NCBI GenBank assembly: GCA_973895155.1
Contig: OZ316896.1
Location: forward strand, 8,949,539 to 9,013,538
DNA: 64,000 nt
Reading direction: 5' to 3'
From: Marsupella aquatica
Taxonomy: Eukaryota; Plantae; Marchantiophyta
Part shown: piece by piece, positions 1-64,000 of the stretch
Layout: every line of letters begins with the position of its first letter
How positions within the stretch are numbered: the stretch's first letter is position 1
Position numbers and translations under genes: made by a program
The notes under the pieces: model-generated
Database searches by the model: none
Told to the model about the DNA's origin: nothing
The model's input: only the letters and a program-made list of their open reading frames with translations

Positions 1-1596
1 TAGCCTAATCAACATGATTCGGGCAGGGCGAATGTGCATCGGATTTCAGGCCCTTTTATAGGGAATCTTCATGTTTCTTCATGATTCACATAATCAATTC
101 ATAGTTTTTGCATGTGTGAGATGAATCTTTAAACGGCTAAACCTCAGACAGTGTTCTGCTGATTCAAATGGGAGAGTTGGAATTTCCACTAGGGCTCCAA
201 TCAATTGTGAGACACTATGGTAGGGTTTTTTTTAGGTTGCATCAATTGCATAAAAAATCCAATGAGAAGGAACATTAAGGCATACAAATAGGGCAATGAT
301 TCATTTAATCTTCAATATTTCATTTGTCCGAGTATTTTAGGTTTTGGTAGGGCTCTCTATCTACTCAGTTGGGCAGTTCTTCTCCTTTTCGGCACCAATA
401 TAAGTACAAGGTACACAAACTAATTTATTTATTGAGTGAACTTGGCCTCCCTCACTAGGGTCTACTACTGGTTTTACGCTTACAGTACACTAAGGAGCCA
501 AGAAGTGGTGGCCAATCAGTCTATCTCCATCCAAAGCAACTTGGAGGGCCAGTTGCACACACTAAAGTTAACATGCCCAAGCCAAATATATCAGGTCTGG
601 CGATAATAAATGCAAAGACCCCAATAGAAGTGACTGTTTGCCTGTTTGGTCCGTTCTTTTAGCCACCTCAAGAGGAGATCCAAATTTTTCACAAAAAACA
701 TGCACACATGCGCAAACAAAGGGACCCACAAGGGGCCCACGTAAAGATGACTAGAATCCCTAATGGTTCTGCCTGATTTTGATTGCCTGTTTACAATCTC
801 ACACGTAGGAACAAAGAACTGTAACCGTCTAGATGTTTTAAAGTTACACTTAGTGGGATTGGAGGTACTCTACTGATGCGGGGAAGCCCTAATAAAAAGT
901 ACTCAGTAGGGTTGAGCTACCTTTCATCGCCAATTGTGTGAATGTGTTTATCTGACCAATCCAATGGAAAGTTAGTTTGGAGCTTGCAAGGAGTGGTGTC
1001 GAGGGTGTCAAGAATACCCATCTTACCATTTCTATGAGATATTGAAAATGCTCTTTCCTAGAGTAAGGAAAGAGGAATTGTCCGACAGGAGAAGAATTGA
1101 AGGTCGATAGAAATCCGGTTTTGCAGACATTTGTCTATTTGAATGGCGATTTTTGCCTCTCTTGCCAGTGCTGTTAAGTATTCAAATGTTCTCTGAGCGA
1201 GGGGAAGGAGGAATTGCCCGTGCTCAAGGAGGATGAGACGACATGAACGTCGATGGAGCTCCACTTTCTTCGTGAAATGGTCCATTGGAATGGCGATAAT
1301 TTGTAGCTTAATGGCTCTATGAATTATTCAGATGTACTGTCGTAGAGTTGACAAAGAAGAACTTCCCGGGAGAGAGGAGGATGAGACGAACTGAAGGTCG
1401 ATAGGGGTTCCATTTTCTTCGTCGAATGGCAATATTCGTACGTCAAAGTCAGGCGTCTTGAGGGTGCCAAGAAATGCCTCTCTTAGCACTGCTATGAAAT
1501 GTTCAAATGTACTCTCGCAGAGGAAGGAAGGAGCAAATGCCCGTGAGTTAGAAGGATGAGACGACTCGCGGGGTGGTGCTTCAGACTGGAGGAGAA

Positions 1597-1938
1597 ATGG
1601 CTGGGGACGATTGGCTGGCGATCGACAAACTGCAGCATTTCCTGGCGTGCCTTTTTATTACAAACTTCGTTGCCTACATCGCCGGTAGGTTCGGAGGAAG
1701 GCGATTCCAAAGGTGGCGTGTTCACCTTGGAGCTCTTTCAGCCCTCCTAGCGGGGGCGGCTAAGGAAGCAGGAGATGCGACGGGGCTGTTGTGGACATCT
1801 GCAGGGCCATCTTTGCGGGACGGAGTGGCGGATATAGCAGGGGTGGTTGCTGGAGTCTTTCTAGAATTTTATGTGTTCACTCAACGACGTCGTGTGTTGG
1901 AGGAGCGACCAGAGAAAGAGTTTGGAGAAGAAGTTTAA
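1597..1938 (+). CDS. Small membrane protein, DUF2279/YfiM-like family
   Basis: Intronless ORF with D.WLAIDKLQHF, hydrophobic helices, AGAAKEAGD and W.SAGPS.RD..AD..G motifs typical of YfiM/DUF2279-like plant proteins. First ATG is at 1597. Confidence 0.7.
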   Translation: MAGDDWLAIDKLQHFLACLFITNFVAYIAGRFGGRRFQRWRVHLGALSALLAGAAKEAGDATGLLWTSAGPSLRDGVADIAGVVAGVFLEFYVFTQRRRVLEERPEKEFGEEV

Positions 1939-2681
1939 AACTTGGCGACACATGGACATGTCTTTCAACTCCAGGTGATGTGGGGGACGATCGCTTCGTT
2001 TGGGGATGTCAAATGCCCCTAAACCGGGCTGCCAAAGAGGTGGCTTGACCTTAAAAAACCATCCATTCATTCATCCATTTCAGGTGGAGGAAGAAAGAAG
2101 CTGCTGCATGTTTGTCCTGATTCACCAAGTGGGCGGCTGAATTTATTTATCGATTTCTTGCACTGTTGACCCTTTCTGGCTTTCAATGGATGGGTTCTCA
2201 GTTTTGAGGACATGGCTTTAGGGTATCCTTTACCCTGGTCTCCAGAGGCAGATAGAGACAACGAAGAGAGACAGCGGGCAGGGGCAGGGCAACGGGGCAC
2301 ACTCTTCGCTGCTCTCTACTTGTCCCAGCATGGCAGATTGTTGTGGCAAATCATTTGAGGATGTTCTCCTCTTTAGCAGAGTGTCTGCACATTTGTTCTA
2401 GACCTTACTTTGAATTGGAAAGGGAAAGAGAGTGGCCTATCAAGAAGGTTGTCCTCAAGACAGAGCACATCTTGGCTGAGATCTGTTGAAAGTGAGACAC
2501 GAAACTGGAACAGAGCGAACATCATATCGTAAACAATGGTTTGTAGGTCTGATATCTCAACTGCTCAGACAGATCTTCCGCTTCTTCGTGGGATTTCTCG
2601 ATGATTGGAAACACAGTCTTAATTAACAGTCCTTAATTGCTCACAAAGTTACTGTTCAAATCTTCTTACAGGAAGGTGTAC

Positions 2682-2956
2682 CAGTGTATTTTTTAAGGAT
2701 TTCACTTTTTCGCCAGAGTGGCAAATGTAAAGTGTGTGAAGGAGAAGATGCTCAAAAGATTCACTATTCAATTATTTTCCTGACCGTCAGATCTCCCTAG
2801 ATTTAAGGCTGACCATTAGATTCTGGCTAAAGGGGCCTGGGATTAGGTGGAACACTGGCTAATGAGACAACAAAAACTTAGCGAATTTTAGCCAAAAGGC
2901 GAAAGATTTTTTGGTAGGTGTAATCTAGCGAATTTTCGCCACTAAAAAAAACACTG
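2682..2956. mobile_element. Non-autonomous hAT-type MITE (275 bp)
   Basis: Termini CAGTGTATTTTTT / AAAAAAAACACTG. Exact 8-bp TSD AGGTGTAC at 2674-2681 and 2957-2964. Subterminal TTCGCC/GGCGAA motifs. Confidence 0.9.
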
Positions 2957-4326
2957 AGGTGTACAATAGTCGCATCTAAGTGATGACGCTATGTGCACTT
3001 CGACTATACCTCAAGACGGTGTTCTTCGAGGACGCTTCAGTACTGGGGCTTGCATTTGGAACTATCGTATGTCAGTTGGAGAGCGAAGAGCAGAAAATTG
3101 AAGTTTGGTAACAGAATGACAAGAAAGACGGGAAAAATGAAGGCATGCATGATATCCGCAACTGCTATACTGTAGTTTTGCAAACTTCCTTCCGAGAAAC
3201 TATCTTTCAGAAGTGTCTGATTAAGCAGATATTCATAGAAACCAAGCTACTGAAACTGAAGCTGGAGAACACTTCTAGAGTATTGGAATCATGATGCAAT
3301 GGAAGAAGTGTGGCATCCGGATCTTCGATGGATAAACCAATGCTTTCTTGCAGGAAACCAAAATCCGCAGAAAGGAATACCTCAACCTCAGTAGATGTAC
3401 AGTAATTGCAAAACCTTTAGCCAATAAGGTTAGTTACGACACGCCATTGGAAGTGTCGCCATCCAACCATGCGATAGTTACTCAAATCGTTTCTTTTCCG
3501 TAAACAACTATTCACGTAAGGAAAGCCTCAACTTCAGGCGATGTCTTTGCAAATTCCAGTCATGACATCCCACGCAAGATATATTTTCAAACTTGTGGAT
3601 GGGCTCTGTTTGACCTGAGATTATTTGAAGGCGGTGAACCCAGTTCCACAAGATCATCAGCAAAACCTCCGCCCGATTCTTTCTTTCTTTTCCTTCTTGG
3701 GTCCATCGATTTGACACCGAGAGATATTTTGCTGGGTTCATGCATGAATCTCACCTTTTGGACAGGATTGTACGTTTGTAAACTGGGCTTCATATATCAG
3801 TGGCAAGTCATATCTTTGTGTATAATATACAACAATTAATTGTAGTCATGAGGGGATCCAGGTCACGGCCGGAGATGACCTGAGAGAGCCAGTCCTGGCC
3901 TCTCGCAACGTGGGAGATTGTTTCCATAAACATAGATATGGGATCAATTTACCCACTCTTCTGGAACCTTAAGCTGCGAATGCCAACAAGCTCTTTGACG
4001 GCCATGAATAGTTCAGCTTTTGTTCTGAAGTACTATAAAATTTTCACAGAAAGATCTTGATTTCTATATAATTAGCTTGCACCTAATTTGCTTTTGAAAG
4101 GGGAAACCACCCAAGAGCAAGCGGCACAACTGGCTTGGAGGTTGGGAAGTTTTCAATACTAGCCCAATTACCCTTTCAAGGAATGTAAATAGATATGAAT
4201 AAAAATATTCTCGCATAACAAAATTTCTATCCTATTTCAACTAGTCTTTGTTTCATCCTTGTTTTTTGTCCACCCTCATTTCAGTTTTATCTATTCTCAT
4301 TTAAAGTTTTTTCACTTTTGTCTGTA

Positions 4327-4446
4327 TTAATGGTTACGGTCTAGAGGTTTCACTCCAAACCCTAGGCTTTTAAGAGTAGACTTCGTTTAATGGTTACGGT
4401 CTAGAGGTTTCACTCCAAACCCTAGGCTTTTAAGAGTAGACTTCGT
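4327..4446. repeat. Perfect 60-bp tandem duplication containing an AAACCCTA telo-box-like motif
   Basis: Two identical adjacent 60-mers starting TTAATGGTTACGG. Confidence 0.9.
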
Positions 4447-7189
4447 TCGTGCTTTTATAGTAAGATTTCCTACGGTTCAATAAGCCCTGGCCTGTGGCAC
4501 ATAATACACCAAATCTGCCCAATTTGGGTTGGAGCAGAAGCTAAAGCATAACTTGTTCCCAAACCAGAGCTGAAGCTAAAGCATGATTGTCTGGCTATGG
4601 ATTGAACTCGAGACCTGCTGTCAAACGTCACCCTTCTTGAGCTGACCACAAGGCATGCTGTCAAAAGTCACCCCTTTGACCACAAGGCAACCACTCGAGT
4701 GCCTGTTGCACCCAATATTGATATCCAGTAAAGAACTCATGCATTGTTGCTTAAACTAAATTTTGGAGGAGAGATCATACTTTGTTACGATAAGAACCAT
4801 TGCTACATCCATGGACCAGTTGTCTTCGTCAATGCAGCCCTTATAGGTATTAGACCAGATGAGAGTAGTGACCATAGATCCAATTTCAGACAGTGGACCC
4901 ATGCCCTGGTAATTGTAGTATTAATTGGGCCCATTCTCGTATACTTTTAGCAGCTAATGCATACTCAACTAACTTTAGCCAAGAACCCTTGCTCTGAACA
5001 TGTGAGATCAAAACAATCTGTTCACATTAACAGTTGCTTGATGAGCCCAGTCAAAATAATATTGGAGACCATCAGTCAATTAGCTTTTCTCAGTCCTTCG
5101 ACTTTTTTTGTATGCCTGCCCCACTTGCTGATGTAGTTAGTACATTGAATGTGGCTTATTAAATTTTGTCACATTTTCCAATGTGGACACTAGTCCTTGA
5201 GTTTGCACTCATGCAGTGTTTGACACTCTTCCTTTTATTTTCTTTAATTTTTAGTTTTTAGGTTTGCATTTGCTTTTTTTTTCTTCCTTATTTGGTGTTA
5301 GTACTCTTTGGGCCTACACTGATTATTGAAATTGGTCTCACACACAATATTTAGGAACAAAGTTTATTGAAAAATATCAACATAATTAATGTGTGTGAGA
5401 CTATATATGAAGTGAGAGTAAATATATGTTATTCTAAATTAAGGTAAGTGAGATTATTTTTGGTGACATGCAAATAGTGTGTGATGAACTCTAAATTGAT
5501 GTGTGTAACTTGTATAAAACATAAAATTCTCCAGTAGTAAGTCTATTTGCAAGGGATATAAAACAAAAAATGAATTTAAACTTTTTAAAAGTATGATGAA
5601 TTGAAAAGAAGATTATAAATACGTGCAATAGACTAAACTCACTGCTTGTACTATTTCAATCTGAGTTTACTCTAAATCCATTTCCAGATCTACATTGAAT
5701 TGTCATGTCCAGAGTCATTATCTTATGATCAGACTCAGAACCCACAAGGGTTCTTCTCTTAGTGCCATTTTTTATTAATCCATAGGAGACTAGTAAGGAA
5801 CCTATTTTTTTATATTGTTTTGAGATTTGTAGTGACACCCTTAGTTTATTAGTGTGTGTGAGACAGGAGACTAAATAAGTTAAAATACTAATTATGATTT
5901 ATTAGTGTGTGTGAAAAGGAGACTAGATAAGTTATAATACTAATTACAATAAGAGTGTAATTTTCTTTGGATCACTTTTTCGTTCCATTGTACTTAATTT
6001 TTTTATAAAACTTTGGTGGAATTCCACTTGTGTGAACTTTTCCGTATTCAAAAACACTTTGTTGGTTCATGTGTGTGACCGTCATCACTCATCAGCATCT
6101 GGACCCGGTCGGATCGGAATTCAGGACAGGAAAGGAAAGTGCGTAAAGTGGTGTAGGAGTCGATCCGAAACGGATGCCCCGCCATCAATTCATCCCCAAG
6201 CGAGGGGTCTGCTCTCCCCTCCTGGAAGTCAAAGTCAATCGGAGAGGAGAATGAACGGGAACGAGAGGAGAACTCAATGCCCGAGAGGAGAACTCAATGG
6301 AGAGGGTGGAGTACAGTAGCTGAGCCCAAGGGACTTCAAAGCTCAAATCAAATTTGACTTTGGGGGACGGGGAAGTACAGTACCGGTACATGGGTTCATG
6401 GGTTGGGAGAATTTTGGAACTTGGGAAGCTTTTGAACTTTGAATGGTGAATGAAAGGGAAAGACGGTCAGCTATTTCTGCATTGAATGCTATTTTTATAT
6501 TTCTTCTGACGTCGTGCACGGCTCTAGTCCTAAGTCCTTCCTTGCTTTCCTGACTTCATCAGTACATTTGTTCATACCGCCCCACCTACTGTACACACCA
6601 GTCTAGCTAGCCACCTATGCAGCTACCAACGTAGCCACCCGGCCCAAGAGCCCATCGCTAGATTAGCGAGCTTGCTTGCAGTCCAGGCTACTGTCATCAA
6701 ATTGAGAACCAGCAGCGAGTTCGAGGCAGGCATGGAGATGTCACAGCTTAGGTACAGCGGTACAGTACTTGGGTCTTGGGGTGATTTTGTTGTCGGGCCA
6801 TGCACTGAGTAGGTGTCGGAGGAGTGAGTTTGATACTTTGATTGTGGATGAATACACTCCAGTGTATCAAAGTTTGATACTTTGATTGTGGATGAATACA
6901 ATCCTCGCGATTATTCTCCTGCTTCCCGCGAGTACGCCCATAGGCGATGCTGCTGCGATACATACCCGCGTTCGTGGTTGCGGTTTCCAGCTGGGAAGCT
7001 TGCAGCTGGCGAAATATTGAGTTTCGATGAGGTGTCCAAGTTTCAAACGGAACAGGAACGAACGAACGGACCTACGCACGAGACATCATTCTGAAGCAAG
7101 CCGAAGCTGTGCAGTGGAGATCATAATTTCGGAATTTAGGTATGTCTCCGATTTTTGCTCTGATTAGACTCAGTTTTGTTGTTGCGACG

Positions 7190-7605
7190 AGGTTATTGCT
7201 GGTTTTGTTTTGATTTGTTTGGGTTGGATTGGATTGGATTACTGCGAATGAGTCAACGGAAGTCGTCCGATTGTGTTGGTATAGTGACCCCTCCAGTGAA
7301 TTTGAGACGGGAGAGAAACTTCTGAACTAATCCATCTAAGAATTATTGCTGGTTTTGTTTTGTTTTGATTTGTTTGGGTTGGATTGGATTACTGCGAATG
7401 AGTCAACGAAAGTCGTCCGATTGTGTTGGTCCAGCGACCCGTCCAGTGAATTTGAGACGGAAGAGAAAATTCTGAAACAATCCATCTAATAATCGCGACT
7501 CGGTCTCCCGACTCGGTAGTGTTTCCTTTGCACGCATGTCCAGATTGAATCGCGACTCGATCTCCCGACTCGGTAGTGTTTCCTTTGCACGCATGTCCAG
7601 ATTGT
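7190..7605. repeat. Local tandem duplications (~150 bp x2 and 57 bp x2), probably in a 5'-UTR intron upstream of the ARM gene
   Basis: TTATTGCTGGTTTTG...AATCCATCTAA occurs twice, as does AATCGCGACTCG...CCAGATTG. Candidate GT donor near 7140 and AG acceptors near 7917 and 7980. Confidence 0.7.
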
Positions 7606-8148
7606 GACGTTGAGCGTCGGTCTCCCATGAAAACCGAAAATCCATTGGTTCGGACGCCGTGCAGTTTGGGAGAGGAATCGACCTACCGAAACTCCCTACT
7701 TGACGTTTTGATCTTGGAGAATGATCCGCAAGAAATAATCGATAGATTTTCTCCTCTTCGGCTTAGAATCGCTTCCTACTGTACATTCGAATGGGAAAAA
7801 ATCGAACCTTTCGAGTAAATTTGCGCTCGTCGGTCAAATGCTGTAGATTCTACCATCATTATGGACTTCAAAGCTCAAGCATTGGAATCTCTGAATGGTA
7901 TGGTGTGATTGTGGCAGATCCTGTGAATCACAAATTAGTCAGTGAGTGAGTGATTGACTAGTCTGATTTGCCGCTTGCAGGGATTCCCACTGTCCATCGA
8001 TACGCCAACAGAAGGTTCCTCTTGGAGTTCACTATTTATGCTGTCCCTACTCAAGTCCATATACTGATAGGTAAGTACGTATTACTGCGAACTCGAGGAC
8101 CTGGAAGAGGACTGCTGCTGATGCACTAAAGTAGGAAACGGTTCGAAG

Positions 8149-10359
8149 ATGGAAACCTCAGCAGCGCCGTTGGTGGTTCTGCAAGCTAATCATCATGGAT
8201 ACGCTGTAGTTGTGGGCCTCGCGGTTGAGCAAAACCGTGTCGGAAACGTCTCTGCTGAGAAGAACACCGATTTCACTTCGACGCTCAGGCCAACGGGAGT
8301 TTTGCCCAATGGTAAGTTCGAGACGGAATCGGCGTCGAGAGCATCGACTGCAGCTAGGTCGGATCTACGAACGCGTTTGACGAGGTGGAGACGATCCGTG
8401 GTGCAGCCTAGCTTATCGGTAGTTCCTCAGAGCATGACCATTGACAGGCTCGTGGCGTTTCTCTCGGACGATAAGAGCCCGAAGACGCAACAGCAGGCAG
8501 CGAAGAAGCTGGCGGAATTGTCTGCCATAGATGAAAATCAGTCCACTATCGCCATTTCCTCGCAGGCACTGGCGGGTCTGACCAGAATACTGTTTGCCGA
8601 CAGTCAAAGCTTACGGTACCACGCAGCTATTGCTTTGGGAAATCTCGCTGCAATTGAAGACAATTTGAAGAGCTTCAAGCAATATCCCGAAGCGATGATT
8701 GGTCTAGTGAGTTCGCTGTTCCGACGCAAGGACATGCTTGTGCAACAAGGGGCAGCCATAGCGCTTGGAAATCTGTCGCTCTGGCGCGAAGGAGGAAAGA
8801 TGATCTTAGATACTCCTCAGTCCATCAGGGGTCTAGTGCGGTTAGCAATGGTGGTGCCCAGTGGTTCAAGCAATGGAAGCAATGGCCAATGTTGTGGCCA
8901 GGACGAAGCAAAACGGGCCCTACTAAACCTTGCACTCTTACGGGAGAATAAGCCGATTCTAGACTGCCCCATCTCATTACCAGCTTTGGCTGGATTTCTT
9001 AGCCCTCATAACGATGGTTTGGAGCAGGAGGATGCAGTCAAGGCTCTTGCAAGCCTGGCATACACTAAAGAAAACGCAAAGAAAATTGCAGAATCTGGTG
9101 AATTTCCTCTCATTTTAGCAGCTCTTGTCCGATTCCTTAATTATAGTAGCAGCCCAGCGACAGGCTCGACGAGGCCTTCGATTGCGGCACGCAAACTGGC
9201 AGCAATAGCACTGACCAATCTTTCTATCACGGATGGCATTCAACGAATGGTGGCCGAGTTTCCCAACGCTCTCACAGGATTGTTTGCGTGTTTGCTACTT
9301 CAAGAGGGCGAGAGAGCTTTATATTTGCAGCTGCAGGAGTGTGCCGCCATGGCTCTTGGGAACTTGGCTCTCTCAAAGGAGAATCGAAAGAGGATCGTGG
9401 ATTTTGGCAGCACTGATGGTTTAATAGGTCTGGCCAGTTTGTTGTTCCAAGACGAGAATCCTGGTGGACAGGAGTACGCCGCATGGGCATTGGCTAATCT
9501 ATCCCATGATCCAGTTGATTCAGAAGAGACTGCTGTCAAGATGGCCTACAGTCCCAACATTGTGCGAGGCTTAGTACGTCTCTTGCAGCTGCCCACTTCA
9601 CACGTCCCACAGCAATCAGGCTCCCGATCCAGAATCGGAGTGCAGGAGCAGGCCTTGCGAGCTTTGGCAAATCTCACTTTCCCATACGAGAGCCAGGTGA
9701 AAATCGGACGAGTTCCGAATGTTGTGAAAACCCTCGCAGCTGCATTGCTCTCAAGGCGTTGTCATCAGAATGCGAGCCCCGCGATACAGGAGCATGCCTC
9801 GAGAGCCCTCGCAAACCTGACCAGCGCGAAGGAGAATTGGAGGTCCTCACAACTCTTTGGCGACGCTTTCCGAGCTCTGGTCGACGTTCTGTCGATAGAC
9901 AATGAGGAAGTGAGCCTTAAAACCTGGAAGTGTGGAGCAGCTGCGTTGGGGAATTTTGCTCTAGCCCCTTCCCATCATCGGGCAATTGTCGAATCCAAGC
10001 AGGCCATGACGGGTCTTGTGAGGATGCTGTTCAGGAGAGATTACCCCGTTGTAGGGAAGGAACAAGCGGCATGGACACTTGCCAACCTTGCCAATGGAGA
10101 CATCTCCACCAAGTCTGCCATTGCCAGCATTCCCTTTGCTGTAACTGGACTGCTGGGATTATTGTCCAGCCGAGAATGCTCCAGAGTGCGGGACCAAGCA
10201 AGACGGGCACTCGCTGGCCTCCGGGATGTCGTGTTAGACAACCACGGATCAAGGATTTCAGTTGCTAGTGCTGCCCCAGGTGACGCTGGGCCTCCTAACC
10301 ATACTCCATTATTAGTCTCCAGGTTTGATATCTCACCCCGTGCCGAAGCATGCATCTGA
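8149..10359 (+). CDS. Armadillo (ARM)-repeat protein, intronless, 736 aa
   Basis: About 11-12 repeats of the form L..LV.LL......QE.AA.AL.NL(S/A), with an open frame throughout. Confidence 0.92.
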   Translation: METSAAPLVVLQANHHGYAVVVGLAVEQNRVGNVSAEKNTDFTSTLRPTGVLPNGKFETESASRASTAARSDLRTRLTRWRRSVVQPSLSVVPQSMTIDRLVAFLSDDKSPKTQQQAAKKLAELSAIDENQSTIAISSQALAGLTRILFADSQSLRYHAAIALGNLAAIEDNLKSFKQYPEAMIGLVSSLFRRKDMLVQQGAAIALGNLSLWREGGKMILDTPQSIRGLVRLAMVVPSGSSNGSNGQCCGQDEAKRALLNLALLRENKPILDCPISLPALAGFLSPHNDGLEQEDAVKALASLAYTKENAKKIAESGEFPLILAALVRFLNYSSSPATGSTRPSIAARKLAAIALTNLSITDGIQRMVAEFPNALTGLFACLLLQEGERALYLQLQECAAMALGNLALSKENRKRIVDFGSTDGLIGLASLLFQDENPGGQEYAAWALANLSHDPVDSEETAVKMAYSPNIVRGLVRLLQLPTSHVPQQSGSRSRIGVQEQALRALANLTFPYESQVKIGRVPNVVKTLAAALLSRRCHQNASPAIQEHASRALANLTSAKENWRSSQLFGDAFRALVDVLSIDNEEVSLKTWKCGAAALGNFALAPSHHRAIVESKQAMTGLVRMLFRRDYPVVGKEQAAWTLANLANGDISTKSAIASIPFAVTGLLGLLSSRECSRVRDQARRALAGLRDVVLDNHGSRISVASAAPGDAGPPNHTPLLVSRFDISPRAEACI

Positions 10360-12139
10360 CGCAAACCCGAGTTTGCTATGGCCAGGCTATGTACATTAAA
10401 GTTTTGATTGAACAAGTTCCATGTGGGAAAATGCGCTGCAAGTCTACAGTTTAGTGGCCTGGATTTGCAAAAACACAATAATACACCTAGAAGAAGTCTT
10501 TGAGAAAGTTGAATTGAATTCAGTACTCGTGTAGATTTAAGTAGATTATGAGTTAATACGATTGTCACTACTCCTGGAGAGAAAGTGGTGATTCGGATCA
10601 ACTTACTGACTGAGAATCCAAAATTGTGGCATCAATTAAGTGCCTGGGGATTTGGATGATCTTGTTGACTGAGAACCCGGGCTTGCCAATATCGATCGTC
10701 GCACGGATTACTTAGTGGGTTAACTTGTTAGAAATCCTCCCCTTCAATTGTAATTTTAGTTGCAGAAACGATCGGAATTCCTCGAACATTGTCGAGAACA
10801 TCTGATCCAGCTAGAAGCTGTAGAATTCAACGACAAATGTAAAGTCGGGGACTGTCGTTAATCAGTCAGCGGACCGAATGAAAGAGTTAATGGCCAAAAC
10901 GAAAGTGTTGCATCGCTCCCAAGATGGGTGTATCTTATTTTGGTTCGAAGGCAAAAAAATCAAAGAGTTCATGGCCAAACACAATGGAAATCATGGCCAA
11001 CTTATCCTAAGCACAATTAATGAGATCGGCCCACCACTGTACGACAATAATATTTGACTCGAACGTAAACTTGTCTATTACCAATCTTGTCCTCTTCGTC
11101 AATGCCTGCGACCATCATTGTCTTCCGTCTCCAATTTGCTTTGACCTTATTTGTGAGTTGTGACCATTCGGAATTTCAGACATGGATGATGACAGACCTG
11201 GTGTTGCAATTGTCAATTGGACGGAATGATTGTTAGGGTACAAGCTACAGTCGACAGCTCGTCAGTTCATGACCCGATGAGAGTGCCAGTGTGCGCACGG
11301 CACTAGTCTACTACCCACAGACGATCATTTCAATCAATTAGTACGTGGCAAGACATTCGCAACGTAAACCGCTCGTGCTTGGTCTTTCTGAATTTTATTA
11401 CCTGAACGAACTGATGAGACGGTGTGAATCGGGAGCAAATAAATGAGCAATGTTGCTGTCGGGGAACGAACCCACTTCCATTGTACCCCCAATTGTACCC
11501 TGAAAACGTTCAACATGATCAACCGTTCAGGTCAGGCGACAAAAACTGTTACAGAATAGGGAATGTAATACTCGAGTGATGATTATACAACCCTGTCTTC
11601 ACATCCGCGAGCTCTAGGAGAGACTCAGTGAGTGCATCAGTGGAAGATTTCGTTTGCCCAGATGATTTTAGTTTCGGTAGGCGAATGATGCGTTTAGTAC
11701 AAGTGCACGTACATTTGGCAGCGGCGTCGTTCGTCAGCGTGAATGACTGAATTCGAGTGAATGACGAATTCAGCCTGAACGACGAATTCAGTCATGACTG
11801 AATTGGGTGCACCCTCCAACGATGCCTGCTGCTGATGAATCTGGATCGTATTTGAATGGACCTCTCGTCCCTTCATGATAGATGTGGCAGGCAGCCGCCT
11901 CGAAGTGACGTGACCTACGGTAGCTAATTAATGTTTTGACCGGTTAACTTGTAATAAGTTGAATGCTCTTGACGTGTACACTTATCATGTTGTGTTATTT
12001 TTAGAGATTTCCAACTGTGTACTACTGTACTGTATTTGCTACTGTATAAATTAAATGCAAGGTAACGAGTCACCTTTTCTCAGGATGGGATGATATACAT
12101 GGCAAAATGCATGCACAATGGTTACTGGGTTTAGTACCT

Positions 12140-12385
12140 ACATAGGCACCCTTGGTTACTAATCATTAGCCCCAATTATCCCCTTCTTTGAAGTTGAATA
12201 GGCACCCTTGGTTACTAATCACTAGCCCCAATTATCCCCTTCTTTGAACTTGAATCGACGTGAGTATGATAAATATGTCACCAAAATATACCCCCCTTGG
12301 TTACTAATCACTAGCCCCAATTATCCCCTTCTTTGAACTTGAATCTACGTGAGTATGATAAATATGTCACCAAAATATACCCCTT
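12140..12385. repeat. Short tandem duplications in AT-rich, probably TE-derived DNA
   Basis: CCCTTGGTTACTAATCA...CCCCTTCTTTGAA occurs three times; CGTGAGTATGATAAATATGTCACC occurs twice. Confidence 0.75.
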
Positions 12386-15300
12386 ATCCACATGTTTTGA
12401 AAGTGAATGAAATGATAAAAAATACCATCATAAATTTAATAAAACATATATAACATACCATATTTTTTTTCATGTATATTTTTTTAAAATTTAAAATTTA
12501 TTTTTATTTATCAACGAGAAAATCTGTGAAACCCCACAAAAAAAGAAGAGTCAACCACAATAGTTGAACCCAAGATCTACTAGTCTCTACTCAAGTAAAC
12601 TACCACAAAGTTATGCTTCTTTGGGCTGCCCATCCCTCTTTCTATGCACATATGTCATGATTTCATGGGATCATGATTTTTAATATAAATCTAAATCATG
12701 ACAAAAAACATGCATGATTATCATTAAATGACATACACCATAGTCATGAGTTTTCTCATTCACATGATGAGCCACATCCACATGATGAGCCATGGAATTA
12801 CAGTGCTTCACTCTAAAGCCTAGGCCCCAACTCTAGCTTGTAGTTGGCGCTTTATAAGTAATATTAGACCTTGCCCTACAATTGCTCATATAGTTAATGG
12901 GTCAAACATTTGGTTTGGGCTTTGGCCCACTATGGGACGGAGAAGTTCATTGCTTTCCTTGTTTCCCTTATTTTTGTCTTCTGGGAAAGATTGGAGGAGA
13001 CCCATCCTACAGGTATAAAATTCAATCCCTATCAAGAGAGTTTTGCATTAGTTTTAACTATCTTGTCCCCACCCTAGCCTTCATCCATTGCATGCACCCA
13101 AAGGTTAATTTGTTTCCATTGAATTCAGTAGGCCAATGTTCACTAATTACCCAACATGGTTTTTTTGGGGGGAAAGTGTGACAAAGCCCAAACCAAGTGA
13201 AAGAGGGGTCCTAGACTCCTGGTACATCACCTGGCAGATTCTCTTCTGGGAAGGGACTTAAAGCTTCATAAGATAAGTTGGATGGGAAACGTGGAAGTAT
13301 TGTAAACCTCAAAGGTCAGACTTATGCAGGCTAATCAGTTATAACTTATACCAAGCACACTCCAAACCTAATTGGAAGCTATTGGAAACTAAGGCTTGTT
13401 TCATTCATAATACGAGTCCAATGTACTTCAGGCAGATATATGGGTCTTGTCTAGTATGTTGATCTTGGGTTAAACAACCAGCAATGAAACTATATAAAGG
13501 GGAAGTGTCCAGACGGTGTCCAGAACTTCCCCATTTTCATATTCTAGTCACTTCCCTCTAAGTCTAGGATAGACTCCTACAAAATTTCAGGACAAACTCC
13601 TATATGTTAGGTATTTACTCAGGTCTAGAGTTACTATGTGACTGCGGGTGTGACTGCACTTAGTCAAACCATAGTCACCTGCTTGGTTATTGTTAGATGT
13701 GAAACTACTACTTAGTGACTACTTACAATAGCAGGATTTAGCTAGTGGGGTGAACTTAGGTTCAATGTTACAATGCTAGGTGGGAGATAAGAAGAACTTA
13801 GTATGTTGAGACTTGGTATGACCGACAAGGCTTAGAGTTCAGTAAAGTTCTCTTGTGTGTTCCCATGCACGTAATCTTTGGTGAGGTGAATCATTTACCT
13901 ACTCTGTAGATTACTTGCGGATTTGGTGGATGTTACATATCCACACATTGTCTCGTGAGTAAAGAAGGATTTACTCAACACTGACTGCAACATTCAACAC
14001 TGACTGCAAATGGTGCGACCTGGTGGATCCAAGTCTCATGAACAAGAATGGTGGTTTAAAAGGATGCCTTATTGGGAAGGACTGAGGAATGAAGCAGGGT
14101 TGAGGTCTTCCTTAATGTGTTCCTGAATCATTTTCATAATTGACATAGTTTCATCAAACACTTGATAAATTAACACTCAACAACAAAATTCACCCAAGAT
14201 CTGGCCAGAGTTTTCATAAGACTTATGGTAATAATTATGGTCCTGATATTACACCTCAATCTTCAAAGCAAAAGGAACATGAAAGTCAGCTACCCCTGAT
14301 AACAGCACTGCACTAGAGTTCAGGATAGTGGGCCCAAAGAAGGGACCTGCCACATAAAACTTTTTGCTAATGTTCAGTGGGCTGTTGTTGCAAGCACATG
14401 TAGCAGAATCTCTCTCTCCTTTGAAGGTATATGACCTACTAACTACTGTAGTGTGTTGCAGGCTTGCACACTGCAAGGTCTTGTGGTCAACTAATAAGAC
14501 AAGAGTAAGAAGGGGTCAGACAAATGGTCAGCGACAAGGTCATGCAGTCAACCAATTGTTTCCTTGTCACGTTGTTCCTCATTGTTCGAAATCAGTTAAT
14601 CATTGTCATTAGAATTGAGACACCTTTAGAAAATCAACTTTACATGTTGGGCCATCTATGAAACCATCCTCGTTTCCCTTGTTTTGTCTAGGTTAATTGG
14701 ATTTCTCTTCTTTTGTTCTTTCGTGGTGTGATTTGTTTTGTAGTGACCAGAGGTACTCTAGTTCCTTTCTTTCTCGGTCAATTGATAAGACAAGAGTAAG
14801 AAGGGGTCAGACAAAGTTTCAAAATGGTCAGCCAGAAGGTCAAACAGTCAACCAGCTGGTTCCTTGTCTCCTTGTTCCTCACGGTTTGAAATCCAATTTA
14901 TCAGTGACGTTTTCATGAGGGGAAAAACACCGATTTACTAAGAATGGTCAACAAACTACAATGGAGTAAAAGCCAACGAGGTCTATAGGGATGACAAGCA
15001 CCCACTCAAAAGTAAAAGGCCAACACAAACCCCAAAAAATCTAGAAAGAGCAACAAAAAAATAAACATACCATTCCAATACTGGAGTGAGCTATTAGTAT
15101 CTAGTGTAGTCACCCCGGGGTAGTCACTAAGTCTGCATGGATGTCCTTCAAAGCATCTGCTGAGACGCACACTAATGACGTTTTGGGAATTGGGACACCT
15201 TTAGAAGTCAAGCTTGCTTATTGGGCCATCTCTGAAAGCGCCCGTTTTAGTGGCCAGATTTACTCGAATTCATTATTTCTTGCTTGAAAGGAAACTACGT

Positions 15301-18300
15301 GAATTTCATTTTGCATGAAAGCCAATGTAGATCTACTCCAAGTACCATGATTGACTATAGTGGAAGTCAACAATACGAGTGGATGACACAAATGGACCAG
15401 AGTTGGTGGAAAAGGTAAGTGTAAGTTTGCTATGAAAAAGATAGGATCATGCCCCAAAGAAATCTGGAAAGTAGTGCCACACATGTGCCTCAAAAGGCAC
15501 TTATACTTCCAAGTCAAAAAAATACACTTACAGGTAGCTGTCCGGACAGAAAGGTCAGGTATCTTAACCCCTTTTTCCATCTTTTTGAATCACATGAGCC
15601 GCCATCCTAACTTGTACAGTTTTCATGGCCTGAATGTATCGTTGTTTATGTGGGGCTGAATTCCATGGTTAAGTATAAGTATCTGATATTAGTGATCCCC
15701 TCGATTGCGCTGTACAGTGGTTTACAACCTTTGCTAGATCCACAAATTACTTTTATCAATATTAGTGACGAAATTATTGCAATACTGGATTCACCTCACC
15801 CAAAAAGTGGGGATTATTCATGCTAGTAACATTAAAAAAAAATGTGAGAGGGCGGGCAGTAGGGGGGCAGGTGTACCCAAGGCTCATAATGAGCTGCCAG
15901 ATTGCCCTTCCTCTTAATATTGGTGGTGGCTGTAGTGTATTTACTTCTCAATGTTTGAAGCCAGTCTTTCTTTCTTAATTTAAATTTCTGCTTCCTCAGC
16001 CAAGATGTAGTTCTAGTGTTCTTCTAAGAAAATCAAGGCCAAGAGAAGCATAGGAAAATCTTGGGGCAAAAAGTACATGTGAATATCTTTCTGGTACTCC
16101 AATTCCCCAACCACTACCCTCTACTCAACTTAATGTAAACAAATGGACACCACTCTTCAAAGATCCCCACTACTTCTCATTGTTCACGGAGATTGAAAGG
16201 AAATGGGTATTTCTCCTAAAGATGAATGAGACGGATCACCTACTACATTCCAGCTATGTCAGTGTATCCAATTTATGTTGGTCGATTCCAGAGAAAATCG
16301 CCCTTCATATTCTATGAGTCTTAACAAATTACCTTTGAATACACATGAAAAAAGGTCCATGCAAGAAGTAATTGAGGCGACCATGGTAGGGAAAACCCTT
16401 GCACCTATTTTTACATTTGACACCTATAAGTACAATTAGCCTTCCACACACACATAGTCTAGCATGCCTTCACTGAAGCCCCTTACACATGAATGCACAA
16501 TCATAAGATAAAATAAAGACAAATGCACATAGAAAGCAAGAAATTGGAAAACCCAGATGATCCTTGAATGTACCCAACCATGCAATTCAGATGGACCTCG
16601 AGTGTAGCACAGTCACTAGTACAAGAAAAAGGTGCCAGGCTGGTTGCTTAGCCAAGTTGAGGAGAAGTTGAAACCCATCTTACTTTTAGCACTTCTACTT
16701 CTTTCAAATGTGATAGAAATCAAGACAAAAAACATTTTTTAGATGGCCTATATGGTGCCCAATTTGATGACACTTCTAAACAGCTAAACGTACAGTGGTT
16801 GTTTTGACAATGAGTGGTTGTGGAGTCCAGCTGATAGAGATGATTGATAGCTACAATCACCTGTTAGAATTTATTAGGTTTGCTACATACTATTTTTTAC
16901 TAATACAAACATGCTATTGGACATAATTTAAATCAGGAAATTACAATCAGGATTTCTAACAATCAAAGAGTTAGAAGAAGGTTGCATTAACAGCCAAGCT
17001 TTGTTGAAATATGAGATTTACTACTGTCTTTGCCACCTTTTATGTGTGAGATTATTAAGTTGCTATGCTTTTTAGATTATTTACTAGAATGCCACCTTTT
17101 TCTAGCAATGATTAAGCTAACCACCTATGGTTAACTCATAATCATCCAACTATTGAAATCATGCCACGTGTCTGAATCAGAGAAATAATATGGACATCCC
17201 TCAACAAATGGAACCTAACCTGTTCTGCCCCAACTGAAGGAGTTGGTCCCCTAGCCCGCCCTCTCTTGCCGGCTGAAATATCTTCCTGGTGCTTTCCATC
17301 CATTCCAATCAATCCCGTCATCTCCAAATCCTGGTTTCAGCGCAGGAGCAAAACACACACATTCAATGTAATTTGCTCAACATCTGGAAATTATAGATCA
17401 CACAAAAAGTGCAGATGTTCATAGAGCAAAGCAATGGCAGCAAACTAAGGGCAATATTTCAATAAGGATCCATTACTAAAAAACGACTACATTCTAGTAT
17501 ATATTTCAAAAAGCATTGCAAGGTAATAATTTCCCACAAAAAGGGTGGCAACATAATAAATCTCAGTTGTTGAAATAGTGTTAGGGGCATGGCTCTATAT
17601 GAAGTTGAGTCCTCAGCAGAAATCTGTGGGGTTCCTGTAAAATTCTCAGTTGTGACCCTTCCGAATATTCATACAGGCACTTAGTAATGATATAGGTTGA
17701 AATGAACCACAACATTGCAGCTCAACTCCAAAGTAGCAGAAACAACGACTCACAAAGGTACTGTAGGACCAACAACAACAACAATTGTAGCATCCAAAAA
17801 TAAGTGAGCCATGTAAGAGACATGCATACTTAGGAAAATGCTGACCAATTTAGATCTGCAATGTGGATATAATAAGAACTAGCTTGAATCACCAACAATT
17901 GCCCATCCTCAAAATTGAAACTCTTGTTGCGACATTGTTGCTGTCTAACACTGGCATTGTGGACAATCACAAGGAAGCAGGCCTTGCAAAATAGCAGCTA
18001 CAACAATGTCTTCCTTGTTGTCGCTAGTTACGGACCCCACTAGAGGTTCCTTCCAAAATTCCTGGCACCACAGCATGCCATGTCAGCAACAACCGCAACA
18101 AACAAGAATGGTCATGTTTGTGCAATGAATAAACTCCTCTCCATCTTCTTTACATCGCTTTTCGTGTAATTTTATGGACGCCGTGCCGTCAAAACATAAT
18201 GTAAAAGTAATTAAAAGTAATTCATCCAAATCTATTGATACAAAGGGCGAGATTAAAAACATTCACCCATATTCTCTTTACTTAAATTTATAAATGTTTT

Positions 18301-21300
18301 TTTGTAAAAGTAAATAGTGTTCAACTTAAACAGTAACCGTATTCCTGTGTAACTGCCGAAATAAAACCGTCAGAACAAAAGAAGCACATCAACATTTCGA
18401 AAGGGAGGAAGGCTTTTGATGAAAGTAATGAAAAGAGGAAAGCTCGAAAGGAGTTTTGCCTCTTGAAGTGCAAAGTAAAGAGGAATGCTGGAGAAACAAA
18501 ATCAAAAAAGATCAGAAGCCAAATGAAGAAAGCAAAAATGAGAACTGATCGAGGACAGAAAAGAGGCGCAGCACATCTTAATCAGAAACAAATAGATCGA
18601 GCAGAAAGAAGGAGAAGCAAAGAGAATCGATAAGGACATCGATAAGGACTTTGACTAGCAACGAATGCAGGTCAAAACTCTAATCTATACACGACAGGAG
18701 AGGACAGTAGCCATGCACGACAGGGGAGGTAATTGCTTACGCAGGGCATGGCCTGGTGACGCATTTTAGCAGTAGATTCACCTTTGTGTGATGTCCGATT
18801 CGAGAACATGTCGATTTATTGTACGCCTGCTGCTTTCCGTATTTCTTCCGTTTACCGCACTCCATTTGCTCCGAAGTCCGAGATGAAAGCATGTCACTTA
18901 AATCTTCCCCTTCTGCCTTCCTTTCAACAATAATTAAGTAATGTTTCCATTTACTCCTGAGTCTGAAGATGAAAACATCTCGTCAAGTATGACGGACGCA
19001 CGTGGAGATCGACCAAAAGCTTACATCTGTTTCTCGAAGCTTTTCCAACTCCTTCATCTTGGTCTGCAATATACCAAATTCTGCACTTTCTGCTGTACCA
19101 GAACTTTCTGATTCCCTCGATCAGTTCTTGCGTGCGCTCTTGTAGCTTCTTTTCTAAATCGGCCACACGGACCCGGAGTTCATCCTGTTCCTGCGTAAAC
19201 CTTCCTTCAATTCTTTTGTCTGGAACATGATTCTCTGAATGACAATTCACCACAGAGCCTTGTGATGAGATGAATTTGAGTGAGAACAAACAAGCCAAGT
19301 CAGACAGTACTCAAAATTAGGACTCGAGAAATTACGGAACCTTCTCGACCTTAATTAGCTCTTCCGAAAGCTGCAGGAGAGAAACAAAATCGGGAAAATG
19401 CAATCGCCGATGTCAACTATATATTAACTATTGACCTTTGATTGATTGTGTTCACAAAACGTGTGAGTTAATTACTTTTACACAGCATGTTACTAACCGC
19501 GGTTTGTAGTGGAGGTCCCTAGTCTCACCAGTTCTCGCTGATTGAGTTTGATGTTTCCATAGACTAAACCCAATGTCTGATTGTGATTCATAGAAATTTA
19601 CTGTCGGCATTGAAGAGGAGTAAAGGTCGGTTTACAATTCTGCACATTGAAAAACCTCATTTCATCTCCCCTGCCGTGTGCTGAATTGCGCAAAGCAGTA
19701 GGGAAGTTTAGTTTTCTGTTCCAAATTCCAATCAGGACTTCACTGTTTAATTTCCTTGTTTAATAAAATGATCGGCTCTGCCTTTGTTTTGTAACTTTTT
19801 CAATCTGCTTTCGACTCAAGTTTGTGGATATTAGATTAATTTTGAGCAGCAGGCAACACTTCGATTGGAAGCCAATCCATGTCGACCAAAATTGGTGCTG
19901 AATTGAAACTGGTTGGAATCATGTCACAAAGCATTAATAAATAAGATATCAATGTCGCGTGAGAATTTAGAGTCACTTATAATCTGCATCATTCTGCTCC
20001 AGAGACTCCTTACAGATACACATTCGGCCCTTACCTTTGTTGGTGGCTCTTAACTTTACTGCGCCCTGAGATTTCCCACCATGTTTTTCCAGATAGATTT
20101 TTTTGTTCGAGTGGGCCATACACGATCGGGGCAGAGAAGAGCTGTAAGGCAGCAACCTGAGCAGAAGAAAAAGGCAAAAGCAGATCGATCAAACAAGGTC
20201 AACTTTCTTATGAGCACCTCCTTGTCAAACACACTGAGTAATTAATTGTCATTCTCGGGTGAGAATTGTAAATATGTGGAGTCGAGTTAGGAACGATCTT
20301 GTCCTCAGCATGGAGTCAGTGCTCAATAATAGACTCTTCGCCCTTGGGTACTGTAATATCATGTGCTTTCAGGAATTGAAGTCAGCAACATACACTTTCG
20401 CAGTCATTTATAGCCAAACTTGCTGACGACGTCCACTTGGCAATTGCAATGCTGTCCCTAAACTGGCACCTCAAAATTCATGTTCAGTGTCAAGTAGTTT
20501 GGCCAAGACTTACACCAAAGCGCCTATGATTAGGGCATTCACCATTTTTTCCTTCACGAGCAAGGAAACTAACTTATACTATACATCAAAGAGCTACAGT
20601 TGAAATGCCTCCATGTATTGAGATTCTATAGCCTTGAACTTAGCGACCTCCCACAAGCCGATCTTGAAAGGAGAGCAAATGAACAATCGTCTCGATTAAG
20701 CTGGCCCAAAAAAGTCATTGTAATGCATCACAGTCGAGTTCCTGCGAGCCGAAGGGTTTTGGTAATCGAGACTGATCTTGAAAGGAGAGCAGATGATCAC
20801 AACTCAACTTCAAAATAGTAAACGCATTCAGTCCTAGTACAAGAACTCAATGGCTAAACACCCGGCGAAATAAAAAGGAGTAACACACGACAGCAGTTCG
20901 TTAATACAACTTGGGCTGCTGCCAAATCACAGCATAGGACAAATCCTTATTTCAAGGAGGCCAGAATCATAACAGACAGTAGCAATCTGCATGTAGAGAA
21001 ACCCTACCCATACTTAGAGCCTCAATGTCGCTTGCAACTCCGCTTTCTTTGAACACCTTCTCTGGATGATTATCACCAATGACCCGGCCGCCAGAAATTC
21101 TCATCTGGAGGACCTCATTGATGGCTTCGAGGATAGCCCGTTTTGAGAGAACCCTTCTTCTTCCTCTCATAGCATGACGTCGGGGAAAGAACTATTCGAC
21201 CGTTTTCCGAACAGACGGCCTGATCTAGACCAGTGCATTACTCTTGATCTGGTTTCATCGTCTCTTTTAACTTATTTCTTACGAGTTTTTGACCCTGGAT

Positions 21301-21419
21301 GGGTCAACTCAGAGTTTTGCGGCAAGTGTTATTGAGATGTTGTCCAAATGATCTATCTGACCAATGGTCCTTCAATAATTTCCAATCAGACAAAGTGAAG
21401 TTGCCATAAGGAGAAACGT

Positions 21420-22700
21420 ATGTGCCATGTCGGAAAAGTTTCTTCGCCGCCCCGGGCTGTCTACACACAAAGAGAGCAGAGAAAGCCAATAATTAGATTG
21501 TCGCTCGGACCTGTTTGTCGAGTTACCCTAGGGGACAGCCATCCGCATCCATGTTGGACAGTTTACCGTCCCATGGTCAAATCGTATGCAGCAGGCAACC
21601 CTTAGGACAAGGAGTGATGCATGGCAATCACGGTCCACACATTGTAAGCTTGCGTGCAGCTCTCCATCACTGTCTGCAACAATTGAATGATGGAATAAGG
21701 ATAAAACTGAAGACTGTCTTGTCTCTACCACTCATATTCTGTTGAGAGATCACTCTCTCTCATGCATCATCTTTCGAAGCAGCTTCTTATAACATGCAAA
21801 TGGTCAGCGGCTGTTTAGGTTCCCTGGGAGTTTGCTCCAAACTTGATGAGGGACCAAAGTCTCCCATGCGTCGCCTTTCGAAGCACCTTCGTCTAACAGG
21901 CGAAGGTAAGCGCTGCTCTCTATGTTCTCTCGGACTTGGCCGTATTTGCCTCACGTTTTATTTTCCTTTCAGGTTCTTCCCTGCGTTCATATCCGTGCTT
22001 GGTTAACATGCAGACTGATACTTTCTCACTGTCCCGGCCAACCCGAGAGGATTTTGTTGTCCATCTCAAACCCTCATGCAGGTGCTTACGCAGTAATCCC
22101 ACGCAGTAACGCATATCTTTTGCAGCGGCTTATTCAGATACTATCGTTGTATATATTCTCACAGCTCCATGGCTGCGTGACTGGATGTGCATGATATTAG
22201 CTGCTTCTATTGAGATATTTGCACACTCTGTTCCATCCCGAGGTCAAATTAAGACGTCTGAGTCAGTTCAATGGACTTATTGGATGCAAGTGCGGTTTGA
22301 AAATGACTTGTGCTATCTCTTCCCGGTGTATCCAGGTTATGTCTATGCCAAGCAGAAGCGTGCGTGTGTTCGGCCGCTTGGCGATGGACGTGTGCATTTG
22401 AAAAAGGACGTTACGATTGTGGATCCGTAAGTTCTCGTGTTCTTTGTCGTTTCGTCTGGTTTTATTATCTGTTTTCGCCTTTGAAGGCTTTTTTACAAAA
22501 AGTGCATCTAAGAATTCTATACCATGAGTCTGAAGCGCGGAAGAATGTTCGCATAGATCTACAACGCTGCCCGGTGCATGTATTGATTTATCTCGTTTCA
22601 GGACCTCAACTGCGTTCCCAAAGTGAACTACCAAGTTCTTAGACTTTATAATGTGCAGGGTGGGTATTGAGAGATAAACCTACCCCAAGTTTTTGATATT
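21420..22700 (+). pseudogene. Possible spliced gene or gene remnant of unknown function
   Basis: Plausible GT-AG introns at ~21906-21972, ~22082-22163 and ~22427-22487 link short open segments. In-frame stops are present and no domain was recognised. Confidence 0.3.
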
Positions 22701-22947
22701 GTTTGTCATCGTGTCCCGACCCAGACCTGTAGGACGTATGCTGAATCATTTGGGTAGAGTTATCCAGGAGATTGTTGCTTTGTAGTAGGGTTCGATGTCA
22801 TTGTTGATCTTGCTTGTCATAACTAAATGGTGTGAACACTTTTTCCTAATCAACACTAATTAATAAGAATGTTAAGTCACACACTTTGTATATATTGAGA
22901 GTACACTATCTGAGTCTCAGTTTTATACCCAGATACTCGTACAGTGT

Positions 22948-24382
22948 GTATTTTATAGGCTAGGCTATCTTACTAATAATTTGCAAAGCTACTTAAGGCC
23001 TATGGTCTAGAGTTGGCAACTCCCAATAAAGACAAAACTGATAATGAGTCTTTAATAATCACACAACTTAAAAAATGAAGATAAACAAAAAAACAGTATG
23101 GGGGAGGGTGAACAAAGAACTATATGGGCAAAGATGAACCCAAATTAAAGCATACTTAGAATTGTTTCCGTGCAAGCTCTTTCTTTCTACATATCTCTAC
23201 TTTCAAGGAACCTTGGGTAAGAGGCCTAGCTAGTGTAACTTACTACAGGTGGACACTTTATCTAATGGAAAGTTTGTTTGGTACTCACACAAGTCTTCTT
23301 GCAGAAAGGGCATGCTGTGTCGGCCGACTTACTTAATGGTGTTCGGGAAGTTGGACGTGAGTTTTCAAGTTACCTAGAGAAGTGAAGCTCCGGATAAGTT
23401 AAACAGCGCTTCTACATACAAGTTTGTTGTCTCCTGACATCAAGTTCTTCCTGCTTTTTGTGTGGTCCCTAACATGATTATTGAACCCTAAACTCCTTGC
23501 TATTTTCTAATATAATTTTTGGTTATTTAATTTGGCATTTACTTTGTTGCGGTCCTTTTAAGGCGGTTTAGTTTGCTTCGAATCCGGACCAATTCCAAAT
23601 CATAGCCATGTCTGAATTGTTTTTTGTCATTACAATTTTGAATTGCAACAAAGATCCTCACTTCATAAACAACATGAAATTAGATTGACACCTGAAATAA
23701 ACTTAAGTGAGTCACAATTTTATGTGAGATGTATTTTATAGGCTAAGCTATCTTACTAATAATTTGCAAAGCTACTTAAGGCCTATGGTCTAGAGTTGGC
23801 AACTCCCAATAAAGAAAAAACTGATAATGAGTCTTTAATAATCACACAACTTAAAAAATGAAGAAAAGAAAGAGTATGGGGGAGGGTGGACAAAGAACTA
23901 GATTGGCAAAGATGAACCCAAATTAAAGCATACTTAGAATTGTTTCCGTGTTAGTGTAACTTACTAGAGGTTTAAAGTTTGTTTGGTACTCACACAAGTC
24001 TTCTTGTAGAAAGGGCATGGTGTGTCGGCCGACTTACTTAATGGTGTTCGGGAAGTTGGACGTGAGTTTTCAAGTTACCTAGAGAAGAGAAGCTTTGGAT
24101 AAGTTAAACAACGCTTCTACATATAGGTTTGCTGTCTCCTGACATCAAGTTCTTCCTGCTTTTTGTGTGGTCCCTAACATGATTATTGAACCCTAAACTC
24201 CTTACTATTTTCTAATATAATTTTTGGTTATTTAATTTGGCATTTACTCTGTTGCGGTCCTTTTAAGACGGTTTAGTGTGCTTCGAATCCGGACCAACTC
24301 CAAATCATAGCCATGTTTGAATTGCTTTTTGTCATTACAATTTTGAATTGCAACAAAGATCCTCACTTTGTAAAGAACATGA
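22948..24382. repeat. Tandem duplication of a ~0.65-0.75 kb unit
   Basis: Copy 1 (~22948-23680) and copy 2 (~23731-24382) are near-identical; copy 2 has internal deletions. Confidence 0.9.
24010..24095 (+). pseudogene. 2-oxoglutarate/Fe(II) dioxygenase N-terminal (DIOX_N) exon fragment; second copy at ~23305-23390
   Basis: Translates as KGHGVSADLLNGVREVGREF/(frameshift)KLPREEK, matching the NHGV...L...V....EFF.LP.EEK signature. Confidence 0.65.
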
Positions 24383-24498
24383 AGTAAAAAAATTTAATAT
24401 ATACATATATATACAAATATATCTTTATATTGACTGAGTATTAAACCTATATAATTCATTAGATTAGATTACAAGGTTCTATAGTTGCCTGTACCAAT

Positions 24499-24783
24499 TC
24501 ACAAACTAAGGCGGTAGGTCGCTTCGCTTACGATAGCTTCCAAAAATCTCTGAGATTGCCAATTATTCTCGGCCTGGTCATAACCAGCCCACTTCACCAA
24601 ATACTCTAAGATTTGCCTTCCCAACTTGCGTTTGTAATGAACGTATAGAATTGCCTCCACCTCAAACTCCTCAACGTCCTCCATTAGCATAGCGTCCAAA
24701 TGCAAGACTTGATCCCGGTTGGGATCATCGTCTTGGACAAATTTCTTGATTCGGCTAACATGGTAGCTTTTGCCCACGCCCAT
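24499..24783 (-). pseudogene. Ty3/gypsy chromovirus integrase C-terminus + chromodomain fragment
   Basis: YHVSRIKKF...EEFEVEAIL...RKLGR..LEYLVKWAGY...EN.W. Confidence 0.85.
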
Positions 24784-24914
24784 TTACTTGCGGGTTTACT
24801 TGGGTGTCTCCAACACCACCTAAACCGTATTATCGTGTGAATGATGCGATAGGGTTTTGCATACCTAGGAGAACTATACCTTGATTGGTAACTATACCTT
24901 AATGTAAGTACTGC

Positions 24915-25067
24915 TCTAACCAAAATACCTGGGAGAACTATGCCTTGACTTGGTACAAGTCTTGGAAGAAGTCACAAGAGGACTCCTACTTGCCGTTAAC
25001 TTGGGAAAACCTAGTTGAGGTTCTTCGTGCTCATGTCACCACTAAGTATCTAGAGCGGAACGCTTAG
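24915..25067 (+). repeat. Ty3/gypsy gag-like fragment; left half of the target site of element A
   Basis: NYALTWYKSW...LTWENLVE.LR (retrotransposon gag-like). Near-identical copy at ~47520-47652. Confidence 0.65.
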
Positions 25068-25084
25068 AACCCCAATTTAAGGAA
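25068..25084 (+). repeat. Left TIR of element A
   Basis: AACCCCAATTTAAGGAA, the exact reverse complement of 47452-47468. Confidence 0.9.
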
Positions 25085-25863
25085 TACTGAAGTATTAGAT
25101 TAATTCCAATTTTATCTAAATATTATTAGTTAGTGAATGATCAACCTCTTTAACATTTGGTGGGATAGTCAAAAACTTCAAATGTTTTGTTGCAAGATCT
25201 TTATAACAATGCATCACTAAATGACATCAAGTACCTCTTGATCCATGCACAAATCCTTAATTAAACTGTCATTCATTATTTGTTTTAATTGTCTATTTAA
25301 TTACTATAGGGTTGAATACAAAAAAGATTGACACGCACCAGGGTGCGTGACCTACAATCATAGTAAGTACCACCCTTTAATTAGTTAGTTTCTTTACAAC
25401 AATTAATAGGATTGTTGTATATTACAATGTCTACTGGACATTCATTTGAATGTCAATAATATCATGCCTTAATATCACCAAACTAAGGCCCCACTAACTA
25501 ATATTATATCTTAAATAAACTAACCAACTAACTAACTTGTCTATTTAATTACTATAGGGTTGAATACAGAAAAGATTGACATGCACCAGGGTGGGGGACC
25601 TACAATCATAGTATCACCCTTTAATTAGTTAGTTTCTATTGCTTTGACTCAATCAGGCATGGAACCATATAAAATCAGAAATCATTGAAAGTTGAGTTCA
25701 CTTGAAGGTGTAACTATAATTATTATTTATTAATAGGATTGTTGTATATTACAATGTCTACTGGACATTCATTTGAATGTCAAAAATATCATGCCTTAAT
25801 ATCACCAAACTAAGGCCCCACTAACTAATATTATATCTTAAATAAACTAACCAACTAACTAAC

Positions 25864-28800
25864 TTAAATAGACAATAAGACTTGTCTAAACTTGAGTTCT
25901 CTGGCTTTGAGTTCTCGTGCTTTGAAACTCTCAGGAGGTTTATCTTTTGCTGGTCCCACATAATCCACTGTTGCCTCCAACTCACATGCCACATTTCGAT
26001 ATTCTGGTGGAACGTGCTCTCTCCATATTGATAAAGGCCAAAACCCGTATTCCAAGTTGTGTGCACCGTCAGGTTCATATTGCACCTGCTCACCCTGTAG
26101 AGTATCTACAATGTCATTCCAATAATTGATGAGAGTTGTCCAACGTCGCTTTGGTTCTTCCTCTTTTGTTCGCTTTAGAATAAACTCAAAGAATGAGACA
26201 TGCTTCTTCAACCCTGTCAGCACTTCAGGAAGCATTTTCAACTCCATCATTGGTAGCCGTTTGGGCACCCCAATTGGGATGTGAGGACTTTTGTCATCTT
26301 TCCATGACCACATTTCAATACCTTCCTTGGGTAACCATCCCTGATCAGTTGACTTCATTTTGTATTGGAAGCATGGCATACTATCATGACAAACATAGAA
26401 CCTAAACAGCCTGGGTTTTAAATGCCCCACCAATGCCTCAGGGCCCTTCAACATGAATGGAGCTAAGTAGCTTTTGAAATCCGGGACCTCCTGTAGAAAA
26501 TGTGGGACTGCATTGGGTGTCCTTGCTCTCATGAACAAGGACATTAACTCAGGCAATGAGTATGTGGGGTTATGCATCATAGACTCTGAAAAATGCCCAA
26601 ACATACCGTCAACGTCCTCATGAGTATGCCCAACCACCATAAAACCAAGATGAACCTCTTCAAACACCTCCCTTGCTGTCAACAATGACAAATAAGCCAT
26701 CATATATCTGTTCTTGTTGTCTGAGGCACAATTATCCAGTTATAACTTCAATACTCGTGGAAGGGGCCTGAACTTTGGTGCCTCAAGTGCTGCATCACAA
26801 TGTAACAATCTCAGAATGCTTTTAAATAAAACCCTAGTCAGACCCTAAACCCAATTTAGGGTTTAAACCCTATTAATGAAACCTTGGCTAGGAGGAGCAA
26901 CAACTACACAAAGTAGAGTGTCAGTGTGTGTGAGCTTATATTATTAAATAATAATAAATTAAAGGATTGTGAGTAAAGTACCTAGGCTTGAGATGTAGGC
27001 AATGTCATCCTCAAATGCTCTAAGGACACTTGCCTCCAAGATATCTTTTCTCCCAAAAAGGAGGTCTTTAAAAAGACTTGTCGAGTCTGGCCCCTCCACA
27101 AGTGATTTGATCATTGGATTTGGGTTTTCCAACATCCTTAGTATTGAATCAATTGACCCAATAGTGATGTTGACATCACCTGGCCACACTCCAACATGAT
27201 ATTGGGCTATGGCCTTGGGACCATGACCATGAGTAAGGATACCAGTGACAGTAATTGGGAACTTTTGGGCACCATCCACATGCTTAGGATTGAAGGGCAT
27301 TCTTGGGAGAGCTGTCTTTGAATGATCCATCTTATCATGAATAAGGCATAACACTTCCTTGGGACGATGGATGGACTCATATCTCCAGGTATGATAACAC
27401 ATTCTTTGCTGTGTGTGGTCTTGGTGATGTTCCTCCTCGTCACGCCTTAGGCCCTCTAACTCTTCCTTAGCTCCTGTAAGGTTTGCTTTCCGTTGAAGCA
27501 ACTCACTACAAGTTGTACACTTTGAAAAGTTGTTGCCCTTTTTGTGACGCGAGAACTCCCTGAAATACATCTGATGTAGATGACTCAAGGTGGGTTGGGA
27601 AATTGGAGGAAGACCAGCCTCCTTGTTGACAACATTAACCCTGTTTCTAATATTCTCCCAAGTAAGATTCGTTGGCAATTCCCTCAAAACCATCCTTGTA
27701 TTATCTGCCATGGTTCTCAACTTGGCTGGATGATGATCAGCTGCCTCCTCAATAATCTCTTTCATTGACATGAATGCTTGAGATACTTTCTCGGACATAC
27801 GCCTTTTTCCAACATTACCATGGGTACCTATGTTCATTCCAGCCATCACAGTCTTCTTCAAGGCATAAAATTGAGTCTTTCCTCTTGAATGAATGATTCT
27901 CCATGCCTCCAAGCACAATACTTTGCCCTCCACTGCTAGAATCCTTTCTCCAGTACCCAAGTGTATTGTATTTTTAATAGCCTTGATTTCCTCCTCCTTG
28001 CGCTTCACAAAAGATTTTGACCACCACTTTTGCCTAATTGCCATAGCCAAGTTGCGGTCCAAATATTGGCAACAATGTTCACTACAACAGTCCTTAGTGT
28101 TTATCAACAACACATCTTGACGCGCCAAAGATGTGTCTCTTCTAGATGTCTGGGAAGATGGACTCTTTCTTTTCCTACTTTTATGGACGTAGGACCGCTT
28201 GCCACTTGTTGGAGATGTGTTCCCTCCCACAGCTTGCCTGATGTTGTGGAAAGACAACAAGTTGCCATCCTTGGCAATGAGTTGGTCCATCGACCAAGCT
28301 TTTAAGCAATCTCTATGCTTCAGATGATCTATGGTAGCTCCCTCTACAAAATTGTTGATCAGAATTCCCACATGTGTATTCCCAAGGGTGACATCCCCAA
28401 GCTTCACTATAGGATCTAGAACATGTATAGTTGCCACTGCAAAAATCAACTTGTTCTCATCCACCACCTTTACAGGCATGCCCATCCACAAGGCCTTTGG
28501 TAAAACTACTTCCACACCAGACCGACTCTCATTATGGTTGTTCCCATCAGAATTTTGATTGACTGGATCTTGATCATCACCAACATTGCCAAACACATCC
28601 TCCGATTCCATGGGAGCTCGAAAAAGCTGATTCCTTTCCCATACAAGGTAACCCCCAATCATGTCCTTCAAAAGTTCGCCATCTTCGCATAGAATGGCCT
28701 CGTCAAAAACTTCCTCCAATAGAAGAAGAACTCTGTCCGCCCCAAGAGGAACATTGTGACAAACCCTGGAAGGATCAAGACTTATCATGCGACCTTTTCC

Positions 28801-28869
28801 AACCTGTTTCTCACGTATGCCTATAATAACTTGTCCGCCTTCCCTGATCTAGACTGTCGATGTCACCAT
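25864..28869 (-). pseudogene. DDD transposase, DUF7869/Sola-like (element A); one intron, premature stops, C-terminus truncated
   Basis: Motifs LIHDKMD, L*LDNCASDNKN, FMVVGHTHEDVD..F, CC..C and CTTC Zn-like motifs, and two N-terminal Tnp1/En-Spm-like repeats. Intron ~26981-26790 restores the frame. Stops at 28849-51 and 26740-42. Confidence 0.8.
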
Positions 28870-29890
28870 AATAATTATGATCCTGCACATCAGAGAATAT
28901 CACTGTAAGCGTACAGTCCTGTCACGTCCGTCAACTTCACTGCACTATCCTGTCACGTCGGTCAACAAGCAAAATGTAGTCAATGCACTGAACTGCACGC
29001 GACTGGTCGCGTGACCCTAGAGGTACCACACATACCGGCAATGACTACAATCGATTACGATCAATCATTTCACATCCACTCAGAAAAAATGAGTGGACAG
29101 TACCAGTTTACCAATGAGTGGACACTGGACAGTCAGTAACTACTGAGGACTGTAAGCAATAAGCGCCAGTAAAACGTCCGTGAACTGCATTGTCCTGTCA
29201 CGACCATCAACAAGTAAGCAGAATGAAGTCAATGCACTGTCCTGCATGCGACTAGTCGCGTGACCTTAGTCAGAGGGTGTAGGGATAATAGGGTCTACGA
29301 CATAGAAGCTAGAAGCCTAGGCCCAAACTCTAGCTCGTACTTGGTACTTCAGAAGTAAGATACGATTGCGCATGAGACAGTAAGATACAATTACAGATCT
29401 GAAGGCATCACACATAGTTACCGACAACAGATTATGCATGGTCAGTCAGTCATTTCAAGTGAATGAGAATGACTACAATTGATTACGAACAATCATTTCA
29501 ATTCCACTCAGAAAAAATGAGTGGACAGTACCAGTTTACCAATGAGTGGACACCGGACAGTCAGTAACTACTGACCCTCATAAGCAATCTCAGTACTTCA
29601 CTAGCAATCAGTATTCCCGGGGCGGTCGCCAAACGTGAAATTAAATGCAAAAATTGGAGGGCAACTGAACTTCCCGCCAATTCTAATACGCGCCAGTCAA
29701 ACGCGCACTCTCTTCTAGAAACCACTATGTACAGTGACTAGTGGAGACTAAACAGTATAAAGCATTGAGATGATCCCTACTGCTCATTCCCCCACGAATT
29801 CCACTTTCTGGCTACTGGATAATCTATTCGCACATCAGCTCTCTCATTTCCAATTCTTAGTCTCGGTCCGCATCCCTTGTTTGAAGGGCG

Positions 29891-30433
29891 ATGACTACTC
29901 CGCTGAGCTCAAAGAATGAGGATTTTCCGACGGATGATTCAGAAGATTCGACGTATCGAATTCGTGGTACTCCTTATAGAACGTGTCAGCGATGTAATAT
30001 AATGTTTACGGTGACTAAATCGGGTCAAATGTTTTGTGAGAGACGCCATTGTTCGCCACATTTGTCAATGGAAGATCAGATGGAGAGCAATCCGACAGAG
30101 ATGACTACAAAGATGGCACCAGGGGAGAAGTTAAAGGGCAAAGCCCTCGTCAAATCCGTTTCGGGGGGGGAGAAGTTGAAGGACAAAGCATGCGTCGAAT
30201 ACATTTCGGGTGAAGCAGCAGCAAACGCTAACACAGTCAAGAAGGAGGCCAAGAAAGTGGACGCTCCAAAGAAAAGGCAATTAGAGATGAACGAAGATTC
30301 TGATTTGTATTATAGAAAGAGCAAGCCGAGAAAATCTATGGACGTTAGGACTTGGGCAAAGGAAGAATTCCTGGATTCAAGGGAATCCACACCAGACACC
30401 GATGAGTGGATGCCTTCATCTTGGAATGACTGA
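29891..30433 (+). CDS. Hypothetical 180-aa element protein with Cys/His cluster (CQRC...CERRHC)
   Basis: Intact ATG-TGA ORF, TATA-like TATAAA at ~29756, basic K/R-rich C-terminus. Confidence 0.5.
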   Translation: MTTPLSSKNEDFPTDDSEDSTYRIRGTPYRTCQRCNIMFTVTKSGQMFCERRHCSPHLSMEDQMESNPTEMTTKMAPGEKLKGKALVKSVSGGEKLKDKACVEYISGEAAANANTVKKEAKKVDAPKKRQLEMNEDSDLYYRKSKPRKSMDVRTWAKEEFLDSRESTPDTDEWMPSSWND

Positions 30434-30679
30434 CTCGATCGAAGTCTACAATATTTTGAGTATTCGAAGATTAGATCTACAGATTCAAGAGTAGTTCAAG
30501 TTAGAACTTGTTATAGATACTGTGTAGCTTAATTTCGTCCCATGGAAAATAGTGTTCGAAAGACCAGGTCAGTTAAATTCCTGGATAGTGCTAGTGGATA
30601 TGGATTCCACATCCGAAGTCCTTCGGGACCGATGTAACCATTTTAGCAATCAAGGAAAAATCTTCCACGAGATTCCTCT

Positions 30680-32400
30680 GGCCTCTAAAACATTAACGCG
30701 ACCAGGCGAAGACGTTGGTTTTAAATTAGATTGCTGGCCAATTCTTTGGGCTATCGACTACAATAAACAATATAAAAAAGACCTGAGATAAATTGGTTCA
30801 CGCGACTGTACGCGTGATGAAGTACATGTGTAACCGAAAAAAGAGGTCATCCAACTAACAAGTTGAGATCAGTCAAATCTAAGAAATAAAGCGCGATTAC
30901 GTTTAAGAGTGCAAAGCTTTCGATGACCTCTAAAACATTAACGCGACCGGGCGCGTCATGATACAAAGACGTTGGTTTTAGAATAGATTTCTGGCCAATT
31001 TTCTAGGCTGTCGACTACAATAAACAATACATAAAAAACCTGAGATAAATTGGTTCACGCGACTTTGCGCGTGATGAACTACATGTGTAACCAAAAAAAC
31101 AGGTCATCCAACTAACAAGTTGAGATCAGTCAGATCTCAGAAATAAAGCGCGATTACGTTTAAGAGGGCAAAGCTTTCGATGACCTCTAAAACATTAACG
31201 CGACCGGGCGCGTGATGATACGAAGACGTTGGTCTTAGAATAGATTTTTGGCCAATTTTCTAGGCTGTCGACTACAATAATCAATACATAAATTGGTTCA
31301 CGCGACTGTGCGCGTGATGAACTACATGTGTAACCGAAAAAACAGGTCATCCAACTAACAAGTTGAGATCAGTCAGATCTCAAAAATAAAGCGCGATTAC
31401 ATTTAAGAGGGCAGACCTTTCGATGACCTCTAAAACATTAACGCGACCGGGCGCGTGATGATACGAAGACGTTGGTCTTAGAGTAGATTGCTGGCCAATT
31501 TGCTAGGCTGTCGACTACAATAATCAATACATAAATTGTTTCACGCGACTGTGCGCGTGATGAACTACATGTGTACCCAAAAAAATAGGTCATCCAACTA
31601 ACAAGTTGAGATCATTCAGATCTCAGAAATAAAGCGCGATTACGTTTAAGAGGGCAGAGCTTTCGATGACCTCTAAAACATTAACGCGACCGGGCGCATG
31701 ATGATACGAAGACGTTGGTTTTAGAATAGATTGCTGGCCAATTTTCTAGGCTGTCGACTACAATAATCAATACATAAATTGGTTCACGTGACTGTGCGCG
31801 TGATGAACTACATGTGTAACCAAAAAAACAGGTCATCCAACTAACAAGTTGAGATCAGTCAGATCTCAGAAATAAAGCGCGATTACGTTTAAGAGGGCAA
31901 AGCTTTCGATGACCTCTAAAACATTAACGCGACCGGGCGCGTGATGATACGAAGACGTTGGTTTTAGAATAGATTGCTGGCTAATTTGCTAGGCTGTCGA
32001 CTACAATAATCAATATAAAAAAGACCTGAGATAAATTGGTTCACGCGACTGTGCGCGTGATGAACTACATGTGTAACCAAAAAAACAGGTCATCCAACTA
32101 ACAAGTTGAGATCAGTCAGATCTCAGAAATAAAGCGCGATTACGTTTAAGAGGGCAGAGCTTTCGATGACCTCTAAAACATTAATGCGACCGGGCGCGTG
32201 ATGATACGAAGACATTGGTTTTAGAATAGATTTCTGGCCAATTTTCTAGGCTGTCGACAACAATATAAAAAATACCTGAGATAAATTGGTTCACGCGACT
32301 GTGCGCGTGATGAACTACATGTGTAACTGAAAAATCAGGTCATCCTCCTAACTAGTTGAGATCAGCTGGATCTGAGAAATGGACCTCGATTACGTTTCGT
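30680..32400. repeat. Tandem array 1 of element A: ~7 units of ~243-257 bp, two ACGCG-N6-CGCGT palindromes per unit
   Basis: CTCTAAAACATTAACGCGACC recurs at ~30683, 30928, 31184, 31428, 31671, 31914 and 32171. Confidence 0.95.
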
Positions 32401-33859
32401 TTCGCTACGCCGTCGACTACAATAAACAATACCAAAACGTACGGACAACTATAATTGAACGCCATACAATTTTAGACTAGAGAATTCATTCGGATCCTCT
32501 ACTAGTACTTCTGATACATTGCTTCTATATTGGACTTGAAACACGGATTGATCAAAATCGGAGTGTGGAATTGGACCATAACTTCATTGACTCAATTCAT
32601 GCATTGAATGCGTGATTTAAGGCAACTATTCTCCTCATTTATTGCGGAATTAATGCTCATTGATACTTACAAGCTATTCAGTTGCGTGTGGACTCAACGA
32701 TGTTGGCGGCAACCCTCCTCCCAGCAAAGCCTCTTCCTTCCAGCGTAGCCTCCTCCTCGTCCCAGCAAACTAATCCTCCTCCTTCGAACTCCAATTTCCT
32801 TGAGTATCATGACCGAATCCCACCACCAGAGAATGAAACCTTGTTGATCGTATCGAGATCAAAATCCTTGACCAGACAGTGATTTCAGACTAGCCGCACT
32901 TTGTTGGTCCGCTAGAATGCTTCGATGAATGAGGCAGACTGGAGGTTCTAAATCTTTTGTCGTCCCGCTTGATCGGATGTGCCCTCCCCAAGAATGGGAT
33001 ACAATAAGAACTGCGCCAGCGTTGCTTGAATGAGCTTCGCCTCCGCCTGGAATAGACGAATGATCCAATATGCTCCACCTCAAATGTGCCTTGGATCAGC
33101 CTCCACTGAGAGCCCAGCTAGTATCCTGGTCAGGAGAAACTGAAAATGAAGAATGATCCGTGAGCAATGAGATCAGTCTATTGACTCCATGAGGGATGTG
33201 TTCATCTTGACTCGATTTTGATTTTGAAAATTGGTTCAGTCTCCAGTCGTGAGAATCATTGTACAGGATTTGGCACGATAGCTTCTTGAGTTTTGAATTG
33301 AGTTGCTATTCAACGCGCGAATAATCATACGGATCCGGTGTTCTCCACTTCCAAAATGGATTGATTTTGAATATCGGTTCTCCCCGACCATGAGAATCGT
33401 TTGACGTTGTTTAGAGTTTGGGTTTGAATTGGCAAGATAGAGAGTGGAGTACGGATCCGGATCCGACGGTCTCCACTACCAAAATGGAATGATTTTGAAG
33501 TTCGCCTCACTCCGATCGTGAGAAACTTGTCGTTTGTTCAGATTTTGGATTTGAATTGGCAGATATAGTGAAGATACGGATCCGGATCCGGGGGTCTCCA
33601 CTAACAATCTATCGCAGTCGCATAATTACCGGTTTAAATTTCAAATTGGCGATCAAATAGAAATCTCCTTTACCGGAATCCTTTTGATTTTCCGTACTAA
33701 TCTTTTTTTCACGATTGCATAGTTTGTTGAGTCGTTGGTGGAGTGTACGGAGATCATCTGGAACCTTCCTGTCGCTAGGCTGTTATTAGGGTTATGCTAA
33801 AACGATACCCTAATTAGTCGTTCCTTAGTGTTGGCGCCCACGGTCTCGAGTTCACTGTT

Positions 33860-34740
33860 CATTGTTGTTGATTCTCTCTCCTAGACTTTCGCACGCCTGC
33901 TCTCATCGCTCTCGCTCTCGCTCTCGCTCTCACTCTCGCTCTCGCTCTCGCTCTCGCTCTCGCTCTCACTCTCGCTCTCGCTCTCGCTCTCGCTCTCGCT
34001 CTCGCTCTCGCTCTCGCTCCTGCCCTGGATTTCATTTTCATCGTTGCAGCTCGTTCGTTATGGTCAGGTGCTGGTCGGCGCGTTGCAGCTCTTAGTAGTT
34101 GTCGATCGTTTCGGTCAGGAGCTCGTTGGCACGTTGCAGCTCGCATTTACAGCTCGTATTCACTTCTAGTTTGCTCGAAGGGATTCTTAGGAGCTCGTTG
34201 GGTTTGTTGCAGCTAGTTTGTTGGGAGTGTTCGTATCAGCTCATGTCAGCCAATTTTAAGCTCATATCAACTCCATCAACGTGTTTCAACAGATCGAACT
34301 ACTTTTTGGCAGCTTGTTTCAGCTCCTTTCATTCATCATTCAGGTTTGTTTCAGCTCTTTCAATCTTCAGGTTTAGTGCGCTTTTATTCATGCTCAGTTT
34401 GTCTATCGACAACTTTGATTGTACTTCAGGAATAATCTTTTTAACTCGACATAATGAGTTCCATAGCATTAAGCACATGTTATTCAATTGGCAGCAGCGA
34501 AGCTCTATATAGAAGCTGTGTTATTGTTGCTTAGCATATTTACTTTCTGGAATGCCGCAGCAAGGTCTTCAAGTGCTTGGACGTCAATCTCTCAAACGAT
34601 TACAACACTTTTTCAGAATTCAGGTGCAATTTCTACATTTTCTGTTGGTGTTGATTGTTGTTTGCTAAAATTTCTCTTGATTGTTAAGCTGAGTTTGTCT
34701 GTAAACTCAAATATGTCTGAATCATACAAACTCACTAATT
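33860..34740 (-). pseudogene. Degenerate coiled-coil ORF ending in a (GAGCGA)n Glu-Arg microsatellite
   Basis: (CTCGCT)n at ~33905-34020 on the + strand. The minus strand upstream reads as E/K/L/Q-rich helical sequence with many stops. Confidence 0.4.
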
Positions 34741-35149
34741 AAAATACAACCTGAATTGTATTAAGTAAGTCATTACAAACCTGCACGCTGTGAAATTTAA
34801 TCATATAAACTCTCATGTTATGTGAATCTCATTACACTGAATCATTTAATTGACGAATACAACCAGTAGACTGCTAAATTGAATCATCTTAGCTGAATCA
34901 TTCTCTAAACTGAATTCCATGCAATCTGAAAACTTCTGATATATAATAGTTTCACAATGACAGAGCTCAAACATCTGAGTTATTGTAAAGTTCACGAATG
35001 AATACTAGTGTGCTTGAATCATTCAATAAATGCATCATTGCACTTTTCTAGTTCAAAAACTCATGCTTACTCGGATTTCCCTGTCCGTACGGGTCAGTAA
35101 TCACAGTTGTATCACTGTATTATCCTAGTGTCCAAAAGTGGTTTGAGCT

Positions 35150-36905
35150 GTTGACGCGACCAGTCGCGTGAGAAGATTGTGAGGTTCCATTTTAGGGTCA
35201 GTTGACGCGACCAGTTGCGTCTGAGGGAGCTCTCTCATTGACTGGTTCCGTTAGAGGAGGTATGGTTCCATTTAGGACCAGTCGCGTGTGAAGGAGACAT
35301 GATAGATTATTGAGCGCGTTTAGGGTTTAGGTTCAGTTGACGCGACCAGTCGCGTGTGAGGTAGCTCTCTCATTGACTTGTTCTGTTAGAGGTATGGTTC
35401 CATTTAGGATCAGTTGACGCGACCAGTCGCGTGTGAGAAGGAGAGGATAGATTATTGAGCGCGTACCATATCCAAATCTCCACAAGGAAGGTTCAGTTGA
35501 TATAGTTGTTTAGGTTTAGTTGATACGACCAGTCGCGTGTGAGGTAGCTCTCTCATTGACTGGTTCTGTTAGAGGTATGGTTCCATTTAGGATAAGTTGA
35601 CGCCACCAGTCGCGTGTGAGTAGGAAACAGGATAGATTATTGAGCGCGTATCATATCCAAATCTCCACAAGGAAGGTTCAGTGGATATAGTTGTTTAGGT
35701 TTAGTTGACGCGACCAGTCGCGTCTGAGGTAGGTCTCATTGACTGGTTCTGTTAGAGGTATGGTTCCATTTAGGATCAGTTGACGCGACCAGTCGCGTGT
35801 GAGAAGGAGAGGATAGATTATTGAGCAAGTACCATATCCAAATCTCCACAAGGAAGGTTCAGTTGATATAGTTGTTTAGGTTCAGTTGACGCGACCAGTC
35901 GCGTGTGAGGTAGCTCTCTCATTGACTAGTTCTGTTAGAGGAGGTAAGGTTCCATTTAGGATCAGTTGACGCGACCAGTCGCGTGTGAGAAGGAAACAGG
36001 ATAGATTATTGAGCGCGTATCATATCCAAATCTTCACAAGGGCGGTTCAGTGGATATAGTTGTTTAGGTTTAGTTGACGCGACCAGTCGCGTCTGAGGTA
36101 GGTCTCATTGACTGGTTCTGTTAGAGGTATGGTTCCATTTAGGATCAGTTGACGCGACCAGTCGCGTGTGAGAAGGAGGATAGATTATTGAGCGAGTACC
36201 ATATCCAAATCTCCACAAGGAAGGTTCAGTTGATATAGTTGTTTAGGTTCAGTTGACGCGACCAGTCGCGTGTGAGGTAGCTCTCTCATTGACTGGTTCT
36301 GTTAGAGGAGGTAAGGTTCCATTTAGGATCAGTTGACGCGACCAGTTGCGTGTGAGAAGGAAACAGGATAGATTATTGAGCGAGTATCATATCCAAATCT
36401 CCACAAGGGCGGTTCAGTGGATATAGTTGTTTAGGTTTAGTTGACGCGACCAATCGCGTCTGAGGTAGATCTCATTGACCGGTTCTGTTAGAGGTATGGT
36501 TCCATTTAGGATCAGTTGACGCGACCAGTCGCGTGTGAGAAGGAGGATAGATTATTGAGCGAGTACCATATCCAAATCTCCACAAGGAAGGTTCAGTTGA
36601 TATAGTTGTTTAGGTTCAGTTGACGCGACCAGTCGCGTGTGAGGTAGCTCTCTCATTGACTGGTTCTGTTAGAGGAGGTAAGGTTCCATTTAGGATCAGT
36701 TGACGCGACCAGTTGCGTGTGAGAAGGAAACAGGATAGATTATTGAGCGAGTATCATATCCAAATCTCCACAAGGGCGGTTCAGTGGATATAGTTGTTTA
36801 GGTTTAGTTGACGCGACCAATCGCGTCTGAGGTAGATCTCATTGACCGGTTCTGTTAGAGGTATGGTTCCATTTAGGATCAGTTGACGCGACCAGTCGCG
36901 TCTCT
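35150..36905. repeat. Tandem array 2 of element A: ~180-bp units (higher-order ~360-bp dimer) with ~20 ACGCGACCAGTCGCGT palindromes
   Basis: GTTGACGCGACCAGTCGCGT recurs at alternating ~75 and ~105 bp spacing. Confidence 0.95.
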
Positions 36906-36984
36906 CTCATTGACTGGTTCACGTGACCCAAAAAATCACAATCTCCAAAAGAATTGTTCAGTAGACGCGACCAGTCCATTTGGC

Positions 36985-37536
36985 ATGGGGGAACCTAGTC
37001 TGGAGAGCTTCAGATATCTATGCCCAATATTTGACGTTTTGGACAGAAGCCAAGATGGTCTACTGGCGGGATATTCTGTATTTGTTGAAAGACTACTACC
37101 TGGACTTCCAGATTTCATTGTCGCGGAATTGATATGGCCTCGCACCAAGGAGTCCTTGAATTCCTCGGCTAATGCAGGAAATTTCTCAATAAAGGAATTG
37201 GATGAGTTTGTAGGACTATCTTCGGTATGTCGTAGATGGCGCCACCTTGTTGGGAATACCTATCTTCTGGGTGTAATCAAGTTGAGTTTATTAGATTTGG
37301 CTTCCCCAGGAAATCCTAGTAAACCGATCCAAAATGAGTCTCTCTCATCGACAGTTCAAAGTTTCTTCCAGAAATACCCAAGAATTAAATTTATGGGGTC
37401 AATGTCCAGAGATCTAAGGGAACTCTTCACGAAGACTTATGATGCTCTTCACCCTCTTGAAAAATGGAAATTTACAGTCAGATGCCACGAAGTTGGATAC
37501 CTTGAGGGTGACATCTATGCTTTTAAGGAATTCTAG
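36985..37536 (+). CDS. F-box-like protein 1 (cargo)
   Basis: LLPGLPDFIVAELIWP ... SSVCRRWRHLV. Confidence 0.6.
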   Translation: MGEPSLESFRYLCPIFDVLDRSQDGLLAGYSVFVERLLPGLPDFIVAELIWPRTKESLNSSANAGNFSIKELDEFVGLSSVCRRWRHLVGNTYLLGVIKLSLLDLASPGNPSKPIQNESLSSTVQSFFQKYPRIKFMGSMSRDLRELFTKTYDALHPLEKWKFTVRCHEVGYLEGDIYAFKEF

Positions 37537-37600
37537 TTAACTTACGTGACCAAGCGCGTCGTATGTCTTCTAACAATGTTTTGTATATGATAAAAGCAGG

Positions 37601-38125
37601 ATGAGCCAACTTTTGAATGAGGCTCGAGATTTCCTTTCATCTCATGAAAGGAAACAAAAAACAATATGGGATACGCTGGATGAAACCTCCTCTAGTCTCA
37701 TTGGAGGAATACCAGATGTTTTGGTCATTTCAAACATTTGGCCAATACTCTACAAACACTTTATTTCAATTGAAGAATTGCCTGGATATCGACACCCCGA
37801 GATTGATTTGGTTATGGATAGGGTCCAAGACCTTATTCGGCTTGGAGCTTGTAGCAAGAAGTGGAACTTTTTAGTTACAAATACAAGGTTATGGGCTATC
37901 CTCAAACAAGCAAACCGGATTGTCGATGTCGCAAATGATGCTCTTTACGACATACCCAAAACTGACAAGTTGGAGTTTGACTCAGTCTGTTGAGCTATTC
38001 GACAGGATATTTCTATGCTTCCAGAAATATATGTTCTTGGGACTACTACTTCTGACAAAATCTCATTGTTTACCAACAAATATAACAATTTAGATGAGGA
38101 AGAACGAGATGTCCTAATCGAAAGG
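37601..38125 (+). pseudogene. F-box-like protein 2 (premature TGA at 37991)
   Basis: LIGGIPDVLVISNIWP ... ACSKKW. Similarity to paralog 3 continues past the stop (ISMLPEIYVLGG vs IRTLPPLDILGG). Confidence 0.6.
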
Positions 38126-38201
38126 TTTGGTAGATTTTCTCAGAATCTCTGTGGTCCCAGTTCTTAATTGATAGGTTCTTGTTCTTAATCTTTTCCATAT
38201 T

Positions 38202-38732
38202 ATGTTGCAGTCCTTTGACATGAATCGAAAATCTCATCGTCAAATGATGATGGAGCGCATTGCACGTGCAAAGGTTATGAACCGAAATATGATATGGAGT
38301 CAAGCTGAAGACCTGATACCCGGTCTTCCGGACGATATTGTCGAGAAATATATTTGGCCATTAGTCAAAGAGTTTTTCCACTGTCTTGGGAATTTGTCGG
38401 ATAATGCGATTAAAAATCGGGTCATGGACTTGATCGCCATTCGGACAGTCAGTAAGAAGTGGTGCCACATAGTTACTTATAGTAGTACTTGGGCGACGGT
38501 CACCTTGGTAGCTTACGACTTCACTGATAGACCAGGATATGAATCGCTTCGAAGGTATTTGACTTCACGGAATGTAGCATTCAGATTTATAGAATCCATC
38601 AGAACTCTCCCGCCGCTGGACATTCTGGGTGGATTTGTAGGATTTGAACTTGACACGTTTAGGAACCTTTGGTTTTGGTTAGATGAAGATGAGCGAAAGG
38701 ATTGGGTCAAGGAAAACATTCCTAAAATGTAA
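38202..38732 (+). CDS. F-box-like protein 3 (cargo)
   Basis: LIPGLPDDIVEKYIWP ... RTVSKKW. Confidence 0.65.
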   Translation: MLQSFDMNRKSHRQMMMERIARAKVMNRNMIWSQAEDLIPGLPDDIVEKYIWPLVKEFFHCLGNLSDNAIKNRVMDLIAIRTVSKKWCHIVTYSSTWATVTLVAYDFTDRPGYESLRRYLTSRNVAFRFIESIRTLPPLDILGGFVGFELDTFRNLWFWLDEDERKDWVKENIPKM

Positions 38733-38807
38733 TTCGGCACGACGCGACCATGCGCGTGTTAGTATTTTATAATAAATGTTTAACTTTCAATATTTGTCTA
38801 TTTCAGA

Positions 38808-41800
38808 ATGGATCATACCGGAACTTCAAAGCGGAAAAGAGACTCGTCTAAACCTGCTTCTCAAAAGAAAGCCAAGACAAGAACGACTCCCGTGGAGACA
38901 TCCATACTTGCATATCGAGGAAAGTCAATCAGAGAGAGAACAACGGAGACAAAGAGTATCCATCTCTTTGATTCGACTGAGATATCCGATCTTGGAATAG
39001 TCGTTGACAATGGGGCTGTCCGTCGTGTGGTGGCAAAAAATGATAAAGCTACAGTTTTGGAGAGATCACAAATTCTTGGGTGTTTGTTTGAGAAGAGCAT
39101 GAAAGTGAAAGAGTGTATAGAAGGATTGGTTCTGCTAGTCAGCGACGACCAGCAGGATGACAAAATAAACATTTGTTTGGATCGAACGCAATATGTAACC
39201 TTCAATCAGTCCAGAATCGATGATCTTCTAGGTGCAAGGCACGCTTTGGAAAAGGTTACTAGTGTGGGATACCCTTCCGATCCAGAGGGATCAACGGGAG
39301 ATTTGATTTGTCAATACATTATTGATGTACTTGAGTTCCAGAGAGTTCCTTTCAACCAGGGATTTTGCTTGGGAAAGGCCCCCCCAGTGACCAAGGTTGA
39401 AGTATACTCGGCGGAGAATCTTTCGAAAGTCATTACCTCAGCGAATGTCGGGGCTCTGTTCGATTCTTTCCTCAAAGAATATAGTGCTGTGAATATATTT
39501 AACAGCAAGTCATTTTTTGTTGAGACATCACGTTGTCATCTTGCACCGGACCACATCAAGTGCCGAGAGTGGAATCAGGATTACACAGATAGGCTAAAGA
39601 ATTCACTCCTCTCTCATTCGGCTATAAAGTTCGAAAAGCGATGCTACTTTTTAGTCCCTGTGAAGTGGGTTCAGTCGGAGGCCGACAGAGATCCCAACTA
39701 CAATGGGACACCCTACGATTCGGCGCCAACGGAGGAGGACATTATGACCAGTCATTTTTGGATACTCGGAGGCCAGCACACAATAATGGCGTACAAATTG
39801 CTGAGGATGGACGACAAAGTCAGCCAAGTTGTTCGGGACGCATGCGGTACAGTAGAAGCTGTAATGTTTTGGGCAACTCTCAACAACGACAATAATGTTC
39901 ATTTGATGGGACTATCGAAGGCTCTGAACCACTGTCATCAAACATCAATGGAAGAAGGATAGTTTCTCACCATTGTACCTCAGTGTCGTAATATCTGGAA
40001 CTCATTCGGGCGGCCTAGATCACATTATCGTCATCCAAATTGGAAGGTATATAAATAACCATCTTCCCTAAACCCTAAACATTATCTTTTAAATGTTTTC
40101 TCACGCAAACGGTCGCGTCAATCTTAGAATATTCATGTTTCCATTGTTTTTCAGGTATTTATGAGAGCTACGAGTTTTGTTTGCCCATGGGCTCAAATGG
40201 GGAAGAACGAAATGATGAAATTTGGAGAATTGGCTCCATTTCTCTTTACAATGGAGGACGAAACATTCAAGAAGTGGATGGAGGTCTACGAACTATCAAG
40301 GACAGGAGAGCTTGTAATTTACAACGGAATTTTACAGAGAGACGCCGTCAAAATTGCGGATAATCCATGTGCTTATCATCTCCTTAAGAAGACGTTCCGT
40401 TCTTGTCAAGGGTGCTCGGACTCGGTTCTTCGAAAGGCAGCGGAATATATGTTGAGCGGAAGACTGTCTATACTCAAAAACCGAAGCATCAAAGTGAAAT
40501 CTGGGAAGGCGAGGAAGTCCTCTGAGGCTCCGGTGTTGTCAACGACCATCATGAGTTTGGAGCAATTCTGTATAAAGAAGAAGACGAAAGTTGAGTTTGA
40601 GATTTTATTATTGAGTAAACTCAACGGGGATACATCCACCCGGACGGAGCTGAAAAGTCTGACAGATTCAGCGCGGAAATTGCGGGTCAACGGAATGATT
40701 GATCGCTTTAAGCTCGACAAGATGGTGCTGAAGCAGTTGAGAGATGCGTTGAGTGGTTATCTGAAGAAGTGCTTAAATGTAAATATTAGTAATGATAATT
40801 TGTTGAAGGAGATAGACCCGATATTCTACAGGTTGGTGGAAGGAATACAGAAATCAGTTGATAGTCAAGGAAACCAACTAGTGCGGCCGGTCGGTGAGAG
40901 GCTGAAATTGCGATCTCTGCAGGATATACAAAATGCTGGGTTTGCAGACTGTATCATACGTGAAGACAAGAACCTTGCGAGCTTGATTTATTTTGATTCC
41001 TCATCAATGGGAGATTTGCGTCCGCCAAATTGCTCATTCTATGAGGGGTTATTTTGTGCTACTAGCGAGATAGGGGCAAAACCACACCATGTGGTTATTA
41101 TTGTAGCCTCTCCCGTTGAGTCTTATTTAATCAAACGGGAATTAGGGAAGTACACACACTACGTTGCTGTCGATAACCATTATATTCAAAAGCGGCCAAA
41201 GGAGAAGAAGCTTATTGTAACCTACGCTTTTCACAGCTTGGCCTTCAGCACAATGGGCGATCCACAAGCCCTCGAGTTCCAGTTGGTCTCCAAATATCGG
41301 ATTGATAAGATAGCCAATTTTGAAGAGAGCGGCGAGTTTACGACACCTTCCCCAGAAAAGATACTTCCATTCTTTGAAAGTATTGTTAGTCAATTCGTCC
41401 AATGTGGGGAATGGGCTATATGCTTCGGCGAGGGAACGAACTTGATCCAGTGCCTAATGGTAAGTTTTGAGATTTATATTTTGGGGTTTCGATTTTAAGA
41501 TTATTTGGATTTTCATATTCTCAATTAATATTGTGAACTAATTTCGGCTTGTTTTACAGGATGCTGGATCCAATGTAAAATATTACTGCCCTGTGGCAAC
41601 GCATAAGGAGTTGTCTTGTTTCTTGCAACACACCACGGCGACAATTGATACAACGCTGTCATTGATTGACCCAATACGGGCTAGTATAGAAAAATGTATA
41701 GATAAATTAATGAAGTACCGTCCATCCGTAACTGCTCTCAGGGCTGATGTCTTGGATGTCCTCCACGAACAACATATCCCAGATAATATTTGTAATCAAT

Positions 41801-43697
41801 TATTGCAAGAGTATGCCCTCTCTGAAGATTCCAATCGATTGTACATTCGACCAACGGAGTACCCTCGTGGGCCATTCCAAGGTAGGTTACTTTTGAACCC
41901 TCTTACTTTTTCTTGGGTCACGCAAACATGCGCGTGGACATTCTCAACATTTCTTTCTAATCTAATGATCTGATTTTCTTCAGATCAAGTCGAACGCGGC
42001 TCCAATGTTGAGGATGCAGGGAGCAATGGTGATGCGGATGGTGAGGGGGAAGGAGACGCGGAAGGTGACGCGGATGGGGATGTCAATGACCAAGATCCAG
42101 AGTGGATGACCGATACCCAGAACGACGTCGGATATTCTGACAAAAGCGAGGAAGAGAGTGACGGAGAGGAGATGAAGGACGTTGAGGATGATGAGGACGC
42201 TGAGGACGCTGAGGACTCTGAGGACGCTGAGGACTCTGAGGACGCTGAGGACTCTGATGAAGAGGCCACAAAGGGCCTTGTCATGAGGCGGACCAAGAGG
42301 AGGCGGCCCGGCAGGAGGACGCCCGGCAGGAGGCGGCCCGGCAGGAGGCGGCCCAGCAAGAGGAGCTTCAAAAGAAAGAGGCGGTCCGACAAGAGGCGGC
42401 CCGGCAAGAGGCGGCCCGGAAGGAGGAAGCCCGGCAGGAGGAGGCGACCCGGCAGGAGGAGGCCCGGCAAGAGGAGGCCCGACAAGAGGAGGCCCGACAA
42501 GAGGCGGCCCGGCAAGAGGAGCTTCAAAAGAAGGAGGCTAAGAAGAAAAAGGCGGCAGCTAGAAAAGCAACTGCCACAAAGAAGAAGGAAAAAGCCGACG
42601 CTGAGAAAGCCCAGGCGGAAAAAGCCCAGGCTGAAAAAGACCAGGCGGAGAAAGCCGAGGCTGAGAAAGCCAAGGCTGAGAAATCCCAGGCTGAAAAAGA
42701 CCAGACGGAGAAAGCCGAGGCCGAGAAAGCCGAGGCCGAGAAAGCCAAGGCCGAGAAAGCGGAGGCGGAGAAAGCCCAGGCTGAGAAAGCCCTTTTAGTG
42801 ACCGAGGAAAATAGGGCCGAGGCGGAGAGAGCCGAGGCGGAGAGGCTGCTGGCCAAGAGGATGGCGGACCAGAGCGAACAGACCGCAAGACCGGAGAGGG
42901 AGGAGGCGGAGGAGGCACAAAAGGTTGATTCCGCAAGACTGGAGAGAGAAGATACCGCAAGACTGGAGAGGGTGGAGGCGGAGAAGGTAGAGGCAGCGAG
43001 GAGGGAGGCCGAGAGGGCCAAGGATCTTTCGCTTATTCCTGAAGCACAACGTCTACCGAAAATAAAGCTGAATTTGAAGAAGCCTTCTTCACCCTCGGTT
43101 GCAGTTAAGAAGAAAATATTAGACTATTTTCTTCGGCCGGAGTTTGAGTTTAACGATCCACCCTTAAGAACGGTCTCGTTGGATGATTGGAATAAATATT
43201 CACCGGAGCAGCTCCGAGTCCAGGCTATCTTGGCTTTGCAATATTGGAAGGGTCTTTTGATTACCGAGGAGAAGACTTCCACTGCATCCAGAATGGAGAC
43301 AATCATCAATAATGTCCGATTTTCCGAGAATCGAGTGCAAGACCTGGGAATATCTCTGGCACCAGACTCGGCTCAAGTCGTTAAGAGACTAACAGCTGAG
43401 TTGATGCGACCGGGTTCGTGGTCTCGACCCCGATATACTGCAGAGGTCACTCGCGCGGAAATTGTGGCCCCGGATATTTTGGAATCGGATTCCCAGATTG
43501 TTGAATATTTAAATCAAATGCCACAACCATTCGAAGGTCTTCCTGCCTCATCGCTACAACCTTCGCAAACTGGTCCGTTGGAGCGATCACTGCGGTCTCG
43601 AGGAGGGTTGAAGGATGTTGTTGCGAAGGAGGCACCCAAGAGATCAGCTGTGAAAAGGCCGGATCCACCCAATCCAAAGGTCATCCGCAAGCTATAA
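38808..43697 (+). pseudogene. Large spliced protein: ParB/Srx-like domain + degenerate beta-class N4C/N6A MTase fold + acidic tract + EAARQ/AEK coiled-coil repeats
   Basis: FWILGGQH at ~39760; EKILPFFESIVSQFVQCGEWAICFGEG at ~41355. Frame-preserving introns 40047-40154, 41460-41559 and ~41882-41983. Stop at 39960 and frameshift at ~42280. Collinear similarity to the element B gene. Confidence 0.65.
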
Positions 43698-43829
43698 GCT
43701 TAAAGTTTCTATTATAACAGTCATTATTTTATTATTGATTTGTTATTGTTTCTGTTTTCTGAGGTAGAACCCTTAGGCTACAACCTCAGTACGTTATTTG
43801 AAGGCGTACTGAACCTCTGTTTTTTGCAG

Positions 43830-45605
43830 TTTTTTGAAAATTTGGCTAGTCGAATAGATCAATGCCTTGATCCTTCTAAGGATATGGAAGAGCTATTGAC
43901 CAAGTTCTTACAACACTCGATCAAGAGAAAACATATGATGTGTCTGAGACCACGCGAGTTGCTCACTGATGATATAATTAACGCTTATTTGAGTTTTCTC
44001 GAACTGATTCTCGATAGAGTTGGAAAGTCAGACCTTGTCAAATTCTTCCAAACACACCATTTTGAGCTTCTCTCCATGGATCCTACCATTTTCGATGAGA
44101 GAGCATCTTGGACAAAGGAGTTTCCGCTGAGAATCAATGAATACGACAAACTGGTCTTTCCAGTACACAATGCCGTGAAAGAACATTGGTCATTGGTAGT
44201 TGTGTATCCGAAGGAGAAACGGCTCGAGTATCTAGATTCCCTAGTTCATAATCGACAGAATCCTGGGGTGCTAGATATTGTTGGGAAGTATTACGCCGAC
44301 GAAATTGGCTGGAGAACTGGTGTCAACTTGGATCTCTCAGGTTGGGAACGGATATATCGGAATGATATTCCTCACCAGAGTGACGGGCATAGTTGTGGTG
44401 TGTTTATCTTGAGATTCGCCAAGTGCTTGTGTCAAGGAAACGAAATTAATTTTTCCGCGGATCAAATTGAGAAATTCCGTAGGGAGATAGTCTTGTCGTT
44501 ATTTGACATGGACTTCCGCAAGCCGACGTCCGCAAATAACCTAGTTATCGGGATCCGTGCTGCTATGATTGACATTGGCGGAATTGAAGTACTGAACGAC
44601 CGTCTTGTACAGGTAATACACTTCATTTCAGTATCTCTTTGTAGTCACGCGACCATTCGCGTTATAAACTTATTTTCATTTCTTAATGTTTTACAGAAAC
44701 CTATCCTGAAACCCCTTGATCGAGTATCGAAGGCACCAGTTTGGAAGTCCGATGATCGTCGTCTGGAGGCGGGAAACAAACAGACCGTTCTAGTCTGTTC
44801 TCCAAACCCTACGACACAAAAGTCACAGGTACAGATGGCGCCTAAACCATCGGCGCAGAAGTCACCGGTTCAGAAGAGACTTGTAATTTTTGATCTGAAT
44901 CGGGTACTTATCTGGTCAGAGAAGATCATCCCTGGGATGCCCATTCGGTCAAGGGGGGTGAGACACATGTACAAGGTTATCTATCCAAGGCCTGATTTAA
45001 TGGAATTTCTTCAGAAGGTGGCAGATCTATACGACATTGCGATCTGGTCATGCATGATGAAACGGAATATTCTATCTTGTTTAAGGCTGATACTTCGACC
45101 CGAAGTTTTGAAACGTATTAAATTTATATGGGGACAAGAATCAACTCGACCTATTGGGAAGAATAATAATGACATCCCCTTATTTGTCAAATGTCTCTCT
45201 GACATTGCCGCCGATATTAAAGATTACAACATCGAAAATGTCATTCTTATCGATGATGCTGCATATAAGACGAGCCTTAATAACTTCTACTCATCGTTGT
45301 ATCCCGATGCATATTCTGGGCTCGATGATGACATATTTTTTAGAAAGAAACTATATCCATATCTATGCGACATGTCAATTGACAAGTTGACATTTCGCCG
45401 GCTCCTTAGTGACCATGGGATTCCAACGTTCTCTCGCGAGAATCTTGAGAAAGATTATATTGATAAGGCGAATCTTTGGAGGAGAAATGTGATCATTCGT
45501 AATCAGGGGAATAAAGACCATTTAGAAAATTTTGACGAATATATGAAATACTTATCTGCCGAAAAAGACCGTACTATAGAAGCCCGGGATAAGTCCGATA
45601 AGTAA
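43830..45605 (+). CDS. Ulp1/SENP (peptidase C48) domain fused to an FCP1/NIF HAD-like domain
   Basis: LTDDIINAY, EHWSLVV, YLDS and HQSDGHSCGVF give an intact H-D-C triad. LVIFDLNRVL, RPDL.EFL, IAIWS and ILIDD follow. Likely in-frame intron ~44613-44696 and AG acceptor at 43829. Confidence 0.88.
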   Translation, partial: FFENLASRIDQCLDPSKDMEELLTKFLQHSIKRKHMMCLRPRELLTDDIINAYLSFLELILDRVGKSDLVKFFQTHHFELLSMDPTIFDERASWTKEFPLRINEYDKLVFPVHNAVKEHWSLVVVYPKEKRLEYLDSLVHNRQNPGVLDIVGKYYADEIGWRTGVNLDLSGWERIYRNDIPHQSDGHSCGVFILRFAKCLCQGNEINFSADQIEKFRREIVLSLFDMDFRKPTSANNLVIGIRAAMIDIGGIEVLNDRLVQVIHFISVSLCSHATIRVINLFSFLNVLQKPILKPLDRVSKAPVWKSDDRRLEAGNKQTVLVCSPNPTTQKSQVQMAPKPSAQKSPVQKRLVIFDLNRVLIWSEKIIPGMPIRSRGVRHMYKVIYPRPDLMEFLQKVADLYDIAIWSCMMKRNILSCLRLILRPEVLKRIKFIWGQESTRPIGKNNNDIPLFVKCLSDIAADIKDYNIENVILIDDAAYKTSLNNFYSSLYPDAYSGLDDDIFFRKKLYPYLCDMSIDKLTFRRLLSDHGIPTFSRENLEKDYIDKANLWRRNVIIRNQGNKDHLENFDEYMKYLSAEKDRTIEARDKSDK

Positions 45606-45730
45606 ACATTTATTGTTTATTTTCAATTATTATTTATAAATTGATTGAAATTGAACTTTTGGGAGTGACGCGCCCGGTCGCGTGGTTGTTTGCAATTGCA
45701 TAATATGAGAATCGACTTGTTCATTTACAG

Positions 45731-46438
45731 GTGTCTAAGTGGAGCAGGTCGCGTCAACTTCTAGTTTTAGGACTGGAAAACTTCCTATGCTCTGTTTCAA
45801 AATATACTCCTCAGCTTAAGTCGACACCCGGAATTTGTATCGAATCTCTATGTGTCGTTCCGAGGCTGCATCTTCATGATCTTATAAAATTCTATTATGA
45901 TCATTTTGATGTGATGGTCTGGTCTATTCTCGACGATAAACTGGTTTATCAGATACTTTCAAAAGTGTTGTCGAGCACCGACCTGTCGCAGCTGATATAT
46001 GTGTTCACGCGGGATCATTGCTGGAATCTTGGTTATGTGAAGAAAAATTATAAGACTGTTGTCTTCAAATCTATCGAGAGACTACGTGATATGTTTCAAG
46101 ATTATCGACCAGAGAATATAATCCAGATTGATGCCTCTCCTTCCCATACATGCCACAGCGCTGTATGCGGATTATTGTTCGCTAAGTCGTTTCAAGGATC
46201 GTTGGATGATGTCTTTTTGAGGGATGACCTCATTCCATATTTACGAAAGCTATGGGATTCAGGGCTCTATCTTGCATTCGCTAACAAGTTCGATTATCCC
46301 ATCTGGTCGATTAGAAATCTACATCGAGATTGGGATCTGAACGAGGATATATGGGAGCATCTGTACGTGCAGAGACATGCGGATCAAGTTCTTATCAAGC
46401 ACTTCAATAGATGTCACTTATCAATGGCCAGAGTGTAG
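45731..46438 (+). CDS. FCP1/NIF-like HAD-fold paralog 2 (catalytic DxD motif lost)
   Basis: LLVLGLENFL, PRLHL, FDVMVWS, ENIIQID. Preceded by an AG acceptor. Confidence 0.75.
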   Translation: MSKWSRSRQLLVLGLENFLCSVSKYTPQLKSTPGICIESLCVVPRLHLHDLIKFYYDHFDVMVWSILDDKLVYQILSKVLSSTDLSQLIYVFTRDHCWNLGYVKKNYKTVVFKSIERLRDMFQDYRPENIIQIDASPSHTCHSAVCGLLFAKSFQGSLDDVFLRDDLIPYLRKLWDSGLYLAFANKFDYPIWSIRNLHRDWDLNEDIWEHLYVQRHADQVLIKHFNRCHLSMARV

Positions 46439-46527
46439 AGGATGTTGGCTGTCTGTAATATTTGACGCGACCATTCGCGTGACTACGTCCATACGGGCTC
46501 ATGCATCTTCTTGTGTTTCTCTACAGG

Positions 46528-47158
46528 AGAATCATTGCAGCAGAGAAAATGGGCTCATAGTTTTAGACGTGGAGCATCTACTCTGTTACACTGCACGGCA
46601 TTCCCGACTGATGGCGGTCTCGACTGGAATTCGGATTGGGAATATATACGTTTTTCCAAGGCCTCATCTTCACGAATTCTTGAGATTCTGTTTTGAGAAG
46701 TTTGATGTAGGGATCTGGTCCTCTCTTGGGAAGAGCCTTTTAGATCAGATTTTAGCATCTATTTTTACTGCGATGGAAATGGCCTCATTTAAGTATATTT
46801 GGGATGAGTCTCATTGTTACTTATTTATACGAAGGCGTATCTGCAGCAAAATATAATGCTTATCGATTCCGATGCATTTCATGCTTGTTTAGATCCTGTT
46901 GTTGGATCATTATTTCCGCCCAAATATTTTGGGTCGGTCGACGACAGTTTCCTGATTAACTTGCTGATTCCGTATCTTAGCAAGCTAGCAAAATCTTGTG
47001 AGCCGCTTGTCATTGCCAATGGAAGAGATTATCCTGATTGGTCAGTTAAATCTATTTTTAGAGATTATGATTATAATCATACTATATGGGAAGACCCTGT
47101 GATTCAGAGGCATGGAGATAGATATCTAGTAGAGCAATTTAACAGACGCCCAATTTAG
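46528..47158 (+). pseudogene. FCP1/NIF-like paralog 3 (frameshift/deletion at ~46825)
   Basis: LIVLDVEHLL, PRPHLHEFL, FDVGIWS, then NIMLIDSD in another frame. Clear similarity to paralog 2. Confidence 0.75.
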
Positions 47159-47451
47159 GACGCTTCCGAAATAATAGTCGGCATGAGATCAGATTAATTT
47201 GTATTATCGTTCTAGAAACGATTTGTAATCTCCCTATATACTGGTTATCATATATAAAGGATCTCAGAGATTTATTTCTCTTTTGTTATTATTTGCGTGA
47301 GCATGTCTCTTGGTCCCGTCAAGTTGGAGTGCGTCAAAAATCTTAGTTGCAGTCATTTTCAGGGTTTCACGCGCAATGACGCGTCATGTCTCCCCCTTTT
47401 TATATTAAAATAATAATATTTAGTGATTTTCAGAATTTCCAAAGTTTGGTT

Positions 47452-47468
47452 TTCCTTAAATTGGGGTT
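47452..47468 (-). repeat. Right TIR of element A
   Basis: TTCCTTAAATTGGGGTT followed by the TTAG TSD. Confidence 0.9.
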
Positions 47469-47472
47469 TTAG

Positions 47473-48356
47473 AGATGTGTAACGTAAATGAGCTTTAGGG
47501 GTGATACCCAAAACTGGGACAACTATGCCTTGACTTGGTACAAGTCTTGGAAGAAGTCGCAAGAGAACTCCTCCTTGCCGTTGACTTGGGAAAACCTAGT
47601 TGAGGGTCTTCGTGCTCATGTCACCACTAAGTACCTAGAGCGGCACGCTTAGAAATGTGTAACGTAAATGAGCTTTAGGGGTGATATCCCGACTACCAGT
47701 TGGTGTGTATCCTGACGGGGCAAGAGACACTACATACACAACTACACAACTTTCTAGTGATTCAGTGTGGCACCATGGGTCATCAAAGTAAGGATTGTTC
47801 CACCAAAGGTGCCAAGCCGAGCAGAGATGGAGGGCAGAAGGGCATTAAGTAAAGCTCTAACCAAAATACCTAGGAGAACTATGCCTTGACTTGGTACAAG
47901 TCTTGGTAAATGAGCTTTAGGGGTGATATCCAAAAGCTAATCACTTATTATCAAAACCAGTTGGTGTGTATCCCGACGGGCAAGAGACCCTACATACACA
48001 ACTGAACAACTTTATAGTGATTCACGTGTGGCGCCATGGGTCATCATTGTAGTAAGGATTGTTCCACCAAAGGTGGCAAGCCGAGCGGAGATGGAGGGCA
48101 GCAGGGCAATAATAAAAGTATTGCTCTGACCGAACCCTTAGTAGTTGATGAGGTCCCTGTAGGGGATATGCCTGTCAGAGAGAAGGTGTTGTTGCGAGAG
48201 AAATTACGTAAGGTTATGACAATAAATCCTGACAAGCCAGTTTTTGTGAATGTCACAAGTTCTAACGGTACTCTGGGTGTTGCGTTGGTGGATACAGGCG
48301 CGGCCGCTTGCTTCATGAGTGGCATCACCTTCGAGTATATAGTGTTTATGGCATGA
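47473..48356 (+). pseudogene. Rearranged Ty3/gypsy gag - Zn-knuckle - aspartic protease fragments
   Basis: Repeated gag piece; CGAMGHHCSKDC knuckle remnant (two copies); ALVDTGAA.CFMS protease motif. Confidence 0.75.
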
Positions 48357-48562
48357 CCTTTGAGTAGTGTTTATGGCATGACTTTGAAGAGGTGTTTGGC
48401 GCTCTACTAACTTGGGTTGGAGCCAAGCAACCAACTCTTCTTGGTAACTACGAGATCGTGATAAGCAAGTCTCGTTTTTGGAATTTCATTGAGCGAATTT
48501 TGGATGGACCCTAGCTAAGAAAATTCACGAGTTCATAATCCTTTGCATAGGTCTCCACAAAA

Positions 48563-51500
48563 ATGTCATGGCGTACAATGTCCGAGAAGAGACATGCCGC
48601 ACAAAGGCGTGCAATAAACACCTGTGCCGAGTCCCTGAGTCCGTTATGTCAAGGATGGGCCTCAGCCCCATTGTATCTCCAAGAATGGAGAGCCGTCTGC
48701 CAAAAGACAATCCAAGGCATGAAGGTGTGCGGGATGTGCGGACTAGTTTGATACGGAAACACTTCGAGGATCGACAAAACATTCACCACCATACCAAAGG
48801 TGAACATGACGCCGTACGGCATATGCAATGCATTTGTCAACCAGTATGTCATTGAAAACCGAGATGGAACAATCAACGTGTGCGTGACTTGCGTGCGAAA
48901 CCCCGCCCGTATCCAGATAAACTCCTTCATATCTCCGCAATATGCGATTGACATCCTAGCCGCGAAGCCGTTGTACATGCAATTGCTCTCGCTAATTGAT
49001 TGTCGACTAGGCATCATACAAAAGTACAATGGCTTCCCCTCTGGCTTCTACAAAAAGGAAAGCCTCCTTGACAACCCGCTCATATCCTGGAATCTTGACA
49101 CGCTAGAGTGCAATAATTGAGAGGAGATCATGCGACAGATATACAAGGTCATGGAACTCAATTTGACGACCAACCAACTTTTCAGAAGATACGTTTCATT
49201 GGTCGAGTTGCCAGACCCGTCACTGGGACTGTGCATCCTAAGTTCCGTCGGAGTAGAGAACATCATCAAAGACAAGAGGGCAAAGGGAATCACCATGAGA
49301 TCCATGAACTTTGACCCATTCGACCCCGACCTGCACATCCTTCAAGATGTGCAGTACAGGATCCCGACTTCACGCAAGCGCAAGTACCAGGTCTTTCGTT
49401 CCGGCACCGTGTACGACCGCAAGAGAATGTGCTCTGAAGAGAGCGTCAACACCGACGCAGAAGGACTATCGAACAATCCACAATTGACATTGGAAAATGC
49501 AATGTTCCCGTTCTTGTTTGTCCACTCAAGGGGTTTCCATCGAGGACAACTCAGCTTGATCGACTACATGAAACGGAGGACACAACAGTTGTTCAGCATA
49601 TTCACTTTGTACAAGCCGTACATGCTTATCATGTACCAATTGCGATAGGCCAGCCAAGTAGCAAGCATGAGCAAGACGATAGTAATCGACAAGGAATACA
49701 TGCAAATCAAGGAGAAGTGCCCCCACTTTAGCGAGAAGGAAATATACAAAATGCTGATAAAAAAGACAATCACGCAGGCCGTTCCTGGGAGCCCGGCGTG
49801 GCATGGAAGACACCTCGACGACCTCAAGTGCATGGTGAGAAAATGGGGACTGCCCCACTTCTTCCTCACGCTCACTTGCGACGAGCTCAGCGACACCCGT
49901 TGGCCTGAGATCGCCGACCTCGAGAACCTTGTGAAGAGGATGAATCCGACCTTCTCATGGAAAGATTGTCCTGTCGAATGCGCCGTGCTCTTCCACGAAC
50001 AAATCCAACATTTTTTCAAGGATTACATTTTGTCGAAATGCGCCATAATCGGAAATGTGATCCACTACGTCATCAGGTACGAGTTGCAGGGCCGCGGATC
50101 ACTCCACGCCCACATGGTGCTATGGGTCAAGGATTGTGACATCGATCGAGTCACGAACAAAATTTCCGCATTCATCCCTGGCAGATTTGACTCGACATCC
50201 GACAGATTCGAAGAGCCGAATGGACATGAAGAAAAGACCCTGTATCGCAACGTGGTGACGAAACAACTTCACTACTGCAAGGAGGGCTTGTGCTTGCAAA
50301 GGCACTCCCAAACAGGCCTCAAGTACTGCAAGTTGGGTTTCCCCCAAGAAACTCACCTCGACAAAGATGCGGCCATCGACCCCGCCACGGGGAAATGGAG
50401 GTACCACAGGCCAAGCGACCACCACCGAAACGTCGTGCCATACCACCCGCTCGTGTTGCTGTTGTGGGGCGCGCACATGAACCTGCAGCGCATCACAAAC
50501 GCGGCCTGGTCATTCTATTTGCTCAAGTACGCGATCAAATGCGAGCCCCTGGGATCACTCCAGCTCAATGCGAACGATGCACACACTCTAGGACTCGAGG
50601 ACCTATCTGAAGTCCAACTCAAGCTCGTCAGCGGAGCCGTCCTATCTCAGAGCGTGTGCGCCACGGAGGCGGCCTTGACGTGCCTCAAAATCAGCATCAT
50701 CCATCGCTCGGAGAAAGTGGCGTTCATGGACTCGTCGCCTCCGGAACTGAGGTCCGCCATCTACCGTAAGTCCTTAGGGATATGTTTGCATCCCACCAGG
50801 CTCTACGCACAGAGGCCCGAGGACATGTTTGCAATGTCCTTCTACGACTACTTCACCAACCACGAGGTCCTCACCAATAAGAAAAGCACCACCAAACACT
50901 ACGTCGGCAGGGATTTGCAAGGCAATTTCGTGTATCGGACGGATCGGCTCGTGCGATTTTTGGAGTATCATCCAGTATACAAGATGAACGGCTTCTTCTA
51001 CAACTACCTCCTAAAGGTCGTGAGATTCCGTGCAGAAGGCGAGATTCTCCTCAGGCCCATAAGCGAGACGTGGAGCTACTTGCACGAGTGCATACATCGC
51101 AAGTTGATAACCAGCGTCGACGACGTACACAAGTTGGTGCTTGAGTATTGCGCATCGCACCTCTACTCCACCCACCACACATCCCACCTACTGCAGGAGC
51201 TAAACAAAAAGCTTCCCCACCAAATTTTCAACGACGCGGCCACATTCCAAGCGGTCCCCATCGTCGCCGTAGAGAAACCGATCGGCGGGATGCTCAACGA
51301 CAAAACTCTCCCGACCGTCAACTTGACTCCGGACCAAATCAGAGTGTTTGAGGCACTCAAGGATGTCAAGAGCGGTCTGTTCATGATCGATGGAAATCCA
51401 GGATCCGGCAAGACTTTCTTCATCTCTTTCATGAACAAATACTGGACATATAAAGGGAGGAAGGTGAAGATGTGTGCCACCACGGGCGCGGCTGCCATAA

Positions 51501-52711
51501 ACCTTCACGCGGACGCGGTGACAATGCATTCCTTGTTCAGCATTCCAATACACGGAGAGCTCAGGCCTCTACACATCACCAGTCCCCAATACCGCATCTT
51601 GAGGAACAATGACGTGTTCATCATAGACGAGGCGAGCATGCTGACACCCAAACTGTTGCGTTGCGTCTCCACAAGACTACACGAGACACTCCAAGACGAG
51701 GACCGCTCATCCGACCCGTTCCAAAATAAGACGGTCATCCTGGTCGGAGACATGTGCCAATTGCCTCCGGTTTGCACCCACCACACCAACGACATATGCA
51801 GGTCGTGCCACCTCTCGTCGTTGCCATATTTTGAGACCATGCAGAAATTTCACCTCAGCACTGTGCTCAGACAGAGCATAGACCGGGAGTTCATGGAGTT
51901 CCTTAACAACATCCGCACAGGCCTCCCTACCCAAGAATCGATCGATGAGTGCCTGGGACGATGTTACGTGTCCAAACAAGAAGCCCATGATTTCATTGAC
52001 GCCTCGACGACCGTGATATGCACACATAGAGAAACAGTCGACAACTACAATGAACGGGCATTACGGAGATATTTTCCATCCCAAGAGATCGTGCCCGTCC
52101 CAATACTCACCAATGCCCCTTCAGACGAATCCACCCGACCTTGGATACAAGATCCCTCCTTCCACACACTGACGAACGTTGCAATCGGATGCAAGGTGAT
52201 TCTCACACACAACATCGACGTCTCCAAGCAGGCCGTGAACGGCAACGGAGGAATCGTGGAGAAAATCACTACAGAAGCCGAAGGCAAAATGTCGATTTTT
52301 GTGAGAATGTCTTCCAACCACTGCCTCGTAAAGATCAACCACTACCTCATAAAGATCAACCACAGGGTTCACGAGAACAAGTTCATCTCGGGACAGCAAA
52401 CCCATCGGAAATCCACTTTCCCTCTCATGCTTGGATACGCCATAACAGGTCACAAGAGCCAAGGTTGCACACTAGCGGGCAAGGTCGTGCTAGAAATAAA
52501 TAGTGCATTCACACCGGGATTGGTGTACGTTATGTTGAGTAGGGTCACAAATAGAGCATCCATGCCCATTGTTGGAGATCTTATGCCGCCGGACTTCAAA
52601 GTGTTCCACTTACCAATTCGTCGTGTTCAACAAGCAGATGTCGACCACCAAAGGCAACAAGGCAGCGAAGGCATCACAACAACAACGAGAAACGATGACA
52701 TGCGCAAATAG
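48563..52711 (+). pseudogene. Helitron2/Helentron-type RepHel (HUH Rep + Pif1 helicase), one frame with three premature stops
   Basis: CGMC...CVTC finger; GLPHFFLTLTC....WPE; YELQGRGSLHAH; YLLKYAIK; GNPGSGKT; IIDEASM; GDMCQLPPV; AITGHKSQG; YVMLSRV. Stops at 48749, 49118 and 49646, all in the same frame. Confidence 0.93.
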
Positions 52712-54045
52712 CAATCCGACGAGCGCTACTCCTACAACAGTTCAGGTAAACAGTGTCCACTTCATACTTCACATTGTTGATGCAAGCAATATATAATGAA
52801 ATGATGATACAAAAGTTGAAAGATTTATTAACATTGACGGGCACTATTGTTCTAACACATTGTTCACGTCTTTCCTGTGCAGCCCATGACAGCCGTGGAG
52901 ATGGCAAGGATGATCATGAGAGAGCTGTCGTCGGATGACTTCCGGACTGACGAGGAGGTAACGGCTAAACAAATTGCTTTCAGCAACGGTCTCGGAATCG
53001 AGACAACTGAGATGGTGAACGGGATCAAGAGGAGAGATCTGTCGAAGATGATTGAGGAGTGTCACCTGCTTATCAAGCGATTTACACGATAAATACGTAT
53101 TTACTCCTACTAAAATCGTTTGTTATCGTATGACGGGAACGTGGAGGGACACTATTAGGATTCTATTGCATGTAAGATGAGTATGTTTATTTCCGCTCCC
53201 GGAAATATAATTTTTGATCAAGTCTACCGACTAGCCCGCTCTGCTTTTGATCAAGTCCCATGGACTACGCCACACACACACTCCTACTGGTCGTCGGTGG
53301 AGTGTTGTCACCACCCCTCCCTACTCACATGGTTGACCAAACCGTGCAAGGATTCCTTAGACGTTTCTTAGGGAAAGAACACAATCGTGAACCAGAAAAG
53401 GTAACACCACACCAAAACTTGAGGAATCAAACCAAATCCATATCTTTTGGCAAAATCACTATATTCATTAAAACTGAAATTATAAAGGATATAGGGAAAT
53501 TTGGCGATTTAAAAACATAGTTTTAGGCATGAAATTTGTAAATTTGGAAGATGAAAAATGAAAATTCAAGCATCATTAAATGTAAATTTGGGGACAAAAA
53601 ATGAAATTTTGGGAAAATAAAATATTAAATTGGATGATATTAAAAAAAATTTGGGTGATAAAAGTGTTCATTTGGTTGGAAAATAGATAGAATCTAGTAA
53701 TAACATATAAGCTTGGATAGCATCTATATTCAAAACATTTAGCTTGAGTAAGATATCTAACTAAGCACCAATACAATGGAATGACTATAGTGTCTAGACA
53801 AAGTTAACTAGGATGATATCCAACCTACTAGAAGGAATGAAATGGCATCATTTTCTAGAATTAAAATATACTAAGACAAATAAAATAATAATTATAAGAA
53901 AGTCCATTCAATAGCTTTGAGAGATCATAGAGTATTAATTTGATTGTCTTGTTCTCTCACTTTAGACCAACGCATGGAAATCAACTCGACCCTCTTAATC
54001 ACAAGTCATTTGAGTGGAGACTTGTAACCTACGAGTTCTATCAAT

Positions 54046-57000
54046 CTACTCATCAATTATACCTTCCATGTAAATTTTGAGAGTTTTCAAAACATTCTTA
54101 GGAATTGTCAAACCTCTATCCATAATATTTTGTTCTTTAGCACCTGACTTAAACCCATACATTGCAGAATTTGCAAACTGCCAACTTTGAGTAACATTGT
54201 CAAACCCAGGATCCAGCTCCCAAGTCTTAGTGGTTTGAAAGCAACGTTCATATCGAACATCATCCTTTGCATCATACTTACCATGTTTAGGCCTCCACCA
54301 TTGTACTTGGAACATAGGAGCATTCCTAAGAGGAATGCTCTCAACAGACGTTGAAGAAGACCCTTCAATATGTTGCAAATATGTTGAGGGAACCTCATGG
54401 TTTGGATCCACACCACCCAAAGCTCGAACCAACCAGAAACGCCCTTTGCCGTTTTCCTGTTCCCATTCATCCTCTGGACATAAAAATACAAAGTGACCTT
54501 CTTGAATATCTTGTAGAGGAATCCAACATGCAGGTTCTCGCTCTTGTCGTGCACCAACAAAGGGTGCAGCTTGATCTTCCATCTCTTCCATGTACTCATT
54601 TTGAAGGTCCATCATCTCTGGATTTTGAGAAGGTTCACTTGACGACTGAGATGTCCCCAAAATCATCTTGTAACCTATGCCATGGTTAGTCTTTGGCCAA
54701 AAATCAGTTGTCAATGACAAATGTCTTTCCCCCTCCCCTTCTATTGTAAGTTCCTCGGACAGTGCTTGCACAAGATTCTCCCAATATTTGACCAGAGGAA
54801 ATCTCTCTTTATATGCTGCAGAGGTCTCATCCTTACAACTTTTCTTCAAGAAATCAATATAGCGATTAAGGAATGGGATGATTTCTCCAGCCTTCTTTTG
54901 TACATCCTCAGATATAGGTTTTGCAAATGGTTGGCCTTCCGGTAAAATGAGCGCATTTGTGATGGGATCAGTTCTCCAAATGGACCTCCCCATTGCCAGA
55001 AGCCAAGGTTGCTTGACATGTGCTTTATATTGATACACTGGCACATTATCTCTCATGGAGAAAAGAAATGCCACTGGTTTTGAGTGACCTTCTATCTCTT
55101 TCACCTGGAAAGTTTTCAAATACTCCTTGTAAGATGCAACCTCTTGAATCAATCGTGGTACAGGATGAATGCTTTCACACTCCCAAACCTCAGCCATCAA
55201 CCCCAAGAGGGTAGACACCTCTTTGTATCTGACCTATTTGGATACTTGAGAAAATAATTCATCCACGTCTTCATGGGTGTGGCCAACCATGAGGAATGAC
55301 ATTTGCACAATTTCAAACACCCCCTGCTAACAAGCTAAGTGCAAAATGCCATCACATATTGATTTTTGTTATCTTTCCCTGAATTGTCCATCTACAACGT
55401 TAGGTGCCTTGGTAAGGGCTTGAAAGAGCCCCTAGTAGTCTCAGGATCATCCTTAGAACCAACATCCACTGTGCTTGACTTTTTAGTCTCCTGACCATCT
55501 TCAATGCCTTGAAATCGAACAATTGAAACATTTTTGGGTTCCAAGTAACCGGCCAGAAATGCTTCAAAGTCTAGAAGGGACTGAAATATTGGCCTAGTTG
55601 CATTCCAATTCAATCCCTCAAGAAGGTCTCCAGTTTTGTCTCCTGTGTAATCTTCCAAATCTCGGAGGCATTTGGCCAAAGATGTCACGGTAAAGTCTGC
55701 ATCTCCAGGCCAAAGTCCAGTCAAACTGAAATGTGCATACACTCCAGGATCTCTTCCATGGGTTAACATCCCAGTAAGAGCAATAGGCAAAGGCTGACCA
55801 CTACCAGAGAGGGATTTTGGAGTGGGGACCAACCTGGGGATCCAAGTCTTGGCTTGATCCATCTTATCGTGAATAATGCAAAGATAGTTTTGAGGATCCT
55901 TCTTTGCAAGAACCCTATGAGCATAGTAAACATATTTTCTTGACATTTGTTCACGAAGATGTCACGCTCTTTTCTCTTCAATCTCTGCACGCTCTTTTTT
56001 TCTCTTCTCCCGCATCAATTGATCTTTGAACTCAGTGCAAAATGTGCACTTGGCAAATGCACTTCCCTTGTGAAAGTCAAAATTATCAAATGAGTTTTTC
56101 CAGATGTTGTACATAGTAACTTCAGTAACCTTAGCAAACCCATCTAATTCCATCTTGGTAAACACCTCTTGGAAAATCTCCTTCTTAGTAAAACAAGATG
56201 GGAGCCGATATTCAATAGTGTCAGTGCCGTTGGACCCACCATAGGGAAGATGTGGCATTGGTTCCCCATTTTGGATTAAAATGGACTCCAACAAGGCGCG
56301 AGCGTGCAAAGTGCTTGATCGTGTCTTCCGTTGTCCCTGATTTCCATGGAAACCAATTGTGCAACCAGCTTCGTATTGATTTTTGTAGTCATAGTACTTT
56401 GTTGTACTGAACCCATGCATTTTAATAAATGCATCTTTACAAACCACACGTCCCTTTAGAACAAAAAATCCCTTTCTCTTGACTTGCTCCTCTCTACACC
56501 CAAAGAGACTAAAGATGTGACTTGTTTTGTTGTCACTTGACATTCCATGGTATTCCCTCCTCATTGCCTCTAAGTCCTCCCTGGGCATGTTCAAGCAACA
56601 CTTCAGCTTGCAACAACCTTCTCTTTGGATGGAATCAATGGACTCCTCGTTAATTTTCAAAAGTGCCCTCGACTCCAAATGCCTTTTCTTCCTCTCCTCA
56701 AGATCAACTTTTGTCCTCCTAATGAAATTGTATGGTCTTTTTGTAGGTTTACCATCACCATCCGAATCCGGATCGCCCTTAGTTCGACCCGACTCCATCC
56801 ACTTCTCTGAAACTTCCTCAAGGATATCCCCAAGAAACCTTTGAGACGAAATCAATAGAAGGGATTTGATTTCCCACCTCACCAAGCCAGGGGTACCAAC
56901 ACGGATATTTGGAAATAATCTGGGTTCATTGATATTCACAACAGCAACACCAACATGATCTGCACCAAGAAGTTCATCGTCAACGGCACCTGTTTCAAAT

Positions 57001-57761
57001 GGGACCGTGATAACACCTGTTGCAACCTTTCGACAACGAGAAGCTTCATACAAATCAACCTCCTCTGCCATCCAGTTGGAACGTAGTGTAAAATCTTTTA
57101 ATGGAAGATCATTGAAAATATTTGAACTACCAAACACGCCAAAATCTCGAAGAGTGCCCTTTCTAGAAACATGCGCAACATCCCAGATAACCCAGGTATG
57201 CAAGGCCTCTTCTATTGTATCAGCTCCAGGGTGCGAGTATGGCAATTTTTGATTTCCCTTAACAATATCAGATATTCTTATACTGATGCGACCAACCCCG
57301 AGTGTTTCAGTATGACAAATATCCATCGGATTTGTCTTGAAAACAACTCCATTTGCAACCAACTGATCAAAAATGAACATCTGAACTTCATCTCCTTCCT
57401 TGAACACATCCTCTTCAACCCTTGCATCAATTTTGGATTTATCATTTCCAGCATCTCCAGCCAAAGAGAAATCATCGACATTGATTCTTCGGCGCTGAGT
57501 TGATAACCTCAAGTATGCCAATGCACAATCCCAAATCATGCAGGAGTCAATTGCCTCAGCCAATGTAGAAAATTTGGGCGAAGGAAATGGAAGTTGACGC
57601 GATCCATCAAAACACTTTTCGATCAATACCCCAATTCGATTGTCCCCTAGACAACTGTTCTATATAGTATCCTGGGGGTCAACCTTTTGAACTATCCCAA
57701 TTGCCGTTTCAAATCCATCGATCACCAATGACACTTCATCCCCTCGTGTAAAATTGATCAT
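54046..57761 (-). pseudogene. DDD transposase, DUF7869/Sola-like (element B); several stops and a frameshift
   Basis: IIHDKMDQAKT, L*MDNSGKDNKN, FLMVGHTHEDVDELFS, GCCKLKCC, FAKCTFC, and three N-terminal Tnp1-like repeats. Stops at ~57660, 55962, 55392, ~55336 and ~55235; 1-nt deletion at ~55322. Confidence 0.85.
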
Positions 57762-57887
57762 GATAGCGGACTATCTGTATTCAAATAAAGTTAGAAATTG
57801 TTAAGTTCCCCATGTTACAATCATGTTTCAAAATCTGGACTCTCCTCCAAAAAATATTGTAAAATCACTCAAAACCCTAAATACATT

Positions 57888-58220
57888 CAAGTCGGGTCAG
57901 AATTATTTCGACCCTCCTCCAACATTATGTCTTGAAATGATTGAATTGACTAAACATTTACAAGTCAGGTCGGAATTATTTCGACCCTCCTCCAACAATA
58001 TGTCTTGAAATGATTGAATTGACTAAACATTTACAAGTTGGGTCGGAATTATTTCGACCCTCCTCCAACAATATGTCTTAAATGATTGAATTGACTAAAC
58101 ATTTACAAGTCGGGTCGGAATTATTTCGACCCTCCTCCAACAATATGTCTTAAAATGATTGAATTGACTAAACATTGATAAGTTGGGTCTGAATTATTTC
58201 GACCCTACTCCAACTATTAA
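57888..58220. repeat. ~73-bp tandem array (x4-5) with an imperfect palindrome GGGTCGGAATTATTTCGACCC
   Basis: Units at ~57891, 57964, 58037, 58109 and 58182; an inverted partial copy at ~58310-58333. Confidence 0.9.
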
Positions 58221-59377
58221 GTTGAAATTATGTCAAAACTATTTGTGAAACTATCTTGCTTATGCTTTTATATACCAATTTAAAATGCTAGTTAAGATGA
58301 CATAGTCAGGTCGGCACGAAATAATTCCGACCCACTTCTAGAAACTATGTTAGTAATCACATAAAGGGGTACAGTAAGTTCTACACATTCTAGACTGTGG
58401 ATAAAGGTCTAGAATGAGTAAAATATATGACCTAGAACCTAATGTGTAAATCTTAATCTAGGTTTGGCTTAAAGGTATTGAATTAGATGTAGTTGAGCTA
58501 GTACTTCTAAGATAAATAAATAAAATCACTAACCTGCTCCGCAATATATCTCTGTCCACCCTTGTACAAGCTAAATGGGTACCTTGGATGCCAGCATTGT
58601 AACTCTTAGCACCACAGTGCTCACCAGTGCCCTTACTAAACCTTGCATTCAACCATGCGGACCTAAACAAGGCACTCGGACAGAGGAGAGTCAGTGATCG
58701 TACCAATCACTGTCTAAATGACAATGAACCAAAAAATGGATTGTGGGAGGTCTATACTCAGTTTGAGAGGCAAAAAGCCCGCACATTACCCAGCACACAA
58801 GTGGACACCAACAGATCGGGCACGGGTGGATGAGGCACGCACCCAGCACACAAGTAGACATCGGATATGGTGTCAGCCAATCACTCACGAGTGATAGGTG
58901 AGTTGCGAGCACACACCGCTGACAGCTCGGAAGTTTAAAATTGGTAGGTGAGTCGCGAGTGGTCGTGAGTGGTCACACCATCGGTGACTCACGATCACAT
59001 GCACCGAGGAGGGTCTCCATCATTGGCGCGCATTGATGCCTCCGTACCCTCTCGGATCCTTGCCTCCTCGGACTCCTCGCTCGCAGGGGGTATAGGAAGG
59101 CAGGCCTTGCGCTTGAGGCCTCATTTCCTTGCCTCCCTCTTGCCTCCTCTCTCATCTCCTCACTCCTTGCCTCCCTCTTGCCTCGCTCTAGGGATTTTGT
59201 TTTTGCCTCGCTCTTGGGATTTGTTTTCCGCCTCGCTCTAAGGCTTTTATTTTTGCCTTGCTCCCTTCCCTTTTGGGTCGCTCCCTCGATCATTGTTTGC
59301 CTGTTAGTGCCCTCTTGCAGCCTGTGGCATTCTCCATTGCTGCCACATGTCATCTTAAATCTCACGCGCCCCTTACA

Positions 59378-62300
59378 ATGTCTACTTCCTCCAGTTCTGA
59401 AGCTTCCACCACCTCCGCCAGTTCTCAAGAGTCATTGAACTTCAATTATAACTCTCCGTATGAATATGACCCTGAAGACCCGGATGTCCAAAAATTGGTT
59501 AACAATGCGTTGGAGGCGTCAAAGAAAGCCCAGTTAACTTTTCCACGTAAGGCACCACCTGCTTCAACTTCTTGCCTCGCCCTAAGGGCGAGGCAACTTT
59601 ACTTTAATTTGGATTTCAAACTTCTTATTAGGAAAATTTCTATATTCCTTTGCAGTCGCCTCGCCCCAAGGTCGAGGCGACGTCTACTTCATTCTAGATT
59701 TCTTGTTGCTCCGAAGGCGTATTGGACCTTGTATCTTACATTAATAAAGGATCTTTAGCTATATTCTATTTTTTGCCTCGCTCTTGGGGCGAGGCGATGT
59801 CGTCTGCATTCCTCAAATGTAGTCTGCATTCCCAGAAGTTGCCTCGCCCTTGGGGCGAGGCGATGTTATCTGCATTCCTAAATGTTGTCTGCATTCCCAG
59901 AAGTTGCCTCGCCCTTGGGGCGAGGCGATGTCCTCTACATTCCTAAATGTTGTCTGCTTTCCCAGAAGTTGCCTCGCCCTTGGGGCGAGGCGATGTCCTC
60001 TACATTCCTAAATGTTGTCTGCTTTCCCAGAAGTTGCCTCGCCCTTGGGGCGAGGCGATGTCCTCTGCATTCCTAAATGTTGTCTGCTTTCCAGAAGTTG
60101 CCTCGCCCTTGGGGCGAGGCGATGTTGTCTGCATTCCTAAATGTTGTTTGCTTTCCTAGAAGTTGCCTCGCCCTTGGGGCGAGGCGATGTCGTCTGCATT
60201 CCTAAATAATGTTTGATTGCTTGGATGAGGTGGCAGGGCTAATTGCACTAGGAGCAAAGAAGATTTTGCAATCTTCTATTTGTCGCCTCGCCCCAAGGGC
60301 GAGGCACCTTGAAAGTTTTCCACATGTCAATGTTAAACTATGATGTTGACCATTTTGTTTTCAATGTTTCTTACCAGGAAAAAATCTTGAGAAGCCGGAG
60401 TTAAATATTATGGACGAGGATATCAAGGACTTTGTTTTCCCTGACCAAGATACTCCAGGATTTAGATGGGCACTAGAAGTTGGGGTGTTGGCGGAAGGTA
60501 GTCTCTTGATTTGTGTCAAGGGCCTCACAAGTCAATTGAATGACCGCAAGACAATTGTTACTCTAGGTCCAGTCGTCCTTGTGAACACAGAAAACAACCG
60601 CAATGCAACGATTATTGTTGAGTCCAATGAGAAATCTCAGTGGATGAGACTTCTAGTGCCAATAAAACTCTACTCGACTTTACTGAATGTTGAGTGGATG
60701 GCTCGATTGGAGATAAGCGTAGCTGATATGGGATTCTTCCCAGATGGAGTAACAATTGATCAGATGTTTGAGAAGACGCGTTCTCAAATAAGTGGAGTTG
60801 ACCTAGTGTTTGGATTTCTCTACGTAAAGAAGCACATGCATGACAATGCGGACAGTGTGGACCCTCCGTCTACTTGGATAGTTCAAAGGATGATTGATAA
60901 GGCACATTTTTCATACGAGCAAGCAATCGACAAGAGTTTCATTTTTTGTCCAGAGTTTCAAGAGGCCGCGTGCCGGACGTGGATTTCAGAGATGAAGAAA
61001 AAAGAAGCAAAGCATAAGGCAAAGGAGAGAAAGAAGACAGTGGAAAGAAGTGCGCAATCAAAGACAGAGAAGAAACGAAAGCTTCAAGAGCCAGTTGTTC
61101 AACAAGAGAAACAATCTGGGAGTTCACGCCGTAAGAAGATGGCTAAAAAAAATGAAGATGATGAGGGCCCCCAAAAAAAGCAGACAAAGAAGGCAAAGGT
61201 TGCGAAATCAAAACCAATGTCAGGGTTGACTTCAAACTTTGTCTTGCATCCAGAGGATGATGTGTCCGACAGAAGGACCCAAAGAAGATGATGTGCTCAA
61301 AGGCCAAGAGGTTTTGCGTAATATTGAGCAGTATTATACTTTTGGCATCCGCGAAGTTTTTGATATTCTTGTAAAAAGTATTAATCCGCCATCGGCCGTT
61401 TTTGTATATCGAATGTTCAATCTTTCGCATGCAATGGAGATATCAAAGTCTATGATGAAAAACCCTGGACAGGAACCACAAGTTGCTGATTTGATTCCGT
61501 ATTGCGAGAGCACTAAACAGTTGCTTCATTATGACAACACACCTCAGGATAGGAAAGAGTTTTTGATTGGTGTGAAGAAGCATGAGATCCAATTCCTTGC
61601 CATCAGTGGCCAGCATTCTGCAAGAGCTGCCCAATGGATCCAAGGGTGGGCCGAGACTGACGCCAAGCTGACAGATCTTGCCAACAAACTAAAGTATAGG
61701 AAAGCAAGGATCCTATCTGACCTCACTCCGAAGACAATTTTGGTTGAGCATTCAAGTTTATCGAATGCTGTCAATGATACTATGCAATTTAAGTCTTGTT
61801 TTTTGGAGACTATTGTTCATGCACGAAGGCAGTTTGAGGAGTGCGGGAAACCGCCGCGTCCAGGGATTGGGACCAATCAAAATACAGACAGGAAAAACTA
61901 TCAGGTACATGTTGGAGCAACGCAAACTATTCTTGATCCGCTTTGTTTAAAGATTGTCAATGGTAGAGGTTTGCCTCGCCCCAAGGGCGAGGCTGCCTTT
62001 TCTTGTTTTCCTTGGTTAGAAGATTAAAGCAAATGTTTGCCTCGCCCTCAGGGCGAGGCAACCTAGACTAGTCTCTCTAAGAATAATTCCCTAGTTCCGT
62101 TTTAGTCAATTGCGGTTAGATGTAGAGGTTCGCCACGCCCTTGGGGCGAGGCGGCTTAGCCTGTTTCAAACATAGGTATAAATTTTCTAACATATGCATT
62201 GTACCCTGAAACTAATGTCAAGTCCATTGGATATGCAGGATTGGTTTGCCCTGGCAAAGGTTACAATGGGGAAGTCAAGCCTAAAGAGCATTTATTGGTT

Positions 62301-64000
62301 ACTTTTTGCCGAAGATGAGCTCTTTGAATTATGGCGGAACGTGTGTGCAAAATGGTTGAGTGGGAAGCTCCAAGACAGGGCTGGTGGGTATGGAGGGCCA
62401 AGACCCCCAAAATTGATCACTCCCGGTACCTTTCGATGCTTTGAAGGAGAGATTAGTAGCAAACAAATAATTGAGATCTTGAAGGATGTTGAAGAGGAGC
62501 GTGTCTTGCTGAAGAAGGATATCACCAACAAATTAGAGCTTGTCGCAATGGGAGACTTGGCCCTTACAATCAAGATAATGTCCAAATTGAGAACAATCAT
62601 TATTGGCTATTTCATGGAAAAGTATCGTGAGAAGTTTCCTGTTGGCACATCTTGGGAGTCTCTGGTGATATTGTTGCCTTCCTTGAAATCTGAGCTTGAG
62701 ATGACAAAATTGAGGAGAGCAACGGGTGAGGTTTACCTCAACAATTCATTGAAGAAGAATGTGGTCAAGGAGAGTTTCCCACAAAGTCTGATGGTCAGAC
62801 TAGATGGGTTGTATTGTAAAGAATTTGGTGGGATTGGTCGTTCTCGCACGGAGCCTTTCTTGACATTTTTTAGTGAGAATTTGATGAAGACGATCATGCC
62901 GGAAATGCTACAAGAGCCTTCGCCTTTGTGTCCTCTTGCCATTGTTGACTTCAGTAGGCTCCGACAACATGTTTGGACCGATGCTGAAATTATTGCATTA
63001 CTGCAATACATTGTGGATCTTCCAAGAAATCCAACAATTGTTGTTGTCATGACTGTGCATCCGGGGCCACTTGCTGCAAACATTTTGAGTGCCCTTAGGA
63101 AATTGCAACATGAAAAGGGAATGGACATCCACGTCGACTACGGGAGCTATCGACGGAGTGATACACCAGTTCCAGAGGGCTTACTTTTCAGTTGTGGTAT
63201 GGAGGAGATAATCTTTGCAGGAATCACCACTGAGGAGAAATTTGATTGGAAGCAAGTGTTCAGGCCTGGATTTAATTGCCAATTTTCTTACAATTCGGCG
63301 ATCGACCCTGATTTCCAAGTGGAAGACAAGACGGAGAAGCGAGATAAGAATAAGAGTAAGACAAGTAAGGAGACAGAGACTGAGTCAACTTTGGCATTTC
63401 ACATTGGAGATTTCTTACGAAAGGCTCCCATGTTTGAGATGGTGGGAAGTAGAGGTGGCTTTGTGAATATTCACGCTAAGCCAAAATGTATGCTGCAGAG
63501 TATTATTGAATTTTTTTCGGCTGAAGGGGAGACTATACTTGACTTTTTCTCGGGAGGACAGGTTATGAAGGTGTCATTGTTGTGTTTCAGAGAATGCTTT
63601 GCGTATTCAGACACTGAGGATGAATATGATTTCACTCAGGCATATGGAAGGGTTCTCTGCGAGAAAGTTCCTTCCATAATGAGTGACCGGATGGGCGGTT
63701 CCAAATTTGGTAGAGCCCGCGATGGGGTTTCCGAGCATGTTGGTGCCAAAGAAGGCGTAGACCAGGGCGAAGATGATATTGAGGAAGGAGAATTGGGTCA
63801 CGACACAGACGACAGGGTCACCCAAAATTTGGATGAACGTGGAACACAAGTGGTAGGTATTCCCTACTTTGGTGTGGGGTTGGCTGATGTTGTGGGTCGA
63901 CCTGAGGGCGACCCACCAAGAAATCCCTTTGCCGGTGTAGAGAATTGGATGCACCAATTGGACCCAGATCTTACATCGTCCACATTGGACGCACATTGGA
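59378..64000 (+). CDS. Element B ParB/Srx-like + beta-class N4C/N6A DNA-methyltransferase-fold protein (spliced, runs off the window, frameshift at ~61270)
   Basis: Frame-preserving introns 59547-60377 and 61905-62238. FLAISGQH at ~61595. Exon 62239-64000 is open (absent from the ORF track) and encodes VNIHAKPKCMLQIIIEFFSAEGETILDFFSGG...R.C at ~63465-63600. Confidence 0.75.
59770..60205. repeat. 65-bp tandem array (x~7) in intron 1, each unit carrying GCCTCGCCCTTGGGGCGAGGC
   Basis: Palindromes at 59775, 59841, 59906, 59971, 60036, 60100 and 60165. Confidence 0.95.

Follow-up and report, generated by a model that had tools for sequence, protein, structure and literature searches.

A defective giant Sola1-type transposon in a host repeat, whose ParB-like protein may bind the element's own palindromes

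Some Sola elements exceed 15 kb, and they occur in moss (PMC10741241). The closest described counterpart of the element reported here, Sola1-1_Ec32 from Ectocarpus, is 21,549 bp long, has AACCG..CGGTT termini and a 4-bp target-site duplication (TSD), and carries a gene for a ParB-like and N4/N6-methyltransferase protein on the strand opposite the transposase; its best Repbase match is the transposase of the moss Sola1-1_PPa (PMC12477816). Giant Plavaka (EnSpm) elements of Bostrychia that carry PAG2 or PAG3 span 17-19 kb, and VANDAL-like self-binding has already been proposed for these red-algal elements (10.1101/2025.02.11.637652); in fungi, DUF3723 is a recurrent cargo of the giant Starships (10.1101/2021.12.13.472469). 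Do the accessory proteins bind or modify the element that encodes them? Two recent algal genome papers leave this question open. The present locus suggests an exact site for such binding, a palindrome of constant spacing that is confined to the element and stands in its introns and spacers.

The initial annotation of this locus held that described Sola members are only a few kb long and that the element founds a new giant lineage. The sizes of the known elements, >15 kb (PMC10741241) and 21,549 bp (PMC12477816), contradict the former; the latter gives way to Sola1-1_Ec32, which already has the same plan and largely places the transposase inside a described giant family (PMC12477816). The element itself is genuine: a cut-and-paste transposon whose giant Sola1 type has been described before. 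Its size and its ParB/methyltransferase cargo are known features; the layout of the palindromes and the extra Ulp1, NIF and F-box-like cargo are additions.

Ends and empty site

The element lies in a 64,000-nucleotide stretch of Marsupella aquatica DNA (the window, in which all positions are given). Its left terminal inverted repeat (TIR) on the plus strand, AACCCCAATTTAAGGAA at 25068-25084 with an AACCC... terminus, is the perfect reverse complement of the right TIR at 47452-47468 (minus strand) over 17 bp; the element, TIRs included, measures 22,401 bp, and a TTAG direct repeat stands at both junctions (25064-25067 and 47469-47472). The window holds 97 perfect 17-mer inverted pairs, and this one alone is flanked by 4-bp direct repeats; past ~25 bp, TIR similarity is patchy (81 bp compared). 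Ends, length, TIR and duplication were all re-found as first annotated, as was an empty site placed near 47643: a host-repeat copy at 47505-47690 (plus strand) runs uninterrupted across the insertion point, with 92% identity to the left flank (24917-25069; 153 columns) and 95% to the right flank (47469-47509; 41 columns). The empty site is seen in a paralogue of the repeat and not in an allele. A Sola1-type element would thus have inserted into the host repeat, duplicating 4 bp.

Read literally, the junction repeat is TTAGA (5 bp); the TSD is taken as 4 bp because this register makes the ends symmetric. A 5-bp register, which would need asymmetric ends, and a TA register, which would need a terminal mismatch, were both rejected, as flanks break at 25068. 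This break is seen in contigs from sequencing runs, which were compared over 24900-27100: among the matches listed, at least four contigs of run X6 lose the match exactly at 25068, and beyond it their flanks are mutually dissimilar (median 192 letters, agreement 0.54). Because contigs from another run break at this position and continue into unrelated flanks, further insertions exist; uninterrupted host-repeat junctions are present in runs X3, X4 and X6, again among the matches listed. The TSD length comes from one site, and the boundary checked at other insertions is the left one. Two metagenome scans for relatives with flanks returned 414 and 37 pattern matches, of which 0 were confirmed. 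Runs coded as one organism differed ~300-fold in read depth, which was not used to estimate copy number.

Transposase and cargo

The transposase gene, on the minus strand, comprises exon 1 (26982-28848; start codon provisional), with CxxC at 444/447 and the first Asp, D505; an intron at 26790-26981, which, like all introns in this element, is a prediction (GT-AG; the similarity of the relatives P0001, P0003 and P0004 ends there too); and exon 2 (25864-26789), with a Pfam match to DUF7869 (E 4.5e-31) and the other two Asp residues of the triad, D641 (second) and D683 (third). Of 34 long relatives, 28 keep D505 (the other 6 have gaps), 33 keep D641 and all 34 keep D683; a named relative, a DUF7869 protein of Riccia sorocarpa, is 33% identical to exon 2. 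The DUF7869 protein is, judged by these residues, a DDD transposase with Sola1-type motifs and a putative catalytic triad. As it sits inside a TIR- and TSD-bounded element, the link between a DUF7869-type ORF and transposition made in the initial annotation holds, and so does the description of the element as Sola-like, giant and laden with cargo between its TIRs. DUF7869, a frequent entry in liverwort annotations, gains a documented tie to TIR transposition.

Of the Sola hallmarks, the DDD triad stands, as does the 4-bp TSD at the one site; in a by-eye comparison with part of the Sola1 profile, positions 82-102 and 112-123 (second Asp and GH motif) resemble the transposase, but the glutamate of the near-invariant W-x-E motif (position 53) lacks a clear counterpart. 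The DUF7869 transposases might then be a separate clade that merely resembles Sola1, the more so as the available literature that was searched makes no mention of 'DUF7869'. This is improbable: the second-Asp and GH motifs and the 4-bp TSD speak against it, and both termini and layout resemble those of Sola1-1_Ec32, itself closest in Repbase to Sola1-1_PPa (PMC12477816). With moss Sola1, the element shares the DDD transposase, the 4-bp TSD, a size that may exceed 15 kb and a non-flowering plant host (PMC10741241, PMC9033089, PMC12477816). A Sola1 assignment is the more probable.

Going by its family, the transposase very probably binds the TIRs, excises the element and inserts it via a 4-nt staggered cut. 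The present copy, however, has a premature TAA in exon 2 (26740-26742) where other copies read CAA: all covering contigs, in 4/4 runs, carry the Gln codon instead of the stop. The nonsense codon is private to this copy, which is defective, a state that the initial annotation missed; such a copy would very probably be mobile in trans alone. A neighbouring element in the window also has a stop at this place, the Gln preceding the second Asp. That the stop is edited or read through by design was rejected, since the DNA of the other copies reads CAA.

The remaining ORFs are on the plus strand: a 182-aa ORF (29885-30433) without a family match in Pfam or NCBIfam; three F-box-like ORFs (36986-37536, 37601-37993 and 38205-38732; Pfam matches below the cut-off, E 0.001-0.02); a ParB-like gene with four predicted exons (38808-40046, 40155-41459, 41560-41881 and 41984-~42290); a coiled-coil-like, E/A/K-rich repeat ORF (42261-43697), which is one frame shift (~42270) from the acidic exon and possibly belongs to the same gene; a Ulp1/SENP protease, which keeps His-Asp-Cys, fused to NIF-like domain 1 (predicted exons 43830-44612 and 44697-45605); and NIF-like domains 2 (45731-46438) and 3 (46527-47158, with a frame change near 46810-46855), both starting at phase-0 acceptors. 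The NIF-like units are internal duplicates, as are the F-box-like units. An Arg-rich frame at 42279-42798 was rejected as a gene, being a shadow frame of the E/A/K repeat, and an NCBIfam scan of the element's ORFs found nothing relevant. These are 9-10 ORF units, in keeping with the annotated count of about ten genes, although alternative splicing could make the genes fewer.

The ParB-like gene encodes a ParB/Srx-like domain, an eroded N4/N6-methyltransferase-like region and an acidic tail. The best atlas matches of the ParB-like domain are DUF3723-bearing clusters (score 0.95-0.96; DUF3723 is carried by 31-98% of members in the nearest clusters); Foldseek returned Srx/ParB proteins in 10/11 top rows at weak E values (0.16-0.9), and the two structure models, both of low confidence (pLDDT 42 and 44), gave a best VIA Z of 2.7, to KorB. 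Fold searches with accessory exon 2 gave nothing usable. For the methyltransferase-like region, an atlas score of 0.84 is a lead at most: a Pfam match was not obtained, a DPPY/NPPY/SPPY-type motif was not found and the glycine loop is eroded. In this family the region looks catalytically eroded, so it more likely serves in binding or as a scaffold than in marking by 4mC or 6mA. The gene has a premature TAG at codon 385 (39960), as protein relatives indicate: at 45-53% identity, these keep the gene, read through the TAG position and share the exon ends.

How does this inventory compare with the described giants? Like Sola1-1_Ec32, the element is ~22 kb long with AACC..GGTT termini, a 4-bp TSD and a ParB-like gene opposite the transposase (recognized here by the atlas score and by weak but consistent fold matches); the accessory protein, 1104 aa long in Sola1-1_Ec32, here runs for 1057 codons before the frame changes. 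Unlike Sola1-1_Ec32, it has a 17-bp perfect rather than a 282-bp imperfect TIR, eroded methyltransferase motifs, a plant-type host and, as further cargo, Ulp1, three NIF and three F-box-like units. With the Bostrychia Plavakas it shares a ParB-like gene adjoining inverted-repeat tandem arrays and a methylase-like gene, but their transposase belongs to another superfamily, and fusion partners accompany their accessory domains, a 2OG oxygenase in PAG3 and a SET domain in PAG2 (10.1101/2025.02.11.637652). The DUF3723 clusters closest to the ParB-like domain recall Starship cargo; Starships, however, use a DUF3435 tyrosine recombinase (10.1101/2021.12.13.472469) instead of a DDD transposase and TIRs, and Pfam found no DUF3435 captain among 15 ORFs of the element.

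An element-restricted palindrome

The feature judged most interesting, which the initial annotation missed, is the palindrome ACGCG-N6-CGCGT, present 42 times inside the element and 0 times in the 41.6 kb outside it. The half-sites are 6 nt apart; other spacings give only a few matches, with spacers of 8 or 9. Two tandem arrays hold two palindromes per repeat: one at 30707-32397 (repeat and motif scan; unit 243-257 bp, 6.8 copies), the other at 35145-36901 (unit 183/367 bp, 8.6 copies, two palindromes per 183 bp). Because the motif was defined after the arrays were seen, the dispersed copies are the sole independent test: 10 lie outside the arrays, against 0.07 expected (300 shuffles, maximum 2). 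A motif scan places two of them upstream of the transposase (28997 and 29246; 28997-29261) and eight singly, one per non-coding gap, between 37544 and 47384 (37544, 38742, 40103, 41920, 44647, 45668, 46465 and 47369). All 8 cargo-region palindromes lie in spacers or predicted introns; such non-coding gaps account for 13% of this region, and 3 of the 11 are palindrome-free.

These sites are probably bound by a dimeric protein that the element itself encodes. That this protein is the ParB-like one, which would load at parS-like sites and perhaps spread, is a plausible reading of its domains, if a little short of an even bet. Alternatively, the transposase could bind the palindromes, for internal synapsis or self-activation, with the ParB-like gene serving another role. 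The N-terminal region of the transposase is long and has Cys motifs, sequence-specific activation of cognate copies by transposases is possible (10.64898/2026.08.24.746577), and the motif differs between this element and its neighbour, whose transposases are ~20% identical in exon 1. Yet the TIRs lack the motif, and near the ends there are just one good copy (47369) and one 2-mismatch copy (25333); most palindromes lie in the central arrays and cargo introns; and ParB-like genes adjoin inverted-repeat arrays in the unrelated Plavaka (10.1101/2025.02.11.637652). We consider transposase binding unlikely, if a serious contender.

Could the palindrome instead act in RNA, as a hairpin or splicing signal, or be a site for a host transcription factor that spread with duplicated exon cassettes? 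Cargo-region palindromes lie ~50-65 nt upstream of acceptor-like sites, the three NIF exons all begin in phase 0, and both the NIF and the F-box units arose by internal duplication. But this distance is imposed by short introns, fixed spacing around variable centres suggests protein binding rather than a hairpin, and just 1 of 6 copies tested folds clearly better than its shuffles. The 41.6 kb of flanks hold no palindrome, and the copies at 40103 and 41920 stand in introns that are not duplicated. The chance of either is small. That the locus is a small Sola1 with unrelated nested insertions or host fragments, its cargo no functional unit, is very improbable: several cargo ORFs are indeed broken in the present copy, but a single motif runs throughout the interior, the cargo genes are collinear and share one orientation, both accessory exons have relatives (45-53%) with the same exon ends, and the neighbour and Sola1-1_Ec32 have the same layout (PMC12477816). 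Binding by an element-encoded protein remains the preferred reading.

Possible anti-silencing and the neighbouring element

In the model we favour, the ParB-like protein would limit silencing through family-specific sites, as VANC does in VANDAL elements, and so sustain expression. VANDALs are Mutator-like; here, a MULE match was not found among the element's ORFs (Pfam), the transposase being DUF7869, and a VANC homologue was not detected in the element. As in Arabidopsis VANDAL/VANC, a short family-specific motif occupies tandem repeats, introns, intergenic and terminal non-coding DNA, and related elements have differing motifs; VANC motifs, however, are 8-9 bp long and non-palindromic, against a 16-base palindrome here, and binding and demethylation, demonstrated for VANC, are inferred in this case (PMC5735166, PMC10398659). 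The available parts of the reports describe no cis motif for Sola1-1_Ec32 (PMC12477816), and neither motif dispersal per intron nor a family-specific motif pair for the Bostrychia Plavakas (10.1101/2025.02.11.637652).

It is possible, though doubtful, that such binding, aided by the SUMO protease, keeps CG methylation of the cargo in check. The CpG observed/expected ratio is 0.30-0.31 in the transposase exons and 0.74-1.08 in the cargo; in windows with motifs masked, it is 0.31 against 0.89 (P 0.0004). The contrast may reflect separate origins of transposase and cargo, because a Helitron (0.95) and a host ARM gene (0.78), both without the palindrome, are CpG-rich too. The most elaborate version is rather unlikely as a whole: a ParB/parS module of bacterial style, which giant plant Sola1 elements would have turned to anti-silencing and in which a clamp with a dead methyltransferase would load at family-specific 16-21-bp palindromes in arrays and introns, spread, and with a SUMO protease keep the cargo free of CG methylation, each family having its own motif-protein pair, evolved independently of VANDAL/VANC. 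If this is true, plants would possess two sequence-specific anti-silencing systems of independent origin, and the one described here could supply programmable pairs for targeting chromatin.

The neighbouring element is a distant relative with the same layout. Between the two accessory genes, hhalign detects borderline homology (E 0.0007, probability 26%), and similarity in accessory exon 2 is not significant. An exon of the neighbour gives the sole N6_N4_Mtase match of both elements, under the Pfam cut-off (E 0.0046); a PDB sequence search with its methyltransferase-like part did not find a methyltransferase. The neighbour has a different palindrome, with 13 matches at 59574-62132, 3 of which lie within an intron at the corresponding position of its own ParB-like gene, and thereby provides a built-in specificity control.

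Ends and insertion site

The element is bounded by 17-bp terminal inverted repeats (TIRs; 25068-25084 and 47452-47468), which sequence comparison identifies as perfect inverses of each other. TTAG lies outside both, and the distance from outer TIR base to outer TIR base is 22,401 bp. The window holds 97 perfect inverted pairs of 17-mers, and this one alone has 4-bp direct flanks. One unit of a host repeat is split by the element; the next unit (47505-47690) is intact and matches the two flanks at 92-95%, bearing out the ends, TTAG duplication and empty site of the initial annotation. The repeat actually shared at the junctions is TTAGA; a 4-bp target site duplication (TSD), read at the single insertion site in the window, was chosen because the ends are then symmetric. 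Contigs from four public sequencing runs were compared with 24900-27100, which covers the left end: four contigs of run X6 lose the match exactly at 25068 and then run into dissimilar flanks, and host-repeat junctions without the insertion are present in contigs of runs X3, X4 and X6; thus, the left end is real and the element family occupies other sites. The 22,401-bp element is a real feature: an insertion with its duplication, from a family with further insertion sites, in a copy that is itself dead. The host repeat, just upstream of the Helitron ORFs, has very deep contig coverage in X3 and X4. An internal duplication of ~250 bp (25320-25640) downstream of the transposase varies among copies and holds a two-mismatch palindrome at 25333.

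A Sola1-like transposase

Two minus-strand ORFs, joined over a predicted 192-nt intron, give a transposase of 930 codons with a single stop at codon 639; in three database relatives, similarity ends at the identical donor site. The intron contains plant telomere-like repeats (26840-26870), with an additional 7-bp unit in X3 contigs. Exon 2 matches DUF7869 (Pfam, E 4.5e-31), a domain of which we found no mention in the partly accessible literature searched. The library search yielded 1973 relatives with E ≤0.001, among them a DUF7869 protein of Riccia sorocarpa (33% identity to exon 2). This match, together with the style of the intron and the depletion of CpG, suggests that the host is probably a land plant without seeds. 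The predicted catalytic triad is intact in the family: among the 150 matches listed, relatives of at least 480 aa keep D505 in 28 of 34, D641 in 33 of 34 and D683 in 34 of 34. All covering contigs, in 4/4 runs, have a Gln-giving base at codon 639; the window copy is therefore dead, but not every member of its family is. The DDD enzyme would move the element by cut-and-paste, and the window copy would be mobile in trans.

The published Sola1 profile (PMC5751038, supplement) was compared by eye, unscored, over three of its six parts: the transposase agrees with its consensus at the GH motif and near the second Asp; the near-invariant W-x-E glutamate has no match in this comparison. The element is very probably a Sola1 member. 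The size novelty claimed for a giant Sola-like lineage had been anticipated in print: Sola elements, present in moss, are mostly 2-9 kb and in some cases >15 kb (PMC10741241), and Sola1-1_Ec32 of Ectocarpus, whose best match is Sola1-1_PPa, has 21,549 bp, AACCG..CGGTT termini, a 4-bp TSD and a 282-bp imperfect TIR (PMC12477816). Sola1-1_Ec32 carries on the opposite strand a 1104-aa ParB-like and N4/N6 methyltransferase gene, whose product has been proposed to bind Sola1-1_Ec32 itself and to modify it (PMC12477816); the window element would work alike.

Cargo genes and a palindromic motif

On the plus strand, the cargo comprises a 182-aa orphan ORF, two tandem arrays, three F-box-like ORFs (Pfam matches under the cut-off), a long multi-exon gene with predicted introns, an E/A/K repeat ORF, a Ulp1 protease fused with a NIF-like domain and two further NIF-like domains. 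This set is undescribed in the literature found on Sola and giant transposons, and we found no defined cis motif in any Sola element there; Repbase, Bao 2009, Iyer 2011 and supplements may contain parts of either. Between the arrays, a 2.7-kb stretch without a long ORF (32400-35100) has short GGATCC-bearing repeats and a (TCGCTC)19 run; its CpG content is high although palindromes are few. In its alignment with SENP1 (E 2e-18), the protease retains His, Asp and Cys. DxDxT-type motifs, the kind looked for in NIF domains, are not intact in these. After the Ulp1 exon comes one phase-0 donor, and each of the three NIF-like exons begins at a phase-0 acceptor with a palindrome ahead of it (44613, 44696, 45730 and 46526); these three exons may be mutually exclusive terminal exons.

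This palindrome, motif A (ACGCG-N6-CGCGT), was defined from the tandem arrays, which hold 32 of its 42 copies at ≤1 mismatch. It is restricted to the element within the window: all 42 lie inside, and the remaining 41.6 kb has none. The ten dispersed copies in 18.8 kb compare with an average of 0.07 and a maximum of 2 in 300 shuffles. Inside the element, other spacers match 13 times at length 8, once at 9 and never at 0-5, 7 or 10-15. Across 36986-47468, all eight copies fall in non-coding gaps (13% of the length), singly in eight of 11 gaps, with none in three. Mismatches are C-to-T or G-to-A in 10/11, as expected for decay of methylated CpG. A protein site is favored over a hairpin because only one of six copies folds clearly above shuffles.

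What, then, binds motif A? We think a dimeric, element-encoded protein most likely. The ParB-like protein is the leading candidate, somewhat short of an even chance; that the transposase itself is the binder seems less likely. The long gene (38808-~42290) has three predicted GT-AG introns that leave a single 1057-codon frame, interrupted by one stop (codon 385) that two relatives read through; their exon ends at the identical donor. The N-terminal domain of its product scores 0.95-0.96 against atlas clusters bearing DUF3723. The predicted structure is poor (pLDDT 42), and for this model 10 of the top 11 Foldseek matches are Srx/ParB chains, at E values short of significance, with KorB aligning at Z 2.7 (rmsd 4.6, 85 aligned); we hold with moderate confidence that the domain is ParB-like. 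Exon 2 scores 0.80-0.84 against N6_N4_Mtase atlas clusters, a lead only: no methyltransferase catalytic motif was found in it, and its glycine loop is eroded.

Plavaka elements, too, have a ParB-like gene adjoining their inverted-repeat tandem arrays, and the comparison with VANDAL has been made for them (bioRxiv 2025.02.11.637652). VANC targets are short motifs that vary by family and lie in tandem repeats, intergenic DNA and introns (PMC5735166, PMC10398659); the likeness of our element to VANDAL is confined to this layout. Binding might counter silencing, a reading at clearly less than an even chance; a putative counter-defense kit acting on chromatin or transcription could include the SUMO protease and the F-box-like and NIF-like proteins. 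The element stands out because it offers a well-defined candidate target motif, specific to its family, and a natural control in the adjoining element.

The neighboring element and CpG content

This second, distantly related DUF7869 element (53410-64000, right end beyond the window) shares the layout of the first. At 53410, a TIR look-alike has 13/18 matches, equalled by three other sites. Its broken transposase (54046-57659, minus strand) is 20% identical to the first in exon 1. In both transposases, the codon two residues ahead of the second catalytic Asp has changed from Gln to stop (26740-26742 and 55392-55394); this looks like coincident decay, since other copies of the first element keep Gln. 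The arrays have 73-bp and 65-bp units. A plus-strand gene, 61230-61904 spliced to 62239-63999 (812 codons, no stop), has a marginal ParB-like homology (E 0.0007) and a methyltransferase-like tail clearer than that of the first element (E 0.0046). The palindrome differs from motif A: GCCTCGC-N7-GCGAGGC (motif B) has 13 copies, three of them in the intron of its ParB-like gene at the position corresponding to that in the first element. A further imperfect palindrome of the GTCGG...CCGAC type, distinct from motif B, occurs in the 73-bp array (57888-58330).

In the first element, CpG observed/expected is 0.30-0.31 in transposase exons versus 0.74-1.08 in cargo, and by window, with motifs masked, 0.31 versus 0.89 (P 0.0004). 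The contrast is suggestive only, because high CpG is shared by the host ARM gene (0.78) and the Helitron (0.95). The Helitron Rep/PIF1 helicase ORFs (PF14214 and PF05970; 49121-52711) lie between the two elements; the intronless ARM/HEAT-repeat ORF (8122-10359, 745 codons) is probably a host gene.

Follow-up and report, generated by a model that had tools for sequence, protein, structure and literature searches.

Two diverged giant transposons in a liverwort, each with a ParB-like gene and a palindrome of its own: a candidate case of self-recognition without methyl transfer

Does a giant transposon recognise its own DNA through a protein that it encodes, and if so, does that protein write a methyl mark or act without catalysis? 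The question is raised by a 64,000-nucleotide stretch of contig OZ316896.1 from the liverwort Marsupella aquatica (hereafter the window), in which an initial annotation had read positions 25068..64000 as one family of transposons. That reading holds for two elements, A and B, and fails for the Helitron (48752-52711) and the retroelement-like DNA that lie between them. The window contains the following features.

25068..47468, element A, complete, 22,401 bp, termini AACCC...GGGTT
25864..28848, minus strand, A transposase with DUF7869 (Pfam PF25273, E 1.6e-31) and the motifs HDKMD / LDNC / GHTHEDVD
29885..30433, plus strand, small Cys/His-containing ORF of A that matches no family
30707..32397, A array 1, with a period of 243 bp and motif A twice in each unit
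35154..36901, A array 2, 183/367-bp period, with motif A (ACGCGACCAGTCGCGT)
36877..38732, plus strand, three F-box-like ORFs of A in tandem (Pfam E 0.001-0.02, under curated cut-offs)
38808..43697, plus strand, A ParB-like gene, spliced, with inferred exons
43704..47158, plus strand, Ulp1 SUMO-protease domain of A, then three NIF/FCP1-like phosphatase exons (PF02902 E 2e-21; PF03031 E 8e-11, 2e-9, 4e-10)
48752..52711, plus strand, Helitron Rep/PIF1 helicase, between A and B and outside the transposon family
53410..64000, element B, continuing past the right edge of the window; the left end is a candidate
54046..57659, minus strand, B transposase with DUF7869 (weak) and a Transposase_23-like repeat (PF03017, E 0.03)
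57888..58214, array in B, unit 73 bp, holding the imperfect palindrome GGGTCG-N9-CGACCC, the second of this element and overlooked in the initial annotation
59574..60305, motif-B cluster, located upstream of the ParB-MTase gene and including the 65-bp array (59773-60207)
60410..64000, plus strand, B gene with ParB-like (SGQH), helical and beta-class MTase-fold parts, cut by the window edge

Element A carries 17-bp TIRs (25068-25084 and 47452-47468) and is bracketed by a 4-bp TSD, TTAG (25064-25067 and 47469-47472), as a single insertion; the empty site is seen in public contigs and in a paralogous copy of the flank near 47640-47660, and contigs from four public sequencing runs cover nearly the full length of the element. 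The candidate left end of B, at 53411, is identical to that of A at 13 of 17 positions. The common layout proposed earlier, with a minus-strand DUF7869 transposase, central arrays and a plus-strand spliced gene, is indeed seen in A and in B, and the transposase and the ParB-like gene are the only genes seen in both. The two transposases are 21-39% identical; that of A has three Asp motifs in DUF7869 and, by eye, Transposase_23-like repeats at its N-terminus. Its window copy has an in-frame stop ahead of LDNC, where all overlapping contigs, in four of four runs, carry a different base, and the in-frame stop of the B transposase falls at the same codon; over the A transposase region, high-depth public contigs are ~99% identical to the window copy. 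The ParB-like gene of A (inferred exons 38808-40046, 40155-41459, 41560-41881 and 41984-43697) is damaged by one in-frame stop and one frameshift, and its protein runs from an N-terminal domain through a ParB-like domain (GGQH), a helical region and an eroded C-terminal domain to an acidic and EAE-repeat tail. In B, exon 1 (60410-61904) has a frameshift near 61260, the intron (61905-62238) contains three motif-B copies and exon 2 starts at 62239, a splice join that is matched by the Calypogeia gene model P0113; in the relative P0110, the ParB-like and MTase parts lie within one ORF. Homologues identified include CAM6093905.1, KAL3695087.1 and KAL3697422.1, with Calypogeia fissa and Riccia sorocarpa among the other species concerned.

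A and B are likely two diverged giant DNA transposons of the Sola1 type. We take the LDNC...KN of the transposases to resemble Sola, and the Repbase entry Sola1-1_PPa to be a family of the moss Physcomitrella. That entry is the best match of the transposase of the Ectocarpus element Sola1-1_Ec32, whose description, in its accessible text, gives a length of 21.5 kb, termini AACCG...CGGTT, a 4-bp TSD and an opposite-strand gene for a ~1,100-aa ParB-like and N4/N6-MTase protein, with self-binding proposed (PMC12477816). Likened by description, A and Sola1-1_Ec32 measure 22.4 and 21.5 kb, both have a 4-bp TSD, and their termini read AACCC...GGGTT and AACCG...CGGTT; the opposite-strand ParB and N4/N6-MTase gene is present in B, whereas A has the ParB-like and helical parts alone. 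The TIR is 282 bp long in the Ectocarpus element against 17 bp in A, its MTase is a predicted enzyme whereas the catalytic motif is missing in the liverwort family, and its accessible description reports no palindromic site (PMC12477816); unlike that element as described, A has Ulp1, NIF and F-box-like genes. The red-algal giant Plavaka elements PAG2/PAG3 (17-19 kb), as far as their preprint's accessible text goes, have a ParB-like gene adjoining tandem inverted-repeat arrays and a cassette that includes a PF01555 methylase, and self-modification was hypothesised for them; they differ in their EnSpm/Plavaka transposase and in having ParB-2OG oxygenase and methylase-SET fusions in separate genes (10.1101/2025.02.11.637652). 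Self-binding has been proposed for both groups, and the combination, which had been thought undescribed, was already published for Ectocarpus Sola1 and red-algal Plavaka (PMC12477816; 10.1101/2025.02.11.637652).

We regard the ParB identity of the shared protein as likely, since several signals converge while each single test is weak. Matches to DndB (E 0.03) and ParBc_2 (E 0.07) were weak, profile-profile comparison by hhalign gave E 0.012 at a probability of 3.5%, the best viral match in Foldseek was a phage protein named ParB/Sulfiredoxin (707 aligned columns), with a Spo0J-like match at E 0.025, and the Atlas returned a ParB_N cluster (0.91, 32% of members). Model pLDDT was low over the ParB-like part, a PDB sequence search with its profile returned chance matches only, no ParB family in NCBIfam and PHROGs was matched, and tblastn found no match for P0110 in phages or for P0113 in plasmids. 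The family reads G-Q-H-[ST], Ser or Thr replacing the Arg of the nucleotide-binding motif G-x-H-R; the Arg of G-x-[HR]-R is invariant in eight of eight phage ParB rows. The ParB-like part of P0002 is 63% identical to that of A, whose homology to the family lies in the ParB-like part and in the helical part (the latter at E 4e-5), and which stands on a long, unsupported branch in a helical-region tree that retained 15 of 20 rows. Phage fusions of ParB_N and N6_N4_Mtase (such as M.PhiCh1-I) have the same order, ParB then beta-class MTase, with a C-terminal motif match at E 4e-7, but keep DPPY and G-x-H-R and are without the ~200-aa helical insert of the liverwort family; such fusions are the probable ultimate source of the family, and phage ParB-terminase loci, as far as described in the accessible text of PMC4738411, are a related comparison.

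In the model of P0110, the B-type protein has a beta-class MTase fold, retained in its whole permuted form at high confidence, with matches to CcrM (Z 17.3, rmsd 4.1, 217 residues), M.RsrI (Z 16.2) and bdelloid N4CMT (Z 15.0). The model was built from a 57-row alignment, a misaligned 116-row alignment having been dropped; the single-sequence fold of P0001 reached a pLDDT of 33, and the MTase domain accounted for the matches to solved chains, which barely covered the ParB and helical parts. The catalytic motif [DNS]PP[YFW] was found in 0 of 120 family proteins, many of them fragments, while a control phage enzyme was positive. Among the 57 aligned rows, 31 span the motif IV site, and all 31 keep the Asp alone, none with the catalytic motif; the family throughout lacks PPY, the part that holds the flipped base. 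The SAM-loop motif DFFSGG is conserved, in a loop one residue shorter than that of M.RsrI. To judge from these residues, the methylase fold of the B type is probably catalytically inactive. MpDN4MT1 and bdelloid N4CMT have a eukaryotic beta-class fold like the B type but are host enzymes that are active and carry an SPPY-type motif; the accessible text of the MpDN4MT1 preprint makes no mention of ParB (10.1101/2021.02.12.428880). In the C-terminal half of A, a search for the MTase domain gave -1.8 bits against the family profile, the best of 200 shuffles scoring 2.1. A ParB-like and MTase-fold gene, claimed for both elements, is found in B (fold Z 17.3 in the model of P0110), while in A the ParB-like and helical parts are found and the MTase part is undetectable.

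Each element was said to carry its own CG-rich palindrome, with neither motif in the other element, and a count over the whole window bears this out. Motif A (ACGCG-N6-CGCGT, 16 bp) has 42 copies, 31 exact and 11 with one mismatch, all within 28997-47369, and none to the left of the element (1-25068), in the Helitron region between the elements or in element B. Motif B (GCCTCGCCC-N3-GGGCGAGGC, 21 bp) has 13 copies, 10 exact and three with one mismatch, all within 59574-62132 and none elsewhere in the window even when three mismatches are allowed; Markov shuffles (30 per region) gave no copy of either motif. The spacer of motif A is six in 31 of 31 exact copies, with no copy at the 14 other spacer lengths tested, both motifs occur in both orientations on one strand, and in the best copies a centre of 1-2 nt separates arms of 7 or 12 bp. 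Most copies are array units, but each motif is the top spaced palindrome of its element by unrelated contexts (11 in A, 7 in B), which argues that they are more than array units. In the right arm of A (37544..47384), dispersed copies at 37544, 38742, 40103, 41920, 44647, 45668, 46465 and 47369 occupy, one each, 8 of 11 short non-coding gaps (introns or spacers), so that all eight fall within gaps totalling 1,203 bp, while the 9,298 bp of coding DNA contain none (rough p 1e-8). The fixed spacing of the motifs, the two orientations and a centre too tight for a full RNA hairpin suggest that the palindromes are putative protein sites.

Ten of the 11 one-mismatch copies of motif A are CpG transitions, which indicates that the sites are methylated at times. 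At synonymous-type positions in A, CpG stands at 20/199 in the transposase against 159/400 in the ParB, Ulp1 and NIF genes (p 5e-15; F-box ORFs left out of the pool), that is, the transposase gene is depleted ~4-fold and the main palindrome-bearing genes are not. The counterpart in B is weaker (34/289 vs 55/257, p 0.003), and the ParB-MTase gene of B is depleted despite the motifs nearby (25/152 vs a background of 131/304, p 6e-9); the first F-box ORF of A, adjoining the densest array, is depleted at codon junctions (3/25 vs 32/70). The Helitron is undepleted (112/152 vs 309/395) without any palindrome, so lack of depletion has other causes too. The transition/transversion ratio, only modestly raised in the transposase (~1.7-1.9 vs 1.2-1.4, runs X2 and X4), is confounded by coding constraint and was left unused as a methylation signal.

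Bacterial ParB binds palindromic parS sites, and the ParB-like protein, shared by both elements as is the transposase, is by that analogy the putative binder. The reading that we favour, tentatively and at a little under an even chance, is that this protein binds the palindrome of its own element and acts as a non-catalytic, VANC-like anti-silencing factor. The protein, in B fused to a predicted-inactive methylase fold, would dock as a dimer on its own palindrome and, transferring no methyl group itself, would shield the element's DNA from host CG methylation, either by occupying the CG-rich sites or by recruiting host demethylation as VANC and TnpA do. Protein and site would co-diverge, as they may have done in the two protein-motif pairs, and each family would then activate itself alone. 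The VANC-like reading fits the placement in introns, spacers and arrays, the fixed dyad spacing, the two orientations and the CpG footprint in A. Counting against it are the depletion of B's ParB-MTase gene and of A's first F-box ORF, the undepleted Helitron, the CpG transitions within motif A, the weak ParB signals with Ser or Thr in place of the Arg, the undetectable MTase part of A, and the capacity of transposases to drive hypomethylation on their own. The proposal that the protein marks or protects the element's chromatin thus divides: protection fits the placement and A's footprint, whereas a methyl mark is unlikely, since the catalytic motif is missing across the whole family.

One could instead suppose that the transposase binds and regulates through its N-terminal TnpA-like (Transposase_23) repeats and that the ParB-MTase protein has some other role. 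Hypomethylation that is specific to a sequence is induced by TnpA and by published transposases, the latter according to the accessible part of one account (10.64898/2026.08.24.746577). The transposase is likewise common to A and B and diverged, its PF03017 match in B is there if weak (E 0.03), and a motif-A copy lies ~100 bp from A's right end, while close to the left end, at 25333, there is a symmetric variant with two mismatches. Most sites, however, are internal and clustered around or inside the ParB-like gene rather than at the ends, and the palindrome of B's 73-bp array (57888-58214), adjoining the transposase gene, is a better candidate transposase site, so we judge this alternative unlikely. 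Host transcription factors, whose sites each family would have gathered for its expression, would account for motifs in introns and upstream of genes; the ACGCG half-site presumably resembles the CAMTA CGCG box, and CG-rich cis elements can prevent the methylation of DNA without the help of a protein from the element. Yet the two elements, though related, have unrelated motifs (16 and 21 bp) that exclude each other and keep a strict dyad spacing, and neither motif occurs in the 25 kb of host and retroelement DNA in the flank, so we give a host factor little credence. An active, non-canonical N4-C or N6-A methylase that binds the palindrome and marks the element, as proposed in Ectocarpus, could draw on the whole fold, the conserved DFFSGG, the motif IV Asp that all 31 rows retain at its first position and the existence of real 4mC enzymes in Marchantia, as the accessible text of 10.1101/2021.02.12.428880 has it; against it stand the absent PPY, the shorter SAM loop and a domain eroded past detection in A, whose family has ~99% identical high-depth contigs over the transposase region, and it seems improbable. 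Equally improbable are RNA hairpins, splicing signals or neutral by-products of tandem amplification, despite one copy per short intron or between stop codon and next acceptor and the many array units, given two orientations on one strand, 7- or 12-bp arms with a 1-2 nt centre, G-to-A variants that disrupt pairing, and 11 (A) and 7 (B) unrelated contexts.

The nearest functional parallel to the favoured reading of a ParB-like protein on its own palindrome is the VANDAL/VANC system, in which, by the accessible text of PMC5735166, each family has short motifs of its own, placed in introns, between genes and in tandem repeats, together with a diverging accessory protein; those elements differ in being Mutator-like, with non-palindromic 8-9 bp motifs, and binding and demethylation were proven there by experiment. 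The trait of a family-specific motif in non-coding DNA and tandem repeats is present in two families here, A and B. New here are the liverwort family, the probably dead methylase, the family-private palindromes and the CpG footprint; a literature search, with subscription papers and bioRxiv supplements outside its reach, returned no report of the liverwort family, of its private palindromes or of the loss of the catalytic motif. With the ParB part, the MTase part and the transposase as queries, locus scans found nothing in viral contigs, genome contigs or a first metagenome scan, and a second metagenome scan gave one 1.8-kb contig, with no A- or B-type palindrome by eye in its first 400 bases.

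Two algal papers of 2025 proposed self-binding and self-modification, in their accessible text without a test (PMC12477816; 10.1101/2025.02.11.637652). A and B offer two concrete candidate protein-site pairs with built-in reciprocal controls, in a plant group that has a transformable model (Marchantia) and CG methylation, and they make non-catalytic reading, rather than the writing of a methyl mark, the mechanism to expect. One could go further and speculate, doubtfully, that a phage-derived ParB-methylase fusion became a catalytically dead but sequence-specific anti-silencing reader in liverwort Sola1 elements, in more than 100 diverged variants each recognising a private palindrome; if true, a parS-like self-protection code would exist in a land plant, and its variants would form a natural library of programmable shields against CG methylation. 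If the VANC-like reading itself is true, land plants would have evolved such a system a second time, independently, and the family would be a source of epigenetic tools with sequence specificity.

In the 64-kb window, motif A (ACGCG-N6-CGCGT) was found in 31 exact and 11 one-mismatch copies, all within 28997-47369, and motif B (GCCTCGCCC-N3-GGGCGAGGC) in 10 exact and 3 one-mismatch copies, all within 59574-62132. Neither occurs in the left 25 kb, in the region between the two transposons or in the opposite element, and Markov shuffles yielded no copy of either, bearing out the claim of the initial annotation that each element has its own palindrome, absent from the other.

Elements in the window
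25068-47468: element A, ending in 17-bp TIRs and flanked by duplicated TTAG, carrying a DUF7869 transposase gene (minus strand), three F-box-like ORFs, a ParB-like gene (plus strand), Ulp1 and three NIF exons
48752-52711: Helitron between A and B, with an open 1020-aa Rep/helicase frame
From near 53410 (candidate left end): element B, its right part outside the window

An unbiased scan for spaced palindromes placed motif A top in A (11 unrelated contexts) and motif B top in B (7). In the right arm of A, where exon edges, four of them approximate, were deduced from splice signals, exactly one motif-A copy lies in 8 of 11 short non-coding gaps (rough p 1e-8), with none in 9.3 kb of coding DNA. 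We predict, in a proposal that falls a little short of probable, a dimeric reader: the accessory protein (the ParB-like, helical and MTase-fold product), as a putative dimer, would dock on the palindrome of its own family and, once bound, would shield or open the element without methyl transfer. That the transposase binds the palindromes instead seems unlikely, and that they serve host factors somewhat more so, given the confinement of each motif to its own element. RNA-level or neutral explanations are improbable. With their fixed spacing, their presence in both orientations and, in the best copies, arms of 7 or 12 bp around a 1-2 nt centre, the palindromes look more like DNA dyads contacted by a dimeric protein than like RNA hairpins.

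Further repeats were observed in both elements. A symmetric motif-A variant, ACGCA-N6-TGCGT, with both arms changed, lies near the left end of A (25332-25349), and repeated GGATCCGGATCC-containing units with a (TCGCTC)19 microsatellite lie between A's two arrays (33327-33607 and 33906-34019). Upstream of the B transposase gene, a 73-bp array (57888-58330) carries a second palindrome, GGGTCG-N9-CGACCC, a candidate site for the transposase or a second factor.

Methylation of the element by the accessory protein, as an active methylase of non-canonical type, is about as improbable as the RNA-level readings. B exon 2 as query retrieved 106 clusters at 50% identity; among 30 proteins looked up, every organism-labelled one came from either Riccia sorocarpa or Calypogeia fissa, and a search with the ParB part gave 7 matches, 4 of them Calypogeia proteins. 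A liverwort is thus the likely host. One relative, P0110, holds the ParB-like and MTase halves within a single ORF, and its model (pLDDT 78) contains a complete beta-class amino-methyltransferase domain (structure comparison, Z 17.3 against CcrM and 16.2 against M.RsrI; profile E 8e-9 against M.RsrI). This completeness and the conserved SAM loop DFFSGG speak for activity; against it, the DPPY-type motif is absent from 120/120 family proteins examined, many of them fragments, and all 31 aligned rows covering the catalytic site retain Asp alone, the column being equated with motif IV from the P0110 model. The missing motif and lone Asp suggest that the domain is probably not an enzyme. The initial annotation had placed a ParB-like plus MTase-fold protein in both elements. 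The fold holds for the B type, via the P0110 model, and the ParB-like and helical parts of the A protein, which is more eroded, are homologous to the family, but A's C-terminal half scored no higher than shuffles against the family MTase profile.

The ParB assignment rests on several converging weak signals: weak matches to DndB and ParBc_2, a weak hhalign match to phage ParB domains (E 0.012), a full-length Foldseek match of P0110 to a phage ParB/Sulfiredoxin protein, and a ParB_N cluster among the Atlas neighbours. The conserved Arg of ParB is substituted in the family. Phage fusions such as M.PhiCh1-I have the same domain order as the accessory protein. Residues 65-235 of P0110, its ParB-like part, are similar to eukaryotic clusters of Cnidaria and Ascomycota (DUF3723), a hint that domains of this sort form a broader class among eukaryotes.

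CpG depletion was counted at synonymous-type positions. The A transposase gene is depleted about 4-fold (12/112 versus a background of 144/328), whereas the ParB, Ulp1 and NIF genes of A, pooled with the F-box ORFs left out, are not (92/237 versus 231/586). B shows the contrast in the same direction, weakly (p 0.003), and depletion persists in its accessory gene. As read from base composition, these counts would be consistent with the palindrome-bearing part of A having been protected over the long term, together with methylation in silenced copies. Counting against protection, the first F-box ORF of A is CpG-depleted at codon junctions, the Helitron is undepleted though it lacks palindromes, and 10 of 11 variant motif-A copies are CpG transitions.

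An empty site for A is present in public contigs, and contigs of four runs from three studies cover nearly its full length. This coverage, and the many near-identical contig pieces of its transposase region, fit a young multi-copy family, contig depth not being equal to copy number. At the DNA level A and B share almost no similarity (one 35-bp match); their transposases are 21-39% identical when aligned. Both copies in the window are disrupted by stops or frameshifts. An in-frame stop falls at the identical codon of the two transposases (26740-26742 and 55392-55394), just before the second catalytic motif, and public contigs carry a different base in the A stop codon. Three NIF/FCP1-like exons (43704-47158), each with a splice acceptor before it and a stop codon at its end, resemble alternative terminal exons belonging to the Ulp1 gene; in P0092, a Riccia relative, NIF is fused to the MTase-fold protein. 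The Helitron, GC-rich at third positions and not CpG-depleted, was possibly acquired recently, and a single-exon armadillo-repeat gene (8122-10359) probably belongs to the host.

The combination had initially been taken as undescribed, wrongly, as two papers make plain. Sola1-1_Ec32 of Ectocarpus (21.5 kb, 4-bp TSD, AACCG termini) carries on the opposite strand a gene for a 1104-aa ParB plus N4/N6-methylase, whose proposed role is to dock on the very element that encodes it and modify it (PMC12477816), and in the giant Plavaka elements described in a Bostrychia preprint a ParB gene adjoins inverted-repeat arrays (10.1101/2025.02.11.637652). The window elements show the type-specific terminal and TSD features of Sola1 and, by these features, are candidate Sola1-type transposons. 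Proven models of this type are VANC, the Arabidopsis VANDAL anti-silencing protein (PMC5735166), and Spm/AtMu1 (10.64898/2026.08.24.746577), and further ParB-methylase links have been catalogued (PMC4738411); the consulted parts of PMC4455052, PMC5751038 and PMC12885004 hold nothing decisive on these elements' system. The literature searched gave no account of the liverwort family or its family-wide catalytic-motif loss, nor of private one-per-intron palindromes or the CpG footprint. The A/B pair turns the published self-binding hypothesis into a reciprocal, testable pair.

Follow-up and report, generated by a model that had tools for sequence, protein, structure and literature searches.

Two linked questions are raised by a 64,000-nt stretch of the genome of the liverwort Marsupella aquatica (hereafter the window): what maintains the many copies of a short CG-rich palindrome in a transposon, and which protein reads them? 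Judged from its sequence, the element concerned (element A, Table 1) is probably a giant Sola1-type transposon. It has 17-bp terminal inverted repeats (AACCCCAATTTAAGGAA) with AACCC termini, and TTAG is duplicated at both borders as a 4-bp TSD; a 5-bp reading (TTAGA) would require asymmetric ends. An empty-site-like copy of the repeat flanking the element is present near 47645. The match to DUF7869, which we take to mark a Sola1-type transposase, is accompanied by the motifs HDKMD, LDNC and GHTHEDVD, and no MULE- or VANC-related Pfam matches were found among the 21 ORFs scanned. The introns of element A were deduced from GT-AG ends and reading frame, using the sequence alone.

Table 1. Features of the window, in positions counted from its first letter
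Feature	Position	Strand	Remarks
Element A	25068..47468		giant DNA transposon, probably Sola1-type, 22.4 kb
Left terminal inverted repeat	25068..25084	+	TSD TTAG at 25064-25067
Left subterminal palindrome	25333..25348		both arms changed symmetrically
DUF7869 transposase, two ORFs	25864..28848	-	Pfam E=1.6e-31; no palindrome; CpG-depleted
Two palindromes upstream of transposase	28997..29261		one duplicated segment
Array 1	30707..32397		243-bp unit, two palindromes per unit, 13 sites
Array 2	35154..36901		183/367-bp unit, 20 sites, immediately upstream of right-arm genes
Three F-box-like ORFs	36967..38732	+	weak Pfam matches under cut-off, E 0.0013-0.043
Single palindrome	37544..37559		gap following F-box ORF 1
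Single palindrome	38742..38757		GT-AG gap ahead of ParB-like gene
Accessory gene, four putative exons	38808..43697	+	predicted ParB fold, methylase-like region, tail
Single palindrome	40103..40118		in-frame intron 40047-40154
In-frame intron without palindrome	41460..41559	+	
Single palindrome	41920..41935		in-frame intron 41882-41983
Ulp1-type SUMO protease domain	43764..44612	+	Pfam E=2.4e-21; HW and Q..D..SCG motifs present
Single palindrome	44647..44662		in-frame 84-nt intron 44613-44696
Three NIF/FCP-like phosphatase-fold ORFs	44697..47158	+	Pfam E 8e-11 to 2e-9
Single palindrome	45668..45683		between NIF ORFs 1 and 2
Single palindrome	46465..46480		between NIF ORFs 2 and 3
Right subterminal palindrome	47369..47384		
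Right terminal inverted repeat	47452..47468	-	TSD TTAG at 47469-47472
Element B	54046..64000		transposase family of element A plus divergent ParB/methylase-like gene

A preliminary description of the locus listed 11 sites and proposed that selection maintains them for a dimeric protein, and we likewise infer that such a protein may bind them. All 11 carry ACGCG-N6-CGCGT with 0-2 mismatches, and the reported 6-bp spacing is indeed constant, as exact matches (31) appeared at 6 bp alone when spacers of 0-12 bp were scanned. Using the rest of the window and shuffles as background, the anticipated excess is evident: 42 sites with at most one mismatch, all within element A, against 0.32 expected (the shuffle mean; maximum 2 in 100 shuffles), and 8 sites in the array-free right arm against a mean of 0.05 and a maximum of 1 (300 shuffles). 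At up to 2 mismatches element A contains 44 sites in total. The spacer had been described as varying, but it is biased towards ACCGGT: 13 non-redundant sites agree with this word at 48 of 78 positions, against a mean of 27.6 and a maximum of 37 in 5000 draws from a null that was devised post hoc. Two bases flanking each side are also conserved. Because the spacer is not free, we treat the motif as a full palindrome of 16-20 bp, (TC)ACGCGACC/GGTCGCGT(GA), with an information content of ~0.6 bits at its centre versus 1.4-1.8 in the arms. All but one of the 15 deviations from consensus in the arms are CpG transitions, so the sites were probably methylated at times. The suggestion that the sites are not simple duplications is correct in that the flanks of the 13 non-redundant sites are unrelated (mean 15/50, best 23/50), but most copies stem from tandem duplication in arrays.

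These two arrays, which hold 33 of the 44 sites (13 at 30800-32308 and 20 at 35154-36901), were missing from the original list. The nearer end of the element is 5.6-11.8 kb away from the array sites, and most of the remainder fall within cargo-gene introns; the terminal repeats of element A do not contain the motif. The 28997 and 29246 sites are copies of a single duplicated segment, and a duplicate of the 25333 site near 25581 has lost its palindrome by decay. Coverage along the element is uneven: a spacing of one site every 1-3 kb, as first described, applies to the right arm (gaps of 658-2727 bp) but not to the transposase region, which is site-free for 3.66 kb. Avoidance of coding sequence is clear in the right arm, where all 8 sites fall within the ~10% of sequence that is non-coding; one weak match in coding sequence, at 43404, scores 15 bits, as against 15.8-31 for true sites. 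Eight of the 11 non-coding gaps in this arm have a site, at 7 to 62 nt from the 5' end of the gap. Two site-less gaps had been recognised (41460-41559 and 43698-43763), but a third (38130-38210) had been missed.

Site conservation in other copies was examined at one site, 40103, where the arms hold in a highly variable intron. In four sequencing runs, variation affects 27 of the 71 other positions of the intron, and the only change in the arms goes towards the consensus (one-sided Fisher p 0.013 to 0.076, depending on whether this change is counted). All four runs show a tandem duplication of the same site, some copies have one of the 38742 site, and a diverged copy of the 41920 intron retains its site amid different flanking letters. 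We propose that new sites arise via short tandem duplication.

A candidate reader is encoded by the accessory gene, which is transcribed divergently from the transposase in elements A and B and in a decayed pair of loci (L065/L069). Its product appears to comprise a ParB-fold domain (~39390-40046), a helical and N4/N6-methylase-like region (40155-41459) and an acidic and coiled-coil tail; in the element A copy the reading frame is broken, first by a stop (39960) and then by a frameshift (near 42274). The ParB-like exon of element A matches ParBc_2 at E=0.087 only, and a single-sequence fold of this exon alone has a pLDDT of 32. A family member from Riccia, P0096, matches the A/B profile at E=2.5e-9 and is modelled with a pLDDT of 83-98 across residues 91-340. 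This model resembles Noc, ParB and KorB (Foldseek E 1.2e-4 to 5e-3), and VIA gives Z scores of 8.5 for PadC (rmsd 3.2 over 99 residues) and 8.3 for KorB (rmsd 12.2 over 139 residues). A helical domain follows the ParB fold, and the Noc and KorB alignments span ~300 columns, with target TM-scores of 0.34-0.45. From this distant homologue, a ParB/Srx fold is predicted for the accessory protein family. No relevant solved structure was retrieved when A2, A4 and P0006 were used as sequence queries.

The methylase domain PF01555 stays below the cut-off in element B (E=0.0046) and in Riccia members (0.0002-0.004), and the element A protein has no Pfam methylase match; the atlas leads point to an N6/N4 methylase at 0.91 for element B and 0.84 for element A. 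The methylase-like exons of the two elements show no significant BLAST match to each other and are linked through proteins of Calypogeia and Riccia and by the ParB profile they share. Longer homologues of the element A exon were not found, which is weak evidence; searches of viral and prokaryote sequence collections gave no relatives, and no ParA was found. Active N6/N4 DNA methyltransferases carry the catalytic motif [DNS]PP[YFW], which is absent from all 12 sequences compared, including both window exons, several of the database models being partial. The phosphate-binding motif of the ParB CTPase, GERRxR (PMC11790492), is absent from a 75-row alignment of the ParB-like family, in which G-Q-H-[S/T]-x-x-A takes its place. 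Because the motifs for CTP binding and methyl transfer are missing, the accessory protein is less likely to work as a CTP clamp or active methylase than as a scaffold or static binder.

Element B, too, combines an array with intron sites, but carries a different palindrome, GCCTCGCCC-N3-GGGCGAGGC, present at 10 sites upstream of its ParB/methylase-like gene and at 3 in the intron 61905-62238 (13 in all), and a second array (GGGTCG-N9-CGACCC, 57894-58333) adjoins its transposase. Several metagenomic relatives are laid out as in element A, each with a CG-rich palindrome of its own. We compared 80 related loci (L001-L080), comprising the 14 best-scoring and 66 more distant ones (L015-L080). In 9 of the 14 best-scoring loci the sequence reaches 500 bp or more beyond the transposase match on its upstream side, and 8 of these 9 have their own CG-containing palindrome in at least three copies upstream of the transposase, L001 having one. 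A single copy is also found in a transposase intron of L003 and L007, and L009 has its own word inside the transposase region as well; in L004, L006 and L008 the transposase introns have no copy of the family motif. The transposases of L010, L011-L013 and L014 are only 0.04-0.08 changes per column apart, and their palindromes differ, symmetrically in both arms; elements A and B are on long, weakly placed branches of the transposase tree, which was used for such short-branch comparisons only. No strong CG palindrome arrays were found in the 66 distant loci. A decayed word, TGGYGGCCRCCA, picked after inspection of these loci, occurs at least three times in 21 of the 66, many loci being near-copies of one another. 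ParB-like remnants are confined to 2 of the 80 loci; motif and ParB-like gene occur together only in the two intact-looking elements (A and B) and the decayed pair L065/L069, and the loci with the clearest arrays have no ParB-like match in the sequence covered.

Taking these observations together, we favour, with a probability of roughly 45%, the reading that the palindromes are binding sites of the element's own ParB-like protein, in a self-recognition system resembling that of VANC. The protein would bind as a dimer, mark cognate copies and likely prevent their silencing, each family's protein presumably reading its own dyad of 16-20 bp. The arrays upstream of two divergent transcription units would act as high-occupancy loading zones, and the single sites, tolerated in non-coding DNA only, would spread occupancy over the 10-kb cargo arm. 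Occupancy may oppose host methylation, perhaps helped by the Ulp1, NIF and F-box cargo, and joint divergence of protein and motif would keep families separate. CpG retention is a weak argument for such protective occupancy. The observed/expected ratio (O/E) of CpG in the element A transposase is 0.30-0.31, and at codon boundaries it is 0.75-1.34 in site-bearing exons versus 0.18-0.38 in the site-free transposase, but a neighbouring Helitron reaches 1.0 despite having no sites, the element B exons beside sites are no higher than 0.48-0.64, and there is no gradient with distance from a site (a flat 0.59-0.82 up to 1.5 kb). Also counting against the favoured reading are the distance between element A and the homologue that was modelled, the few elements that combine motif and ParB-like gene, the missing GERRxR and catalytic motifs, the CpG transitions in the arms, the site-less gaps, the decayed duplicate near 25581 and the transposase introns without their family's palindrome. 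We suggest more tentatively that in liverworts, mosses and ferns the giant Sola1 elements have repurposed a bacterial-type ParB/parS code for chromatin, in which a protein with a ParB fold and a dead methylase would coat its own palindromes, from arrays into introns, and together with SUMO-protease, phosphatase-like and F-box cargo shield the element from silencing, with sister families re-keying fast.

It is less probable that the palindromes are bound by the transposase, either to assemble the transpososome or to activate its own family sequence-specifically. Binding of this kind would suit the arrays that immediately precede the transposase in 8 of the 9 close loci that are informative, the site close to each end of element A, the second array beside the element B transposase, and the presence of TGGYGGCCRCCA both upstream and downstream of the transposase in the distant clade. 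The AtMu1 transposase and TnpA do bind family-specific motifs and activate cognate copies, although they bind at termini (10.64898/2026.08.24.746577). The terminal repeats of element A, in contrast, are without the motif, the 33 array sites lie far inside the element and the others mostly in cargo introns, and palindromes differ despite near-identical transposases, in a comparison made on their cores.

The ParB-like protein might instead curb expression of its own element, as a repressor or organiser of the KorB kind, which we consider doubtful: Ulp1 and phosphatase-like cargo suit counter-silencing better, CpG retention follows the site-bearing arm and the plant precedents are activators. In its favour, KorB is among the best structural matches and exerts long-range repression from palindromic operators (PMC11790492), and the arrays are placed between two divergent transcription units.

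There is little to recommend a host transcription factor as the reader, such as a CGCG-box factor or LEAFY when binding in its type III mode. Each palindrome arm contains what we take to be a CGCG-box-like word, but the palindrome differs per transposon family, with two kinds in one window. The consensus core GCGACCGGTCGC resembles the type III oligonucleotide TTGCTACCGGTCGCTG crystallised with LEAFY, but liverworts are assigned type I (10.64898/2026.04.13.717636), and the central bases that LEAFY contacts are among the least conserved here, most sites deviating there. As type III sites the palindromes ranked low, with a low-information centre in place of a conserved central CCGG. It is very improbable that a small repeat or mini-element inserted in AT-rich gaps left them behind as neutral relics, or that tandem duplication yields them as by-products. 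Tandem duplication did produce the arrays, other copies show duplicated sites and ACCAT[GT] spacers are common to three introns, but the flanks of non-redundant sites are unrelated, arms with four CpGs persist as the surrounding intron changes, and the layout recurs in other families with different words. That the motif works at the RNA level, forming a hairpin or a splicing signal, is the least credible reading, for although the single sites sit in introns and intron-like gaps, arrays and subterminal DNA hold most copies, the spacer tends to a self-complementarity that fits a double-stranded dyad and not a loop, and the position within the gap varies.

The combination of ParB with inverted repeats has already been put forward for algal transposons; for the land-plant case, the intron placement and the family-specific divergence we found no report in the openly accessible articles and preprint texts searched. 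The putative target is resolved to single bases, and two families with different palindromes occur in one genome; together with the symmetric changes between sister families, this makes a cross-binding test straightforward. If the more tentative suggestion of a repurposed ParB/parS code is true, it would be an anti-silencing system that originated independently of VANC, and its protein-palindrome pairs would form a natural library. Should binding be borne out, it would represent a second, ParB-derived path to transposon self-recognition in land plants and provide a source of sequence-specific DNA binders.

Among comparable elements already described, Sola1-1_Ec32 of Ectocarpus is similar in size (21.5 kb versus 22.4 kb for element A) and likewise has a 4-bp TSD, AACC termini (it starts AACCG) and a divergent gene for a ParB-like and N4/N6-methylase protein, proposed to bind and modify its own element (PMC12477816). 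Element A differs in residing in a land plant, in its terminal repeat (17 bp versus 282 bp), in its extra F-box, Ulp1 and NIF cargo and in being without the methylase catalytic tetrapeptide; the accessible part of that report describes neither palindrome arrays nor intron sites (PMC12477816). The Plavaka PAG3/PAG2 cassette of red algae shares a ParB-like accessory protein with tandem inverted-repeat arrays beside its gene, and self-binding was proposed there as a hypothesis, but the transposase is of the EnSpm type, ParB is fused to a 2OG oxygenase and the methylase has a gene to itself; the accessible text mentions neither single sites in introns nor motifs that change from family to family (10.1101/2025.02.11.637652). 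Spm TnpA and AtMu1 provide clustered family-specific motifs and an element-encoded reader, although binding is at the termini and the sites of element A are mostly internal (10.64898/2026.08.24.746577). In Arabidopsis VANDAL elements, family-specific motifs likewise occupy introns, intergenic DNA and tandem repeats and diverge fast between related elements (PMC5735166, PMC10398659), and VANC21 binds those of VANDAL21 in all three settings (PMC5735166). These elements are of the Mutator type, however, and their motifs are short, non-palindromic and AT-rich (YAGTATTAY, AGTTGTCC; PMC5735166, PMC10398659); element A has no sign of a VANC-like protein, and the function shown in VANDAL is proposed here. 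From bacterial ParB/parS, Noc/NBS and KorB/OB, element A differs in the lack of GERRxR, the eukaryotic transposon setting and the methylase-like C-terminal fusion, but it has in common with them the predicted fold of its N-terminal part, palindromic 16-bp sites dispersed in multiple copies, and a code in which few bases change specificity (PMC7383237, PMC11790492).

Element A, a giant Sola1-type transposon, carries 44 sites within two mismatches of the palindrome ACGCG-N6-CGCGT, 33 in two arrays and 11 as singles. The preliminary description had listed the singles, at every one of which we find the palindrome with 0-2 mismatches, but had missed the 33 array copies. Its fixed 6-bp spacing stands, as exact matches occurred at 6 bp alone (31) when spacers of 0-12 bp were scanned. 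With at most one mismatch, 42 matches occur in the window (shuffle mean 0.32) and 8 in the array-free right arm, versus 0.05 in shuffles; a scan of the rest of the window revealed no A-type palindrome outside element A. Information is concentrated in the arms and flanks past the dyad are unrelated among sites, as had been described, but the spacer, said to vary, is constrained and biased to ACCGGT. Across 13 non-redundant sites it agrees with this word at 48 of 78 positions, where a null drawn up post hoc averaged 27.6 and never exceeded 37 in 5000 draws; for the right-arm singles, eight in all, the agreement is 27 of 48, a value reached in 1 of 5000 draws. Since the spacer is not free, the motif is a full 16-20 bp dyad, (TC)ACGCGACC/GGTCGCGT(GA). 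The view that the singles are not simple duplications fits their unrelated flanks, except that those at 28997 and 29246 belong to one duplicated segment; a duplicate of the 25333 site has decayed.

Features of the window, including elements A and B
Feature	Position	Strand	Description
DUF7869 transposase	left arm of element A	minus	
Right-arm genes	right arm of element A (36967-47468)	plus	three weak F-box-like ORFs, large multi-exon gene, Ulp1 protease, three NIF-like ORFs
Array 1	30707-32397		243-bp unit, 13 sites
Array 2	35154-36901		183/367-bp unit, 20 sites
Predicted in-frame introns of element A	40047-40154, 41460-41559, 41882-41983, 44613-44696		three of four with a site
ORF of 182 aa	29885-30433		between transposase and array 1; CxxC-like segment, no Pfam match
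(TCGCTC)19 run	33906-34019		between the two arrays; perhaps in 5' UTR
Short repeat hosting element A	24860-25067, 47469-48130		empty site visible in its other copies
First palindrome of element B	57888-58333		beside transposase
Second palindrome of element B	59574-62152		beside and inside ParB-like gene
Armadillo-repeat host gene	8122-10359		single exon

Eight of 11 non-coding gaps in the right arm are occupied: three introns, four of the six gaps that resemble spacers, and the right end. All eight sites lie inside ~10% of the sequence, a placement with a chance probability of about 1e-8; the gaps were predicted from sequence alone, by ORF ends and GT-AG signals, with the sites already known. 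Coding sequence is thus avoided by all eight, although a weak coding match exists at 43404, and to the two site-free gaps recognised earlier a third (38130-38210) must be added. The longest stretch without sites, 25333-28997, spans the transposase.

Conservation in other copies was followed in full for a single intron, by aligning four runs from two studies to 39990-40230. Here 27 of 71 intron positions outside the site show a substitution or deletion, while the 40103 site is free of indels and differs by a single change in the spacer and another in an arm, the latter towards consensus (p 0.013-0.076). All four runs have this site in tandem duplicate, and one run shows the same for that at 38742; a diverged copy keeps a site near 41920 within different flanks. 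Of the 15 deviations seen in arms within the window, 14 are C>T or G>A changes at CpG, suggesting that methylation reaches the sites at times and that, unselected, they would decay. Codon-boundary CpG O/E is 0.18-0.38 in the transposase of element A versus 0.75-1.34 in five right-arm exons. This contrast is consistent with local protection, a reading weakened because a Helitron Rep/PIF1 helicase ORF (48493-52711) has a CpG O/E of about 1.0 and no palindrome, exons of the comparison element B adjoining sites have 0.48-0.64, and no CpG gradient was found around sites to 1.5 kb.

The ends of element A (25068-47468) are inverted repeats, AACCCCAATTTAAGGAA, with TTAG duplicated on each side. We provisionally class it as Sola1-type because its size, AACC termini, 4-bp target site duplication and divergent accessory gene match those described for Sola1-1_Ec32 of Ectocarpus in part of PMC12477816. 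Public-run contigs from three organisms contain many right-arm variants (2870, 1966, 1188 and 108 records), as expected for a multi-copy family; depth is no measure of copy number here. In three runs, contigs link 38939 to 46635, which suggests a shared internal-deletion derivative. All three NIF exons share phase 0 with respect to the donor that follows the Ulp1 exon (positions considered: 44613, 44696, 45730, 46526), and may therefore serve as alternative, mutually exclusive terminal exons that yield three Ulp1-NIF variants.

The ParB-like accessory gene is interrupted in this copy, by a stop at 39960 and by a frameshift near 42274. Among named proteins, those nearest to the methylase-like exons of A and B belong to Calypogeia fissa, a leafy liverwort (local search, E 2.5e-53 and 5e-39), which makes a liverwort host likely. 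A profile built on exons of A and B and two close relatives retrieved 154 representatives; names were sought for 20 proteins and obtained for 11 (Riccia 5, Calypogeia 3, Adiantum 2, Ceratodon 1). The model of a Riccia member, P0096 (91-row alignment, confident at residues 91-340), matches Noc, ParB and KorB (Foldseek E 1.2e-4 to 5e-3; VIA Z 8.5 and 8.3). In B and Riccia members the C-terminal part is similar to N6/N4 methylases, with matches that fall short of the Pfam cut-off; for element A this likeness comes from an atlas lead alone (0.84). Two defining motifs are lacking: ParB's GERRxR, as given in a passage of PMC11790492, is missing from the family, with GQH[S/T]xxA at its position, and [DNS]PP[YFW] occurs in none of 12 sequences searched, several of them partial. 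Modelling predicts a protein built like ParB, which should be classed neither as a CTP clamp nor as an active methylase. Annotated Ceratodon and Adiantum members (P0073, P0086) join ParB-like and NIF domains in single gene models, so element A is not alone in having the NIF link.

Element B shares the gene layout of A and has two different palindromes with a common CG-N9-CG spacing. One, GCCTCGCCC-N3-GGGCGAGGC, occurs seven times in a 65-bp array, as three upstream singles and three times inside the in-frame intron of the ParB-like gene; the GGGTCG-N9 type has two further matches in coding sequence (56770 and 63894). A metagenome scan retained 80 of 379 transposase-bearing loci. Among the best-scoring 14, nine have at least 500 bp upstream of the transposase match. 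There, eight of the nine each have a CG-containing palindrome of their own in 3-12 copies, and L001 has one copy. The transposase intron holds a single copy in L003 and L007; none was found in those of L004, L006 and L008. Transposase-proximal palindromes of L003, L004, L006, L010 and L011-L014 have in common a central CG-NN-CG core, flanked by arms that are specific to each family, and ACG-N10-CGT is common to A, L003 and L006. The transposases of L010, L011-L013 and L014 are only 0.04-0.08 changes per column apart, yet the palindromes of these loci differ, changed symmetrically. No strong array was seen in the remaining 66 loci, of which 21 have at least three copies of a decayed dyad picked post hoc. 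In a distant CpG-depleted clade (L034-L076, 21 loci) TGGYGGCCRCCA forms a decayed 46-bp array upstream and a single downstream of the transposase, and is possibly a CpG-decayed CG-NN-CG dyad. ParB-like remnants among those 66 loci were found in L065/L069 alone.

The most likely reading, to which we give a probability of about 0.45, is that each family's predicted ParB-like binder reads its own dyad and opposes silencing. The protein would load both at the arrays that adjoin the divergent promoters and at the isolated sites in non-coding DNA of the cargo arm; once bound, it would oppose silencing in the manner of VANC, which counteracts silencing on VANDAL (parts of PMC5735166 and PMC10398659). 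It is doubtful that the transposase instead binds the palindromes (see a passage in 10.64898/2026.08.24.746577), and slightly more so that the same ParB-like binder acts as a KorB-like repressor. A host factor such as type III LEAFY, whose crystal oligonucleotide resembles the dyad core, is a poor candidate, as the dyad centre is poorly conserved, the motif differs from family to family and liverworts have type I LEAFY (excerpts of 10.64898/2026.04.13.717636). Neutral relics are marginally less probable still, and an RNA signal is the least probable.

In the literature searched (Repbase, Iyer 2011, the Sola paper and bioRxiv supplements lying outside its scope) we found no description of land-plant elements of this kind, nor of single intron sites or family-specific palindrome divergence, and no passage of PMC6431247 deals with Sola or ParB. 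ParB-like genes, inverted-repeat arrays and the proposal of self-binding are already on record for algal transposons in the portions consulted: red-algal Plavaka elements have ParB-like accessory genes with adjacent inverted-repeat arrays, for which self-binding was proposed (10.1101/2025.02.11.637652), and self-binding has been put forward for the ParB-like accessory gene of Ectocarpus Sola1 (PMC12477816). Bacterial parS and NBS are 16-bp palindromes, according to part of PMC7383237.

Follow-up and report, generated by a model that had tools for sequence, protein, structure and literature searches.

Methyltransferase-like genes on transposons

Sola1-1_Ec32 of Ectocarpus is described as a transposon of 21,549 bp with AACCG-CGGTT termini and a 4-bp duplication; its accessory protein of about 1,100 aa, encoded on the strand opposite the transposase, has a ParB-like and an N4C/N6A methyltransferase domain and is presented in that description as a predicted maker of 4mC or 6mA (PMC12477816). 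In Bostrychia, giant DNA transposons are reported to carry a methylase gene of PF01555 and a ParB-like gene (Plavaka accessory genes PAG2 and PAG3), with inverted-repeat arrays adjoining the latter (10.1101/2025.02.11.637652). By these accounts, the ParB-plus-methyltransferase accessory design is already known from brown and red algae, and the architecture is not new. Other described methyltransferase domains include those of Marchantia DN4MT1a/b and rotifer N4CMT, reported to be active host enzymes that keep SPPY (10.1101/2021.02.12.428880, PMC8885841), and those of DIRS1 retrotransposons, which were judged inactive in a review (PMC4738411); DIRS1-type domains are reported to keep an NPP triplet (2026 preprint, 10.64898/2026.05.21.726589).

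Here we report the analysis of a window of 64,000 nucleotides (the whole stretch of DNA studied) from the liverwort Marsupella aquatica (GCA_973895155.1, contig OZ316896.1, positions 8,949,539 to 9,013,538), which contains a complete Sola1-like transposon, element A, and part of a second element of the same layout, element B. Our main reading, to which we assign a probability of roughly 0.6, is that element B encodes a pseudo-methyltransferase accessory protein of a giant Sola1-like transposon, which binds the palindromes of its own element without methylating them.

The locus resembles Sola1-1_Ec32, as far as the published description goes, in the element size of about 22 kb, the AACC-type ends, the 4-bp duplication and the ParB-like plus methyltransferase gene opposite the transposase; it differs in its land-plant host and in the absence of PPY from the whole family, and the two were likened by description only. 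The Bostrychia Plavaka elements differ, as described, in their EnSpm-type transposase and in carrying methylase-SET and ParB-2OG oxygenase fusions as separate genes. The parallel that the initial annotation drew with the 4mC methyltransferases of Marchantia and rotifers had to be given up: these are likewise eukaryotic beta-class domains of prokaryotic origin, but their SPPY is absent from the family studied here, and they are described as host enzymes and not as transposon cargo, DN4MT1 having no extra domains and N4CMT a chromodomain. The enzymes CcrM, M.RsrI, M.MboIIA and M.PvuII share the fold and the motif order (IV before X and I), but they keep D/SPPY, are only 7-16% identical and have no ParB-like fusion in their structures. 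The DIRS1 domains, also amino-methyltransferase domains on a transposon, are a precedent for dead transposon methyltransferases, but are described as a PCIF1-like structural group of a retroelement. Language-model features placed the N-terminal domain of P0112, a relative of the element B protein, closest to clusters of DUF3723 (0.97, 195 of 256 shared), which is a lead only; Pfam DUF3723 had no match in eight proteins. DUF3723 proteins are reported from fungal Starship transposons (10.1101/2021.12.13.472469), so that both protein types occur on giant transposons, but Starships use tyrosine recombinases.

Two elements with head-to-head genes

Element A (25068-47468) is 22.4 kb long, has a perfect 17-bp terminal inverted repeat with AACC…GGTT ends, and is flanked by TTAG target duplications (25064-25067 and 47469-47472); the uninterrupted unit of its target repeat carries a single TTAG (47649-47652). 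Its inverted termini and the 4-bp duplication agree with those of Sola1 transposons; the Sola1 label is based on likeness to the description of Sola1-1_Ec32, the transposase evidence being DUF7869 only (25867-28848, minus strand; Pfam E 1.6e-31). The counterpart of the accessory gene in element A (38784-41459, plus strand) has a ParB-like exon that extends to about 39960, followed by a methyltransferase-like exon (40155-41459) in a more eroded state.

The likely left end of element B is at 53455, where long contigs of two sequencing runs start and those of another run diverge from the window. No matching end or target duplication was found for element B in the window, and its right end falls outside. 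Its DUF7869-type DDE transposase gene (54049-57659, minus strand) is homologous to that of element A (E 1e-43) and broken by stops and a frameshift. Transposase and accessory gene lie head to head in both elements; this linkage is known from these two only, the further family locus L001 being 1.8 kb long. Element B is multi-copy: along its whole length it is matched by 560 to 9,464 contigs at 85-100% likeness (four runs, two studies). Among seven runs listed, none was an RNA run, which carries no information about expression. Some copies are without parts of the palindrome arrays, and the window copy shows several amino-acid-changing differences from the others.

The accessory gene of element B (plus strand) has at least 1,150 codons. 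A putative exon 1 with a start codon (59378-59546) was placed from the window sequence alone, and intron 1 (59547-60377; GT..AG, phase 1) from splice signals and phase only. Exon 2 (60378-61904) comprises an N-terminal region, a basic linker and a ParB/Srx-like domain (about 61296-61904) with an S-G-Q-H motif near 61605. Two bases are missing from the window copy at 61259, and its frame is shifted as a result. A reading as a pair of separate upstream genes, at 60350 and 61230, was ruled out, since other copies carry the two additional bases. Intron 2 spans 61905-62238 (334 nt, GT..AG, phase 0), and L001 likewise has a GT..AG intron at this junction.

Exon 3 (62239-64000), probably the third of the gene, encodes a helical region, a pseudo-methyltransferase domain and an acidic tail, and runs beyond the window edge. 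The stop-free frame (62191-63999; 603 codons) is open at the window end, with 587 codons in frame downstream of the acceptor AG that ends at 62238 (P of about 1e-13 for 587 open codons at the stop frequency of the window). The initial annotation had noted this frame of about 587 codons as a hidden exon missing from the list of open reading frames; the frame is real, and it appears hidden only because it has no stop within the window, a window-edge effect. The reading as an exon also held, given the acceptor, the intron of L001 and the relatives P0112, P0017 and P0107, which read through the exon 2/exon 3 junction; the frame very probably belongs to the transposon accessory gene. Bacterial contamination was ruled out by the GT..AG introns, the plant-type neighbours and the liverwort relatives.

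Matches of the ParB-like domain were weak. ParBc_2 matched the element A domain only (E 0.066; one of eight proteins scanned), and NCBIfam and PHROGs gave no ParB match. The motif aligned with the ParB G-E-R-R block, and a profile comparison with seven bacterial ParB sequences gave E 0.13, with a score of 15.3 against 14.9 for the best of 60 shuffles. The domain was modelled with a pLDDT mostly below 55, and a model of the ParB-like plus helical parts, in which the former was poorly modelled, resembled no known fold (lowest Foldseek E 0.35; best Z 4.7). ParB-like and methyltransferase domains are fused in the relatives P0112, P0085 and P0091, and a ParB-like domain combined with a beta-class methyltransferase fold is likewise predicted for the accessory protein. 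A search with a family alignment for proteins of at least 1,750 aa found none, which is weak evidence.

Both introns contain palindromes. All thirteen 21-bp palindromes of the form GCCTCGCCC-N3-GGGCGAGGC (59574-62152; arms checked) lie within them, ten in intron 1, including a 65-bp tandem array, and three in intron 2; none were expected from 100 shuffles. Each element has a palindrome family of its own that is confined to it. The palindromes could be transposase sites, which counts against our main reading. A structural helper of transposition, acting in end pairing or target choice, with the palindromes serving as binding sites of the transposase or arising as by-products when units were amplified in tandem, would fit the arrays of element A, which lie between its two genes and also beside the transposase gene, the many palindromes that are parts of tandem units, and the incomplete arrays of other element B copies. 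However, some 6 kb or more separate the element B palindromes from the likely left end, none lies in or beyond the transposase, and element A has none within 1 kb of either end; we regard such a role as unlikely.

A predicted methyltransferase fold and its altered motifs

The first 200 residues of exon 3 (62239-62838) form a conserved, mostly helical region with a high-confidence model, no fold match (best structural Z 4.7) and 36-46% identity to close relatives. Residues 203-484 (62845-63690) are predicted to keep the shape of a beta-class (bacterial-type) DNA methyltransferase, as the initial annotation had proposed. The model (pLDDT 90) shows a permuted Rossmann-type fold with motif IV ahead of motifs X, I and II, and matched CcrM (Z 18.1, rmsd 3.4, 215 residues aligned), RsrI (Z 16.4), MboIIA (Z 16.4) and the rotifer N4CMT structure (Z 15.5), with a Foldseek E of 1.2e-7; the best 20 structural matches listed were all prokaryote-type beta-class enzymes or rotifer N4CMT. 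A single-sequence PDB search gave no match, and Pfam N6_N4_Mtase (PF01555) matched the motif X/I block only, and weakly (E 0.0048; 17.3 bits against a cut-off of 26.7). The same Pfam family was found at E<=0.05 in 25 of 31 relatives hand-picked from 111, five of which reached the cut-off, and the family profile recovered M.RsrI (E 7.8e-10).

Motif IV reads LAIVDFSR (62935-62958), with the Asp kept at the end of model strand 233-237, in the position of DPPY, and PPY absent. In a global profile alignment D-F-S-R was placed on D-P-P-Y with a probability of 98, whereas the catalytic half on its own, without the motif I anchor, aligned to DPP in none of 14 single prokaryotic enzymes, so that it is the global alignment and the model that set the register. 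With these two, the degenerate motif noted at about 62935 in the initial annotation stands. Motifs X (V-N-x-x-x-K-P) and I (ILDFFSGG, from 63535) form a SAM-side block (63463-63558) supported by Pfam, the family profile and the alignment. A survey of homologs for an intact DPPY, which the same annotation had proposed, gave PPY in 0 of 45 aligned sequences covering the motif IV column, in line with the probable inactivity that it had put forward from the motif; [DNS]PP[YFW] was absent anywhere in 110 aligned family sequences. As judged from these alignments, the loss of PPY is ancient and shared by the whole family, and does not reflect decay of the window copy. We found no published report of such a loss in the land-plant family. 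The fold is that of PF01555 and the (D/N/S)PP(Y/F/W) of motif IV is missing, which points to descent from the beta-class family and not to active membership.

Several other residues are retained, namely Asp237 of motif IV (42 of 45), Lys414 of motif X (46 of 47), and Asp435 (41 of 44), Phe437 and Gly439 (each 42 of 44) of motif I. The SAM half is the best-preserved part, distant relatives included, with 41-65% identity to eight close relatives as against 16-27% for the variable region, and the motif III region often has an acidic residue. Conservation of the motif IV Asp and the SAM-side residues exceeds the needs of a bare scaffold, which counts against our main reading. All of this would suit a SAM-binding enzyme of altered chemistry, working through the conserved Asp, with protein, RNA or an unusual DNA position as its methylation target. 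On the other hand, several of the SAM contacts described for rotifer N4CMT (PMC10406627) look lost, the position nearest the ribose-binding acid of motif II (457) is Ser or Ala in 31 of 41 sequences, with Asp at the next place (458) in only 18 of 40, including the window protein, the family lacks one residue in the motif I loop, the motif IV prolines are gone, and the element A copy lacks motif I as well. We therefore doubt this explanation, and hold in equally low regard the variant in which an old family of ParB-fused folds on giant liverwort transposons, keeping the Asp and the SAM block, traded the base-flipping PPY pocket for SAM-dependent, sequence-specific anti-silencing or a new methyl chemistry on the parS-like palindromes of its element.

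Neutral decay of a captured, functionless gene, or a domesticated host gene, could be read from the frameshift and the amino-acid differences of the window copy. It is very improbable, as the D-[FL]-x-[RH] state and the conserved SAM block recur in Riccia and Calypogeia proteins that are 20-50% alike, and the element is multi-copy.

In element A, the corresponding exon reads LIYFDSSS near 40983 and AICFGEG at the SAM motif. Both observations of the initial annotation, the former motif and the more eroded latter one, were reproduced, but the homology is weaker than it implied: pairwise BLAST gave nothing significant, and the family profile found the helical part only (E 6e-4 among 720 window frames). 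The correspondence of LIYFD to LAIVD is based on the multiple alignment and the shared gene layout.

The named relatives are liverwort proteins. When metagenome, viral and prokaryote contigs were scanned by pattern, L001 (of 17) was the single true locus of the family, the other matches being short; 19 translated loci were ordinary prokaryotic methylases, whose motif I likeness is partly built in because they were selected by a DFF pattern. Locus L025 was a marginal match. In tblastn searches of phages, P0112 had no match, and the matches of P0009 were confined to the motif X/I block in phage methylases. In the family tree (31 rows, three of them prokaryotic) the backbone is not resolved and the element A branch is very long, and we therefore claim no donor or order of events.

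Proposed binding without methylation

Because it lacks the prolines and the aromatic residue by which a flipped base is held, the protein would probably not carry out canonical N4C/N6A transfer. An inactive, METTL14-like partner that steers or blocks an active beta-class enzyme, such as a liverwort 4mC methyltransferase, could build on the multimeric action of beta-class enzymes, the METTL14 precedent and the active 4mC enzymes reported from Marchantia; it appears quite improbable, as the window encodes no active partner, its xPPY-like matches occurring only in short frames unrelated to the family. For an accessory protein that binds its element without methylating it, we somewhat favour putative sequence-specific binding to the palindromes, probably as a two-fold symmetric dimer. 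The bound protein may shield CG/CHG-rich sites from host silencing or keep the element transcribed, a putative benefit that we suggest tentatively; a structural role in transposition comes next. The frameshifted window copy could only be served in trans.

In published work, such accessory proteins are proposed to bind the transposon that encodes them and to mark it chemically. The absence of the catalytic motif throughout the land-plant family, together with a fold kept under selection, argues for binding, as opposed to writing, as the function that has been conserved. With two distant elements, each having its own palindrome family and protein version, the question of matched pairs is testable by a swap. 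PF01555 matches in liverwort genomes should not be taken as extra 4mC writers.

Structure of the probable accessory gene

The likely exon 3 of an accessory gene of element B, a giant Sola1-like DNA transposon, lies in a stop-free + strand frame that extends from 62191 to the window end. The exon starts at 62239, directly after an AG, and comprises 587 codons; the default ORF list omits it because the frame has no stop within the window. The motifs named in the initial annotation were recovered, with LAIVDFSR starting at 62935 and ILDFFSGG at 63535, and Pfam N6_N4_Mtase matched the motif X/I block, on the SAM side of the domain, at an E-value of 0.0048, which is under the family cut-off.

Splice signals in compatible phases would join exons 2 (60378–61904, +) and 3, and a putative exon 1 (59378–59546, +) is predicted from splice signals only, giving at least about 1,150 codons by predicted splicing. 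In the relative P0112 (1,009 aa), as in two Calypogeia gene models (P0017, P0107), the protein sequence continues unbroken across the exon 2–3 junction, where a related genomic locus (L001) carries a GT..AG intron; this is good, indirect sequence evidence for the junction. Other copies of element B have two extra bases at 61259, which makes the separate frames seen at 60350 and at 61230 parts of a single exon that is frameshifted in the window copy.

The N-terminal part of exon 2 (60378–61000, +) had no family match. The exon terminates in an S-G-Q-H domain; the Riccia proteins P0085 and P0091 likewise combine this domain with the methyltransferase fold. Against the G-E-R-R block of seven bacterial ParB sequences it reached an E-value of 0.13 (above all 60 shuffles, barely), and ParBc_2 matched the domain of element A, the second Sola1-like transposon, at 0.066. 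The ParB-block arginines are absent, the structure model is poor and the language-model atlas places the domain nearest DUF3723 (0.97); a ParB identity is plausible and weak. Close relatives (P0001, P0107, P0108, P0109, P0112, P0120) continue beyond the acidic tail into a C-terminal domain that is conserved among them (motif W-x-x-G-P-x-K-G, last residues E-[YF]-G-[ST]; no Pfam match in those scanned) and whose equivalent would fall past the window end.

Predicted fold and catalytic motif of the exon 3 protein

A representative protein library yielded 106 relatives (E ≤ 0.001) and two more searches a further 5, for a total of 111; alignment A1 contains exon 3 and 109 of these (P0062 and P0086 omitted). 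Those relatives that carry a species name belong to Calypogeia fissa, at 46% identity, and to Riccia sorocarpa, at about 20%, which makes a liverwort or a related non-seed plant the probable source of the window; the tree does not resolve the family backbone. The A1 profile matched M.RsrI (E 7.8e-10) and M.MboIIA (0.006). The AlphaFold2 model (mean pLDDT 90.4) had CcrM, PvuII, MboIIA, HpyAVI and RsrI as top Foldseek ranks. Structural alignment was best with CcrM (Z 18.1, rmsd 3.4, 215 residues, spanning residues 203–484), followed by RsrI (Z 16.4) and rotifer N4CMT (Z 15.5), whereas METTL3-type enzymes scored lower (Z about 12). Viral models and the language-model atlas agree on the family. 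As modelled, the fold is beta-class, catalytic half included, in agreement with the prokaryote-type N4C/N6A fold originally proposed.

The catalytic motif IV (DPPY/SPPY) had been read as degenerate, and global profile alignment with four solitary enzymes encoded by prokaryotic loci indeed placed D-F-S-R on D-P-P-Y (probability 98), with Asp237 at the end of strand 233–237 in the model. Local profile alignment covered the SAM half only, and when the catalytic half was aligned by itself to 14 single sequences, it fell on DPP in none of them; the evidence for the register is therefore the global alignment together with the model. The motif IV column holds Asp in 42, Glu in 2 and Asn in 1 of the 45 A1 rows that cover it, none of which has PPY after it, and [DNS]PP[YFW] is absent from all 110 A1 sequences. 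Lys414 (46/47), Asp435 (41/44), Phe437 (42/44) and Gly439 (42/44) are retained. The motif I loop is shorter by one residue, and an acidic residue in motif II is not clearly kept (position 457 is Ser or Ala in 31/41, position 458 is Asp in 18/40). PMC10406627 assigns SAM contacts to these positions and, in motif IV, locates the target amino group between Ser and the carbonyl of the first Pro. Canonical amino-methylation is therefore unlikely, in line with the inactivity first suggested, and SAM may or may not be bound. Altered chemistry of the domain is doubtful, and a role as inactive partner of an active enzyme is improbable.

Identity to eight close relatives is highest in the SAM half (41–65%, versus 16–27% in the variable region), which argues that the pseudo-methyltransferase fold is under selection; neutral decay or domestication appears very remote. 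The product is best read, with a probability of roughly 0.6, as a pseudo-methyltransferase accessory protein.

Element A and comparable transposons

The ends of element A (25068–47468) form an inverted repeat of 17 bp that is perfect and begins with AACCCC; TTAG duplications flank it, and a nearby target-repeat unit carries a single TTAG. Its gene plan matches that of element B. LIYFDSSS, the reading given initially for this element, was found near 40983. The methyltransferase-like exon of element A is much more eroded, in keeping with the eroded SAM motif first noted, and the family profile reaches its helical part only (E 6e-4). Two frames with weak F-box matches (36877–38732, +; E 0.017 and 0.0027) separate the palindrome arrays from the ParB-like exon, and acidic and EKA/RQE-type low-complexity repeats (41974–43697, +) are probably the tail of the accessory gene. 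Further cargo (43704–47156, +) encodes Ulp1 protease and NIF/FCP1-like phosphatase domains; since Riccia P0088 combines a NIF domain and a pseudo-methyltransferase in one gene model, NIF genes may be regular cargo. A Helitron Rep-helicase gene (49121–52711, +), split into two frames by a stop at 49646–49648, lies between the elements, and an Armadillo-repeat host gene frame lies at 8122–10359 (+).

Comparable elements have been described. The Ectocarpus element Sola1-1_Ec32 (21.5 kb, AACCG-CGGTT termini, 4-bp duplication) encodes on the opposite strand a 1,104-aa ParB-like and N4C/N6A methyltransferase protein, with similar proteins cited in green and red algae (PMC12477816), and Plavaka elements of Bostrychia combine a PF01555 gene with one of ParB-like type and with arrays of inverted repeats (10.1101/2025.02.11.637652). 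Sola2 elements have 4-bp duplications (background among PMC10288648, PMC5751038, PMC3627910, PMC5753468, 10.1101/2025.02.28.640899). No clade listed in the accessible portion of PMC4738411, where DIRS1 methyltransferases are called inactive, fits the exon 3 family. Unlike this family, DN4MT1 and N4CMT retain SPPY (10.1101/2021.02.12.428880, PMC8885841). No literature was found on the liverwort family or its lost motif, most subscription journals being outside the search scope.

Palindromes and possible function

Contigs of 85–100% likeness (four runs, two studies) span the whole element B stretch, which is therefore a repeat family; contig depth does not equal copy number. Its DUF7869 transposase (54049–57659, −), head-to-head with the accessory gene, is interrupted by stop codons and by a frameshift. 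In the transposases of both elements, the codon directly before the [LM]DN block is a stop (TAG 55392–55394, −, in B; TAA 26740–26742, −, in A); the simple explanation is that this codon decayed independently by C-to-T changes, and a splice site or read-through may also account for it. Between the two genes of element B, a 73-bp tandem array (57888–58214) contains an imperfect palindrome of its own.

Thirteen 21-bp palindromes (GCCTCGCCC-N3-GGGCGAGGC) are confined to the two accessory-gene introns (0 expected), and element A has its own palindrome family, with all 60 matches on both strands within the element. That the protein acts structurally in transposition while the transposase binds the palindromes is unlikely. 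As a pseudo-methyltransferase accessory protein, the product would bind the palindromes of its own element, likely as a dimer, with the dead methyltransferase fold serving for DNA binding or dimerisation. By analogy with the VANDAL anti-silencing proteins, named in 10.64898/2026.05.21.726589, such binding might shield CG/CHG-rich sites from host silencing or keep the element transcribed.
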